Assembly: GCA_965205425.1 (NCBI GenBank)
Contig: CBDBGZ010000004.1
Location: 32,001 to 96,000, forward strand
From: Nitrosopumilus sp.
GTDB lineage: Archaea; Thermoproteota; Nitrososphaeria; Nitrososphaerales; Nitrosopumilaceae
Length of the DNA: 64,000 bases
Direction of reading: 5' to 3'
Shown here: positions 1 to 64,000 of the stretch, in pieces
How the letters are laid out: each line of letters starts with the position of its first letter
How positions within the stretch are numbered: the first letter of the stretch is position 1
The notes under the pieces: generated by a model
The model's input: the letters and a program-made list of their open reading frames with translations, nothing else
What the model was told of the DNA's origin: nothing
Database searches by the model: none
Made by a program: the position numbers and the translations under genes

Positions 1-513
1 GCATTCTTTGTAAGGGATACAAAAACAGGAAAAAAGTACTGGTCACCAGTTGCCAAGAGAATATTTCTTCCATATACAGGACGACATGAGAGTCTGGCAG
101 TGTATGGTACAATTACAGAAAATGGTAATCAACTATTCAGAGTTTATGACAAATTCAACGCTGTAACATTTGTAGAGTACCTAAAGGAATTGCATCAGAA
201 ATGTGGCAAGATTGCAATCATTTTAGATAGAGCATCAGTTCACAAATCAAAGAAGGTAAAGGAATACCTTGCAAACAATAGAGATGTCAAACTAATCTGG
301 TTGCCAAAGGGATCACCATACTTGAAGAACATGATAGAGCAGTGCTGGAAGATAAGCAAGTATGCATTGTTGGTTTCAGAGTATTATGCAATGTTTACGA
401 TGATGAATGATGCAGTGTCAAAATATTTCAGAGTGACAAAATTCAAGCTTGATGTTGCAAATTATATCTTTAGAAATCCTGCAAAGATGTTTGCGAACTT
501 TTGATCGTCGCTA
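1..513 (+). mobile_element. IS630-family element type A, 3' part (transposase CDS <1..504, runs off window)
   Basis: Near-identical to the full copy at 36772..37857; DDE_3-type motifs ILDRASVH and LPKGSPYL; right end ...GATCGTCGCTA followed by TA. Confidence 0.92.
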
Positions 514-595
514 TATGTGAGTTCGTCATGAAAATTTTCCCTTCGGTCTATTTTTTTGAGCAAATTCGATCCTGTATTTTTTAATATGTACAGAT

Positions 596-895
596 CTAAC
601 GATGAATCTCATAATATTCTACTGGATGAGTAAATTGCCTATTGTGATCTACTTCTCTCCAAAACTTCTCTTCATTAATATCCCGTCCCTCGTCAACCCA
701 AACATTTAGAATTTTTTGCATAAACATTTGCGTACTATGATCAATTTGGGGTCTACTGCCTGTTTCCTTTTCTATCTTATCTCGCTCGTCTTTGAATTTT
801 TTTAATAATTCTTTGAGTTGTTTGCCATTCATTTGGGCTGCTTTTTCTCTTTTAGCAGACTGGATATCTTTTCTAAAATTTGACAAAAAACCCAT
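596..895 (-). CDS. hypothetical protein (99 aa)
   Basis: Clean ATG ORF with natural charged composition; no recognisable motif. Confidence 0.75.
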   Translation of the reverse strand: MGFLSNFRKDIQSAKREKAAQMNGKQLKELLKKFKDERDKIEKETGSRPQIDHSTQMFMQKILNVWVDEGRDINEEKFWREVDHNRQFTHPVEYYEIHR

Positions 896-1049
896 GAATC
901 CATAATCCGATTCTATGATTAAAGCGTTACAAATACAATGATGAATGCAACTGTAACTATGACAATTGATATTTTCATAAACGCGGACATGATTTTAGTA
1001 ATTTCATCAAGATTATATTCGTTTTAAAACTATAATTTTGGCAGGTTAC

Positions 1050-2460
1050 GTAACTGTCTAGAGTTTTGAAGTAAAATCTCCAAGATATTCTAAAGAATAA
1101 TCATGAAAGTTTAATCCTCGTAATCTGCATGTCTCCTTTATACTCATCAGTATCTTATGAGAATCGGCACCATGAATGGTTCTATGACCGTTTGTAATTT
1201 TACGAATTATCACATTTGGTCTGATTGCCCTCTCTGCTGTGTTATTGTGTGAATCAGTTCCAGTAATTAGGAATGTAAAAAGCATTTTTCTCTCACGTTT
1301 CAATCTTTTTACAAACCTGATACAGTTTTTCTCTGTGTATTTTTTTGATATGATGTGATTAATTCTCCTTTCAAGATTCTTTTTTGCATGGATTCTTTCT
1401 GATTCTGATTTTATTTTTGCCACACCATGAGAGTCATAAATTATTTTCTTGAGATTCTTGGCAAATGGTGCAAATTCTGGTCCGGGATTCTTGTGATTAA
1501 TGGTATCATTAACCTCTCTGAGATAATGGATGTGACATTTCTGGTGAGTTGTTCCAACATGGTTCCATGCAGGGTACGAATCACTTGTAATGTTGCCATT
1601 ATACTCCTTGAGAATTCTCTTGGGAACATCCATTGAACGTGATTTGTCAATCTCGTAAATTACAGTCCATTTACTCACAAATGCCCACAACCAGTGGTTC
1701 TGGCCATCTATCCTCCAACTTGTCTCATCACCATGTATGTTTAGATCTTCTTTTAACTCTACAATCATTGTATCATATCTGCTCCCAAATGCTTTTGATA
1801 CTATTGATACTGCATGATTAATTGCAGATTCTGTAATGTGCAGTGAGAAGAGCATCTGCAAAAGATGAGATATTTTACCATACGATAATCCGATAGTTTT
1901 TAGTGATGTGATTAGCACCATGAGCCTAATTCCAAACCTTTCATTTGACAGTACAGTGTGAATGTTACCCGAGATTTGTTTTTTGCAGTTTGTGCAGTAT
2001 CGTCTAACTATCGTATATTTTGTCACAACTGCTTTTGCAGGAATGATGTCTTCTACTATTCTGGTGTATGAATCAGTTGGTTCTGAGAGTGATTTGCCAC
2101 ATGTGTTGCACTCTTTTTGGTCAACTGTAATGGCATCATCAATGTGTGCCCGTCTGCTTCTGCTTTTTCTAGGATGTCTTGATGTTTTCTTCTTTTTTGC
2201 AGTTTCAGTCTGGTTTGGTTTTGCTTTGATATTTCTTGCAACAAGTGTAGACACTGTTTGTTTTAGTTCTGCAATTTCTCTGTGTAGTGATTCAATATCT
2301 TTGCGTAACTGACGGTTTTCTTGCTCCAACGAGTGACATCTGTTACGATAATATTCCAGCTCATCATATACTGACAATTGTATATTGTAATTTGTCACTG
2401 ATCAGAAAAGATATAGATAAAAAATATTAAAGAAAGTACTTCAAAACTCTAGACAGTTAC
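1050..2460 (-). mobile_element. IS66-family element type 1, complete
   Basis: Perfect 24-bp terminal inverted repeats GTAACTGTCTAGAGTTTTGAAGTA (1050-1073, 2437-2460); 8-bp target duplication CAGGTTAC (1042-1049, 2461-2468). Confidence 0.95.
1058..2398 (-). CDS. IS66-family transposase (TnpC-like, 446 aa)
   Basis: N-terminal coiled coil, CxxC...CxxC zinc finger, HGDET, HQKCHIHYLR, NNTAERAIR motifs. Confidence 0.93.
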   Translation of the reverse strand: MTNYNIQLSVYDELEYYRNRCHSLEQENRQLRKDIESLHREIAELKQTVSTLVARNIKAKPNQTETAKKKKTSRHPRKSRSRRAHIDDAITVDQKECNTCGKSLSEPTDSYTRIVEDIIPAKAVVTKYTIVRRYCTNCKKQISGNIHTVLSNERFGIRLMVLITSLKTIGLSYGKISHLLQMLFSLHITESAINHAVSIVSKAFGSRYDTMIVELKEDLNIHGDETSWRIDGQNHWLWAFVSKWTVIYEIDKSRSMDVPKRILKEYNGNITSDSYPAWNHVGTTHQKCHIHYLREVNDTINHKNPGPEFAPFAKNLKKIIYDSHGVAKIKSESERIHAKKNLERRINHIISKKYTEKNCIRFVKRLKRERKMLFTFLITGTDSHNNTAERAIRPNVIIRKITNGHRTIHGADSHKILMSIKETCRLRGLNFHDYSLEYLGDFTSKL

Positions 2461-2574
2461 CAGGTTACCTGTTTTATCCAAATTTGATTTACAAACTTTG
2501 CAATACAGTCTAATCTCTTTTGATGGAAATTCTGTTCCGCAATTCTTACATGTATAAAATTTCTCTTCATCCAT
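2449..2574 (-). CDS. small zinc-ribbon protein (41 aa), last 3 codons supplied by the IS66 end
   Basis: Manual translation MDEEKFYTCKNCGTEFPSKEIRLYCKVCKSNLDKTGNLVTV*; two CxxC pairs; pre-insertion end would be GNLPKL*. Confidence 0.65.
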   Translation of the reverse strand: MDEEKFYTCKNCGTEFPSKEIRLYCKVCKSNLDKTGNLVTV

Positions 2575-2641
2575 AATTTCTTAATACAAATAATGAACTT
2601 AAGCTTATTGGAATAAGTTAGAAATTCAAAAATCTCTGTGA

Positions 2642-2953
2642 CTACCTTGCAGGTCTTTTGTATCCTTGTTCAATTTTACTATTTGATGCAGAAGATTTTT
2701 CAAATTTTCTGTTTAATGATTTGTTTTTATTTTTTTCACTATCTGTGTCTTCTTCAATTTTAAAGATTTTTTCTACTTTTTCTTCTGTTTTTTTATTTTT
2801 CTTATTGGGAATTATGTTTATAGCTGAAATTTTCTTTTTTGTTTTCTTTTTAGGCTTATCTTGATCAATAGGATCTTTTTGTGTCCATTTAATATTTTTA
2901 ACATCGGATGAGGATGATTGTTCTTTGTTGTAATCCCCTAGTGATTTTACCAT
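2642..2953 (-). CDS. lysine-rich hypothetical protein
   Basis: 103-aa ATG ORF of low complexity. Confidence 0.6.
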   Translation of the reverse strand: MVKSLGDYNKEQSSSSDVKNIKWTQKDPIDQDKPKKKTKKKISAINIIPNKKNKKTEEKVEKIFKIEEDTDSEKNKNKSLNRKFEKSSASNSKIEQGYKRPAR

Positions 2954-3002
2954 TACTAATTACTCTAAATAATCAACATAATAGTATTGATGTATTTCTA
3001 AA

Positions 3003-3191
3003 CTATTTTCTATTTTTATTCACTTGATCTTTTATTGACTGTATGCAGTCATGACAAATAATTGATTTATCTGTCATTTGTCGAATTTGTTCATGATTTT
3101 GAAATTCTGAATCATATGTTGCTGCAATCACTATTTTGTTATTCCATACTTCGAAATCTTCCTTCTTTTTTGAACATACTAAACAATTCAT
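3003..3191 (-). CDS. small CxxC...CxxC protein
   Basis: CLVC and CHDC pairs in a 62-aa ORF. Confidence 0.7.
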   Translation of the reverse strand: MNCLVCSKKKEDFEVWNNKIVIAATYDSEFQNHEQIRQMTDKSIICHDCIQSIKDQVNKNRK

Positions 3192-3272
3192 GATTTTTCT
3201 AAATTTTATATCAACTTAAGCATGTTTATGGTTCAAACTAATCTAAATAAATGGGTCAAACAGATGTATTTC

Positions 3273-4325
3273 ATGAAGAAAATCTTTGTTAATGGATATG
3301 GTTCCATTGGCAGTAGAATTGTTTCTTTTTTAAAAGATGATCCAGAAATTGAGGTAATTGGAATTGGTAAATATTCACCTGATAAAAAAGTAGAAGAAGC
3401 AATTTCCAAGGGTCTTGATGTTTATGTTCCTAAATCAAAACTAGATGTTTTTTCTAATTATAAAATTTCAGATTCTATCGAATCTGCATTAGATTCTTGT
3501 GATTTAGTAATTGATGCTGCCCCTGGTGGACACGGATATAAAAATAAAAAAAATCTCTATGAACCAAAGAATATCCCTGCAATTTATCAAGGAGGTGAAT
3601 CTCCAATTGGTCCAGAAGCTGTTTCTGATTTGTTATTTAATTCCAGAGCTAACTATGATCAAGCATTAGGAAAAGACCATGTTATGCAGGGAAGTTGTAA
3701 TGTAACTGGAATGGGCAGAATCTTAGAACCACTACGTGACAAATTTGGTGATCAACTAGTTCGATTTGATGTTACACTAGTAAGACGATGGGCAGACATT
3801 GAACAAACTGAAAAAAAACTTTCAGATACCATAGAGATGACTGAAAAACCACATCATGGAGACGATGTCAAACTATACTTTGGAAAAGATGCCCCCCTAT
3901 ACGTTCGTGCAATTAAAGTCCCTACTAGACAAATGCACTTACACATAATGGATATTCGATTCAAGAATCTTGCTCCAAAACCATCTGAACTTCATGATAT
4001 ATTCAAAAATGAATTTGGTGTAGCAACATTATGGACTGCAAAAGGAACTAAAGATGTAAGGGATTATGCACAAAACATGGGCTTTAATTTTACTGATACT
4101 AATATGATTCACATACATGCTAACATGACTACCTCTATTGGAGATACAGTACAGATGATGTATTCTGATGATCAAACTGGCATTGTAATCCCTGAAAATC
4201 ACATATTGATGCAAGCAATGTTGTTTGAAAAATCCTATCAAGAAGCATTTACACATACTGAATCAATATTTCATATGGCTGAAAAGAAACAAGAATTACA
4301 AGAACACTTTTCTAAAAATAACTAG
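3273..4325 (+). CDS. gap: glyceraldehyde-3-phosphate dehydrogenase, archaeal type II
   Basis: VNGYGSIGSR Rossmann motif, catalytic SCN, VRRWAD, IVIPEN; start set at ATG 3273 (MKKIF) behind an AT-rich TATA-like box. Confidence 0.9.
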   Translation: MKKIFVNGYGSIGSRIVSFLKDDPEIEVIGIGKYSPDKKVEEAISKGLDVYVPKSKLDVFSNYKISDSIESALDSCDLVIDAAPGGHGYKNKKNLYEPKNIPAIYQGGESPIGPEAVSDLLFNSRANYDQALGKDHVMQGSCNVTGMGRILEPLRDKFGDQLVRFDVTLVRRWADIEQTEKKLSDTIEMTEKPHHGDDVKLYFGKDAPLYVRAIKVPTRQMHLHIMDIRFKNLAPKPSELHDIFKNEFGVATLWTAKGTKDVRDYAQNMGFNFTDTNMIHIHANMTTSIGDTVQMMYSDDQTGIVIPENHILMQAMLFEKSYQEAFTHTESIFHMAEKKQELQEHFSKNN

Positions 4326-5575
4326 CTTCTAATTTTTTCAATTCTGATTTTTTTAGGAACATTTTTTGAAACTTTTTCTACAATAATTCGTAGTTCATCA
4401 ACTTCAACTTTGTCTCCTTCTTGTGGAATATCTTGTAATCTTTCATGTAATAGCCCATTAAGTGATGCATAGTCATCCCCTTCTGGAACTTTTGTTTTAA
4501 AAATTTCATTGATTCTATCAATTTCGATGTCTCCATTAGTGATTATGGTGTCTTGATCAATTCTTTCATACCCTGCTTGTCTTGTCAAATCTGTTTCATC
4601 TTCAATCTCTCCAACTATTTCTTCAAGAAGATCCTCCAAAGTCACAAGACCTTCTACTCCACCATGTTCATCAACTACAATTGCCATGTGTGTTTTTCGT
4701 CCTTTCATTTCCTTCAATAATGCACTAACCATTTTTTCTTGTGAGACAAAAACAGGTTTCCTTGCAATTTTTTCAAGACTAGTCATTTTATTATCATTTT
4801 CTAATTCTTTGAGAACATCTCGTACATGAATAAATCCAACAATATCATCACTTGTATTTCCATAAATTGGGATTCTTGAATGTCCACTCTGATTGATTTG
4901 TGGTAATGCTTCAAAAAGCAACATTTTTGAATTTAATGAAAACATCTTTGTTCTTGGAGTCATTACTGAACGAATTACTGTATCGTCAAACTTTAGAGCT
5001 CCATGTACTAATTCCATTTCTTCTTTTTCTAGAGCTTTCTCTTCTAGTCCTTGATCAATCACTCCTTTGATTTCTTCTTCTGTAATTGGAGGTGGTGTAT
5101 GACTACTTCCGGTTAATTTTACCACACCTCTAGTAATAATTTCAAAGAATTTCACTATTGGATAAAATACATAACTAAATGCCAGTAATACTGGGGCGTA
5201 TCTTAATGCAATTTTAGTTGAATTTGCATTACAGTATGTTTTTGGAGTAATTTCACCAAATACTAGAATCAAAAATGTCATGATTCCAACTGCAATTCCT
5301 AATCCATCATCGCCAAATAATCTAATTGCTAAACTTGTTGCAAGTGCAGATGCGCCAACATTTACCAAATTATTTCCAAGATTTACACTTGACATCATCC
5401 AACTTGGATTCATTTTTAATTTGTGAAGTGCTTTAGAACCTTTTTTACCTTCATTAAATAATTGAACTACCTTTGATTTTCTTACTCCTACAAGGGCCAC
5501 TTCTAATCCACTGAAGAATCCTGACAATCCTATCAGTACAGCTAACGCTGAAATCTCAACCCATAAATCTACCAT
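4322..5575 (-). CDS. CNNM/HlyC/CorC-family membrane protein (DUF21, CBS pair, CorC domain)
   Basis: FFSGLEVAL, FGEITPK, VMTPR, VVDEHGGVEGLVTLEDLLEEIVGEIEDE. Confidence 0.92.
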   Translation of the reverse strand: MVDLWVEISALAVLIGLSGFFSGLEVALVGVRKSKVVQLFNEGKKGSKALHKLKMNPSWMMSSVNLGNNLVNVGASALATSLAIRLFGDDGLGIAVGIMTFLILVFGEITPKTYCNANSTKIALRYAPVLLAFSYVFYPIVKFFEIITRGVVKLTGSSHTPPPITEEEIKGVIDQGLEEKALEKEEMELVHGALKFDDTVIRSVMTPRTKMFSLNSKMLLFEALPQINQSGHSRIPIYGNTSDDIVGFIHVRDVLKELENDNKMTSLEKIARKPVFVSQEKMVSALLKEMKGRKTHMAIVVDEHGGVEGLVTLEDLLEEIVGEIEDETDLTRQAGYERIDQDTIITNGDIEIDRINEIFKTKVPEGDDYASLNGLLHERLQDIPQEGDKVEVDELRIIVEKVSKNVPKKIRIEKIRS

Positions 5576-5725
5576 GATATTCTCCTAAAAAATTTCTTAG
5601 AACAATTAGAACAATTATAACAATTACTCATTTAGTTTTTTTGCACCATCTTTTGGTTGTACTTGTTTTGTAAAACTGGAATTTAAGGCTTGAGATGTTA
5701 AAAATAGCATGCGCCTAAAACAAGG

Positions 5726-7063
5726 CTAATTTTTGGGAGGTTTTGCAAACTTGTTTTCAGGATTTCGGTGATAGTCAACTGGTATCATTGCATCCTTTTG
5801 TCTTCCTGTAAGAATACATACTACCACATCATCTTTTTTGATTATTCCTTCACTAACCAATTTTTTAATTCCTACTACTGATGCACCAGATGCCATTTCA
5901 CAATCAAATCCATTAAGACCTACTACGGACATACCATCTAACATTTCAGAATCAGTTACTGTAGTGGCAACTCCGTTTGTAAATTCTAATGCACGTAAAC
6001 CTTTCAAAATATTTGCAGGTCTACCTATTTGAATTGCAGTTGCTTTAGTTTTTGGCCTTAATCCTTTTTCATCTAAATGATCATAATACCTTTGAATAAG
6101 GCCAGTGTTAGGTTTTCCTTTATTCCATCTGAGTTCTTCCTCTTCAAATTTACCATTATACAAATCTGATAAGGTACTGGCACCTTCAGAATTAATTACT
6201 GCGATTCTTGGAATTTTTTTAATCCAACCCCATTCATACAATTCCATCAAAGCTTTACCACAACTTGATGTATTTCCTAAAGCTCCTCCCGGATAAACAA
6301 TCCAATCTGGAACTTCCCAATTTAGATATTCTATGGCTCTAAAAGGAATTGTTTTTTGTCCTTCAATTCTAAATGGGTTAACAGAGTTTACAGTATATCC
6401 ATCATGATTTTGTGCATCATCTAGAGATTGTTTTAATGCATCATCAAAATTCCCGTCAACTTCCACAATCTGTGCTCCAAATTGATATGCTTGACTGAGT
6501 TTTCCAGGAGCTATTTGACCTGCAGGAATATACACATCACAATTCATTCCTTCATTTGCTGCAAACATTCCAGCTGATGCTGATGTATTTCCAGTAGATG
6601 CACAAACAATTTTTTTTGCACCGACCATTTTTGCATGTGTTACAGCAGTTGCCATACCGTTATCTTTGAAAGACCCACTAGGATTGTAGCCTTCAGGTTG
6701 TAACCATAAATTATCACTTGAAATCCCAACAAATTCAGCAGCTTTGGACATTTGGTATGGTTTTGATTGTCTACCTTCTGCCCCATCAAGAGATACAAGA
6801 TATTTTGAACATTCATCTACATCTTCAGTATCTATTTGACAAAAATTTAATAAATCTCTAAATCTCCAAACTCCACTTTCGTTGAAAATACTTCCTTCAG
6901 AATTTCTTCTTTTGTAAAAAACTTCTTTGAGTGATGTTGAAGGTTTATTTTTATATTTTACATCTAACATGTGTCCCTTATCACATTGAACATTGGTATG
7001 TTCAATTGGATATTCTAATCCACATTGAGGATCAATACACTTGAGATAGGCATCGCCTTGCAT
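5726..7063 (-). CDS. thrC: threonine synthase
   Basis: NPSGSFKDNG PLP-lysine motif, CASTGNTSAS, NSVNPFRIEGQKT. Confidence 0.92.
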   Translation of the reverse strand: MQGDAYLKCIDPQCGLEYPIEHTNVQCDKGHMLDVKYKNKPSTSLKEVFYKRRNSEGSIFNESGVWRFRDLLNFCQIDTEDVDECSKYLVSLDGAEGRQSKPYQMSKAAEFVGISSDNLWLQPEGYNPSGSFKDNGMATAVTHAKMVGAKKIVCASTGNTSASAGMFAANEGMNCDVYIPAGQIAPGKLSQAYQFGAQIVEVDGNFDDALKQSLDDAQNHDGYTVNSVNPFRIEGQKTIPFRAIEYLNWEVPDWIVYPGGALGNTSSCGKALMELYEWGWIKKIPRIAVINSEGASTLSDLYNGKFEEEELRWNKGKPNTGLIQRYYDHLDEKGLRPKTKATAIQIGRPANILKGLRALEFTNGVATTVTDSEMLDGMSVVGLNGFDCEMASGASVVGIKKLVSEGIIKKDDVVVCILTGRQKDAMIPVDYHRNPENKFAKPPKN

Positions 7064-7168
7064 CGTAATTACAAATAATTGCTGATAATTTAAAGGAAAT
7101 CCTGTAAAAATTGTTTGAGTTAAGCTATTTTTGCTAAACTTTAGATTAGATGTATCTTAATTGTATTT

Positions 7169-7543
7169 ATGGTATCATATAATGATCATCTAAAGAGAAT
7201 TTTATCTCAAATTCTTGATTCATACAATCACCTCAAAGAGATGCAAGTTAAACCGGGAGATCTTGAAAAAATTAAGAAAGAAATGTTGAAAATCAATGGA
7301 TTCATCAAGGTGTCTACAAACAACATAGATGAATATACCATTAGTGTTTCTGATTTTAAAAAATTAAAATCTAAATTCAATCATTATTTGAAAAACTACT
7401 TTTTTGAAAAAGAGATAGATACTATGGCTCCATTGTACTCAGATGATCTAGACCGAGTGAAAAATATGAGATTTAAGATAATCGAAGCATTAGAAGATAG
7501 AAAAATGATTAACAGTGTAGAGGATTTAATAGATAAACTATGA
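7169..7543 (+). CDS. hypothetical protein
   Basis: 124-aa ATG ORF, helical. Confidence 0.75.
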   Translation: MVSYNDHLKRILSQILDSYNHLKEMQVKPGDLEKIKKEMLKINGFIKVSTNNIDEYTISVSDFKKLKSKFNHYLKNYFFEKEIDTMAPLYSDDLDRVKNMRFKIIEALEDRKMINSVEDLIDKL

Positions 7544-7641
7544 CTGAAGTAAAAAAATGCATACTATGTGGTTGTCGTGATCATAAAATTTTAGGATGTA
7601 ATAGGCATATGTCTAAAAAATGTAGTTGTTATAACAAGTAA
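7540..7641 (+). CDS. Cys-rich micro-protein (33 aa)
   Basis: MTEVKKCILCGCRDHKILGCNRHMSKKCSCYNK*; ATGA overlap with the upstream stop. Confidence 0.5.
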   Translation: MTEVKKCILCGCRDHKILGCNRHMSKKCSCYNK

Positions 7642-7658
7642 AATAAATTTTAAAATAA

Positions 7659-7775
7659 TTATTTTCTTTTTGGCCCAGATCTTTCATGGAAGTTTAGACA
7701 ACACTTGCATTCTTTTTGCAAACATTCGGATTCACTATGATGACCACAAATACCACATTCACAGCTATTTGACAT
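7659..7775 (-). CDS. Cys/His-rich metallothionein-like micro-protein (38 aa)
   Basis: MSNSCECGICGHHSESECLQKECKCCLNFHERSGPKRK*; 7 Cys, 3 His. Confidence 0.55.
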   Translation of the reverse strand: MSNSCECGICGHHSESECLQKECKCCLNFHERSGPKRK

Positions 7776-7846
7776 GATATTGAATATTCGATTTAAGCAT
7801 ATAATTTATCCACCAATTTTTTATGAGTTGAGGGTCAAAAATGAGA

Positions 7847-8158
7847 TTATTTTTTAGATTTTGACTTTTTTGCAGGTTTTCCTTCTAATTCTTTTTTGAT
7901 TTCTTCTGCTTTGTTATCTACAGCTTTGATGATTTCTTGAATAATTCCATCCAAGTCACTATCTTCTGCATCAGGTTCCACAGTGCTGGCTATTTCATTG
8001 ATTGTAGATGATATTTCTGTACTGACATCTTCAAAACTTTCAGGATCTTCATATGCTGCATTGTAAAGTTCTTTTAGAGAATTGACATGACCAATTACTT
8101 GTTCCGTAATCACTATTTTGTAATCTGTTCCATTTACATCAAATTCCTTTGAACTCAT
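7847..8158 (-). CDS. acidic hypothetical protein
   Basis: 103-aa ATG ORF. Confidence 0.75.
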   Translation of the reverse strand: MSSKEFDVNGTDYKIVITEQVIGHVNSLKELYNAAYEDPESFEDVSTEISSTINEIASTVEPDAEDSDLDGIIQEIIKAVDNKAEEIKKELEGKPAKKSKSKK

Positions 8159-8229
8159 AATGCTTTTTCAATTTCTTTTGTTTATAATGCTTTCATGTAA
8201 AAATTAATTATGTTACATGTAATTTATGA

Positions 8230-8688
8230 TCAAAATACTATGTAATCTAATGCAGAAGCATCACTGATCAATCTAGTGTGCTTTGAACCTACAACATATC
8301 CATTTTTGATATCTTCTGCTGGAATCCATCTGTTTGTAGAAGAATAATGTCTTTTTTCAGCTAATTCTCTTTCTATAGCTTCAATGTCAAATTCAGCTTC
8401 TTCTACCTGCTGAGTTGTAAGATGTTTGATGGTAACCATAATTTTTGTTACTTTAACTCGATCACCAAATTTCCATTTTAAAACTGGATTTTCATCTGAA
8501 ACTTCCAATACCTTGATTTTCATCTGTTTTTTCCCAAATGCATCATGACTGATCAAAACCCGTTCATCAGTAAATTCTTCAAAACTAATTCTTGAATTAA
8601 CTTCTGCATCTGAAACAGTTTCTAGCAATGATTCTGTACTTTTGTCGATTGCTTCAGTATTATCTTTAGACATACTATTACTTGACAT
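8230..8688 (-). CDS. hypothetical protein
   Basis: 152-aa ATG ORF. Confidence 0.75.
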   Translation of the reverse strand: MSSNSMSKDNTEAIDKSTESLLETVSDAEVNSRISFEEFTDERVLISHDAFGKKQMKIKVLEVSDENPVLKWKFGDRVKVTKIMVTIKHLTTQQVEEAEFDIEAIERELAEKRHYSSTNRWIPAEDIKNGYVVGSKHTRLISDASALDYIVF

Positions 8689-8818
8689 CTTATCCTTAAA
8701 AACGATTTGAAGAGTTAGATGGATTAGGCACTAGCTCTTTGTTTTGTTTTAAATGGCATTTTTACGCCAATGATTTAAGAATTGTTTTTAAAAATTTAGT
8801 TGATTTCGTGCCTAGATT

Positions 8819-9093
8819 TTATCGTTTTTTTAGATATTTTGACAGAATTTCATCAGCCATTTCATCTACATCTATCTCTTTTTTACCAGCTAAACTGCGC
8901 AATTTCCTTGTATTTCCTTTATTCAACTGTATTGTAACTTTTTGTTGTAATAATCCTGCTCTGGCTCTTTTTAGTAGTTTAAGATGTGATGACTTTGGAG
9001 AACGTGTTAAACATTTGAGATATTCTTTTCTTAATTTTTGATCCAGTGGAATAATTTTCTCTGCAATGGATACAGCCTTTGGTACATTTGATA
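8819..9093 (-). pseudogene. 3' fragment of the ParB-like gene, cut by an IS630A end
   Basis: SNVPKAVSIAEKIIPLDQKLRKEYLK...YLKKR matches the C-terminus of 16942..17751; IS630A right end begins at 9094. Confidence 0.88.
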
Positions 9094-9293
9094 TAGCGAC
9101 GATCAAAAGTTCGCAAACATCTTTGCAGGATTTCTAAAGATATAATTTGCAACATCAAGCTTGAATTTTGTCACTCTGAAATATTTTGACACGTGTGTGT
9201 TTAGGTTGTGCCTAGATATATCGAATAGTTTAGATCAGGGAAGAATTTTGCAACAATAATGGGCGATTTTCATGATTGCAAACAATGCGATAA
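9094..9293. mobile_element. stacked IS remnants: IS630A right end (9094-9192) plus IS66 type 2 left end (9193-9293)
   Basis: Direct sequence match to 37759-37857 and to the left end of the 14820-16159 element, including the start MGDFHDCKQCD. Confidence 0.88.
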
Positions 9294-9299
9294 CTATAT

Positions 9300-10440
9300 G
9301 AGACTTGGGCATAATTATTTACAAAAATAACTCTCAGTCATTTCCTAACAGCAAAGCATTCTCTTTACAGTTCTTGGATTTTCTGCTCCAATTATACAGT
9401 TGTAATATACTACAAGTTGATACACCAACACACAAACCAATACAAATGATTTCACGTTGTCAAATCCTTTCACATGTACAGTTCTAATGTTGAACGTATC
9501 TTTGAATATTTCAAATAAAGGTTCAATTGAGACTTTTCTTTGTGAGTACAACTCTTGACCTTGTACAGAATTATAAAAATCTGCAAGTTTGATTCGCTCT
9601 GGCGGTGTTGATGGATATATTTTGATAGGACAAATCAATCTCAAATGTCTCTCATCACTAAACTGATATAATGATTTATCATCATATGGCACATCACATA
9701 AAATATTTTCAACCAGTCCTGCAAGTGGTTTGACTAACGTTTCATACATTTTACCATCAGAAACATTTGCAGTTGAGACATCAGCAGACAATGGAACTAT
9801 CAGTTTTCCAGTACTGCAACTCATGTGCAGTTTGTATCCAAATATCCAACCCTTTGATTTTGAAAAACCCCATTTTGCATCAGTATCAATTCCTGGGATT
9901 GGTAGACGATTGTTCTTTATGTCTGATTTGTGCCATACTGGACCATCTGCTTTTAGCATTGAACTATCCCCTGATGCTGAAACATTTTCCACCAATTCCT
10001 CTGAGATGAATTTGTTGCCCATGGTACTAATCATGTCACTAATTGGTAGAAATTGAAATCGTCTGTCAATAGTTCTTCTGTCTGGAATTTGAGTTAATTT
10101 GCAAACCTTGAGCAGTTTGTCATTGGAAGGTTTGATTGAAAGGAAATAATGTAATGTATTGTTACTAGGAATTCTCATCCACAACTTTATGATGAACAAT
10201 TGCACCATCTGGATGGTTGGATACACGTATGGTCTACCCGATCTGAATACTTCCTCATACAAAGACAACATTCCCACCAAATGTAACACGCCAATAAGAA
10301 ATGATTCCGATAGAATCTTGCCAGGGATTTTCATTTGTTTTGACATTCCAATGAACGAAACATGATAAGATCCTTAGCTTTTTCTATTTGAATAATTTGA
10401 GAATTGACTCAAAAATTAGAATTAGTTATGCCCATGTCTC
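9300..10440 (-). mobile_element. DDE IS element (IS4/IS5/IS982-like), copy 1
   Basis: 15-bp inverted repeats GAGACTTGGGCATAA / TTATGCCCATGTCTC; paralog at 52371..53513; no target duplication at this copy. Confidence 0.88.
9345..10346 (-). CDS. DDE_Tnp_1-type transposase (333 aa)
   Basis: DSS, DTDAKWG..GWIFGYKLH, LCD..YD, RKVSIEPLF motifs. Confidence 0.88.
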   Translation of the reverse strand: MSKQMKIPGKILSESFLIGVLHLVGMLSLYEEVFRSGRPYVYPTIQMVQLFIIKLWMRIPSNNTLHYFLSIKPSNDKLLKVCKLTQIPDRRTIDRRFQFLPISDMISTMGNKFISEELVENVSASGDSSMLKADGPVWHKSDIKNNRLPIPGIDTDAKWGFSKSKGWIFGYKLHMSCSTGKLIVPLSADVSTANVSDGKMYETLVKPLAGLVENILCDVPYDDKSLYQFSDERHLRLICPIKIYPSTPPERIKLADFYNSVQGQELYSQRKVSIEPLFEIFKDTFNIRTVHVKGFDNVKSFVLVCVLVYQLVVYYNCIIGAENPRTVKRMLCC

Positions 10441-10755
10441 ATTTACTTCATATCCATGATCGCGTAAAAATTTTGTTGCAGAAATTATTCCAGTTCTTCT
10501 ATTACCATCCTCAAAAGGTTGTTCCCAAGCAATTTTACACATTAAATGAACTGCTTTTTCAATCAAATCTTCTATTTTATTTCCTGAATTTCCAACACTA
10601 TCTACATGTGGAATTACAGTGTCAATGGTACGTGTTGTGCCAATCCACACCTGTTTGCCAGTTAATCTCCTGTGTCTTTCTAGATTTAATAAAACAAGCT
10701 GGAACCAAAGTAAACTTTGTAAATAATTTGGGAAAGAGAATAGAAAAAGTGTCAA
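10441..10755 (-). pseudogene. Fic/Doc-like protein, C-terminus cut by the IS
   Basis: QPFEDGNRRTG resembles the Fic/Doc motif HxFxDGNxR with Gln in place of His; start uncertain. Confidence 0.6.
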
Positions 10756-10904
10756 TAGTTAATGAGGGTGATTGTATTAAAGTGACACCTATGGGATGGA
10801 TTGACAAGAAAATTTGGCGTGAAATCAATGATATTCTAAGATTACATCAGTTTAGTTGGTTATCTAATGGAAAGGATATTTGTTGGTTGACGATGATTTC
10901 ATAA
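10728..10904 (+). CDS. small hypothetical protein (probable real part of ORF 10404..10904)
   Basis: TTG start gives MGKRIEKVSIVNEGD...WLTMIS; the upstream part of the called ORF is antisense to the Fic-like gene and the IS. Confidence 0.5.
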   Translation: MGKRIEKVSIVNEGDCIKVTPMGWIDKKIWREINDILRLHQFSWLSNGKDICWLTMIS

Positions 10905-11005
10905 ATCAACACGATATTTGATGATTATCAAAAGAATCAAACTCAAAAATATCTCACAATAACCAAAACTATTATTAGTAAATTTAATTTAAAATTTTCA
11001 AGAAC

Positions 11006-11809
11006 ATGAAAAATCTAACGACAACAACAAAGACAATCTTATTTGCTTCTTTGATTGCAGCTCTAATTCTCCCATTTAGTGCAATGGACTTAGCTTTTGC
11101 AGATGTTTCTCCTGAAATAAAGGAGAAGGCAAAGAAAGGTCATGATACTTGGAAAGAACTCAAAGCAGAAGAAAAGAAAGTAACAAAAGATAGTAAAAAG
11201 ATAGACAAACTAGAAAAGAAATTTCAGAAATATGTCAAAGAACTTAACAAACATGGAATAGCAACACAGGAACAATGGGATGAAAACCCACAATATTGGA
11301 GAAACATGAACATGCCTTCAATACATGAACCAATTGTGGAAAATGATACACACAATACAATATTGGATGCTGATTTATTTTTCAATGTTGATAATAGTGA
11401 GATAGAACTCATGAGTCATGGTTGTGGTTGTGCTGGACAAGCTTTGAATGTAATTGCAGGTTTTGATTACTTATTGTGGGGATTTTGGCCAACTAGTGCA
11501 TATTCTGATGATGGTTGGAAAAAACTAACCTACAATGGAGATGTTGACACAACTGAAGTAGTTGATGACGAAATTCATTCAGAGATGACACCACATATTA
11601 CTGCTAATATAGATAGAGCAGGAATAGTCAACTATGGATACAATTATGAGGCAAGAGCATGGGGAAACCTTTTGGATTCCAATAATAGTTACAATTTGCA
11701 ATCCATCGCAGTTGCACCAAGTTCTTTATCCATAACTGAAGATGAATTAACAAACACTCCAGCTAGTACAACTATCAAATATACAGTCACTATTAGCAAT
11801 ATGAGTTAA
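11006..11809 (+). CDS. secreted pre-pro-type protein, family member 1
   Basis: Signal peptide ending LAFA; ELNKHGIATQEQWDENPQYW motif shared with 13605 and 62630; T-run after stop. Confidence 0.85.
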   Translation: MKNLTTTTKTILFASLIAALILPFSAMDLAFADVSPEIKEKAKKGHDTWKELKAEEKKVTKDSKKIDKLEKKFQKYVKELNKHGIATQEQWDENPQYWRNMNMPSIHEPIVENDTHNTILDADLFFNVDNSEIELMSHGCGCAGQALNVIAGFDYLLWGFWPTSAYSDDGWKKLTYNGDVDTTEVVDDEIHSEMTPHITANIDRAGIVNYGYNYEARAWGNLLDSNNSYNLQSIAVAPSSLSITEDELTNTPASTTIKYTVTISNMS

Positions 11810-11841
11810 CATACTATTTCTTTTTTTATAAAATAACGATC

Positions 11842-12345
11842 ATGTTTGATTACCATAAACCTCCCCAAGTATCTACCAATAAAGAAATATATGAAAAAGG
11901 AAAAACAGTAGGACTTTTTGACATTGATATTTTGTCTGAGCAAGGTGGTGGAAAAATTTGTACTTTTTGGAGAGGGTTTAGAAAATCAGATTTTGAAAAA
12001 TTCTCAAATCATCCAATTTTGGAAACTCTGAAAAAAATTTATTCCATATTAGAACCAAACCAAATCATAACAAAACCTAGATTCCGAGAATTTTTTGAAG
12101 ACAGTCCAGATTATTCATTAATTCACAAAATTCAATCAAAGAAACAACATCCCAAAGATACAAAATTTATGGCATATTTACAGCTAAAAATTATTCTTCA
12201 ACCTTATGACTTTGAAAAAGGAGAGTTATTTTTTGAATATAAGAACTATGACTTTCCTAATGGTATACAAAAAGCTCAAATGGATAAAGTATTGTATAGT
12301 CTTCTTATCAACTTATATTCAGCCTTGAAATATAAAGAGAAGTAA
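11842..12345 (+). CDS. hypothetical protein
   Basis: 167-aa ATG ORF, basic and aromatic, no signal peptide. Confidence 0.7.
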   Translation: MFDYHKPPQVSTNKEIYEKGKTVGLFDIDILSEQGGGKICTFWRGFRKSDFEKFSNHPILETLKKIYSILEPNQIITKPRFREFFEDSPDYSLIHKIQSKKQHPKDTKFMAYLQLKIILQPYDFEKGELFFEYKNYDFPNGIQKAQMDKVLYSLLINLYSALKYKEK

Positions 12346-12665
12346 CATACACAGTACAAGATTCATTTCACTTACATCAAGATTAGAATGGGATTCAGCA
12401 CCCGCCTATCTTTACACTAATTCAAAAATTGGGAAATTTATCAAAACAACCGCTAACTTTCCAGTGTATGACAACAGGAACTGGTAAGTTTACGATAGAT
12501 AATTCCTCTTGGAAAGTATCGGTAGATAGGTGTTAAGTTGGATTAACTATTCATTGACTGTAAATTCAAAAATACTCTTTGCAATCGTTTTTCATTTGAT
12601 TCTCTGGAATGCTTACTCATTGAAATACAAAATCAATTTTGCAGAAAAAGAGGAAACTGATCAGT

Positions 12666-13571
12666 TTACTTTTTGGCCAGTTTTGATACAAATGATTTGT
12701 CATTACGATGCCGGATATAGAATCCGCGTTTTTTAAGAATATTTTTAATTTTATCCATATTTTGTTGATCATCATTATCCTCAGAATTTTGATATACTGA
12801 CAGCAACATATCTTCAGTCAGATCAGCATATGCGCCATCATCATGGCCGTCGTCTGCCATTTGCTTATCATCAGAAACAATAACTGTATCAGGCATGGTT
12901 TCAAATTCCTCAGGTTTTACATCACCTGATTCATTTGAGGGTGGACCAACAGTGTGTTTCATCTCATCAGTACCAGTACCAGTGGCAGCAGTACCGGGTG
13001 AGAATTCTGCATCTCGTATCACATCACCATCATTATTATCATTAGGGAATTTACTTTGGGAATATCCTTTGAACATCCACATTTTAACGGTCTTTTTGTC
13101 ATCAGGATCATTAGGATTTGATGGATTTTGAATGGTTTGTTCTTCACATAAAAGATCATTTTTATTTTCAAATTTATGCAACTCCTCAATAATCTTTTTT
13201 TCATCATGCCTCCAAACACTATCTACGACATACTGCTCAGATACCTTGCCTCCTGCATTCATCAGTGTAGAAAATATCTCAGTTTGCAGTACGTTAAACT
13301 GTCTAATACGATCAGAGTCTACGCCAATTGATGTCATAATATCGGCATTCATAACAGTTACAGAATAATCTTCTGTATCAATATTTTTATTTGAAAATGC
13401 ATTTACAATCTTTTCCTTGTCACGATTTGAAAAAACAAAAAACCAAACAAAGAACCCTCGATCCTTACTCTTCTCATAGTTTGTGATGACTTGGCCCATG
13501 TGTTTGCCTGGCGCAGTCTCAACTTCAAGTGCAATGACTTTTTCGGACCAATTATTTGGATTATACGCCAC
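12666..13571 (-). CDS. probable 5'-truncated mobile-element protein with a PD-(D/E)xK-like IALEVET segment and acidic tail
   Basis: Begins abruptly at VAY..IALEVE; in-frame stop about 10 codons upstream; somewhat higher GC than flanks. Confidence 0.55.
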   Translation of the reverse strand: MAYNPNNWSEKVIALEVETAPGKHMGQVITNYEKSKDRGFFVWFFVFSNRDKEKIVNAFSNKNIDTEDYSVTVMNADIMTSIGVDSDRIRQFNVLQTEIFSTLMNAGGKVSEQYVVDSVWRHDEKKIIEELHKFENKNDLLCEEQTIQNPSNPNDPDDKKTVKMWMFKGYSQSKFPNDNNDGDVIRDAEFSPGTAATGTGTDEMKHTVGPPSNESGDVKPEEFETMPDTVIVSDDKQMADDGHDDGAYADLTEDMLLSVYQNSEDNDDQQNMDKIKNILKKRGFYIRHRNDKSFVSKLAKK

Positions 13572-13604
13572 ATCTTTATTAGCTACGCCTAAATTGATAT
13601 TCTA

Positions 13605-14357
13605 ATGACAAGAACAAAATATCTAATACCTCTGCTAGCAATGGTACTTCTAATTCCTGGAGTACAAACCTTTGCACAACCTGACATAATACCAGAAGAT
13701 GACACTATAGGACCAGTTGGTACAATAGATGTAGCAGTACAACAACCATCAGATGAGATTTTAGCACTGTTAGAATTATCTGAAACTGAAACAGACATAC
13801 AAGAACAAGAAAGGATCAAAGACGAACTAAATGCTTTAGGTGTTCCGACCACTGAACAATTAGATTCTAATTTTGAGTATTGGACATTAAAGTCATCATA
13901 TACAAAATTAGCTGAAGATCCTTTTGTTGAAAAAACAAATCAAGAAATAACTTTAGCAACCTATCAATCAGTACAATGTCCTGGTTGTAATCCTGAACCA
14001 GATAAAGTTGCATATTTTCCTGGTTATTGGTATGATTGTGGTTTGGCATATCAATGCTCAGCATCTGTTTCATCATGGGTTTTAGTTGAAGAACTACAAT
14101 CTAGATCAATTACATTCCATAATACGTCTCCTGAATCTAATCCATCAGTTCGTGGTTGGTATTATGTTCAAGGACCACAAGATTCTACTCTTGTTGATTG
14201 GGATGACATCTACATAGTCAACCCTACAGGATTTGATGAACGTCACTATTATGTTGAAGATGTAAATCCTTCAAAATTGAAATTGATGCCTGTTATTAAT
14301 AACGTACAGCAATCTCATCAAGTTGGATTTGTGTTTACGGTTCATTCCATTGACTGA
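13605..14357 (+). CDS. secreted pre-pro-type protein, family member 2
   Basis: Signal peptide ending TFA; ELNALGVPTTEQLDSNFEYW motif; T-run after stop. Confidence 0.85.
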   Translation: MTRTKYLIPLLAMVLLIPGVQTFAQPDIIPEDDTIGPVGTIDVAVQQPSDEILALLELSETETDIQEQERIKDELNALGVPTTEQLDSNFEYWTLKSSYTKLAEDPFVEKTNQEITLATYQSVQCPGCNPEPDKVAYFPGYWYDCGLAYQCSASVSSWVLVEELQSRSITFHNTSPESNPSVRGWYYVQGPQDSTLVDWDDIYIVNPTGFDERHYYVEDVNPSKLKLMPVINNVQQSHQVGFVFTVHSID

Positions 14358-14563
14358 CTTCAAATCTTCAACTCCTCTTTTTTCTTTTCATAATATAATA
14401 TTGAAAAAAGGTACATCTATCACTAGAAAAACTATATCAGATAAACTATCCATTGAAGAATTTGAATGTGATTACATACAAAAAGAATAAAATAAAAACA
14501 GTAGCCTAGTTGGCTAACGACCTCAGAACCTGTTATATGATAATTTTATAAATTAATTAATGT

Positions 14564-14630
14564 TGGGGACTGGGAGGGACTCGAACCCACGATCAACGGG
14601 TTCTGAGGCCGTCGTTTTACCGACTAAACT
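14564..14630 (-). tRNA. tRNA-like element or tRNA pseudogene; 5' acceptor strand lost to an IS5 end; loop CT-CAG-AA with short variable arm
   Basis: Minus strand AGTTTAGTCGGTAAAAC G ACGGC CTCAGAA CCCGT TGATC GTGGG TTCGAGT CCCTC CCAGTCCCCA shows D-arm, anticodon arm and GTTCGA T-loop. Confidence 0.6.
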
Positions 14631-14819
14631 ACTTTGTTTCCCAACCCCAAATAACCATCAACACTCTTTGATGCTTTGAAATCATTTCTGATTCTATTGG
14701 ATTGCAATCATTTTATTGTACAGACAAACTTTCATTTTCAATTCATGAATCATGTTTTCTCTCTTGTGCGATGTCACATGCTCTCCAAATATTCTTTTGA
14801 ATACAGAGAATACTCCCTC
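14631..14819 (-). mobile_element. right-end remnant of IS5-a
   Basis: Matches the reverse complement of about 43729-43917. Confidence 0.9.
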
Positions 14820-16159
14820 GTATATGTTTAGATCCCAACTCACACATACTTTACAATCTCGTACAAAAGATTACAATTCCTCATATTCCATGTCATGATG
14901 CAACTCATCAGATTTCCAAACATTCTCATACCCTTCTCATTCCTAACACATCCTCGAATCTTTCTGTGAATGACGGATTCTCTCAACGCGTGTTCTGCTG
15001 CATTGTTTGTAGGTTCTATGTTTTCATACAGCAAAAATGTAAACAGATCGTATTTTGTATTATACAATTTGTTTAGGAATTTCTCCAGTTCCTTTTCATT
15101 GCAATGCTCAGAAACAATTCTTTCAAAGAGATTCACTGCAGCATCATGTGCTGTATCACTTGGTTGTATGCCTTTGATATCGTAAAATAATCTCTGCAAG
15201 GAATAATACAGTGATTTTGAATTGTCTGTTTCTAGTTTTTCTGATGTGTGTCTTGCTTCACGCAGTATGTGTGCCCAACACTTCTGTCTGATACCAAACA
15301 TATGGTATGGCATCCATCCATCACAGACTGCAACTCCTGCAAATGATGGGAAATGTTTTTGCAATACATTTGCACCCCTGCTTTTCTCAACTGTGATGCA
15401 ACAAGAGTTCTGATTTACCCCAGTCCATACCCATCCAGTTTTTCCATGTATGGAACATTTTGTCTCATCAAAATGAGCAGATTTTGAGTCGCAAATGTCC
15501 TGTCTGATTTGTTCTACCATAGGCTCCAGTGCAGATGATACATTGCACAAGCAGTTGTTGATGGTTCCTGCAGATATTTTCAAATTGTAAAAGGCTTGAA
15601 GCATCTTTGCAATGTTTCTTAGTGTAACTCTTGCAGACCACAAAGATAGAATAATTCCTGTAATGTGAAATCCAAGACATCCTTTCTTTGGAATGGGGCA
15701 ATCAGTAACTGTTGTATTTCCACAATTGTTGCAAAAGTAAGAAGGAATAACATGTTTTGTTATGGTAACTGGTTGCGGTTTTGGGATTTCTGCAATGATT
15801 CGAGTTTGTTGTGTAGTTTGAGTTATTTTTTTACTGCCACAGTTTGAGCATTTCTTTGAATCATGATGAATTGTTTTTGTGGGTTTGAAGCTGTGAGTTT
15901 TACCATCATGTCCTGGCTTTTGTCCTGGTTTGTTTGGATGAGTTGATTTTCGTTCTTTCTTTTGTTTTTTCCAGTGGAGAGAATCAGATGATGGTGGAGA
16001 ATTTGGGTTCTCATAGTAGGATAATTTCTTCTTTAGCTCTGTAATCTCTTTTTGTAATTTATCGCATTGTTTGCAATCATGAAAATCGCCCATTATTGTT
16101 GCAAAATTCTTCCCTGATCTAAACTATTCGATATATCTAGGCACGACCTAAACACACAC
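14820..16159 (-). mobile_element. IS66-family element type 2
   Basis: Imperfect terminal repeats GTATATGTTTAGAT / GTGTGTGTTTAGGT; flanked by pieces of two different IS5 elements; no target duplication. Confidence 0.9.
14840..16093 (-). CDS. IS66-family transposase (417 aa)
   Basis: NPNSPPSSD, PGQKPGHDG, CxxC pairs, HFDET, QKCWAHILRE, TNNAAEHALRESVIHRKI. Confidence 0.93.
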   Translation of the reverse strand: MGDFHDCKQCDKLQKEITELKKKLSYYENPNSPPSSDSLHWKKQKKERKSTHPNKPGQKPGHDGKTHSFKPTKTIHHDSKKCSNCGSKKITQTTQQTRIIAEIPKPQPVTITKHVIPSYFCNNCGNTTVTDCPIPKKGCLGFHITGIILSLWSARVTLRNIAKMLQAFYNLKISAGTINNCLCNVSSALEPMVEQIRQDICDSKSAHFDETKCSIHGKTGWVWTGVNQNSCCITVEKSRGANVLQKHFPSFAGVAVCDGWMPYHMFGIRQKCWAHILREARHTSEKLETDNSKSLYYSLQRLFYDIKGIQPSDTAHDAAVNLFERIVSEHCNEKELEKFLNKLYNTKYDLFTFLLYENIEPTNNAAEHALRESVIHRKIRGCVRNEKGMRMFGNLMSCIMTWNMRNCNLLYEIVKYV

Positions 16160-16275
16160 GTCCTGAGTTGTAACATTTCTTGATGTGACATCTCCGGACG
16201 TGGTGTATTTTGGTGATCTGATCATCTAAATACACCAGAACCATGATTGGTAATAGATGGAAAAGTGATCATATA

Positions 16276-16333
16276 TAGCGAAAAGATAAAGTTCGTGAAC
16301 TAAATAATTCCAAAACAAAAAACTTTTTGATCA
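16276..16333 (+). mobile_element. isolated IS630A left end
   Basis: TA followed by TAGCGAAAAGATAAAGTTCGTGAACTAAA...CTTTTTGATCA as at 36772; no matching right end found. Confidence 0.75.
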
Positions 16334-16566
16334 GTCTACACTGTTCAATCTTAGTGGTTCTGGTAAATTATAGTGATCTGTGTTACAAAACATGAAATAT
16401 GGATCTTCTCCAAATTCGATTTTAGAGAACTTGGTTATTTCTATATGAATAATTTACTCCAAATCATTCTCAGTAAACCCTGCTGTTAAATTTTGGTGAT
16501 CTCAGCCTAATTTTAGAATTTTCAGAATTATTTTTCAAATATTTTGGACATAAGATTCCAAATTTT

Positions 16567-16836
16567 ATGTGGATGGGAGTAAGTATAGAAAATCAAGATT
16601 TTGTTTTAAGAATTAATGATTTGCGCAAAGTAAAATGTCATACACGATTCATAAGTTTTGAGCCATTAATTGGATATGTAGGAAAAGTAAATCTGAAAGG
16701 AATTGATTGGGCAATAATTGGAGGTGAGAGTGGACACCATTACCGATCAGTAGAAAAAGAATGGATTCTAGAAATTATTGAACAGTGTAAAAAGCAAAAG
16801 GTGGCCGTATTTTTCAAACAATGGGGTGCTAATTAA
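16567..16836 (+). pseudogene. C-terminal fragment of a DUF5131 (phage Gp37/Gp68-like) protein
   Basis: WMGVSIEN, RFISFEPL, IDWAIIGGESG, FFKQWG motifs; N-terminal part absent. Confidence 0.85.
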
Positions 16837-16941
16837 TTATCAATCCACAGTATACACACTTGAAAATTATGTGTTATTTTTTTGATCATTTGTCAATTAT
16901 TGACCACTTTACATTTTATCAAAAATAAAAAAGTCTGATAC

Positions 16942-17751
16942 ATTACGGCTAAAAAATATAATTCACCAATAACTTATCGATTAAAGGAAATTCCTGTAAA
17001 ACAGATTAAAGTATGGAAAGATGCACAGGCAAGAAAACTAGACCGCGAGGGAATTGCAGAACTTGCAAAGTCTATCAGAAATGATGGGTTACAAAATCCG
17101 CCGATGGTCCAGAAAAATGGTAAGAACTCTTATCTGTTAATGTCAGGCCAGAGAAGGCTTGCAGCTTTGAAAAGACTAGGTGCAAAAAAGATACCCGTAT
17201 TACTGTTAACAAATAGTACCAAATATGATTTAGAGGATGCAAAGGCAGCATCAGTTGTTGAGAATTTACACAGAAATCAAATGAACACTAAGGATATGAC
17301 TGCAGCTTGTGTATTTTTAACAGAATCTGTAGGAAAATCAAAGGCTGCAAAATCATTAGGGATTTCATCTCAGACCTTGAAAAAATACCTTGGATTTGCA
17401 GCAGTTCCAGAGAAACTAAAACGATTTGTTCCAAAAGAGTTGTCTTGTGATGATTGTACTAGATTATATCAAATTGTATCAAATGTACCAAAGGCCGTAT
17501 CCATTGCAGAGAAAATTATTCCGCTAGATCAGAAACTACGAAAGGAATACCTCAAGGCTTTAAGTAGATCTCCAAAGTCATCACATCTAAAATTACTAAA
17601 AAGAGCCAGAGCAGGATTACTCCAACAAAGAGTCACAATTGAATTAACTAAAGGAAATGCAAGGAAATTACGTAGTTTAGCTGGTAAAAAAGAGATTGAT
17701 GTAGATGAAATGGCTGATGAAATATTATCTAGTTATCTGAAAAGAAGATAA
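16942..17751 (+). CDS. ParB/Spo0J N-terminal-domain protein with HTH and C-terminal RHH-like segment (apparent ATT start)
   Basis: LAKSIRNDGLQNPPMV and SGQRRLAA ParB motifs extend 54 codons upstream of called ATG 17104; ENLHR. Confidence 0.85.
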   Translation: MTAKKYNSPITYRLKEIPVKQIKVWKDAQARKLDREGIAELAKSIRNDGLQNPPMVQKNGKNSYLLMSGQRRLAALKRLGAKKIPVLLLTNSTKYDLEDAKAASVVENLHRNQMNTKDMTAACVFLTESVGKSKAAKSLGISSQTLKKYLGFAAVPEKLKRFVPKELSCDDCTRLYQIVSNVPKAVSIAEKIIPLDQKLRKEYLKALSRSPKSSHLKLLKRARAGLLQQRVTIELTKGNARKLRSLAGKKEIDVDEMADEILSSYLKRR

Positions 17752-17876
17752 ATCCTAGTCATGAAAATAGGATTTTCATAAATCAATACATGTAACTTTC
17801 ATGCCTAATGGAGAATTAACCAAAGTATTACGGTTAAGGTGTTTTTCTAGATGATTTTAAGAAGCATGTTTTAAAA

Positions 17877-18404
17877 TTATAATTTCACAAGTGTTTTTTC
17901 AGATTTATTTTGTGTTATCCAAAGATCAGGATCAGTTTTTTCTCCTTTTTGTTTTATGAACCCTTCAGTGTTTACAGTTATCTGCTCTAATACTTTCTTT
18001 GCAATCTCCATGTCTTTTTTTGAAATCTTGGATAGTCCCATGTTTCTTATTTCCACAATGCAATCAATTATTGGATCTACTATGTCTTTGGATTTTTTAG
18101 TCATAAAGATCAGATTGTTTCTACGGTCTTTTGGATCAGATTGTCTTGTGATGTATTTTTCTTTCTCCATTCTATCTATTATTGGTACAAGTGTTGGAGC
18201 TTCAACAAATGCCATGTTTGCAATATGTTTCTGAGTGATGCCTTCTTTCATAGATAATATAACAATAATTTTCCATTGTGCGCCAACAAGACCAAAACGT
18301 TCGTGTAGCTCAATATCTGCAGCTTTTTCCCACGCCTTAGCAGATGTTTTTAGCATTAATCCTATACTTTCTTGTAGATCCAGTGTTTTTATTTCAGATT
18401 CCAC
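17877..18404 (-). CDS. MarR-family transcriptional regulator
   Basis: QWKII, ITQKHIA, IDRMEKEKYITRQSDPKDRR. Confidence 0.9.
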   Translation of the reverse strand: MESEIKTLDLQESIGLMLKTSAKAWEKAADIELHERFGLVGAQWKIIVILSMKEGITQKHIANMAFVEAPTLVPIIDRMEKEKYITRQSDPKDRRNNLIFMTKKSKDIVDPIIDCIVEIRNMGLSKISKKDMEIAKKVLEQITVNTEGFIKQKGEKTDPDLWITQNKSEKTLVKL

Positions 18405-18475
18405 TCCTGTTTCAAATTCATATTAGTTAATTAGTCTTCTATCGATTAATATAATAACCATTCAATAAACAATGG

Positions 18476-18487
18476 TTAGGATCCTAA
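18476..18487. promoter_or_regulatory. palindrome TTAGGATCCTAA, candidate MarR operator
   Basis: Perfect 12-bp palindrome between marR and the divergent gene pair. Confidence 0.5.
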
Positions 18488-18517
18488 TCTTTATTATCTA
18501 TGAATATTTGAAAAAAT

Positions 18518-19855
18518 ATGGGCATGGGATCTAGGCATAAAAATTCAATGATTCAAAATAAATCAGACACATTATTTAGAAATAATTTAAAAATATTGTA
18601 TTTTGCTGCAATATGCGTAATTTCCATTTCATTAATTCAAAATACATATGCCCAAACAACACCGGAAGAAGGTTCGTTATCAGGAGATTTACAGAACAAT
18701 CCTGTAGCTCAGGACATTTTAGATAAAATTGAAAAAAGTAAAAGAATGATTAAAAACTTACAAGAAAAGGATTTTGAAGCATCAGAAAGACAAAAAGAAC
18801 TAGAAGAGAAAAGAATGGATGCATTGGAACATTTGAATGCAGATTTGAAAAAATGGGAAGATTTGTGGGGTTATTATACATTTGATAAAATGCTCGAACG
18901 CGCATTGGAGAACAGTCCTGCAAAATTAACTGATACGATTTATGATCATCCTCTAAAGTTTACGGCATCTAAAATTAATGCAGGTCGTGCTGCTTTATCT
19001 AAAGTAATTGAAAATGATGGAAGTGCTGAAGAAGCAAGGGATGCTTTTGTCAATGCTGCTCAAATTACAAAAGTTGAAATGATATCAGCTAATGCATTAT
19101 ACAATGTTCTAACCGGAAATGCATACTATAACCAACAAATTCTCTTTGATGCAGACGGACAGTTCAATCTCAATTTATCTGGAGAGCAATTACATAAGTA
19201 CTACCTTGATTATAGAACCAACCCCGGTTATCTACTAGCAAATCCAAAAGATACGTCTTCATGGAATGAGTTGAGTGAAACTAATCCTGACACAAAATGT
19301 AGAGATGAGTATGTTTTGATATATCGAGATCATGCAGAAGATTATGTTTGTGTAACAGAGTATACTGCTGAAATGTGGCAAAGACATGGAATGGGAAGTC
19401 CTGTTGATAAAGAAATACAAATTATTCCAGAAGGATTAACACAAATTCAAATGAATCATGATAGAATTGTCGAAAAGGCATTTGGAATCAATCTAAAAAT
19501 TCAAAAAATCCATGATACTTATGATGATCAAATAGACAAAATGGATAGAAAACATGACCTTTTGTTTGTAGAATTAGAAGAGAAACAGAAAGAGGAAGAA
19601 AAAATCGTCTTAAACAAACTCAATAATGATGAAATATCTGTAGATAATTTTAGCACGCAAATTACAGATATTCGTGAAAAATATCATGCTGTTGAAAAAA
19701 ACATGATTAAAGAAAAATTCCAGATATTAGAGATTATGGAAAAATCTCTAAAAAATAACCTCGACATCTTGATATCAAAATATGAACATGATTCTGAAGT
19801 TAAGATTAATTGGAATTCTGAACAAGATACGTTTAGTGTAATAGGGAGAGTATGA
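18518..19855 (+). CDS. secreted coiled-coil protein with one Cys-pair module
   Basis: Signal-like segment ending TYA; SGDLQNNPVAQDIL shared with next gene; true start may be ATG 18548. Confidence 0.85.
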   Translation: MGMGSRHKNSMIQNKSDTLFRNNLKILYFAAICVISISLIQNTYAQTTPEEGSLSGDLQNNPVAQDILDKIEKSKRMIKNLQEKDFEASERQKELEEKRMDALEHLNADLKKWEDLWGYYTFDKMLERALENSPAKLTDTIYDHPLKFTASKINAGRAALSKVIENDGSAEEARDAFVNAAQITKVEMISANALYNVLTGNAYYNQQILFDADGQFNLNLSGEQLHKYYLDYRTNPGYLLANPKDTSSWNELSETNPDTKCRDEYVLIYRDHAEDYVCVTEYTAEMWQRHGMGSPVDKEIQIIPEGLTQIQMNHDRIVEKAFGINLKIQKIHDTYDDQIDKMDRKHDLLFVELEEKQKEEEKIVLNKLNNDEISVDNFSTQITDIREKYHAVEKNMIKEKFQILEIMEKSLKNNLDILISKYEHDSEVKINWNSEQDTFSVIGRV

Positions 19856-21834
19856 TATTGACCAATGTACGTAAATTCACTCGATCGTTGATGAGTAGTT
19901 TGGCAATCCCAGGAATTGGGATTATTTTTGTACTTTTTTTTTCAATCAATCCTGTTTTTGCACAGATTCCTTTGAATCTTGAAGAGTCTAATGAATTTTC
20001 AGGTGATTTATTAAATGATCCAATTGCCCAAGACATTCTAAAGAAAATAGAACAAACAAGAAAGATGATAGAAGAATTAAAACAAAAAGAGTATGAAGAA
20101 AATCAAGCAAAAGAAAATCTAGAAAAAATGCGCAACATGTCAATAGAAAGTCTAAATAAAAAACTCATAGAATGGGAAAGAGTATGGGAAAAATATTCCT
20201 CCAAAAATTCTTTTGAGAGTTTTGTAAATAAAAAATCATCTTACGTTCAAGGTGTGTTTTGGGATCAATTTCAATTCCAAGAACAAAGAGCTAATGCAGG
20301 AAGAGTTGCAATGAACACGATATTAACAAACGGAGGAACCAATGAGAATGCAAAAAATGCATATCATAATGCTGCATCAATACAAAGAATTGAGATAGTC
20401 GAGATGAATGCACAGTTTAACGTAAAACACAATCTTGCAGATTATACAGAACAACAAGTGTTCAATTCCACAGGAAAAATACATCAATCCCCTGTGACTC
20501 AGAAAAAACTTGCATCTTTTTATTCAGACTATAAAGAGCATCCAAGCTATATCTTGGCAAATTATGATGATGATGGTCTCTCTGAAATAGGTTCAGACAC
20601 ATCATGTAAGGAGGGATTTGTTCTAGTCTCTCGCGTAGTATCTGGGACTCAATCATGTGTTGAAGAAAATCTTGCAGAAAAATGGACAGATGACAGAGTC
20701 CCTGGAATGATTATTTCTGGGAATCCCCCACAACCCATCCCAATTAAAACAAATCCAGGTACACAATGTAAGGAAGGATATCTAGTCATTTATCATATTT
20801 CCACATTAGAATATCAATGTGTTTTAGAATCTGTTGCAAAAGAGATGATAAATGCCAAAACTGCAGAAATTCATACACTTGTAGAATACATTTTGGACAA
20901 AGATGATCAAAAAATAATTGTTGATGAAACATATGAAATAAATCAAAGAATTTTCAAATTACAAACAGAATATGATCTCAAAAGAAATACATTAGAATTA
21001 AAATATAACAACATACTTGAAAATGAAAAGTTAGTTGCAAAACAGAAAATGCAGAACATAGTCAAAGAATATAAAATCAATAAGAGCATTACAAAAGAAG
21101 AGGTATCACAATTAATTTCAGAAATAAGGTGGATATCTAATCAAAACAAAGAAGAAATTAACAAAGAACAATCAAATGCAATACATGATCTTGAACTAGA
21201 ATTAAAAAAAGATATTTTGATAATAGTCAAAGGTTATGAAAATAATTCTAAAATAAATGTTAATTGGGATTCTTTGAACAAGCAATTTATTGAATCTCAT
21301 GAGACAGTTGAAGAAAAGGAAATAGAACCTGTAAAAATATTCCAGTTAAATGAAAATTATCGTAATAAAATATATCTAGATAATTTTGGGTTGGTCAATT
21401 CGTTTGGTCATGCAGTTAATGAGATCAAATCTGAACAAGTTTTACAAATTGCTGCAGATATTACAAACATCGATTCTAATCGACAAGATTTCATTTACAT
21501 GGTTGAAATAAAAGATTATTCAAACACGATAGTTCAACCTGCAAAATGGATGAGAGGTATGTTAAATTCTAATCAAACTCTCAATGTAGGTTTATCATGG
21601 ATTCCAAAAGAAACTGGCAAGTACACTGCAATTATTTCTACAGGCACTGAAACCAATTCTATTTTACAAATGGTAGATATTGAAATTGATGTAAATCCTG
21701 AAGGAAACATCTCGGACGATAATTATTGTAAAAATGGATATGAATTACTTTTCAAATATATTGATAATTCACCCATATGCGCAAATCCAAATACAGCTTC
21801 AAAACTAATTAACATAGGATTAGCATTTGCTTAA
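19852..21834 (+). CDS. secreted coiled-coil protein with three Cys-pair modules and an Ig-like segment; paralog of upstream gene
   Basis: SGDLLNDPIAQDIL; CKEG..C repeats; GLSWIPKETGKY. Confidence 0.85.
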   Translation: MILTNVRKFTRSLMSSLAIPGIGIIFVLFFSINPVFAQIPLNLEESNEFSGDLLNDPIAQDILKKIEQTRKMIEELKQKEYEENQAKENLEKMRNMSIESLNKKLIEWERVWEKYSSKNSFESFVNKKSSYVQGVFWDQFQFQEQRANAGRVAMNTILTNGGTNENAKNAYHNAASIQRIEIVEMNAQFNVKHNLADYTEQQVFNSTGKIHQSPVTQKKLASFYSDYKEHPSYILANYDDDGLSEIGSDTSCKEGFVLVSRVVSGTQSCVEENLAEKWTDDRVPGMIISGNPPQPIPIKTNPGTQCKEGYLVIYHISTLEYQCVLESVAKEMINAKTAEIHTLVEYILDKDDQKIIVDETYEINQRIFKLQTEYDLKRNTLELKYNNILENEKLVAKQKMQNIVKEYKINKSITKEEVSQLISEIRWISNQNKEEINKEQSNAIHDLELELKKDILIIVKGYENNSKINVNWDSLNKQFIESHETVEEKEIEPVKIFQLNENYRNKIYLDNFGLVNSFGHAVNEIKSEQVLQIAADITNIDSNRQDFIYMVEIKDYSNTIVQPAKWMRGMLNSNQTLNVGLSWIPKETGKYTAIISTGTETNSILQMVDIEIDVNPEGNISDDNYCKNGYELLFKYIDNSPICANPNTASKLINIGLAFA

Positions 21835-21981
21835 ATCTGTATTTGATGCAAAATAACGTTGTATTATCTTACAACATTTCATAATTCTAGACTCATGGCA
21901 CTTGCAATTATAACAAATCATATCTGTCTTTATCATGAGATGAAATAGAACACTTATTGATTATAGGATCTAGTTAAAAAA

Positions 21982-22822
21982 ATGGAAAAATCAACTCCTG
22001 ATGAAATTCGAGAACGTTTTGATAATGATGTTGAACGGTTCTCTAATCTAGAAACAGGACAAAAAGCAACAATTGATGCATCTTTACAAATGGATTTGAT
22101 TGCGTCGTCTGCACCTTATGTTAATCAAGATGCCAGAAAAATTTTAGACATAGGATGTGGTGCTGGGAATTATACTATCAAAGTATTACAAAAAATATCT
22201 GATCTTGATTGTACACTAATAGACTTGAGCCTATAGCGAAAAGATAAAGTTCGTGAACTAAAAATCATCAAAAAACTAGAGATTAGATGATTTTACCTAA
22301 GGTAAATACGAATAAACAATCTGAAACACCTTGAAAATAGTTCATGAACATATGCTTCTCGCTATACCAATGCTCAAACAAGCTGAAGATCGAATCAAGA
22401 ATTTAACTCATGGACAAGTAAAAACAATTCAAGGAGACATAAGAGAAATGGACATTGGAAAAGAAAAATACAATATTGTAATAGCTGCTGCTGTTCTTCA
22501 TCATCTTAGAGAATATGATGAATGGAAAAATGTCTTCAAAAAAATTTATGATTCATTGATGACAGGCGGTTCTTTTTGGATATCGGATCTTATTTCTCAA
22601 GAAGATCACCGTATCCAAAAAATGAGTATGGATAGATATGGAAGTTATTTGACAAAAGATGGAGGAAAATCTTACAAGAACGATGTGTTTGAGTATATTG
22701 AAAAAGAAGACACTCCCAGATCAATGACATTCCAGGTAGATCTTTTGAGATATGTGGGGTTTAACAAAATGGAGATACTGCATAAAAATTCAGTCTTTGG
22801 CTCTTTTGGAGCCATAAAATAA
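21982..22822 (+). pseudogene. class I SAM-dependent methyltransferase interrupted by a MITE
   Basis: LDIGCGAG and VLHHL motifs; removing 22234-22366 restores the frame DLSL|PMLKQA. Confidence 0.9.
22234..22364. mobile_element. 131-bp IS630A-type MITE, copy 1
   Basis: TA duplication; ends TAGCGAAAAGATAAAGTTCGTGAACTA / TAGTTCATGAACATATGCTTCTCGCTA. Confidence 0.9.
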
Positions 22823-22906
22823 CATATTGTTACAATCTACTCATAAAGAGTATTGTAGTTTTAGTTTAATACCATACTCAATGCATTCAAAAATTTATTA
22901 ATTTTT

Positions 22907-23815
22907 GGTGATTATCAATTATTTACCCCCAACATATAATCAAGCAATAATGAGAAAGTATCTTCCATCTCTGTTGTTACATCTCCATTCCATCTCTTTG
23001 ATGTACAACAAGAATTTATCTGGACTTACACCATGATGCTTTGCCATGTTCTCTTTTGCAAAACTCCAAAATCCTTCTATTCCATTTATGTACACATCAT
23101 CTTTTCCAAACATCTTGCTGTGGTCTATTGAGAGATGCTTGTAGCCATTGAAAACTAGCGAATTGTATCCTCTCCACTTGTCCGTATACACAATGCTTCC
23201 TTTCTTTACTTTCTTGATAGTACTTGTAAGAAGTGTCTTGGCCTTTACGTTCTTTACAATCTCAACATGAACTTTTCCATTTCTCTCTAAAATTCCAAAT
23301 ACAATAGTTTTGTTTTTAGATCCTCTGCCACGATTTCCCTTTCTTTTTCCTCCAAAATAGTACCTCGTCAGCCTCAATCTGACCCTTTAGAACATCATCT
23401 GTTTTGGATTGTTCTTCAAGTATTGAGAATCTCATGATGTCAAAAGAATACAGTGCGGTAGGATAACTAACACCAACTTCTTTTGCTGCACGTCTTGCAC
23501 TAATCCCAAGATCAAATAGTTTGATTAGAACCAACCATTTTGGATAATCAATATTGATGATGCCAAACTGTGTATCTGAGAATGGTTTGTAGTTTGTCTT
23601 ACATTTACTGCATCTCAAATTCCCTCTGCTCATCAGATAATATTTTGGAGAATCACACTTGGGACAACATACAGAACTTGTGCTGTTGAATCTTTTACAC
23701 AGAAATTTTAATGATGTTGATTTATCTGAAACTATTTTGAATAGCTCAATGATATTGATAGTTTTTTCCAATAATTACATAAAATTAGTTTGGGGGTAAT
23801 AGGTTTACAATCACC
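22907..23815 (-). mobile_element. IS1595-family element with frameshifted transposase (22940..23771)
   Basis: CPKC..CSKC zinc ribbon, IEADE|YFGG split by a frameshift, VYTDKW, INGIEGFWS; imperfect repeats GGTGATT..TTACCCCCAA at both ends. Confidence 0.88.
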
Positions 23816-23841
23816 CAAATTTATTATATTTTAAAAAATAT

Positions 23842-24492
23842 TTAGATGAAGATGTCTGTTTTCTTTTCGACAATTTGTTGTTTGAGTGTATCTGGTACAT
23901 CTGGAATTGATGATTTGGTTTGTCCAGCAATCACACTGTGAGCTTCTTCTAGAATTGCTAATGTGTCTGCATTTGTTTCAGTAGGCATACTCATACTATC
24001 TCCTATGCCAACTGATGATCCTGACATTACATCTCCAAGTATTTGTGATAAATCTTGCATGGATGCATTTGCTTCAGGCATTATTCCACTAAGTGATGGA
24101 CTTAGACCTTTAATGATTGCCATACATGGACTAAGTGTTACGACTACATCTCCTAATTCTGAAACTGTATCTAATCGAAGTTTGACTTGTTCCATGGATA
24201 ATTTTGCTCCACTAACCATGTTTTTCATTTTTCTAACTTGAGTTAATTCTCCTGCATATGCTTGAGCATAACCCGTTTTGTTATTTCTTTGTGCATTAAC
24301 AATTTTTTCAAATATCACATCATGTTTTTTCTGTAATTTTTCATTTATTCCATCTAATTTTGAAATTTGAAATTGTAATTTTTTTTGTGCAAAATCAATC
24401 TTATTTTTTAATGGTTCATCAGGCTTTACTTTTCCCATTACTTTTTGAGAAATTGTTTCTCCTTCATTTTTGTTCCAAGAGTTACTGATCAT
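23842..24492 (-). CDS. ESCRT-III/Snf7-family cell-division protein (CdvB paralog)
   Basis: AQAYAGELTQVRKM, LSMEQVKLRLDTV..GD, AILEEA; no C-terminal winged helix. Confidence 0.85.
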   Translation of the reverse strand: MISNSWNKNEGETISQKVMGKVKPDEPLKNKIDFAQKKLQFQISKLDGINEKLQKKHDVIFEKIVNAQRNNKTGYAQAYAGELTQVRKMKNMVSGAKLSMEQVKLRLDTVSELGDVVVTLSPCMAIIKGLSPSLSGIMPEANASMQDLSQILGDVMSGSSVGIGDSMSMPTETNADTLAILEEAHSVIAGQTKSSIPDVPDTLKQQIVEKKTDIFI

Positions 24493-24585
24493 GCCTTAAA
24501 TTCCTAAATATGCTTGACTTCTTAGTTTTAAACAGATTTGTCACTCTTGGTGGTGTCACTAGAGTTACACTAACTAGCAGTTACA

Positions 24586-25698
24586 CTATCCGAAGGTAAA
24601 CGTGAATATTTGAAAACCTTCACCTCTAATCTTAATTTCAATCGAATGAGATGAACTTTCATCACTGCTAATGATGTTGTATAATCCAGCTTCTGTGACT
24701 TTGAGAATATTCCCGTTAACAATGTCTGTACCTGCATATCTTGCAGGTAATGGCTTGTCATCTAGAAATATTTCTAGTTCTGCATTATTCTCAGTTACTA
24801 TGTTTACTTCTTTTGCATTATACAATAGTTTGATGGTCCCTGTTTCTGAGATTAACTCCATACTGTCTTCATAATTTTTCCATTCTCCTATTGGATAGAA
24901 TTTGTGCAAATCAATCTTATTTGGTTCTAAATATGAAATGGTCTTACCTGGTTGAAATCCTTCATCACTACCTAATTGATTTCTATTTTGTGCAAATTTG
25001 TAACCAAAATACAATTCAGGTGTTCTAAACAATGAGTGTTGAAACTCTTCAATGTCTACAAGTGATGATGCTGAAGCCATTTGAATTCCTAATGCTAAAG
25101 CTCGTTCTTCTAATAATTTCTGAATAACTTTTTCTGTTTCTTGATATCCGCCTTCCCCAATATGATCATATCTGATAAAACCTTCATGGTCTGCAATGTA
25201 TTTTCTTGGCCAATACCTATTTTCAAAAGCTTGCCATGTTTCCATGTCGTTATCTAGCACTACCGGATAACTAATCCCGTGTTTTTCTATTGCCATCTTT
25301 ACATTTTCAGGATCTTTTTCAAATTCAAATTCCGGTGCATGAACTCCAATAATTAATAATCCTTGTTCTGAATATTTGTCATCCCATGCAGTAATGTATG
25401 GTAATGTTCGAATACAATTGATACAACTGTATGTCCAAATATCATAAAGAACTACTTTGTCTTTGATCTGATCACTTAATTCCTCCGGTGTGGTGTTTAG
25501 ATAATTGGCAATTCCTACTAATCCCGGTGCTTTTTTAAATCCAGATTTATCGATTTTTGAAAGTGAATCTGATTCAGTAAACGTTGTAGATGATTGCACT
25601 TCTTGATCAAGTGTTGAAAACACCATTCCCATTATGCCTAAACCTGCAGCAATTATGATGCCTAAAATTAGTCCTGTTTTAATCTCTGAGTTCATCAT
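24586..25698 (-). CDS. membrane-anchored redoxin (DipZ C-terminal-like)
   Basis: WTYSCINC, GVHAPEFEFEK, NRYWP, TPELY, FTFTFG. Confidence 0.9.
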   Translation of the reverse strand: MMNSEIKTGLILGIIIAAGLGIMGMVFSTLDQEVQSSTTFTESDSLSKIDKSGFKKAPGLVGIANYLNTTPEELSDQIKDKVVLYDIWTYSCINCIRTLPYITAWDDKYSEQGLLIIGVHAPEFEFEKDPENVKMAIEKHGISYPVVLDNDMETWQAFENRYWPRKYIADHEGFIRYDHIGEGGYQETEKVIQKLLEERALALGIQMASASSLVDIEEFQHSLFRTPELYFGYKFAQNRNQLGSDEGFQPGKTISYLEPNKIDLHKFYPIGEWKNYEDSMELISETGTIKLLYNAKEVNIVTENNAELEIFLDDKPLPARYAGTDIVNGNILKVTEAGLYNIISSDESSSHSIEIKIRGEGFQIFTFTFG

Positions 25699-25699
25699 G

Positions 25700-26431
25700 T
25701 CACCCTAGCAGTACCAACTCGTTAAGAAGTGGAAAATTTGCAATGTATGCAAGTTGATTTGTAAATACTAAAATTCCCAACACAATGATGAATCCACCTA
25801 AAATCACATTATAGTATTTGAGATGTTTTGTCATTGAGTGTATTATTTTTGTAGCTCTTGAGAAGAATACCCCCATGAGAATAAATGGAATTCCCAAACC
25901 AAATGAATAAACAAGTAACAAAGTAAATGAAAGTGACGGAGTTGTTGCAGCTAGTGTAAGTATCGTACCGAGTATAGGGCCAACACATGGTGTCCATCCT
26001 GCTGCAAAAGATAAACCAAATACAAATGACATTGGATAACTTGACTTTGAATTTTTAGGGAAAAATTTCTTTTCAACATTTAATTGACGAATTTTTGTTG
26101 ATAGTAACAGAAAAGTCCCAAATGAAATAATGATAATCCCACCTATTACATTTAGAGTTTCAGTAAATTCTCCTGCAGTACTAGAAAGAACACTATTGAT
26201 CAAAACTCCTAACGTGGAGAATACAACTGAGAATCCTAATACAAAAAATACTGTATTAAGTACAATGTTTACTCGATTAACCGAAAGAACAGTTCCATTT
26301 TTAGAACCTAATTCTGTTACTGTAGTTCCAGAAATGTATGCAAGAAATGCAGGAATCATTGGTAAAATACATGGTGCAACAAATGAACCTAGACCTGCAA
26401 CTAATGCTACTAAAATAGTTGGATCTGCCAT
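25700..26431 (-). CDS. ccdA: CcdA/DsbD-family disulfide interchange membrane protein
   Basis: SFVAPCILP and WTPCVGPILG; six hydrophobic segments. Confidence 0.9.
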   Translation of the reverse strand: MADPTILVALVAGLGSFVAPCILPMIPAFLAYISGTTVTELGSKNGTVLSVNRVNIVLNTVFFVLGFSVVFSTLGVLINSVLSSTAGEFTETLNVIGGIIIISFGTFLLLSTKIRQLNVEKKFFPKNSKSSYPMSFVFGLSFAAGWTPCVGPILGTILTLAATTPSLSFTLLLVYSFGLGIPFILMGVFFSRATKIIHSMTKHLKYYNVILGGFIIVLGILVFTNQLAYIANFPLLNELVLLG

Positions 26432-26528
26432 GTCCTAAATTTGTAATTTTTCCTTTAAAGGCTTCTTCCAATTCTTTCCCCTATCTTAATTTCAATCCCT
26501 TTTTAACTGGGATGGGCATATTTTCATT

Positions 26529-26633
26529 ATGAATAAGCGATTTATCATTGTTGGAATTGCTTTAGGAATTGTAGTTACGCTTGCTGTAATAATTGGCTCA
26601 CCTGCACTTGGTGGCTTTGATGCTATGCGTTAA
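26529..26633 (+). CDS. small single-pass membrane protein (34 aa)
   Basis: MNKRFIIVGIALGIVVTLAVIIGSPALGGFDAMR*; TTTTAA about 28 bp upstream; stop overlaps the bioF stop. Confidence 0.6.
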   Translation: MNKRFIIVGIALGIVVTLAVIIGSPALGGFDAMR

Positions 26634-27772
26634 TTGTAGAATTTTCTATATGCTTTCTCAAAAATATGAAGTGTTTTTTCAATTTCACTTTCAGATAGCC
26701 ATGCAGTAACAGAAATTCGTAGTCTTGCCTGATTTTTAGGAACAGTTGGGTATCTAATTGGCTGTGCAAATATTCCATTTTTAAATAAAAATTCTCCAAA
26801 TTCCATCGCCGTTTTTTCATTACCAATTATAATTGGGATGATTTGCGTGGTGGAATTTATTTCAAAACCTAATTGTTTTAATCCTTTTGTTAACTGTTTA
26901 GTATTTTTCTCTAGTTTCTTCTTTTGTTTTTCTCTATTTGATTGAAATCTTTTGAATGAATATTCTACCAAAAAAGAAGGTAAAGCTGAAGTATAGATGA
27001 AAGATTTTGATTTATTTATACACAAATCTATTACATTATTTTGAGATGAAACATATCCTCCAAATGATCCTAGCCCTTTACTTAAACTACTGATATACAA
27101 ATCAATTTTTTTTGCTACTTTAAGATAATTTGGAGTCCCTTTACCATCATTTCCTAAAACAAAATCCCCATGTGCATCATCAATTATCGTAATAGCTTTT
27201 GATTTTTCTGAAATCTCTGTAATTTGTTTTAATTGAGATAAATCCCCATCCATACTAAAAACTCCTTCTGTAATCACAAACTTGTTTTTTCCTTTTTGTT
27301 TTATTTTTTTATTCAAATCATCCATATCATTATGTTTATAAATTGAAATTTTGGCATCTGTTAATTTACATGATTCTATGATGCTTGCATGGTTTAATTC
27401 ATCACTTAGAATTAAATCTCCTTTCTTTGCAATTGCTGAAATTGCTCCCAGATTAGCCATGTATCCTGTTGGATAAATTAAACTGCTTTGTTGTGATTTG
27501 TGTTTTGCAAGTGTTTCTTCTAATTTTTTATATGATTCATCATTACCTGATACTAGTCTTGAACTTGATTGTAATTGTTTGATGGACATTTTTGTAGTAG
27601 GAATGCCCAAGTAATCATTTGAACACAAGTTGAGAAGTTTTTTTCTATTTATTGTGACTGTTGAACCGTTAGAAACACCATATCGTAATCTTCTATAGAG
27701 GTTATTTTTTTGTAGATTTTTTAATTCTAAATCGATAAAATTTAGTTTATGCTTGGAGGCCAATTCTTTCAA
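26630..27772 (-). CDS. bioF: 8-amino-7-oxononanoate synthase
   Basis: CSNDYLG, DELNHASII, EGVFSMDGD, DDAH, SLSKGLG, IRYPTVP. Confidence 0.92.
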   Translation of the reverse strand: MKELASKHKLNFIDLELKNLQKNNLYRRLRYGVSNGSTVTINRKKLLNLCSNDYLGIPTTKMSIKQLQSSSRLVSGNDESYKKLEETLAKHKSQQSSLIYPTGYMANLGAISAIAKKGDLILSDELNHASIIESCKLTDAKISIYKHNDMDDLNKKIKQKGKNKFVITEGVFSMDGDLSQLKQITEISEKSKAITIIDDAHGDFVLGNDGKGTPNYLKVAKKIDLYISSLSKGLGSFGGYVSSQNNVIDLCINKSKSFIYTSALPSFLVEYSFKRFQSNREKQKKKLEKNTKQLTKGLKQLGFEINSTTQIIPIIIGNEKTAMEFGEFLFKNGIFAQPIRYPTVPKNQARLRISVTAWLSESEIEKTLHIFEKAYRKFYN

Positions 27773-28724
27773 TCATTTTGCGGTCTTTTTCAGCATCATT
27801 TCCATCCATGGTGAGATACCCTGCAGTAATAATTCCATTTGCTCCACTTTGCAGTAATTCCTCTCCTGAATCATTAAGATTAGTTTCACGCCCTCCTGAA
27901 ATTTTGATAACTGATTCAGGTAACAAGAATCTGATCACAGAAAACATTCTGACAATTTCAGAATTTGGTAAATCTGCTTGTAATTCTAATGGTGTTCCTG
28001 GCACTGGAACTAAAATGTTAATCGTTACCTCTTCGGGGTATAATCTAGCTAACTCTAGGGTTAACTCTAATCTTTGTTTTCGTGTTTCTCCTAACCCGAT
28101 AATTCCACCAGTACATAATTCTAATCCTGCATCTCTTGCAATACCTAATGTTTTTAATCTATCTTCATATGTGTGAGTAGTACATATTTCTGAGAATTTT
28201 GATTTTGCAGTTTCTAGATTGTGATTATATCTTTTTACTTTTAGTTCCTTTAATTTTTTTGCTTGTTCTATTGTTAGAAATCCTAAACTGCATTCAACAC
28301 TAATTCCAACTTTGTTATTTATTTCTGTAATAATTTGACATACTTTTTGAAAATCAGTAGTAGAAGGTTCTCTCCAAGCTGCAACAAGACAATATGACTC
28401 TGCCCCTTCTTCTTTTGCTTTTTGTGCTTTACTTACTACTTCTTCTGGTGTTGGTAATTGATATGATTCTATTCCTGTATCAAAAAATGCAGATTGCCCA
28501 CAAAATGTACAGTCTTCACTGCATGCATTTTTTTTAATATTGTTTAATTGTTCAACATCAACTTTATCTCCATTAAAATCTCTAGTAATTTCATTTGCGC
28601 ATCTTGCTAAATCTTTAAGATTCTCATCTGGAATCTCTAGTAATTTTTTTGCATCATCTACTGATATGTGATTTCCAGAAAATACCTTTTCTTGGCATTC
28701 TTTAATGAAATCTAGGATATTCAT
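27747..28724 (-). CDS. bioB: biotin synthase
   Basis: CSEDCTFCGQS radical-SAM motif, YNHNLET, CTGGIIGLGET. Confidence 0.95.
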   Translation of the reverse strand: MNILDFIKECQEKVFSGNHISVDDAKKLLEIPDENLKDLARCANEITRDFNGDKVDVEQLNNIKKNACSEDCTFCGQSAFFDTGIESYQLPTPEEVVSKAQKAKEEGAESYCLVAAWREPSTTDFQKVCQIITEINNKVGISVECSLGFLTIEQAKKLKELKVKRYNHNLETAKSKFSEICTTHTYEDRLKTLGIARDAGLELCTGGIIGLGETRKQRLELTLELARLYPEEVTINILVPVPGTPLELQADLPNSEIVRMFSVIRFLLPESVIKISGGRETNLNDSGEELLQSGANGIITAGYLTMDGNDAEKDRKMIERIGLQA

Positions 28725-28765
28725 AATTTTGATAATGATTATTCCATTTATAACAATAATGGAAT

Positions 28766-28795
28766 AGTTAACCTTGTACCCTTAGAGTGTTAACA
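28766..28795. promoter_or_regulatory. candidate BirA operator GTTAAC-N16-GTTAAC upstream of bioB
   Basis: AGTTAAC cttgtacccttagagt GTTAACA fits the BirA palindromic consensus and spacing. Confidence 0.55.
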
Positions 28796-28796
28796 G

Positions 28797-30113
28797 TCAA
28801 ACTACCTTTGATTTTGCAGATTTGATAGTGGAAATAGTTCTTTTTATGAGTAAATTTAGCTCTGATTCAGATATGGCCAAAGGAGGCACGAGCATTACTA
28901 TGTTTCCTAGTGTTCGAAGATAGATTCCGTTCTTTTTTCCTTCCTCGAAAAATATTTTGTTAATGGATTTTTTTGGAGAGATGGGCCTCTTTTTTGATTT
29001 ATCTATAACTAATTCAATTCCCATAAGCATACCTTTGTGCCGGATATCCCCTACAATGTCTATTTCTGAAATCTCATCATAGAATTTTTCAAAAACTTTA
29101 GATGTTTTTCCAATTTTTTTAATCAAATTATTTTTCTTATACATTTTTAGATTTTCATTTGCAACTGCTGCGGAAATTGGGTTTCCCGTGTATGTGTGTC
29201 CATGAAAGAGATGTCTCCAATCACTAAATTCTCCCAAGAATGAATCATAAATTTTCTTATTTGTTAACGTTGCAGCCATGGTGAGATATCCTCCAGTTAA
29301 CATTTTTCCATATGCTACAATGTCTGGAATACTTTTTTGTTCTTCATACTGTGTCATTGATCCTAGTCTTCCAAAACCTGTTGCTATTTCATCTAGAACC
29401 AATAACACATCATATTTTTTACATAGTTGACTAATCTTTTTTTGAAATCCTTTGGGATAAATTATGACGCCTCCTGCAACTTGTGCCCCACTTTCCATCA
29501 CAAATGCTGCAATATTGTCTTTTTTAGAAAATCTTTTTTCAATTTTATCTAAACAATAATTTTGATAGTCTGTTAAAGTAAATCCTTTTGGCATTCTGTA
29601 TTTATTTGGAACTGGAAATTGTATTGTTGAAAATAATTGTTTTTTAAATTTACCAAAGAATTCTGGAACATACCCTACAGACATTGCACCAAATGTATCT
29701 CCATGATACCCGTTTTCTATTGTAGCAATTTCTGTTTTCTTTTTATTTCCAATATTTTTCCAATATTGTAATGCTATTTTGATTGCAATTTCCATTGCAG
29801 ATGAGCCATTATCTGAATAAAACACTTTTTGCATTTTTGGTGAAATTCTAACAAGATTATCTGCAAGTTTTTCTACCGGCTCTGTTGTTAAATTGAACTG
29901 TGATGAATGTTGTAATTTTTTGCTTTGATTTTGAATGATTTTAACTAGTTGTGGATTTGAATGACCCCATACATTACACCACATTGAGGCAACTCCATCT
30001 ATCATTTTGTGGCCTTTTGAATCAACTAGCCATACTCCTTTGGCGCTCGTAATTTGCGTAAATCTATCCCATTCTTTCATCTGAGTGTTTGGGTGCCAAA
30101 CAGAACTTTTCAA
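28797..30113 (-). CDS. bioA: adenosylmethionine-8-amino-7-oxononanoate aminotransferase
   Basis: VWHPNTQ, YHGDTFGAMS, DEIATGFGR, GKMLTGGY, HGHTYTGNP. Confidence 0.94.
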   Translation of the reverse strand: MKSSVWHPNTQMKEWDRFTQITSAKGVWLVDSKGHKMIDGVASMWCNVWGHSNPQLVKIIQNQSKKLQHSSQFNLTTEPVEKLADNLVRISPKMQKVFYSDNGSSAMEIAIKIALQYWKNIGNKKKTEIATIENGYHGDTFGAMSVGYVPEFFGKFKKQLFSTIQFPVPNKYRMPKGFTLTDYQNYCLDKIEKRFSKKDNIAAFVMESGAQVAGGVIIYPKGFQKKISQLCKKYDVLLVLDEIATGFGRLGSMTQYEEQKSIPDIVAYGKMLTGGYLTMAATLTNKKIYDSFLGEFSDWRHLFHGHTYTGNPISAAVANENLKMYKKNNLIKKIGKTSKVFEKFYDEISEIDIVGDIRHKGMLMGIELVIDKSKKRPISPKKSINKIFFEEGKKNGIYLRTLGNIVMLVPPLAISESELNLLIKRTISTIKSAKSKVV

Positions 30114-30162
30114 CTAATTTTGTAGGTTCTCAGATCTTAATAATTAACCGATGAATTAATCA

Positions 30163-30870
30163 ATGAATAATTCTGAATCTAATTTGTTGAACTCTGTTTT
30201 CATTACTGGTACCGATACTGATGTGGGGAAAACATACATCACGGCAGGTCTTGGTGTGTCTTTACAAAAGATGGGGATAGATGTTGGTGTTATGAAGCCA
30301 TTTGCGGCAGGTTCTGCCCAGAAAAAAGGCTACAAATCAGAAGACATTGAGATCTTATCACGTGCGGCAAAAGTGTGTGATTCTGAAAATTTAGTTAATC
30401 CTCAATTCTTCCCTATTCCTGCATCCCCATACACTGCATGGAAGAAACTAAAAACAAAACCAAAAATTTCTACAATTTTATCTAGTTTTAAAAAATTATC
30501 AAAACTACATGACATGATACTAGTAGAAGGAATGGGTGGCATTATGACTCCTATTCTCAAAGACTATTACATCACAAATTTAATTAAAGAAATGAAAATC
30601 CCAACTGTAATTGTTACTAGAAGTAAAGTTGGAACTGTAAATCATACTATAATGACAGTAAAAATGTGTGAGAAATATAAAATTCCAATCAAAGGAATCA
30701 TAATTAATAATTTTGATAAAGGCTACCAAGTCAAAGATTTGACTCGAGACTTGGAAAATTTAACCGGCGTACATGTTTTGGGTTCAATCCCATTCATTAA
30801 AGATATGAGTGATGTATCTTTAACTAGAATTTTTAAAAAAAATATTGATTTAAAATTATTTTTAAAATAA
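30163..30870 (+). CDS. bioD: dethiobiotin synthase (true start possibly TTG 30184/30187)
   Basis: FITGTDTDVGKT, VEGMGG, GTVNHT. Confidence 0.94.
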   Translation: MNNSESNLLNSVFITGTDTDVGKTYITAGLGVSLQKMGIDVGVMKPFAAGSAQKKGYKSEDIEILSRAAKVCDSENLVNPQFFPIPASPYTAWKKLKTKPKISTILSSFKKLSKLHDMILVEGMGGIMTPILKDYYITNLIKEMKIPTVIVTRSKVGTVNHTIMTVKMCEKYKIPIKGIIINNFDKGYQVKDLTRDLENLTGVHVLGSIPFIKDMSDVSLTRIFKKNIDLKLFLK

Positions 30871-31093
30871 AAGACAATTATGGTGCTGTGATTATATCAA
30901 AACATTGCTAAATATTACAACTGATAGAACAAAGCCCCATATTCCAACATGAATATTTTTTGTATTCTTGATTTGAATATCTTTTACACTCATGATAAAG
31001 TATGAGTATATGTATATCATAATGAATAGTATGTGATTTTCTATAATAACATAGTTAAACAGTATGATTTAGTCGTAATCTTGGGGCTTGTAC

Positions 31094-31642
31094 CTATATT
31101 CGTAAAATCTTGAATTTATTTGAACCCCCAACATTGCTAAATTTTGCAATCTCAAAAATAATCTTTGAAAAAGTATTGTTATTTTTTGATAATATGAAGG
31201 ACTTCTTCTCTATTGGTATTTTTTCAGATAATACTATCCAGATGTTCTCTTTTTCTGATTGAACATTTTCCATTTGCTCAACTTTTTTATTGATTTCTGA
31301 TATGTTTGATGATTTTGGAATGCATATCAACAATGTTTTTTTTGGATCTTTTTCTAATGTTTTAATGTCTGGAATTACAATATCTAATTCGTTTCCATTG
31401 TATTCTATTTTTCTTTGACTAGTTATCAGTGCATTTGTTAGTAAATAGTGTAATATTCCTGTAGCTAAAATTCCTACTGATTCATTTTTTTCTCCCATTG
31501 TCAAAATTTTTTCATAACAATTGTCTATTATTTCTTCAATAATTTGATCAAATTTCTTCTCAGTAATTAATTTTGGAATCGTTTCTGAATTTTTAATATA
31601 TTTGAACAAGTTTTCTTTTATTGGATTTATCTCATCTTCCAT
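31094..31642 (-). CDS. hypothetical protein
   Basis: 182-aa ATG ORF; ELDIVIPD could be a nuclease-fold-like segment. Confidence 0.75.
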   Translation of the reverse strand: MEDEINPIKENLFKYIKNSETIPKLITEKKFDQIIEEIIDNCYEKILTMGEKNESVGILATGILHYLLTNALITSQRKIEYNGNELDIVIPDIKTLEKDPKKTLLICIPKSSNISEINKKVEQMENVQSEKENIWIVLSEKIPIEKKSFILSKNNNTFSKIIFEIAKFSNVGGSNKFKILRI

Positions 31643-31702
31643 AATTCATGAAATAAAGTATGTCTTTTAAGTTAAATTATTTTTAGATTGTTTTAAAAAC
31701 TA

Positions 31703-31833
31703 TAGCGAAAAGATAAAGTTCGTGAACTAAATAATTTCAAAAAACTAGGAATCAGTTGATCTTGCCTATAGGTAAATACGAATAAACAAATTGAAACACC
31801 TAAAAATAACTCACGAACTTATGCTTCTCGCTA
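31703..31833. mobile_element. 131-bp IS630A-type MITE, copy 2
   Basis: TA duplication; same length and ends as 22234..22364, internally diverged. Confidence 0.9.
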
Positions 31834-32689
31834 TAGATTGTATTTTTCTAATCATGGTTATTCGTGGAGATTTAATTGAAGTAATTAATGATAATGATAT
31901 TTCTGAGATAAAAACTGAAGAAATTGATAATGTGGATGTCATTCCATGGAAATTTAATGGTGATGAGCCTATCCCAATAGAAATTTTTTCACTATATTCT
32001 GTAGACACTGGAACAATTACCATTAATGATATCCATAATGACGTGTTTGAAATAATTAAAAAATCTGATTTTAGTCATGTTTCTGCTCGCATCCACGTTT
32101 ATGAGGAAATGTTTATATTATTTTTTGAATTTGCAAAAGAAAAATATCCCAAAGATTTTGAATTTGTACATTTTGGTTTAGTTCCAACAAGTGATTTTTT
32201 TACTACATTATAGTTAAGGCATTAAATATTTGAATAATTTCACAACTCGAACGTCTCCATTATCTAATCTCTTCTGCATGTGTTTTCTCATCTCAGTTCC
32301 ATTTACAAAGAATGTATTGGCATTACCATTTTTCTCTTCTCTCCACTGTACCTCAATTGGATTGAGTTCTGGAGTGTATGCAGGAAAATATCTGATGATT
32401 ACATTTCTTTTTGATACCTTGAGAAATTCTTTTACTCTGACACTTTTGTGGTATGATGCATTGTCTGCAAATAATAACAGTTTCTTGCCAAATTGTTTCT
32501 GCAGTGATTCTAAAAAATCAAGAAATGAGTCTGTGTTTGATTTATCATAGAACCTACAAAAAAATACACCGTCATCCCCCAATGCACCAAATGATTGAAA
32601 CTTTTCTCGAGTGTAATTAATTGGTGTGGTAATGTTATTCTCCGCAAGATACCATCCGCGCTTTATGTTAGGTGCTATCTTGTTTGTTG

Positions 32690-33731
32690 TGTTCTTTCCA
32701 AAAATTATTTCGTGTCACTTTCATGAGTAATTCCTCCATAGAATACTTGGGTCTATGAGTATTTCGTTTGTTATCATCTTGGAGTGATACGCATCAGATG
32801 GTGTCTCCATGTTATCCAAGTCTAGTGCGCCATGAACTCTAATGTGATTGTACCAATGCATAAACTGCTCCACTGACTCAAAGTATTCTATTTTACACTC
32901 AAAGATATCCCAGAACTTTTCTAGCTTACCATTTGTTTGTGGATGTCTCACTCTTGTACGAGAGTGCTTTACGTGATGTCTCATTAGTTGCTGCTCAAAG
33001 TCTACTGGCTTGTTATGATCAAGAGTATTGACATTTGATGTGAACTGTTTTCCATTATCAGATAGTACGGATGCTGGTCTACCGTGATTCTTTATTGCAT
33101 CAGATAGTACTGCAGAAGAATTCACAGATGTTGCCTCATCATACACTCCGAAACCCGTGATAAATCGTGAGGCATCATCTTCAAATGCAATTAGTTGTTT
33201 TCCTGCCCAGCGTGAATCATGTATTGTGTGCCAGTCAGTATGCCACAGTGAATTTGAATATTCACGTTCATACCTGATCCACTTTCTTCTCATCTTTTTC
33301 CGTGGTTGCTCAACTGATAATCCTTCATCTAGCATAATCTTGTGGATGCGATTGTGGTTTATCTTGGTATTGTACAATTTTGATATGATTTTCTCAAGGT
33401 ATAGTGCGTTTGTATGAAATTTTTCTTGAACTTGTTTGACTAGCTCTATCTCGTGTACAGTGACTGGCTTTTTTGGACGCCCTGGTCTTTTGAGTGTGGG
33501 AATCTTTTTGGTTTTTTTGTACTGAGAGTAGACTTGTTGTACTCTTCTAGGCGTTATCTTGAGGATTACTGAAATATCTAAATTCTTGACTTTTTCATTT
33601 TTAGATTGTATAATCCACCTGATCTTATTCTCATCTAACTTTACCATAGGTATGCCACGATACCCACGCATACGATAGTATGGGAATGATGCTCTCCTAG
33701 TTAAGGGGTGAAATAATTTCCGGAAAAGATA
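32690..33731 (-). mobile_element. IS481-family element type 1, copy 1
   Basis: 15-bp target duplication CTATCTTGTTTGTTG (32675-32689, 33732-33746); TGT start; imperfect terminal repeats. Confidence 0.92.
32721..33647 (-). CDS. IS481-family (rve integrase core) transposase
   Basis: LWHTDW, DDASR, LSDNGKQF, HPQTNGKLEKF, YNHIRVH. Confidence 0.92.
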   Translation of the reverse strand: MVKLDENKIRWIIQSKNEKVKNLDISVILKITPRRVQQVYSQYKKTKKIPTLKRPGRPKKPVTVHEIELVKQVQEKFHTNALYLEKIISKLYNTKINHNRIHKIMLDEGLSVEQPRKKMRRKWIRYEREYSNSLWHTDWHTIHDSRWAGKQLIAFEDDASRFITGFGVYDEATSVNSSAVLSDAIKNHGRPASVLSDNGKQFTSNVNTLDHNKPVDFEQQLMRHHVKHSRTRVRHPQTNGKLEKFWDIFECKIEYFESVEQFMHWYNHIRVHGALDLDNMETPSDAYHSKMITNEILIDPSILWRNYS

Positions 33732-34564
33732 CTATCTTGTTTGTTGACTCATCCAGACATAGTGTGGTGTATCCCAATTTGGAATATTTTTTGATACTCC
33801 TTTTTGCGTTTTTTTAAAACGGGTTTGTTCCTCTTTTGAGGCTGATTTATGATGTGTGGGACGTGGTTTTTTAGATGAAAATCCAATTCTGTGCAGCAAT
33901 TCACGCATTCCTCTTGCAGAGTATAGGGTGTTGTATTTTTTATTCACATGTGTAATTACCATTCTTGTACTCCACATGAATTGATTAAATCCAAACTTTT
34001 CTGGACCTGAAATCAGATCATTTCTTAATGATACTAGTTGTTTTTTATCTAAGAAACATCTAGAACCAGAATATTTCTTGCGGCGTGATGCAGATATTCC
34101 CTCTTCATCCATTCGATTTAGCCAGTAGGACAGAGTTGATGGTATGACATCCAGACTTGCACATATCACAGAATACGGAATATTTTGTTTTCTTAGTATT
34201 GCAACCTTTAATCTTATCTTTGCTTTTGCATTTTTTTCATTCTTGCATACTTTTCTTAAAAAATTAATGCTTGTACCTTTCATGAATTGATTTCCAGAGG
34301 AAACCTTGGATTGTCTTGTACTCTTTGACATGGTTTCATGAATTGATTCTACGATCTAGATCTTTTGGGTTAAAATACTTGACAGTTTATTCAAAATTTA
34401 TATGCCTAAACTATAAATGCCAATCCCATAATTAAAATCAGAACAAAACGTTTCATTTTTTCTAAAAAAGGAATCAAAAAAACTACAGATCTCTTAAATG
34501 AATTTAAAAAGAAATATCCTGATAGTTCATTTAATTAAAATTATTTTCAACTCAAACTTTAGAT

Positions 34565-34831
34565 TTATTTCATGTCCCAAATACAAGTGTCGTGATTAAA
34601 TGAATGGGTATCATTGCCAATATTTTTAACAGGTGCAAAGCCTCCCGGAGTACAAAATTCAACATATGGACTAAGACCTGTATCTGCTGCTTTCTTTTCT
34701 ACTATCACTTCAGGTTCTATGTACCTCTCTGGTGTATCCATTCTTTCATTTACTGTAATGCCTAGCATCAGTCCTACTGAAATTAAGGCGATTATTGGTA
34801 TTGCCCAATAGTTTCTAGATTCCTCATCCAT
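34565..34831 (-). CDS. small membrane-anchored hypothetical protein
   Basis: N-terminal hydrophobic helix and a C-terminal Cys pair. Confidence 0.7.
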   Translation of the reverse strand: MDEESRNYWAIPIIALISVGLMLGITVNERMDTPERYIEPEVIVEKKAADTGLSPYVEFCTPGGFAPVKNIGNDTHSFNHDTCIWDMK

Positions 34832-34943
34832 GGATTGACAAAAGTGAACGACAGTTATATTTTTGACTGTTAATAAAATCGGATTGATAAAAGATTTGGT
34901 AATCCTAAAAAATTAAAATAATTCTTGATAATGGGTTGTACCT

Positions 34944-36338
34944 TTATTCATTAAAGATATAGCGTCTTTCGCCTCTAGATTCTTTTTCAGTGTCTACGTG
35001 TACTAGTACAAATTCTTTCTTTGAATCCACCATTGACTCTTCCGGACTTAATTTATTTTCGTGTAGTTCTTCATATTCATCCCAAGTTAGTCTTCTTCTA
35101 TCACCAATTTCTGCTTCTAAATTCATATTTTTTACCATCTCTTTGTATGATGGTTGTACTACTCCACTAAACACCATTGCACTACTTCCACTTCCATATG
35201 AGCCGAATCCTACTCTTTTACCTTCTAAATCAATTCCTTTTTGGTATTCAAATTCTAAACTACTTCTAAATCCCAAGTAAAGTGATGCAGTATACAAATT
35301 ACCAATCATACTTGAGGCAATTAATGAACTAGACAGTTTTGATTCATAAACTTCTTGATAAGATTGTGTTTTTGTAAATAGTTTAGTAAATTCATGATCT
35401 TTTGCCATAAATTCTTCATCTCCCAATACTGATTCAATAGTTCCTCGAGGATCTTTTGGGATTGGCTCTTCAATTCCTATTTCATTTAGAATGTTTTTCC
35501 ATCTTGGAAGTTGTCTCCATTCATGTCTTACCAAATATGCTAAAGCCTTCTTTCCCATGTTACTATATGGTAAGTGCATGTTGATGTAATCCATATGATC
35601 TAAAATTGTTTCCCCTGATTCCATTTTGATTAAACCTGATGATACTACTTTTTTCTTGTATGCTTCAAGTGCTTTTCTTACTTGAATCATGTAAAGTAAA
35701 TTAGAATATTGACCGTGTACAATTGGAGTCTCTTTTCCAAAAGGTCTGTAGAAATCATATTCATCCTTAATTGAGGTGGATGTAACTTTAGGATCAAATG
35801 CCAATAGTCTTGGGTCGTCATTTAGAAGCATAACTACTGCTCCTGCACCCTGTGTCATTTCACCACTGGAACCCATGTCGTATTTTGCAATATCTGAAAC
35901 TACTACAAGTGCTGCCTTTCCATCTGCTTCATCAGCTCTAATCCAATTGGCGTTGTCATAAAGGGCATATGAGCCACTTACACAAGCAAATTTGGTTTCT
36001 ACTCCACCACAATGCTCAAAGGCACCTTGACCGTAAACTTGCTCCAACATCCCAATGACGTAAGAATTCATCGCTTTTGATTCATCAAATGCGGATTCTG
36101 TTGAAACGTATAGTCTACCAATATCATCTGGAGATAGTTTGTTCTTTTGCATTATTCGTAAACATGCATTTGCTGCAAGACATGCAGGGTCTTGATTGGC
36201 ATCAACAATTGCCATTTGTGATATTCCTAGACCTTTTTGTAATTTTACTGGGTCTAACCCTCTATTGTCTGCAAAATCAGCTGCGTCCAAATATAATTTG
36301 GGAATGTATATTGCAATGTCGTCTATTCCAGCTGTCAT
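34944..36338 (-). CDS. mvaS: hydroxymethylglutaryl-CoA synthase
   Basis: STESAFDESK, KFACVSG catalytic Cys, TQGAGAV, HLPY, GNLYTASL, SYGSG. Confidence 0.92.
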   Translation of the reverse strand: MTAGIDDIAIYIPKLYLDAADFADNRGLDPVKLQKGLGISQMAIVDANQDPACLAANACLRIMQKNKLSPDDIGRLYVSTESAFDESKAMNSYVIGMLEQVYGQGAFEHCGGVETKFACVSGSYALYDNANWIRADEADGKAALVVVSDIAKYDMGSSGEMTQGAGAVVMLLNDDPRLLAFDPKVTSTSIKDEYDFYRPFGKETPIVHGQYSNLLYMIQVRKALEAYKKKVVSSGLIKMESGETILDHMDYINMHLPYSNMGKKALAYLVRHEWRQLPRWKNILNEIGIEEPIPKDPRGTIESVLGDEEFMAKDHEFTKLFTKTQSYQEVYESKLSSSLIASSMIGNLYTASLYLGFRSSLEFEYQKGIDLEGKRVGFGSYGSGSSAMVFSGVVQPSYKEMVKNMNLEAEIGDRRRLTWDEYEELHENKLSPEESMVDSKKEFVLVHVDTEKESRGERRYIFNE

Positions 36339-36449
36339 AAGCTAGCTCCCGGAATTTCATTAATAAGGATATTGGGTAAATTCTAAGTAACTAGGAAGGA
36401 AGTTTTAGCAATTATTTTGACAAATCATTCGTAAACTGATCGCAATTTA

Positions 36450-36771
36450 CTATTTTTCTAACTCTTCTTGAAATATTTTCTCAAATACCTCTAAAGGTTG
36501 TGCTCCAAAAAGTCTTGTTGTTTCACCATCTGGACCAATTACAAAAAATGCCGGAGTCCCTGTTAATTCTAATGTTTTTGCATCTTCGTTACTTCCAATA
36601 ATTGTTTGTGAGTGTACTCCATTTATCATACACTCTGACCACACATCCATGTCTAATCCAATCTCTTGAGCAAATATTGCTAAATTATCTGAAGATGCCC
36701 ACCCATTATTTTCTCCAGTCCAATTTGAATACAAAATATCATGATATTCCCAAAACAATTCTTGATCACTA
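36450..36771 (-). pseudogene. DsbA-family oxidoreductase, C-terminal fragment cut by IS630A
   Basis: DQELFWEYHDILY and LTGTPAFFV; the CxxC-bearing N-terminal half is absent from the window. Confidence 0.85.
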
Positions 36772-37857
36772 TAGCGAAAAGATAAAGTTCGTGAACTAAA
36801 TTATTCCAAAACAAAAAACTTTTTGATCACTATGTATGGTAAAATTTGATGAACAAGTTAGAATCACTTGAAAGCAGCATACAAAAAAGAAAACTCCAAG
36901 GTTGCAGTAAGGATGCTTGCAGTGTTGATGATTCTAAAGGATGGAAAGGACATACAGTGCACTGCAAAGACATTACACCACTGCACAAGCTGGGTGAGAA
37001 AATGGACGAGTCGTTTTGAGATAGATGGCCTCTACGACCACCCAAGAAGTGGCAGGCCAAGAACAATCTCCCAGACTCGAATGGATGCTATCATGTCAAA
37101 AGCAATGCTAACTTTGTTTACCCCCATAATGTTGCAACAAAGTATCTTTTATTCCACTGGAGTAAAATTTCACATAACCCACATCAGAAAGATAATGCAC
37201 CAATACGGCATGTCTGCAAAAACTGCACAAAAATATCACATCAACCATGCAAGTGTATCTGCTGTGAGAAGCTGGCAACAACGCAGCAAAAAGAGAATTT
37301 CACGCCTAAAAAAGAAAGGATTTGTAATTGCAATGGCTGATGAAGCATTCTTTGTAAGGGATACAAAAACAGGAAAAAAGTACTGGTCACCAGTTGCAAA
37401 GAGAATATTTCTTCCATATACAGGACGACATGAGAGTCTGGCAGTGTATGGTACAATTACAGAAAATGGTAATCAACTATTCAGAGTTTATGACAAATTC
37501 AATGCTGTAACATTTGTAGAGTACCTAAAGGAATTGCATCAGAAATATGGCAAGATTGCAATCATTTTAGATAGAGCATCAGTTCACAAATCAAAGAAGG
37601 TAAAGGAATACCTTGCAAACAATAGAGATGTCAAACTAATCTGGTTGCCAAAGGGATCACCATACTTGAAGAACATGATAGAGCAGTGCTGGAAGATAAG
37701 CAAATATGCGTTGTTGGTTTCAGAGTATTATGCAATGTTTGCGATGATGAATGGTATAGTGTCAAAATATTTCAGAGTGACAAAATTCAAGCTTGATGTT
37801 GCAAATTATATCTTTAGAAATCCTGCAAAGATGTTTGCGAACTTTTGATCGTCGCTA
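36772..37857 (+). mobile_element. IS630-family element type A, full length
   Basis: TA on both sides; ends TAGCGAAAAG / GATCGTCGCTA. Confidence 0.93.
36868..37848 (+). CDS. IS630-family transposase (326 aa)
   Basis: PRSGRP, ADEAFF, LDRASVH, NMIEQCW. Confidence 0.9.
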   Translation: MKAAYKKENSKVAVRMLAVLMILKDGKDIQCTAKTLHHCTSWVRKWTSRFEIDGLYDHPRSGRPRTISQTRMDAIMSKAMLTLFTPIMLQQSIFYSTGVKFHITHIRKIMHQYGMSAKTAQKYHINHASVSAVRSWQQRSKKRISRLKKKGFVIAMADEAFFVRDTKTGKKYWSPVAKRIFLPYTGRHESLAVYGTITENGNQLFRVYDKFNAVTFVEYLKELHQKYGKIAIILDRASVHKSKKVKEYLANNRDVKLIWLPKGSPYLKNMIEQCWKISKYALLVSEYYAMFAMMNGIVSKYFRVTKFKLDVANYIFRNPAKMFANF

Positions 37858-39253
37858 TAAATGGCAGGGAATTTTGGAGAATTCTCTTCTCCTAAAATCT
37901 CCTCAACTATTCCCTGTAGCTGTCTGTATGCAGTACCAACGGTGTTTCGGAATAGTGCCATCACCATAAAGCATGTATTAGAATGGACAAACGGTGCTCC
38001 AACCTTGTTGTCATTTAGTTGTTTTACACCTTCAGACATTATTGTATTATCAAGATGCAACACATATACCTCGGAGCATAATTCTTTGCAATTTTTCAAA
38101 ACAAATAGCAATACTTTTTGATCAGTAGTTAGAAATAATTTCATGGACATCACAAATGACGAGTTACTCCAGGCCTACAAAAAAGAAAAGTACGGTAAGA
38201 AAAAGGAAAGACTGCATGCAATGTGTAAGATTAAAATCAATAAATCTACAATTGCTGAAACTGCCAACCAAATGTTTTGTACATATAATTCTGTAAGGAA
38301 TTGGCTTGATTCATTTGAAAAATACGGATTGGAGGACCCCCCCTCGTTCTGGCCGTCCGCCATTAATTTCACACAAAAAATTACAAAAAATAGAGCGTAC
38401 ATTTAAGAGAATTTCAGATGGAATGACTCCAAAGAAACTGGTACAATTCATATTTTACAGAACACGCATTACATATCATATCACTCATGTGCGTCGTTTG
38501 ATGCACAAATGGAATCTAAAACCAAAGGTTCCACAAAAACTACATGTGCGAGCAGCATCCAAGGATACATGCCGCAAGTGGAAAAACCGCATCATTTCAC
38601 GCATAGAAAAGGCAAAAAAGAAAGGTTTTACAGTATTCATCCAAGACGAGTCTGTATTTGTAGACGATGTACGTCTTGGCAAAAAATACTGGACAGATGT
38701 ACACCAAAGAATGATTGTACGTTGGAGAGGATCGCACCAAAGATTTTTGGTTTATGGAAATGATGATAATCAAAGTTTTTTTAGATCGTATGAAAAATTT
38801 AATTCAATTGCATTTATGGATTATTTGGAGGCAGCTCGTAGAAAATTCGGGAAAATATTTGTTATTGTTGATAGGGCACCGCAACACAAAGCTAATGATG
38901 TAAAAGAATATCTGCGTAAAAACGAAGATGTCAAACTGGCATATCTTCCAAGAGGTTCTCCACATTTGAGTATGATTGAAGAGATTTGGAGACAGTGCAA
39001 ACATGTTAATGTTGAATCAGAATTTTATGAATCTATTCATGAGATGAGGCATACAGTTATGGAATATTTTAGAACCCACAAATTTAATTTGAATATGTAT
39101 CAGTATTTTGCAAGAACAGTAAATTGAAAAGACTTATGATCTGGGGTATAGAACTTTCCACGTGAGATGTACTTTCTATCATCGTACTTTTTCTCAGACA
39201 CATGATATCTCTAACTTTTCAGATCCAAATCTTTTTCGGTTGTATTTTGAGCC
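37858..39253 (-). pseudogene. 5' remnant of an IS5/IS903-like element, split by IS630C and cut by IS630A
   Basis: Joining 39201-39149 to 38064-37858 gives VSEKKYDDRKYISRGKFYVL...VGAPF...YRQLQG...PKFPAIY, homologous to the N-terminus of the 42988 transposase; GGC end at 39253. Confidence 0.75.
38067..39148 (+). mobile_element. IS630-family element type C with frameshifted transposase (38143..39127)
   Basis: TA duplication; repeats TACCTCGGAGCATAATTCTTTGCAATTT / revcomp TACCCCAGATCATAAGTCTTTTCAATTT; frameshift at a C7 run before PRSGRPP. Confidence 0.88.
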
Positions 39254-39309
39254 TAGAATGAATAATTAGGAAACAAAGTTCTTTAACCAAAAATGTTTGA
39301 TATTTTTTA

Positions 39310-39921
39310 ATGATGAAAAATAACGCAAAACACCGAACTTTTCTTCTAGCAACTGCATTTGTTATTAGTACAATCTCTATGACATCTGCATATGCACATA
39401 ATCCTCCATACGAGGACGACTATTGGTTCAATTACAATGGAGATCCTGAAGTCTGTTATCTAACTTCCCAATTAAATGGCATGACAGTAGATGGGTCAAC
39501 AAATAATGCATCAGATGTAGAAAATGCTGTTGAACTAACTAGAGCTGAATACAATAGTGAAATCGATGGATTAACTATAGCAGCAGATGATGGCAGTTGT
39601 GGATACAACAGCATAGAAGTTGGTGCAAAAAGCCTTACTTGGCCAATATTAGCACAAACTACTCCTTCAGTAAATTGGAGTAATGGAGATTATGCAGATA
39701 GAGAAGTTGATTTTTCAACCAATATCAACTGGGAAATCAATAGTAATGCATGTGATTGGTTACACGACAAAGATGTAGAATGGCTTGCAAATCATGAATT
39801 TGGTCATGCATTAAGCATAGATCATCATTCAGGAAGTGGCACAGTCATGGATAGTGGATGTCATTCTGACTATGCATCAGTAGATTCTGAATCCGAAAAT
39901 GCATTGGAGGCTAGATACTAA
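39310..39921 (+). CDS. secreted metzincin (matrixin-like) zinc metalloprotease
   Basis: Signal peptide ending AYA; HEFGHALSIDH followed by Met-turn TVM. Confidence 0.85.
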   Translation: MMKNNAKHRTFLLATAFVISTISMTSAYAHNPPYEDDYWFNYNGDPEVCYLTSQLNGMTVDGSTNNASDVENAVELTRAEYNSEIDGLTIAADDGSCGYNSIEVGAKSLTWPILAQTTPSVNWSNGDYADREVDFSTNINWEINSNACDWLHDKDVEWLANHEFGHALSIDHHSGSGTVMDSGCHSDYASVDSESENALEARY

Positions 39922-40550
39922 TGAATAAAAAATTAGTTTTCTTGAGTCTGATTGTAGCAATTGCGGCTGTAAGTGTAGGAACTTTATCAATGACTGCACA
40001 AGAATCTGAAGTACAACCACAAATGGTTCAAAAAATATCCTCAACTGCGTTGGATGTTTCTTTAGAACAATTAATTGAACGTGCAGAATATGCCATAGTT
40101 GGAAAAGTGGTCAAAGTAACTCCTGTGATATATGTAGATCCTGACCGTGCACAAAAGAAAGCAGAAATTGAAAATCTACAATTTGCAGTAGGCGGAATCA
40201 CACCAGTTGTTATGGAACAAGAGATTCTTTCAGATGTAAAAATCAAAGTTAGAGAAGATCTCTTTGGAAAATATACTGAGAATTTCATCACTGTAAGAGT
40301 ACCAGGTGGGGAAATCCCAACACTAAAAACAATACATGAACGTTCACCAACATTTGATAAAGATGAACGTATAGTTGTATTTGTTGGAAAAGGTCAATCA
40401 TATGATATTCCTGGACACCATTACACAGTAGTGGGACTAGATCAAGGAACCATAAAGTTAGGTGAAAAAATCAAAAGTCAATTTGCTACTACTGATTCTT
40501 CAGAAGATAGCATAAAAAACAAAATTAAATCCTTAAAAAATAAGGATTAG
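39921..40550 (+). CDS. secreted partner protein, translationally coupled to the protease
   Basis: TAATG overlap; signal peptide; SLEQL..AEYAIVGKV and VRVPGG pattern. Confidence 0.8.
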   Translation: MNKKLVFLSLIVAIAAVSVGTLSMTAQESEVQPQMVQKISSTALDVSLEQLIERAEYAIVGKVVKVTPVIYVDPDRAQKKAEIENLQFAVGGITPVVMEQEILSDVKIKVREDLFGKYTENFITVRVPGGEIPTLKTIHERSPTFDKDERIVVFVGKGQSYDIPGHHYTVVGLDQGTIKLGEKIKSQFATTDSSEDSIKNKIKSLKNKD

Positions 40551-40660
40551 TTTCTTCCTTTTTTTTAATTTTTGATATTCTCTCCACAATCAAACCTATT
40601 ACCAATACAGACAATGGTCCCACATAAGCAGGAAAATCAATAGAATATGATGCGCCTGTA

Positions 40661-41806
40661 TAGTTAAGGCATTAAATATTTGAATAATTTCACAACTCGA
40701 ACGTCTCCATTATCTAGTCTCTTCTGCATGTGTTTTCTCATCTCAGAACCATTTGCAAAGAATGTGTTGGCATTACCGTTTTTCTCTTCTCTCCACTGTA
40801 CCTCAATTGGATTGAGTTCTGGAGTGTATGCAGGAAAATATCTTATGATTACATTTCTTTTTGATTTCTTGAGAAATTCTTTTACTCTGACACTTTTGTG
40901 GTATGATGCATTGTCTGCAAATAATAACAGTTTCTTGCCAAATTGTTTCTGCAGTGACTCTAAAAAATCAAGAAATGAGTCTGTGTTTGATTTATCATAG
41001 AACCTACAGTAAAACACATCATCATCCCCCAATGCACCAAAGGATTGAAACTTTTCTCGAGTGTAATTAATTGGCGTGGTAATATTATTGCCTGCAAGAT
41101 ACCATCCACGCTTTATGTTAGGTGCTATCTTGTTTGTTGACTCATCCAGACATAGTGTGGTGTATCCCAACCTGGAATATCTGTTAACTGTCCTTTTTGC
41201 GTTTTTTTAAAACGGGTTTGTTCCTCTTTTGAGGCTGATTTATGATGTGTGGGACGTGGTTTTTTAGATGAGAATCCGATACGGTGTAGTAATTCTCGCA
41301 TTCCTCTTGCAGAGTATAGCGCGTTGTATTTTTTATTCACATGTGTAATTACCATTCTTGTACTCCACATGAATTGGCTGAATCCAAACTTTTCTGGACC
41401 CGAAATCAGATCATTCCTTAATGATACTAGCTGTTTTTCATTTAGAAAACATCTAGAACCAGAATATTTCTTGCGGTAAGATGCAGATATTCCCTCTCGG
41501 TTCATTTGGTTTAACCAATTACTAAGAGTTGATGGTATGACATCAAGACTGATGCATATTTGAGAATATCTCATGTCTTGTTTGCGTAAAATTGCAGCCT
41601 TTAGTCTTATTTTGGCTCTGGCATTTGTTTCTTTTTTGCATACTTTTCTCAAAAAATTAATGCTTGTACCTTTCATGAATTGATTTCCAGAGGAAACCTT
41701 GGATTGTCTTGTACTCTTTGACATGGTTTCATGAATTGATTCTACGATCTAGATCTTTTGGGTTAAAATACTTGACAGTTTATTCAGAATTTATATGCCT
41801 AAACTA
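40661..41806 (-). mobile_element. IS630B copy 2, intact two-ORF transposase (41125..41724 and 40664..41170) with probable -1 frameshift
   Basis: TA duplication; 1146 bp; TTTAAAAAAAC slippery run; LDES, ADNASYH, PELNPIE. Confidence 0.93.
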
Positions 41807-42201
41807 TAGGATTATAGATTCTAGGTAAATCAGTTATAGAAAATACTAAAGCTGTAACAATCCCAATAACTGCAAACTTTATTCCATTTCTAATCAATTT
41901 CTTCCATGTTTTTATTTTCTTGAGTTCCTCTTTATCAAAACCCAAAGGAAGAATTAAGATCTGTTTTGGAATTTTATTATGAGTGTGTTTAATTCCTTTT
42001 TTGTGAATTATTCTTTCAGATTTTTCAACTAGTCCAAGTTTTCCTTAGCTATCAACAGTAGATAGGAAAGTACTCAATTCGGATCAAAAATAATGATCAT
42101 TTTCTCAAATTATTCAGATAGAAAAAGCTTGATGGAAGTATGTCACTCCATCAAATATGCATTGTACTTCATTTGATACCATGACACACCAAGGTGTAGT
42201 A

Positions 42202-42908
42202 TAGCGACGATCAAAAGTTCGCAAACATCTTTGCAGGATTTCTAAAGATATAATTTGCAACATCAAGCTTGAATTTTGTCACTCTGAAATATTTTGACAC
42301 TATACCATTCATCATCGCAAACATTGCATAATACTCTGAAACCAACAACGCATATTTGCTTATCTTCCAGCACTGCTCTATCATGTTCTTCAAGTATGGT
42401 GATCCCTTTGGCAACCAGATTAGTTTGACATCTCTATTGTTTGCAAGGTATTCCTTTACCTTCTTTGATTTGTGAACTGATGCTCTATCTAAAATGATTG
42501 CAATCTTGCCGTATTTCTGATGCAATTCCTTTAGGTACTCTACAAATGTCACAGCGTTGAATTTGTCATAAACTCTGAATAGTTGATTACCATTTTCTGT
42601 AATTGTACCATACACTGCCAGACTCTCATGTCGTCCTGTATATGGAAGAAATATTCTCTTGGCAACTGGTGACCAGTACTTTTTTCCTGTTTTTGTATCC
42701 CTTACAAAGAATGCTTCATCAGCCATTGCAATTACAAATCCTTTCTTTTTTAGGCGTGAAATTCTCTTTTTGATGCGTTGTTGCCAGCTTCTCACAGCAG
42801 ATATACTTGCATGGTTGATGTGATATTTTTGTGCAGTTTTTGCAGACATGCCGTATTGGTGCATTATCTTTCTGATGTGGGTTATGTGAAATTTTACTCC
42901 AGTGGAAT
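42202..42908 (-). mobile_element. IS630A copy, 5'-truncated by IS5-a
   Basis: Near-identical to the 3' two thirds of 36772..37857. Confidence 0.92.
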
Positions 42909-43917
42909 GCTGTGTTTCCCAACATGACTAGTTGATCCAATTAATTTCATCACCCAAGCTTTAGATCAGAATATTCTGTATTATTCCATGAACAGAAACT
43001 GGAAAAATTACAACAAAACACTAGTTAGACGTGGAGAAATCATGTTGTCCTTTGACGCAATGGAATCATGGAGTATGGAACTAAAAGAGATGAATCACAA
43101 AAAGGAAGGTCATCGATTTGTCTATCCTGAATCCTTCATGGAGGCACTAGGATACTGTCATCTCTATTTGCATCTTCCATTCAGACAAACAGAAGGTCTG
43201 ATAAAATCACACCTCCAATCCAAAACAAAGACTCCCACATATTCTGCCATTTGGAAACGTGTCAACAAACTTGACATCAAGATGAATCCAAAACTAGGAA
43301 AAGACATTGTCATTGCAATAGACTCAACTGGAATCAAGGTTGCAAACAGAGGTGAGTGGATGAGACAGAAATGGCAGAAGAGAAGAGGATTTCTTAAAAT
43401 TCATGTGGCAGTAGATGTGAAATCTAAACAGATCACAGGGATTGATATTACAGATGACAAGTCACATGATTCAAAACATTTCATATCGCTAGTTGAGCAA
43501 TCAAAACAGTTTGGCAATGTCACTAAAACTTTGGCTGATGGTGCATATGATACAAAGGATAATTTTTCATATCTGTATTATGATAATGATATTCTACCTG
43601 CAATTAAAACAAGAAAAAACTCATCAGTTGTAACTGATTGTTATCCTCGGAGAAAGTCCGTTTTGGCACAATTGTATAACTTGGATCTATGGAAGCTCAG
43701 CGTAAGCTATGGGGATAGATGGATTGTAGAGGGAGTATTCTCTGTATTCAAAAGAATATTTGGAGAGCATGTGACATCGCACAAGAGAGAAAACATGATT
43801 CATGAATTGAAAATGAAAGTTTGTCTGTACAATAAAATGATTGCAATGCAATAGAATCAGAAATGATTTCAAAGCATCAAAGAGTGTTGATGGTTATTTG
43901 GGGTTGGGAAACAAAGT
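42909..43917 (+). mobile_element. IS5-family element (IS5-a)
   Basis: Repeats GCTGTGTTTCCCAAC / GTTGGGAAACAAAGT; AAT on both sides. Confidence 0.92.
42988..43854 (+). CDS. IS5-family (IS903-like) transposase
   Basis: NWKNYN..L..RG, IDSTGIKV..GEW, FLKIHVAVD, ADGAYD, RWIVEGVFS. Confidence 0.92.
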   Translation: MNRNWKNYNKTLVRRGEIMLSFDAMESWSMELKEMNHKKEGHRFVYPESFMEALGYCHLYLHLPFRQTEGLIKSHLQSKTKTPTYSAIWKRVNKLDIKMNPKLGKDIVIAIDSTGIKVANRGEWMRQKWQKRRGFLKIHVAVDVKSKQITGIDITDDKSHDSKHFISLVEQSKQFGNVTKTLADGAYDTKDNFSYLYYDNDILPAIKTRKNSSVVTDCYPRRKSVLAQLYNLDLWKLSVSYGDRWIVEGVFSVFKRIFGEHVTSHKRENMIHELKMKVCLYNKMIAMQ

Positions 43918-43946
43918 AATCTTTGTTATCTTTTTCTGCCATGTGA

Positions 43947-44262
43947 TAGTTAAGGCATTAAATATCTGAACACTTTAACAACTCGAAACACTTCATTATC
44001 CAATCTCGTCTGCATGTGTTTTCTCATTTCAGAACCATTGACGAAGAATTGGTTTGCAGTTTCCCTTTTTCTCTTCTCTGTATCTTAATTGGGTTTAATT
44101 CTGGAGTGTATGCAGGAAAAACATCTAATGTTCGCTTTACTTTTTGATGCTTTGAGAAATTCTTTTACTATGACACTTTTGTGGCATGATGCATTATCTG
44201 CAAACAATAACAGTTTCTTACGAAATTGTTTTTGTAATGATTCTAAAAAATCAAGAAATGAA
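43947..44262 (-). mobile_element. degenerate IS630B right-end remnant
   Basis: TAGTTAAGGCATTAAATAT end; LLLFADNASCHKS; indels. Confidence 0.85.
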
Positions 44263-44323
44263 TCCTGAATCTGATGCAATCCTACTTAGGATAACGCTTA
44301 ATTCCAATCAAAAATTATCTGAT

Positions 44324-44683
44324 ATGTTGCCTAGTTTTGAGTTAAACTATTTTGCAGACAAAGTACACATTCATCGATGGCCCCAAAACTCACCTATCTG
44401 GGATGATTCTACAAAAAAACAATTTGTTGAATCAATCAACTCCAATCCAGGCAAAAAACAGATCATAATTAAAGACAATTACTTGAAAATAGGGGATTTT
44501 GAATTTACTTCATTGAAAAAAATTGGGGTTTCTGTACCTTTTTTTAAAAAGGAATGCACCATGATCTTGGAGGCCCAATATGGGAAATTCTTTGCACATG
44601 TGCACATTACAACAAAATCTGAGGACTATCTTGAGATTTTTAACAAATTAATTTCCTGGACCAAATCTTTTTCAAAGACTTGA
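44324..44683 (+). CDS. hypothetical protein
   Basis: MLPSFELNYF...; the part of ORF 44186 upstream of about 44262 lies in IS remnant DNA. Confidence 0.7.
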   Translation: MLPSFELNYFADKVHIHRWPQNSPIWDDSTKKQFVESINSNPGKKQIIIKDNYLKIGDFEFTSLKKIGVSVPFFKKECTMILEAQYGKFFAHVHITTKSEDYLEIFNKLISWTKSFSKT

Positions 44684-44689
44684 AAATAC

Positions 44690-45964
44690 TCATCTTATCA
44701 TTTTTCTGATATCTGCCTTTGTGTGCGCATTTGATATGGCACCTAGTTTTCCTGGCAAAAAGAAAATTCCGTCATGTGCTATCATTTTAAAATGATATTC
44801 ATGCAGAGCCTTGACATCACACATTGCTGCTTGGCAAGCATTGGTAATCTCTGAAATCCCGTCTTTAACAAAATGAGTCATAAACAAAGACCCCTTGCCT
44901 GTAACTATGACTTTGCCATCAAATGACTTTGTTAGTTCTTGTCTTGCATATTGCCCCAAATCGTTAATCTTAGAATACACTGAACTGTTGTTTTTTAATG
45001 CCAATAGAGTAGCATACCCTGATGTCATAGAAGCTGGATTTGCAGAAAACGTACCTCCTCCCACATAACTTCGCTTTGACTTTTTCTTATCTGTGGTGTC
45101 TGCATGCTTCATGATTTCTTTTTTCCCACACATTACTCCAATTGCCATTCCGCCTCCTACAATCTTACCTAATGTAACAATGTCTGGTTCTAACTTCATT
45201 GTAGGGTATAGACATCCGTATCTGAATCTAAATCCTGTAACAATTTCATCTAAAATAAACAATGACTTGTTTTTATGAACAAACTCTTGAACCCCTTTGA
45301 GATATTCTGGAGTAGCTGGAATACATCCTGCACCTCCCAATACTGGCTCTATGATTACTCCTGCCAAATCCTTTGCATGTTTTCTAAGAATTTTTAGCGA
45401 ACCTTCTAAATCATTGTAAGGCATGGAAATAATCTTCTCTTCATTTACCATTCCGCTACTTTCTGATTCACTAAACGGCCAGTTTACACTTTTGAGCAAA
45501 TCCGATGTGTATCCGTGCCATCCCCCATCAATCTTTGCAATAATTTTTTTCCCAGTTACTGAACGTGCCAGTCTTACTGCATACATTGTGGCTTCAGTTC
45601 CTGATGTGACATAGCGAATTTTCTCAGCAACTGGAACTGCCTTTGAAATTAATTCTGATAGTTTTATTGTCTGCTCATTTACAGTTCCATACATCCAACC
45701 TTTTTCAATTTGTTTTCTCAGAGAATCCTTGACATCTTTTGGAGCGTGTCCTAAAATTAAACTCCAATGACCCATCCAATAATCTGTATACTTGTTCTCA
45801 TCTACATCTACAAGATTTTTTCCAGAAGATGATTTTACTACAAATGGATATGGCTCATAATATCGTATATTGTGAGAAATACCATTTACATGAAGTCTCA
45901 ATGACTTTGCAAATATTTTTGCAGAATTTTTTGTCTTTTTTTTATACTCTGTAATGTAACTCAA
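44690..45964 (-). CDS. hemL: glutamate-1-semialdehyde 2,1-aminomutase (class III aminotransferase)
   Basis: [39 protein letters not shown]. Confidence 0.85.
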
Positions 45965-46120
45965 AAGTAATTTTTAAAACAAAATCTGTCATTTTAACTA
46001 TCAAAATAACCCCCTCTGGTCAATCTCTAAAAGTAAGGCATATCTGAGTGGATGATATGGAGAATAAAATGTGTAATTTTTACAATTTTTTGGCCCGATC
46101 AGGCATAATTTCACGTATGG

Positions 46121-46128
46121 TTTATATG
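46121..46128 (+). promoter_or_regulatory. candidate TATA box of the rRNA operon
   Basis: TTTATATG about 230 bp upstream of 16S, ahead of the structured leader. Confidence 0.45.
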
Positions 46129-46349
46129 GATTCTGGTTTTGTTGGCTTCTGCATACGTAACGCAATAGGCGGCGCTCGTGATGAAGTATGGCAAGATGCC
46201 ACTTTGTGATTCATGGGCCTCCAGTTACGCATACAAGTATGAGGATTTGATTGCAAGATCAATATCTGAAATGTGAAGATTATGTGCATCCGTCAATTCC
46301 AATTAAAGTACAAATGTACTTCAATAATCAAAACAAAAAAATAATTCAG

Positions 46350-47820
<1,471 letters not shown>

Positions 47821-47960
47821 TAGACATGGAAAGTGTACGGGTGTACATAATCTTCACATTGAAATCATCGATGCAATGCATCACTAAAGTGATGTATGAA
47901 GGATGTAGTGGGTTCCTGCCAAGGGACTTGCAATGATCGTCGTGCATAGTCGTGTAATAT

Positions 47961-50971
<3,011 letters not shown>

Positions 50972-51044
50972 TTACATAGAGACTATGCGCGATGATTTCA
51001 TTCATATCATCAAGTGGATAACATATACACGACTTGTACGATGA

Positions 51045-51250
51045 TTTTATTTTTTAATCATACATAGCGTAAGCTATACTGCCTAACAAATATTCATGAT
51101 CCAAAATCTTCCAAATTATACTAATTCCTGAAATTTAAACTTGAATCTACAATGTACGTAAATCTAGTTCAGAATAGGGTGACGAATTTTTGTTATTGAG
51201 TACATGTGTTTTTATTTTTTAATCATACATAGCGTAAGCTATGTGTTTTT
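51045..51250 (+). repeat. tandem duplication of a hairpin plus T-run unit after 23S (terminator-like)
   Basis: TTTTATTTTTTAATCATACATAGCGTAAGCTAT at 51045-51077 and 51210-51242; ACATAGC-GTAA-GCTATGT hairpin. Confidence 0.75.
51077..51202. mobile_element. 126-bp MITE-like insert, second type
   Basis: Imperfect 23-bp inverted ends TACTGCCTAACAAATATTCATGA / revcomp TACTCAATAACAAAAATTCGTCA; sits at the TA of the first repeat unit. Confidence 0.65.
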
Positions 51251-51332
51251 AGCTCTTTGATATTTTTTACATCGATTAATTTTTTTACAAATGAATTTAA
51301 TTTGCAATAAATATTTTGTTTTGATGCTTGTA

Positions 51333-52362
51333 TCTATTATCCTCAAATTAGTTCATCCCATTATTTCCAGACTAAAGTCAAGATACGTTTGGAAAAGAGG
51401 AAAGAATCACAAGATTATGCAAAAGTTAGATCCAATCCAGATATCCTGGATAATCAAGTCAAAAGAGGACTGGTGCCAAAAACGCAGACGTAGCCTCATC
51501 CATGAAGATATCTGTTGGGTGGGTGCAGAAACTCTACTCACGGTATCGCCGTACCGGTACAGTTCCGATTCTAGGCAAGCCTGGAAGGCCAAAGGGAATA
51601 ATCACAGAGCAGATGGTGCAGACTGTCCAGTCAGCATTTGAAAAGTTCAGGTGTTCTGCAGTATTCCTGGAGAAAATAATTGATACTACTGGAACACACA
51701 TACCTCACAATACCATACACAAAATTATGAGAGATGAAGGGTTGGCAGAAGCTCAGCCAAAGAAGAGGAGAAGACGAAAGTGGGTTAGATACGAGAGGAC
51801 ATATTCAAACTCCATGTGGCATACTGACTGGAAGAAGCTAGATGATGGCAGATGGTTCTTATGCTACCAGGATGACGCATCAAGGTTTATCGTCTCTCAT
51901 GGAGTGTTTGCAGAGGCAACAACAGATAACGCACTTGTAGTATTACATGAGGCAATTGCAAAGCACGGTAGGCCTGCATCAATTCTAACTGATCATGGCT
52001 CCCAGTTTTATGCAAACCAATCAGAATACAAGAGAAAAGGAGCATCACAGTTTGAGCAGGAACTGGTAAAATTAGAGATAAAGCATATCATGGCAAGAGT
52101 GAACCATCCTCAAACCAATGGCAAGCTCGAAAGATTTCACGGCGAGATTCAGAGAAAGCAGAAATGGTTTGGCACCATTGATGAGCTGGTCCACGGGTAC
52201 AATCACATAAAGCCACACATGTCACTTGACTGGGATAATCTTGAGACCCCTGCAAAGGCATATGCAAGAAAGATGCCAGAGAAAGGAACAAGAGTTATTG
52301 ATAAGCAGACAGGAGAGGAATACGATGTCAAATAAGGGACGAACTAATTTTGGGATACAACA
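51333..52362 (+). mobile_element. IS481-family element type 2 with 5' frameshifted transposase (51417..52335)
   Basis: Ends TCTATTATCCTCAAATTAGTTCATCCC / GGGACGAACTAATTTTGGGATACAACA; MWHTDW, DDASR, LTDHGSQF, HPQTNGKLERF. Confidence 0.9.
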
Positions 52363-52370
52363 AATTAATT

Positions 52371-53513
52371 GAGACTTGGGCATAATGATTTACAAAAATA
52401 ATTTCCAATATTTCTCTAGCAGCACAACATTCTCTTTACAGTTCTTGGATTCTCTGCTCCAATTGCACAGTTGTAGTAAACTCTCAACTGGTACACAAGA
52501 ACACAAACCAACACAAATGATTTGACATTGTGCAATCCCTTTACAGGCAATACTCTGATGTCAAAAATATCTTTGAGATACTCAAATAGAGGTTCAATTG
52601 AGACTTTTCTATCTGCATACAGCTCTTGCCCAATTACAGAATTGTAAAACTCTACGAGTTTTATTCTCTCTGGCGGCGTATGCGGGTATTGTTTTATTGG
52701 AGTAATTAGTCTCAGATTTTTCTTGTTGCTAAATTGATGCAGTGAACCATTGTCATATGCAGGATCACATAAGATATTCTCAACAAATCCTGCAAGAGAT
52801 TCAGTTAGTATTTCATACATCTTGCCGTCATGAACATTTGCAGTTGAGACATCAGCAGATAGTGGAACAACCAGTTTGCCAGTACTACAACTCATATGCA
52901 GTTTGTACCCAAATACCCAACCCTTTGATTTTGAAAAACCCCATTTTGCATCTGTGTCAATTCCTGAGATTGGAATTCTATTCTTTTTCATATCTGATTT
53001 GTGCCATACTGGACCTGCAGCTTTTAGCATGGAACTATCCACTGATGCAGATATGTCATCGACTAGTTTCTCTGATACAAACAGACTTTTCATATTACTG
53101 ATTATATCACCAATTGGCAGAACTTGGAATCGTCTGTCAATGGTTCTTCTGTTTGGGATTTGAGCTAGTCTGCAAACCTTGAGCAATTTATCATTGATAC
53201 CTTTAGTCAAAAGAAAATAATGTAATGTATTGTTACTAGGAATTCTCATCCATGACTTTATGATGAATAGTTGCACCATTAGAATTGTAGAGTATACGTA
53301 CGGTCTACCGGGTTTTCAGCATCTCTTCATACAAAGACAACATTCCCACCAAATGTAACACGCCAATAAGAAATGATTCCGATAGAATCTTGCCTAGGGA
53401 TTTTCATTTGTTTTGACATTACAATGAACAAAACATGATAAGATCCTTAGCTTTTTCTATTTGAATAATTTGAGAATTGACTCAAAAATTAGAATTAGTT
53501 ATGCCCATGTCTC
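52371..53513 (-). mobile_element. DDE IS (IS4/IS5/IS982-like), copy 2, 5' frameshifted transposase (52416..53419)
   Basis: Same terminal repeats as 9300..10440; 8-bp duplication AATTAATT. Confidence 0.9.
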
Positions 53514-53624
53514 AATTAATTATCAAACCACAGTATACACACTTGAAAATTATGTGTTATTTTTTTGATCATTTGTCAATTATTGACCACTTTACATTTT
53601 ATCAAAAATAAAAAAATATGATAC

Positions 53625-54434
53625 ATTACGGCTAAAAAATACAATTCACCAATAACTTATCGATTAAAGGAAATTCCTGTAAAATACATCAAAGTTTGGC
53701 GTGATGCTCAGGCAAGAAAACTAGATAAAGAGGGAATAGCAGAACTTGCAAAGTCAATACAAAATGACGGATTACAAAATCCTCCAATGGTCCAAAAGGA
53801 TGGAAAGAACTCTTACTTGCTCATGTCAGGCCAGAGAAGGCTTGCAGCACTGAAAAGACTAGGTGCAAAAAAGATACCCGTATTACTGTTAACTAATAGT
53901 ACCAAATATGATTTAGAGGATGCAAAAGCAGCATCAGTTGTAGAGAATCTACATAGAAATAAAATGAACACTAGAGATATGACGGCAGCTTGTGTGTTTT
54001 TAACAGAATCTGTAGGTAAATCAAAGGCTGCAAAGTCATTGGGAATATCAATACAAACTTTGAAAAAATACCTTGGATTTGCAGCAGTTCCAGACAAACT
54101 AAGAACATTTGTTCCAAAAGAGTTGTCAAGGGATGACTGTGTGAAATTGTACAGGGCAGTTCCAAATGTTACAAAAGCAGTATCTGTTGCAGAGAAGATA
54201 ATCCCATTGGATCAGAAATTAAGAAAAGAGTATCTCAAATCACTTGCACGTTCCCCAAAATCATCACATCTCAAGTTGCTAAAAAAAGTAAAGAGTGGGT
54301 TATTGCAACAGCGAGTTACTATACTATTGAATAAGGGAAATGCCAGGAAGTTACATAGTTTGGCTATGAAGAAAGATGTAGAAGTTACTGAGATGGCAGA
54401 TGAAATATTGTCAAGTTATTTGAAAAGACGTTAA
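53625..54434 (+). CDS. ParB-like protein, paralog of 16942..17751 (apparent ATT start)
   Basis: Same length, motifs and upstream region; many synonymous differences. Confidence 0.85.
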   Translation: MTAKKYNSPITYRLKEIPVKYIKVWRDAQARKLDKEGIAELAKSIQNDGLQNPPMVQKDGKNSYLLMSGQRRLAALKRLGAKKIPVLLLTNSTKYDLEDAKAASVVENLHRNKMNTRDMTAACVFLTESVGKSKAAKSLGISIQTLKKYLGFAAVPDKLRTFVPKELSRDDCVKLYRAVPNVTKAVSVAEKIIPLDQKLRKEYLKSLARSPKSSHLKLLKKVKSGLLQQRVTILLNKGNARKLHSLAMKKDVEVTEMADEILSSYLKRR

Positions 54435-54512
54435 ATCATAGATACAAAAGTAATGCAACCTTATTTAAAAACAGACAAAGTAGTAATTCATCCCACAGAA
54501 TAATCTTTTTTC

Positions 54513-54935
54513 TTATATTTTTCTTAACTTGGATACACCAGTTGTAATATGATCTATGATTGTTGGTAGTGGTGTACCTGGACCAAACACGTGGTCTACT
54601 CCTGATTTTACTAAATCTTTATGATCGATTTCTGGAATTACTCCTCCTCCGACTACTAACACATCTTTGATTCCTTTCTTTTTGAGATTTTTAACTACTC
54701 TTGGGAACAGTGTTCCATGTGCTCCATTAAGCAAACTCATTGCAATTGCATCCACATCTTCATCTTCTGCAATTTGTGCAATTCTGTCTGGAGTGGCAAA
54801 AAGTCCTGAATAGATTACTTCCATCCCTGCATCCCTGAATGCTCTACATAACACAAGAGCACCTCTATCGTGTCCATCTAATCCTAGTTTGGCAACTAAA
54901 ATTTTGATGCTGCGTGATGCTGCTTTTTGCTTCAT
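54513..54935 (-). CDS. methylmalonyl-CoA mutase small (B12-binding) subunit
   Basis: AKLGLDGHDRGA B12 motif, DAGMEVIY, VGGGVIP, FGPGT. Confidence 0.92.
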   Translation of the reverse strand: MKQKAASRSIKILVAKLGLDGHDRGALVLCRAFRDAGMEVIYSGLFATPDRIAQIAEDEDVDAIAMSLLNGAHGTLFPRVVKNLKKKGIKDVLVVGGGVIPEIDHKDLVKSGVDHVFGPGTPLPTIIDHITTGVSKLRKI

Positions 54936-54987
54936 GATTATAGTTAAATTTGGGATATTTTAAAAGGTTTAATTCATCTCTAGTTTT

Positions 54988-56029
54988 TGTTCTTTCCAAA
55001 AATTATTTCGTGTCACTTTCATGAGTAATTCCTCCATAGAATGCTTGGGTCTATGAGTATTTCGTTTGTTATCATCTTGGAGTGATACGCATCAGATGGT
55101 GTCTCCATATTATCCAAGTCTAGTGCGCCATGAACTCTAATGTGATTGTACCAATGCATAAACTGCTCCACTGACTCAAAGTATTCTATTTTACACTCAA
55201 AGATATCCCAGAACTTTTCTAGCTTACCATTTGTTTGTGGATGTCTCACTCTTGTACGAGAGTGCTTTACGTGATGTCTCATTAGTTGCTGCTCAAAGTC
55301 TACTGGCTTGTTATGATCAAGAGTATTGACATTTGATGTGAACTGTTTTCCATTATCAGATAGTACGGATGCTGGTCTACCGTGATTCTTTATTGCATCA
55401 GATAGTACTGCAGAAGAATTCACAGATGTTGCCTCATCATACCCTCCGAAACCCGTGATAAATCGTGAGGCATCATCTTCAAATGCAATTAGTTGTTTTC
55501 CTGCCCAGCGTGAATCATGTATTGTGTGCCAGTCAGTATGCCACAGTGAATTTGAATATTCACGTTCATACCTGATCCACTTTCTTCTCATCTTTTTCCG
55601 TGGTTGCTCAACTGATAATCCTTCATCTAGCATAATCTTGTGGATGCGATTGTGGTTTATCTTGGTATTGTACAATTTTGATATGATTTTCTCAAGGTAT
55701 AGTGCGTTTGTATGAAATTTTTCTTGAACTTGTTTGACTAGCTCTATCTCGTGTACAGTGACTGGCTTTTTTGGACGCCCTGGTCTTTTGAGTGTGGGAA
55801 TCTTTTTGGTTTTTTTGTACTGAGAGTAGACTTGTTGTACTCTTCTAGGCGTTATCTTGAGGATTACTGAAATATCTAAATTCTTGACTTTTTCATTTTT
55901 AGATTGTATAATCCACCTGATCTTATTCTCATCTAACTTTACCATAGGTATGCCACGATACCCACGCATACGATAGTATGGGAATGATGCTCTCCTAGTT
56001 AAGGGGTGAACTAATTTGAGGATAATAGA
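54988..56029 (-). mobile_element. IS481 type 1, copy 2 (transposase 55019..55945)
   Basis: 1042 bp, near-identical to 32690..33731 except for the terminal 19 bp; no target duplication. Confidence 0.92.
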
Positions 56030-56082
56030 ATCATGGCACGTTACAGACTCACTTAAAAAGACCACGAAAATCAATACTATTT

Positions 56083-56571
56083 GTGGATAAAATACAAAAA
56101 AGAATCAGACTGATGAATGCCTACACATCACAACTTGATGATTTGATATCTAACAGCATAGATACTGTAGAGTCTGCTTATGAGGATATGAAAGAAATGT
56201 ACGAATCAGACAAACTGCAAGACATGGATTTGGCAAAATACCAAATGTTCTGCACACAAATGCATCAAATCCACCTAAAACGGATATCTGATTTTTCTAC
56301 CCAGTGTGAGGTGATTGCAAAGTTTGCACCTGATCTTGGAGAGCATATCAAAGAGCTCATTGCAAATCTAGAACAGGCAACATCAAATTTTGTAGATATG
56401 ATAAAATATGTTCCTCCAAAAGACAGTGATGAATTTCCAACAAATACATGGCTTGCAGATTTTCAGGTATTGTTACTTGATATGCAACAAACATCAGATG
56501 ACATTGAAATTATGCTCAATGTAACCTCAGATGTAGCTGAATCTACATTAAGATTCATTGAAGAGAAATAA
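56083..56571 (+). CDS. helical acidic hypothetical protein
   Basis: 162-aa ORF with GTG start. Confidence 0.7.
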   Translation: MDKIQKRIRLMNAYTSQLDDLISNSIDTVESAYEDMKEMYESDKLQDMDLAKYQMFCTQMHQIHLKRISDFSTQCEVIAKFAPDLGEHIKELIANLEQATSNFVDMIKYVPPKDSDEFPTNTWLADFQVLLLDMQQTSDDIEIMLNVTSDVAESTLRFIEEK

Positions 56572-56641
56572 TCTCAACTATACCACACACATACAAAATA
56601 CAACTAAAAATAACATGATAAACTATTCGAATATTATAATC

Positions 56642-56842
56642 ATGTCAGGAAGCCGTACTAGTACAATCCGCACACATACACAGAAAAAGCACTATAGTAC
56701 CATGTCCTGTCAAAAGTGTGACAAATCATTTAACATTGGAGACTCTCTGTACATTTCCCAGTCAAAGTCACACAAGAGATACTATCATGAGTCCTGCTGG
56801 AATGACACATTCTGTTTTTATCTTCAGTTTATTTGCAGTTGA
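56642..56842 (+). CDS. small zinc-finger protein CxxC..GD..HxxC; 3' end runs into an IS remnant
   Basis: CQKCDKSFNIGD...YYHESC; same pattern as 59007..59195. Confidence 0.6.
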   Translation: MSGSRTSTIRTHTQKKHYSTMSCQKCDKSFNIGDSLYISQSKSHKRYYHESCWNDTFCFYLQFICS

Positions 56843-57078
56843 TTCAGAATAGCAGTTACCAAGACAACATTCCATGATGAAATGATGTATGTCCTCTGAA
56901 TTGTATATGGCATTACTTTTTTGTGAGCAAGAAAACGACAACGTTGTGCATATTATTTTAGCAATATTTGCAAATGCTTGAGTTGTTGAATTTCTAATGT
57001 GTGCAAAATCAAGATTATGATTCACATTTGATGGAGCAGTACACCTCCTTCAAGCTTTTTCTATCCAAATTTATTGTT
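56812..57078 (-). mobile_element. ISH3-like (IS4 superfamily) 5' remnant; its left end continues at about 58229-58275 beyond IS630B
   Basis: YNSEDIHHFIMECCLGNCYSE resembles an ISH3 N-terminus; upstream GATAGAAAAAGCTTGA..CTCCATCAAAT also found at about 42117-42156; boundaries approximate. Confidence 0.5.
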
Positions 57079-57080
57079 TA

Positions 57081-58226
57081 TAGTTAAGGCATTAAATATT
57101 TGAATATTTTAACAACTCTAACATCACCATTATCTAGTCTCTTCTGCATGTGTTTTCTCATCTCAGTTCCATTTGCAAAGAATGTGTTGGCATTGCCATT
57201 TTTTTCTTCTCTCCACTGTACCTCAATTGGATTGAGTTCTGGAGTGTATGCAGGAAAATATCTGATGATTACTTTATTTTTTGGTGCTTTGAGAAATTCT
57301 TTTACTCTGAGACTTTTGTGGTATGATGCATTATCTGCAAACAATAACAATTTCTTACCAAATTGTTTCTGCAAGGATTTTAAGAAATCAAGAAATGAGT
57401 CTGTGTTTGATTTATCATAGAACCTACAAAAAAATACACCGTCATCCCCCAATGCACCAAATGATTGAAACTTTTCTCGAGTATAGTTGATTTTGGTTTG
57501 TGTATTTTTTCCTTTTAGATACCAGCCTTTTTTGATATTTGGAGCTATCTTGTTTGTTGACTCATCCAGACATAATGTGGTGTATCCCAATTTGGAATAT
57601 TTTTTGATACTCCTTTTTGCGTTTTTTTAAAACGGGTTTGTTCCTCTTTTGAGGCTGATTTGTGATGAGTCTGTCTTGGTTTTTTAGATGAGAATCCGAT
57701 ACGGTGTAGTAATTCACGCATTCCTCTTGCAGAGTATAGGGTGTTGTATTTTTTATTCACATGTGTAATTACCATTCTTGTACTCCACATGAATTGGTTA
57801 AATCCAAACTTTTCTGGACCTGAAATTAGATCATTTCTTAATGACACTAGCTGTTTTTCATTTAGAAAACATCTAGAACCAGAATATTTCTTGCGGTGTG
57901 ATGCAGATATTCCCTCTTCATCCATTCGATTTAGCCAGTAGGACAGAGTTGATGGTATGATATCAAGACTGATGCATATTTGAGAATATCTCATGTCTTG
58001 TTTGCGTAAAATTGCAGTCTTTAGTCTTATCTTTGCTTTTGCATTTTTTTCATTCTTGCATGTTTTTCTTAAAAAATTAATGCTTGTACCTTTCATGAAT
58101 TGATTCCCAGAGGAAACCTTGGATTGTCTTGTACTCTTTGACATGGTTTCATGAATTGATTCTACGATCTAGATCTTTTGGGTTAAAATACTTGACAGTT
58201 TATTCAGAATTTATATGCCTAAACTA
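57081..58226 (-). mobile_element. IS630B copy 3, intact two-ORF transposase (57545..58144 and 57084..57590)
   Basis: TA duplication; 1146 bp; same slippery site. Confidence 0.93.
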
Positions 58227-58551
58227 TAACTGATGAAATAATGGTTAGTTTCTGATCTAAATTGGATTACTTTCCCAAGTACTGTTTTAGAAAGTTAGGA
58301 CATGATGAAATATCCCAAATAATAAAAAACCAAGTAAAGGACATAAATAACAAATACAATCTCAAGGGAACCGTCAAATCAACAATAATAAATGATGAAT
58401 CAACAATTATCTCTTGTAACATAGTTGGCAAAACTAGACAATATGAAAATAAAAAAGCAGATAATGCATATGAATAAAATACCATCAATGTTCAAAAAAT
58501 AATGGAGATTGAAAATTACAAAATGACATTAAAAATTAAGGATAAATTACA

Positions 58552-58764
58552 ATGACCTGCAAGGGAACGTGCCAAAAGTACAAATCAACTGCAAAGCCAA
58601 GTGGCGGATTATATCGTAACGGAATAAAAAAATGTCAGATATGTGCAATTTACATCAATTGGGAAGGATCCCACTGTACCTGGTGCGGATACATGTTGAG
58701 ATCAAAACCACGCAACAGACATTTCAAAGCAAAACTTACAGGAGATGTTCCAAGAATTGAATAA
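58552..58764 (+). CDS. small basic Cys-rich protein
   Basis: CxGxC..KKCxxC..WEG..CxxC..LRSKP. Confidence 0.75.
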   Translation: MTCKGTCQKYKSTAKPSGGLYRNGIKKCQICAIYINWEGSHCTWCGYMLRSKPRNRHFKAKLTGDVPRIE

Positions 58765-58803
58765 ATTACTAATTACAAAAAATATGGAATGTGATAAAAA
58801 ATA

Positions 58804-59010
58804 ATGAATGTTTGTAGCGGGGTGTGCTCAAAGTATGTCTCAAGAAAAACCAAAGACGGCCTAAACTATGGGTACAACAGAAAGAGGTGCAGTATATGCG
58901 AGGTATTTCTCACCTGGAAGGGTATTCGTTGTCCCTGCTGTTCCACAAGATTGAGAAACAAGCCAAAAAACAGACTTGCAAAGCAGAGACTGCAAAGGAG
59001 AAAACAGTGA
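58804..59010 (+). CDS. small basic Cys-rich protein, tandem paralog of 58552
   Basis: CxGxC..KRCxxC..WKG..CPCC..LRNKP. Confidence 0.75.
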   Translation: MNVCSGVCSKYVSRKTKDGLNYGYNRKRCSICEVFLTWKGIRCPCCSTRLRNKPKNRLAKQRLQRRKQ

Positions 59011-59195
59011 TTAGAAAATACACGGCAACACATGATTCCCTGCGAAGAAGAATAACGCATGGTTCATCAATTGTATGTAACACTTGTGGGCAAGATATTA
59101 TAGTCGGGGATGCAGTAGTTACAAAAACAGGTGCAAGATTGGGGAAATTTATCAGACATGAGCAATGTGCCAGGAGAATCGGACTAGTTGACTGA
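59007..59195 (+). CDS. small zinc-finger protein CxxC..GD..HxxC
   Basis: GTGA overlap with upstream stop; CNTCGQDIIVGD...RHEQC. Confidence 0.65.
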   Translation: MIRKYTATHDSLRRRITHGSSIVCNTCGQDIIVGDAVVTKTGARLGKFIRHEQCARRIGLVD

Positions 59196-59329
59196 TTGTA
59201 CCATCACCGATGAATTAAACGGTGTTTTGCACAATAATTCTTTTCAGGAAGATACGATCACATGTTTGACATGGCTGAGAAAAGACATGATCTGCTTTGC
59301 TAAATAAAAACACAAATCAAAGCTATTAA

Positions 59330-59535
59330 ATGACAAAAACACTTCCTTTATCACAAAACCAATTCCTAATTATAATTGAAATCATGACATTTGTGTTGAG
59401 TTTGGTTTATCTTCTGCAGAATGATTCTGATGAAATGACGTTGCTGAAAATAATTGCAATATTTGGTGTCATAATTCCCGGATTTTTTGGAATGTTGGTT
59501 ATGGCTACGGGGATTTTCTTTTCTTTACAGAGATA
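59330..59535 (+). pseudogene. membrane protein cut by IS630A
   Basis: Two hydrophobic segments; ORF reads into the IS end (YSEKIKFVN). Confidence 0.6.
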
Positions 59536-60264
59536 TAGCGAAAAGATAAAGTTCGTGAACTAAATTATTCCAAAACAAAAAACTTTTTGATCACTATGTA
59601 TGGTAAAATTTGATGAACAAGTTAGAATCACTTGAAAGCAGCATACAAAAAAGAAAACTCCAAGGTTGCAGTAAGGATGCTTGCAGTGTTGATGATTCTA
59701 AAGGATGGAAAGGACATATAGTGCACTGCAAAGACATTACACCACTGCACAAGCTGGGTGAGAAAATGGACGAGTCGTTTTGAGATAGATGGCCTCTACG
59801 ACCACCCAAGAAGTGGCAGGCCAAGAACAATCTCCCAGACTCGAATGGATGCTATCATGTCAAAAGCAATGCTAACTTTGTTTACCCCCATAATGTTGCA
59901 ACAAAGTATCTTTTATTCCACTGGAGTAAAATTTCACATAACCCACATCAGAAAGATAATGCACCAATACGGCATGTCTGCAAAAACTGCACAAAAATAT
60001 CACATCAACCATGCAAGTATATCTGCTGTGAGAAGCTGGCAACAACGCATCAAAAAGAGAATTTCACGCCTAAAAAAGAAAGGATTTGTCATTGCAATGG
60101 CTGATGAAGCATTCTTTGTAAGGGATACAAAAACAGGAAAAAAGTACTGGTCACCAGTTGCCAAGAGAATATTTCTTCCATATACAGGACGACATGAGAG
60201 TCTGGCAGTGTATGGTACAATTACAGAAAATGGCAATCAACTATTCAGAGTTTATGACAAATTC

Positions 60265-61235
60265 GGCCTTGTAGAAATCATAATAAAATAACAAAATCTA
60301 ATTTTCTAATCCTGTAAGCATTGTATGCAATTAACCTGTACAACATCCCATTGTCCTGAGTTGTAGCATTTCTTGATGTGACATCTCCTGACATTATCTG
60401 TTTGATCACAAAAAAGATTGTTTCAGATTTGTTTCTCTGATGGTACAATTGTACAGGAAAGTTCCTCTTCATCTCCTTTCTGTGAATTCCGCTGGTTCTG
60501 TAAATTGGAACTGTTCTATATCGAGTTGGAATTATTGCAGCTGTGTTGATCTGTTCTGCACCAACATGGTTATTCTCATCATCAAAACCCATGTCACCTA
60601 ACACAATATCAACTGGAACAATATTGTTGGTTTTGTACAACAATGGCAGAAAATCAGGATTATCATGTTGCATGTTGTGGTGTGTCATGACACAGCAAAC
60701 AAGCTGTGTATTCATGTCAGCACAAACAACAACTTTTAGGAAATTCCTGCGTAACTGTACTCTTTTTGTATAATAGTATGATGCTGTACTGTAACTGAAT
60801 CCGCTACCATCAATTCCAGCTAGAACCAGTCTGACTTTTTTGTACAAAATGAATTCCTGCAACATTTTATGTAACAGATTTCCTTCCAGTCTTGCAGCTG
60901 CCTTTTGTAGTGTGGTGTAATGTGGAATGGTAGACAAACCAAGATATTCCTGAATTCCTACACATTCTTCTAAAAATTCTGTAAATCTTCTATAACTCTT
61001 TGATTCGTACTGTCGTATTGCCAAGAGTATGAGATGTGTCCAAACAGAATAGATATGATTTGATTTTGGATGTAAGAACCTGGGAATTCTGCATCTGGTG
61101 ATTATATTGAGTAGTGTTTTGCACATTTTGACGTATGATGAGACCATACTGTAATCTGCAAATACAATCCTAATGGATCTAAATTAGCTAAAATGTGTCA
61201 CAATTGGGTTAAAATCAGATGGTTTCTACAAGGCC
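60265..61235 (-). mobile_element. IS5-family element (IS5-b), complete
   Basis: Repeats GGCCTTGTAGAAA / TTTCTACAAGGCC; 9-bp duplication GACAAATTC. Confidence 0.94.
60278..61147 (-). CDS. IS5-family transposase (289 aa)
   Basis: IPHYTTLQK, GIDGSGF..ASYYY, LGDMGFD, YHQRNKSETIF. Confidence 0.9.
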   Translation of the reverse strand: MVSSYVKMCKTLLNIITRCRIPRFLHPKSNHIYSVWTHLILLAIRQYESKSYRRFTEFLEECVGIQEYLGLSTIPHYTTLQKAAARLEGNLLHKMLQEFILYKKVRLVLAGIDGSGFSYSTASYYYTKRVQLRRNFLKVVVCADMNTQLVCCVMTHHNMQHDNPDFLPLLYKTNNIVPVDIVLGDMGFDDENNHVGAEQINTAAIIPTRYRTVPIYRTSGIHRKEMKRNFPVQLYHQRNKSETIFFVIKQIMSGDVTSRNATTQDNGMLYRLIAYNAYRIRKLDFVILL

Positions 61236-61567
61236 GACAAATTCAATGCTGTGACATTTGTAGAGTACCTAAAGGAATTGCATCAGAAATACGGCAAGAT
61301 TGCAATCATTTTAGATAGAGCATCAGTTCACAAATCAAAGAAGGTAAAGGAATATCTTGCAAACAATAGAGATGTCAAACTAATCTGGTTGCCAAAGGGA
61401 TCACCATACTTGAAGAACATGATAGAGCAGTGCTGGAAGATAAGCAAGTATGCATTGTTGGTTTCAGAGTATTATGCAATGTTTACAATAATGAACAAGG
61501 CAGTGTCCGAATATTTCAGAGTGACAAAGTTCAAGCTTGATGTTGCAAATTATATCTTTAGAAATCC

Positions 61568-62358
61568 TGCAAAGATGCTTCAAGCCTTTACAATCTAAAG
61601 ATATCTGCAGGCACCATCAACAACTGCTTGTGCAATGTATCATCTGCACTGGAGCCTATGGTAGAACAAATCAAGCAGGACATTTGCGACTCAAAATCTG
61701 CTCATTTTGATGAGACAAAATATTCCATACATGGAAAAACTAGATGGGTATGGACTGGGGTAAATCAGAACTCTTGTTACATCACAGTTGAGAAAAACAG
61801 GGGTGCAAATGTATTGCAAAAACATTTCTCATCGTTTAATGGAGTTGCCATTTGTGACGGATGGATGCCATACCATATGTTTGGTATCAGACAGAAGTGT
61901 TGGGCACACATACTGCGTGAAGCAAGACACATGTCAGAAAAACTAGAAACAGACAATTCAAAATCACTGTATTATTCCTTGCAGAGATTATTTTACGATA
62001 TCAAAGGCATACAACCAAGTGATACAGCACATGATGCTGCAGTGAATCTCTTTGAAAGAATTGTTTCTGAGCATTGCAATGAAAAGGAACTGGAGAAATT
62101 CCTAAACAAATTGTATAATACAAAATACGATCTGTTTACATTTTTGCTGTATGAAAACATAGAACCTACAAACAATGCAGCAGAACACGCGTTGAGAGAA
62201 TCCGTCATTCACAGAAAGATTCGAGGATGTGTTAGGAATGAGAAGGGTATGAGAATGTTTGGAAATCTGATGAGTTGCATCATGACATGGAATATGAGGA
62301 ATTGTAATCTTTTGTACGAGATTGTAAAGTATGTGTGAGTTGGGATCTAAACACATAC
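61568..62358 (+). mobile_element. IS66 type 2, 3' remnant
   Basis: Near-identical to the 3' part of 14820..16159; end ...CTAAACACATAC. Confidence 0.92.
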
Positions 62359-62415
62359 CCGACACTTACCACTAGAAAATAGCTCTCGTTAACTTACCAG
62401 TTCCGTTTTTCCTAT

Positions 62416-62640
62416 TCATGGAGACCAATCTCCAACACCACCACCATCATTCCAAATATCATCTTCAATAATATTATGAATTTTAAGACGATTCAAAAAT
62501 AAACAAGTATCAGGATCTAAACCAATAATGCAAAGATTAGTAATTAATGGCAAACTGAAATAAAAAACAACAAAACCAACTATCCCAACAAAAATAGTTT
62601 TTCTATTAAAAATAAAAAAAGAAGGGTGATTAAAGACCAA
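62416..62640 (-). CDS. small membrane protein overlapping the end of the secreted family gene
   Basis: One hydrophobic segment and a Cys pair; 11-bp overlap; start uncertain. Confidence 0.45.
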   Translation of the reverse strand: MVFNHPSFFIFNRKTIFVGIVGFVVFYFSLPLITNLCIIGLDPDTCLFLNRLKIHNIIEDDIWNDGGGVGDWSP

Positions 62641-63508
62641 CTACAATAGAGCTATACACAGTTCTATCAGCACCAGAAGCTAATGGAGAACACACAAAGA
62701 ATGTTGCAGATTGATAGTTGTAATTCCAAGTGAAAGTAGGATCACTATGACAACTTGCAACCCAAGCACCATCAGAAGTTTTTATAGAAACCCAAGAATC
62801 AACTTGTTTTGTTTGAGGTGGATGTTCGCCAATATACTTTATTTTGTTTGCTATTTCAAGATAACCTGGAGATGCAATTGATGGTAAAGTTGCAGAAGGT
62901 GTAGAAACTAAACTACCATCTAATGCATTACTATACAACCAACTAGAATTACAGACAAGTAATCCAGTATGACAACTATAGAAATATTTCACGCCGACAT
63001 TAAAGTCGTAAATTCTGTGCGATACATTTCTAATTGGATATTCACCTTCATCCGTTTCAAACTCTTCTAAGAGCTGCTTCCAAACTGTAGGATCTTGTTC
63101 ATATTTTTCTGCAATGACAACTCCAGCTCGTAGCATATCAATTGTCATTAAATCTAACTCATGTTGTTTTCCAGCTTTTGTTTCTAGATTTACATCTTCG
63201 TTGATTGAAACAATCAACTTGGATGCTTTCTCGCCAATTTCTTTTTGATTAATTGGTATCGGTACTGGTATCGGCTCAGAATTTTGTAGATTTTCTAAGA
63301 TTTGATCTTTTATCTCATCAGGTACGTTTGAATCTGGGAATAATAAATCATACAGAGCATATGATTTATCATCTTGTTCTTCGTTTACCGTGATTGGTCC
63401 TTGATTTGTGTTTTCGTCTCCTGGAGTTTGTGCAAATGAGTTTATCATTACAATTGGAATTAACAAAATCAATGCTAAGAAAGGAATTGTGTATTTTGTT
63501 TTGTTCAT
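62630..63508 (-). CDS. secreted pre-pro-type protein, family member 3
   Basis: Signal peptide closely resembling that of 13605; DMLRAGVVIAEKYEQDPTVW motif; EIGEKASK as in 11006. Confidence 0.85.
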   Translation of the reverse strand: MNKTKYTIPFLALILLIPIVMINSFAQTPGDENTNQGPITVNEEQDDKSYALYDLLFPDSNVPDEIKDQILENLQNSEPIPVPIPINQKEIGEKASKLIVSINEDVNLETKAGKQHELDLMTIDMLRAGVVIAEKYEQDPTVWKQLLEEFETDEGEYPIRNVSHRIYDFNVGVKYFYSCHTGLLVCNSSWLYSNALDGSLVSTPSATLPSIASPGYLEIANKIKYIGEHPPQTKQVDSWVSIKTSDGAWVASCHSDPTFTWNYNYQSATFFVCSPLASGADRTVYSSIVVGL

Positions 63509-63655
63509 GTTATTAGATTAATAAAATTAGTCCTAGCTAATAAAATGATCCTTGATTGGTTCTGTGTAATCTTCGGGATCTGAAATATTGATCTTCTTCA
63601 GATTGAATAGTAGAACTTAGAATATATAAAAATTGGATTTAGATTATGAGTAGTA

Positions 63656-64000
63656 TTAACTATTCCAATCATTGACTAATTGTTTTTCTAATTCAGATAA
63701 TACATCGTCCAATGATTTATTCCAATTCTTTATAGAAATATTATCTATGGAGCAATTTTCATCAGAAGGTATTAAAAATACTATGTCTACAAAACCTGTT
63801 TTATTTGAAATTTCGACTGGCAGTTTTTCAATAAATATGTCAATGTCAAGTGAACCTATAAGCGTATTATAAGTAACTTCAAGTCTAGTAGAAATTAAAA
63901 TGTCCTCATGTATAAATTCAATATGTTCTAAATGTTGTGTATTACCTGCATCTATCTTATTTTTTACTCTATCCCATAAAATTCTCTTGATGGATTGTAA
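63656..64000 (-). CDS. hypothetical protein, 3' part (runs off window)
   Basis: Open frame of 114 codons LQSIKRILWD...LVNDWNS* from the window edge. Confidence 0.6.
   Translation of the reverse strand, partial: LQSIKRILWDRVKNKIDAGNTQHLEHIEFIHEDILISTRLEVTYNTLIGSLDIDIFIEKLPVEISNKTGFVDIVFLIPSDENCSIDNISIKNWNKSLDDVLSELEKQLVNDWNS

Follow-up and report, generated by a model that had tools for sequence, protein, structure and literature searches.

GATC sites at the TATA position of transposase promoters suggest that transposition in a Nitrosopumilus sp. is tied to DNA methylation, as for IS10 of Escherichia coli

IS10 (Tn10) of E. coli is reportedly controlled by Dam methylation, as Roberts, Hoopes, McClure and Kleckner are said to have described in 1985. 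GATC sites also cluster at oriC and the dnaA promoter of E. coli, where Dam and SeqA act, and Caulobacter has cell-cycle promoters controlled by CcrM. For IS50 (Tn5), PMC4265352 describes a Dam-sensitive promoter of the transposase gene, T1, which contains two overlapping dam sites; methylation lowers transposase transcription there, and mutation of the dam sites results in about 8-fold more transcript. The genome of an ammonia-oxidising archaeon, Nitrosopumilus sp., shows a pattern in its IS elements which suggests, by analogy to IS10, that their jumping is likewise tied to the DNA methylation state.

In this 2.2 Mb genome, in which repeats make up 27%, 15 IS types were defined across the whole genome by our own typing, and compared with 1661 host genes called by our own simple caller. 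Nine of the 15 IS types have GATC 38 to 18 nucleotides before the first transposase codon, compared with a host-gene frequency of 5.0–5.3% (p 7e-9 to 1.2e-8), a genome-wide positional count that upholds what the sequence-only reading had claimed for several IS types in a single stretch of DNA. When all 256 four-mers were scanned over the same interval, again IS versus host, GATC came out at rank 1 and AGCT at rank 3 (4/15 IS types, p about 2e-3). The enrichment of GATC survives merging of the related types IS630A with IS630C and IS5-a with IS5-b (7/13 carriers, p 1e-6) as well as counting each Pfam-level group as one trial (5/8, p 2e-4). Across 11 IS seeds, GATC reaches 11.1 per kb in the 5' leader compared with 1.6 per kb in the remaining element, i.e. 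it is 7-fold denser in the leader, although no other palindromic four-mer is as under-represented genome-wide (observed/expected 0.64). Among host genes, GATC starts at -32 to -20 in 51 of the 1661 without any positional peak, and no common function emerged among the 20 of these that were annotated. The enrichment is both IS-specific and position-specific. The six types without GATC at the TATA position are IS481-1, IS481-2, IS1595, IS110, IS66-1 and one IS4-like type, so that the lack of the box noticed earlier in both IS481 types and IS1595 is borne out in the whole-genome typing. IS481-1 is present in 32 copies and the IS4-like non-carrier, which has TTTAGATC at -80 to -73, in 26; copy numbers of GATC-carrying and non-carrying types overlap.

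Within the window, i.e. the whole stretch of 64,000 nucleotides that was analysed, every GATC coordinate given by the sequence-only reading is present upstream of a transposase start, and so are its three AGCT sites. On the minus strand, the first IS4/982-like copy (10346–10380, ATG 10346) carries GATC at 10369–72 (-26 to -23) and AGCT at 10376–79, and the second copy, which is frameshifted downstream (53419–53452, minus strand, ATG 53419), has the same AGCTaagGATC box with GATC at 53442–45 (-26 to -23). IS66-2, a single-ORF IS66 type (16093–16125, minus strand), has TTTAGATC at -30 to -23 of ATG 16093 with GATC at 16116–19 (-26 to -23), a box identical in a 7-copy subtype of 76% identity. IS630B has a double site, GATCtaGATC, in all three of its minus-strand copies, at 34353–62 in the first (34331–34366; AAAAGATCTAGATC before ATG 34331; GATC 34353–56 and 34359–62), at 41746–55 in the second (41724–41759; 41746–49 and 41752–55) and at 58166–75 in the third (58144–58179; 58166–69 and 58172–75), and 28 of 31 family members genome-wide share it. 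On the plus strand, the AAAAAACTTTTTGATCA box of IS630A (36815–36851) places GATC at 36825–28, which is indeed -24 to -21 of ATG 36849 as described before, but in the window copy an extra A, common to most copies, puts this ATG in a different frame from the main ORF (TTG 36868). The ACTTTTTGATCA box of IS630C (38110–38145, plus strand) has GATC at 38120–23 (-23 to -20 of ATG 38143). The remnant at 39199–39236 does contain GATC at 39222–25 (-24 to -21); its former label 'IS903-like', however, gives way to an IS5-type N-terminus on the minus strand, with CGAAAAAGATTTGGATC before GTG 39201. IS5-a (42957–42990, plus strand) has AGCTTTAGATC with GATC at 42964–67 (-24 to -21 of ATG 42988) and AGCT at 42957–60, and IS5-b (61145–61189, minus strand) has AGCTAATTTAGATC with GATC at 61176–79 (-32 to -29 of ATG 61147) and AGCT at 61186–89. 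The GATC of IS66-1 (2396–2403, minus strand) does lie at 2400–03, -5 to -2 of GTG 2398 and outside the TATA position, and this type was scored as a non-carrier. A host site at 30133–30136, formerly listed as an exception belonging to bioA, is present as well, but is located between two divergent genes, an aminotransferase gene (TTG 30113, minus strand) and a gene starting at ATG 30163.

An archaeal core promoter has a purine-rich BRE just ahead of a T/A-rich box of 8 bp, some 25 nucleotides before the start site; in the host genes, the TATA box had been placed near -31 to -21 from the start codon. In the aggregate over host genes, TTTAWA boxes of the TTTAAATA type do start mostly at -30 (range -33 to -27), and an A-rich stretch at -35 to -32 precedes TTTAWATA. 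The TTTAGATC of IS66-2 occupies -30 to -23, in register with the host TATA at -30 to -23, and the GATC-anchored consensus of IS630 elements, CgAAAa..TT.TTGATCAg, combines a BRE-like CGAAA, a T-rich TATA-like box and GATC, with its CgAAAa..TT.TTGATC portion at the site of the host A-rich stretch plus TTTAWATA. Judged by these alignments, the GATC of the putative IS promoters matches the host BRE/TATA in register, at a position where host genes have almost no TTTAGA. Several IS leaders also have AT-rich TATA-like words 15–25 nucleotides further upstream than GATC, and in these cases GATC could therefore either coincide with the start site or lie between it and TATA.

Conservation was followed in other Nitrosopumilaceae genomes for IS630-type elements (46 loci, 35 with a resolved start, 28 non-redundant; protein identity 24–100%). 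GATC occurs at -40 to -15 in 21 of the 28, remaining in place while adjacent bases vary, and at -28 to -18 in 18 of the 28 against an expected 9.7% (p 3e-16); many of them have tandem GATCs. Outside IS630 the support is weaker. For IS5 relatives the count is 3/7 when starts are called strictly (p 0.035), and for IS66 relatives 0/7 by the nearest ATG and 10/25 if the earliest in-frame ATG is taken. As the relatives are kin, the p-values overstate independence. In a sister family, both IS630 relatives that passed the filters have no GATC; this family does possess a Dam homologue, 40–47% identical. Pfam transposase domains score above cut-off in the IS630, IS5/IS4 (DDE_Tnp_1), IS66 and DDE_Tnp_4 elements, and the transposases of IS5, IS4/982, IS66 and DDE_Tnp_4 elements are unrelated. 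The earlier proposal of a convergent use of GATC holds between IS families, but not within IS630, where the box looks inherited and conserved. IS630A and IS630C also carry GATC in their right terminal inverted repeats, as had been noted for their right ends (37847–37850, overlapping the stop codon, and 39138–39141, both plus strand), whereas the left repeat reads GATA at the matching place in IS630A and has no GATC there in IS630C. Three relatives have the same right-repeat GATC without a left one, which makes five IS630-type elements; this arrangement was looked for and not seen in IS630B.

The sequence-only reading had seen no methyltransferase in the window; a search for Dam-like enzymes found the gene of a Dam/DpnM homologue, a core orphan, in another part of the genome. 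Its product is a full-length match to Pfam MethyltransfD12 above curated cut-offs (PF02086, E 1.8e-66, positions 1–253) and to TIGR00571 (E 4.5e-88, 295 bits vs a cut-off of 115), and has the DPPY catalytic motif; DpnM is its best solved relative (E 5.6e-68), and FDPPY is seen in the alignment to 2dpm. A DpnII-type nuclease searched for as its partner was not found, which leaves the methyltransferase an orphan, and 113 of the 121 family genomes searched have the gene, as do 27/27 genera. From homology and from relatives, we infer that the enzyme is specific for GATC. Methylation of GATC and AGCT in Nitrosopumilaceae, to which the sequence-only reading had pointed, is in print: for Ca. Nitrosomarinus catalina, PMC11033074 reports that >99% of GATC (m6A) and AGCT (m4C) sites are methylated (its text spells the m4C motif AGTC, whereas its table gives M.Nca01I as AGCT), and it lists methylases for GATC and AGCT in Nitrosoarchaeum BD3. 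PMC8919816 gives AGCT modification at 82–91% of sites in two marine Thaumarchaeota MAGs and, for archaeal MAGs in general, GATC modification at 19–99%, two euryarchaeal MAGs being exceptions. The GATCs of the putative IS promoters in this Nitrosopumilus sp. may be methylated, too.

Taken as a whole, the best explanation, to which we give about an even chance, is that transposase promoters are set by methylation and thereby tied to replication or transfer. It builds on what was observed: GATC is enriched by position, lies in register with host promoters and is kept in relatives, and the enzyme is both encoded and conserved. In most IS types, transposase would be transcribed from a core promoter with GATC inside or abutting the TATA box and often with AGCT at the BRE side. 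The conserved orphan Dam/DpnM-type enzyme would keep GATC methylated on both strands, and full methylation would set promoter strength, most likely to a low level. Behind the replication fork, or upon entry as unmethylated DNA, GATC would be hemi- or unmethylated for a while, transposase synthesis would change and, with the right-repeat GATC of IS630-type elements, so would the use of this end at the same moment; transposition would thereby be linked to replication or transfer. The host offers a parallel in a conserved array of GATC sites ahead of its GINS-MCM genes, one of them at -27 to -24, in 27 of the 29 family genomes examined. Methylation may be sensed by TFB, by a reader protein, or by TBP via DNA bendability. 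TBP contacts the minor groove, whereas the methyl groups on N6 of m6A and on N4 of m4C point into the major groove, so a direct block of TBP is not expected; compared with TBP, a target such as TFB, the bendability of the DNA or a distinct reader protein seems at least as likely. To our knowledge, a SeqA or MutH homologue is not to be expected in archaea.

Could GATC rather be the operator of a host DNA-binding regulator, with IS elements mimicking a host site in order to follow the cell cycle and methylation being incidental or secondary? The region upstream of the host GINS-MCM genes has seven GATCs in about 95 nucleotides, among which are two palindromes, GATCAATTGATC and GATCGATC, and this array is kept at fixed positions in 27 of the 29 family genomes examined, with one GATC at -27 to -24, here within GATCTAAAT. 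IS66 relatives carry the GATCTAAAT word, the IS5 and IS66 elements described here have its reverse complement ATTTAGATC, and the tandem GATCnGATC pairs of IS630 promoters resemble dimer sites. Yet no such regulator is known, and none was identified in this analysis; the IS boxes mostly have one or two GATCs rather than an array, flanks beyond GATC are not conserved between IS families, and the fact that AGCT, the second methylated motif, is enriched along with GATC is easier to reconcile with methylation than with the site of one protein. We therefore regard a shared operator as rather unlikely. Another reading is a variant core promoter, TTTAGATC or TTTTGATC, for an additional TBP or TFB paralogue whose promoter class the IS elements use, with GATC merely part of the preferred sequence. 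The genome has four TBP and six TFB family members (60% identity or more), the IS630 consensus forms a complete unit of BRE-like and TATA-like parts in host register, and the near absence of TTTAGA from the host TATA position would fit. What is conserved, however, is exactly the four letters of a palindromic methylation site, with the T-rich part varying freely; GATC can be 5' of the TATA-like word (IS66 relatives, GINS), IS630 keeps it also in one terminal repeat where there is no promoter, and the 20 annotated host genes with GATC at this position (of 51) revealed no common function, which makes this reading improbable.

Alternatively, GATC might belong to a subterminal site for the element's own transposase, acting in autoregulation or synapsis independently of the host. 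By eye, the IS630A promoter box AACTTTTTGATCAC is similar to the inner right terminal repeat AACTTTTGATCGTC, and a weaker likeness is apparent in IS630C and one relative. Nevertheless, GATC lies at equal distance in IS5, IS4/982, IS66 and DDE_Tnp_4 elements despite their unrelated transposases, and the left terminal repeats lack it even though transposase has to bind them, so that we consider such a site highly improbable. As for a GATC without function, owed to chance and common ancestry of IS copies, the IS630A/C box is shared by descent and perhaps that of IS5-a/b as well, gene starts and IS typing are home-made, and GATC was picked after the data were seen; but its first rank in the blind scan, its survival of merging and its retention in 21 of 28 non-redundant IS630 relatives despite changing flanks bring this interpretation close to refuted.

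The proposed methylation-set promoters share with IS10 a GATC in the putative transposase core promoter and in only one terminal, transposase-binding end, a predicted orphan GATC adenine methylase in the host, and a suggested logic that links transposition to hemimethylated, newly replicated DNA. They differ in that the host is an archaeon with BRE/TATA promoters read by TBP/TFB rather than a sigma-70 -10 box, that the pattern spans several unrelated IS families at the same time and that a second motif, AGCT (m4C), is often found at the BRE side, as well as in being recognized here from sequence only. The tandem promoter GATCs, i.e. GATCtaGATC in IS630B and GATCnGATC in relatives, resemble the overlapping dam sites of IS50 described in PMC4265352, where the promoter is bacterial and an effect of about 8-fold was measured that would have to be inferred here. 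With oriC/dnaA and the CcrM system there is likeness in a core orphan methylase and in clustered sites before replication genes (here GINS-MCM), whereas in contrast to oriC the GINS-MCM array is about 420 kb away from the only orc1/cdc6 gene found. Overall, these IS promoters are probably an archaeal counterpart of the Dam-controlled promoters of IS10 and IS50.

GATC is far commoner at the TATA position of transposase starts than at that of host genes, as a sequence-only reading of this window had claimed and as a genome-wide positional count of insertion sequence (IS) against host starts now bears out. The Nitrosopumilus genome concerned (2.196 Mb in 9 contigs, among them C4, on which the window spans 32001-96000, and C8 and C9 cited below; G+C 33%) encodes amoA and amoC, and by self-comparison 27% of it is repeats. 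Our own simple gene caller produced 2420 genes, the 1661 single-copy ones of which serve here as 'host' genes, and a combination of protein clustering, repeat-boundary mapping and Pfam assignment resolved 15 IS types genome-wide: IS630A, IS630B and IS630C; IS5-a, IS5-b and IS5-c (1041 bp, 17 copies, outside the window); an IS4/982-like type and a related IS4-like type with 26 copies; IS66-1 and IS66-2; one DDE_Tnp_4 type; two IS481 types; IS1595; and IS110. A further gene family, with a ParB_N domain and no recognized transposase, has 9 members genome-wide (215-268 aa), including those at 17104-17751 and 53787-54434. Upstream of host genes, TTTAWA starts 10-27 times per position at -33..-27 (counted from the start codon) versus about 3-4 times elsewhere; TAAATA, TTAAAT and TTTATA are over-represented, and positions -35..-32 are rich in A. 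This position of the TATA signal implies that most host mRNAs are leaderless or nearly so, with an 8-bp box at about -30..-23. Our own EM-derived TATA weight matrix returned only a weak TTyAAA motif, and positional word counts were used in its place. A search for RNA runs covering window 34001-44000 yielded none.

Among the 1661 host genes, 51 have a GATC starting at -32..-20, without a peak and perhaps with a dip at -33..-27; the 20 of these that we annotated have no theme in common. In a blind scan for the presence of each of the 256 four-mers at -38..-18, GATC ranked first, being found in 9 of the 15 IS types versus 5.0% of host genes (p 7e-9 to 1.2e-8; the background is 5.3% among the 1008 host genes with at least 50 nt of non-coding upstream DNA). 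When IS630A/C and IS5-a/b are merged, GATC is present in 7 of 13 types (p 1e-6), and with one trial per Pfam-level group in 5 of 8 (p 2e-4). AGCT took rank three (4/15 IS types versus about 4% of host genes, p about 2e-3), which alone fails correction for 256 tests. Density tells the same story within the elements: across 11 IS seeds, the 5' leaders hold 11.1 GATC per kb and the remaining sequence 1.6 per kb. The composite AGCT-N2-8-GATC occurs 271 times in the genome versus about 200 expected, and repeats hold the whole excess (113), the composite not being enriched in unique DNA (158). Copy number shows no trend with the presence of GATC, the ranges of carriers and non-carriers overlapping.

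All GATC sites that had been named from the sequence are present in the window at the distances claimed from the transposase starts. The box reads TTTAGATC in IS66-2, where it occupies -30..-23 and thus the exact host TATA register, AGCTTTAGATC in IS5-a, AGCTAATTTAGATC in IS5-b, AGCTAAGGATC in IS4/982, CTTTTTGATCA in IS630A/C, AAAAGATCTAGATC in IS630B, ATATTGATC in IS5-c and GATCCAAAGCT in the DDE_Tnp_4 type. The GATC ascribed to an 'IS903-like remnant' is correctly placed, but the gene lies on the minus strand and starts with GTG at 39201, and the GATC at 30133-36, given as a host-gene exception, exists but is located between two divergent genes. For IS630A the position of GATC relative to the ATG at 36849 holds, but in the window copy an additional A following codon 8 (CTTGAAAGC versus CTTGAAGC) shifts this ATG out of the reading frame of the main ORF. 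Most copies (window 36849-36880 and 7 others) share the extra base, C9:1150030-1151028 being the sole in-frame one; it may reflect decay or programmed frameshifting.

Both IS481 types and IS1595, already recognized as exceptions in the window, are non-carriers in the genome-wide scan too, as are IS110, the 26-copy IS4-like type and IS66-1, whose GATC lies at -5..-2. Copies of the IS4-like type (e.g. C8:50422-51618, outside the window) have TTTAGATC directly after the left terminal repeat, at -80..-73 of the ATG; compared with the related IS4/982, AGCT is kept at the same place, whereas TGATG stands where IS4/982 has GATC. Adjoining IS66-2, 8 GATC fall within 400 nt (16116-16516), a stretch of repeat debris that includes a piece of an IS630A left end, whose CTTTTTGATCA box has its GATC at 16329.

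Relatives in other genomes of the class indicate how widely the arrangement is kept. A search with an IS630A protein, and then with an alignment of nine IS630-type proteins, provided 46 loci. For 35 the start could be placed, the alignment beginning no later than residue 20 and an ATG lying no more than 30 nt from where it was expected, and dropping upstream regions at least 75% identical left 28. GATC is present at -40..-15 in 21 and at -28..-18 in 18 of these 28, versus 9.7% expected at these loci's own GATC density (p 3e-16, a value too small owing to kinship among the relatives). Protein identity goes as low as 24%, and the flanks of GATC differ. The GATC-anchored consensus of the 21 relatives, a..tc.aA.CgAAAa..TT.TTGATCAg, contains a BRE-like C(G/A)AAA, and the following 8 bp often read TATnTnGA, which places the GA of GATC on TATA positions 7-8 and its TC directly behind the box. 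Many relatives have tandem sites, e.g. GATCgGATC or GATCaccaGATC. The 7 relatives without GATC include three distant ones (21-22% identity) and both from a sister family within the class. In IS630A, IS630C and three relatives, a further GATC lies 10-15 bp inside the tip of the right terminal inverted repeat; the corresponding bases on the left are different. Homologues of IS5-a have GATC in 3 of 7 loci under a strict start rule (p 0.035) and in 6 of 12 under a looser rule applied by eye, plus two at -45 and -42. Where the proteins of IS66 relatives begin is uncertain; GATC is present in 0/7 if the nearest ATG is taken as the start and in 10/25 (p 2.6e-4) if the first one is, with GATCTAAAT, the reverse complement of ATTTAGATC, as a recurrent word. 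Four plasmid-borne IS630 homologues (3 haloarchaeal, 1 from Anoxybacillus, a Bacillota) have no GATC at -40..-15, and one has it at -7..-4; these are too few to weigh.

The genome also encodes a candidate enzyme for GATC methylation. A search for Dam-like genes revealed a full-length Dam-family gene outside the window (C9:1127527-1128384; PF02086 E 1.8e-66, TIGR00571 E 4.5e-88) with an FDPPY motif, the closest solved structure being that of the GATC adenine methylase DpnM (2dpm, E 5.6e-68); E. coli Dam comes next (E 1.7e-35). Its direct neighbour is amoA, and an amoC-like gene lies two genes beyond (C9:1127527-1129137). Since a search found no DpnII-type nuclease, the methylase looks orphan. 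Homologues (E 1e-20 or better) are present in 113 of 121 genomes of the family Nitrosopumilaceae (91 of the 94 that are of good quality) and in all 27 genera, identity tracking relatedness; in a class-wide sample the gene occurs in 108/108 genomes of the family, in 10/10 of the sister family (40-47% identity) and in 0/32 of ten other families (the tallies take in the unpublished genomes G077, G092 and G093). Within the class, IS630-type elements were found only in the same two Dam-bearing families, with 0/32 in the genomes of the other ten, and outside Nitrosopumilaceae the search gave weak partial matches in 3 of 250 genomes of all other families of the phylum sample. No other palindromic four-mer is as depleted genome-wide as GATC, which occurs 6368 times where trimer frequencies predict 9994 (ratio 0.64), even though the search for a DpnII-type nuclease detected none. 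That negative search, together with the expectation that avoidance would remove sites rather than fix them at one position, led us to drop restriction avoidance as a cause of the promoter boxes.

For AGCT, a candidate enzyme is a second, N4/N6-type methylase (C9:985802-986587), kept in 37 of 61 family genomes. Methylation of both motifs in Nitrosopumilaceae, which the sequence-only reading had mentioned, is in print for relatives: a review (PMC11033074) lists M.Nca01II/M.NspBD3II (GATC, m6A) and M.Nca01I/M.NspBD3I (AGCT, m4C) and reports more than 99% of sites methylated in Ca. Nitrosomarinus catalina, in a sentence that prints the m4C motif as AGTC where its own table has AGCT. According to another study (PMC8919816), both marine Thaumarchaeota MAGs have 82-91% of their AGCT sites modified, and for GATC the figure is 19-99% in archaeal MAGs, with two euryarchaeal exceptions; one MAG has predicted methylases for both motifs and both modifications detected. 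A gene for a C5 cytosine methylase is present three times with identical sequence (C8:11738-12772, C8:207910-208944, C9:9906-10940), within a larger repeated block that also has unknown genes of 271, 353, 536 and 750 aa and that is probably an integrated element in several copies.

Outside the window, the 193-nt spacer between the gene for the small RFC subunit and the GINS-MCM genes (C9:1174340-1174531) has the tightest clustering of GATC in unique DNA. Seven sites fall within about 95 nt (Poisson 1.9e-8, or about 4e-4 once corrected for all windows), one of them at -27..-24 of GINS within GATCTAAATC, and the array contains the palindromes GATCAATTGATC and GATCGATC. Among 29 family genomes examined, 27 have at least 3 GATC (mostly 5-8) in the 150 nt upstream of GINS, at fixed places and with GINS identity as low as 43%. 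As to whether the array marks an origin, it lies about 420 kb from the sole orc1/cdc6 gene detected.

From their sequence, the transposase promoters may plausibly be methylation-sensitive, a reading to which we give about even weight. It is favoured because unrelated transposons have only the host transcription machinery and host methylation in common, because the four conserved letters are exactly a palindromic methylation site in promoter register, because the second enriched word, AGCT, is a second methylated motif, and because GATC also occurs in one transposon end. Chance, a very unlikely explanation, would have to produce the first rank among 256 words, 5 of 8 Pfam-level groups and the recurrence in IS630 relatives; support from IS5 and IS66 relatives is weaker. 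That GATC is a transposase-binding site is unlikely, and has to be set against the unrelatedness of the transposons that have it in their promoters.

Less probably, a host factor could read the boxes irrespective of methylation. One such explanation is a methylation-independent regulator shared with the GINS-MCM control region, which would suit the GATC at -27..-24 of GINS; another, less likely still, is a promoter class specific to one TBP or TFB paralogue. The TBP gene family has 4 members and the TFB family 6 (at least 60% identity; e.g. C9:126917-127522 and C8:59717-60649), and the extra factors could be readers of variant boxes. The exact coincidence with one methylated palindrome and the association with a second speak for methylation-sensitive promoters. 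TBP reads the minor groove, whereas the methyl groups of methylated bases lie in the major groove, and candidates for the sensor therefore include TFB at the BRE and the downstream edge, DNA bendability and a reader protein.

A broader proposal, possible but rather doubtful as a whole, is that of a family-wide replication-coupled epigenetic switch, in which the universally kept orphan Dam-type methylase, joined in many lineages by an AGCT m4C methylase, would mark GATC/AGCT sites that coincide with the BRE/TATA of the replisome operon GINS-MCM, and into which at least 4 unrelated IS superfamilies would independently have plugged their transposase promoters and, in IS630, one terminal repeat. 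If true, this would be the first system of methylation-gated transcription and transposition in Archaea: our literature search returned no report of methylation-linked transposition, or of methylation at BRE/TATA promoters, in Archaea, and a term search for methylation, GATC and promoter in a 2026 archaeal IS survey (PMC13343696) gave no mention. Control of transposition by methylation, if true, would also assign a function to an orphan GATC methylase kept by nearly all Nitrosopumilaceae, help to explain the very high IS loads tolerated by some Nitrosopumilus genomes, and provide a simple in vitro handle on what base methylation does to the pre-initiation complex, archaeal and, by extension, of the eukaryote-like kind.

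Dam control of IS10 transposition is the textbook case in E. coli. For IS50, Dam sensitivity of the promoter is documented as well (PMC4265352). The class of mechanism is known from bacteria, whereas the archaeal promoter context, the recurrence in multiple families and the AGCT partner are new; the anatomy, with GATC in promoter register and, in IS630A, IS630C and three relatives, also in a single end, is that of Dam control in IS10 and IS50.
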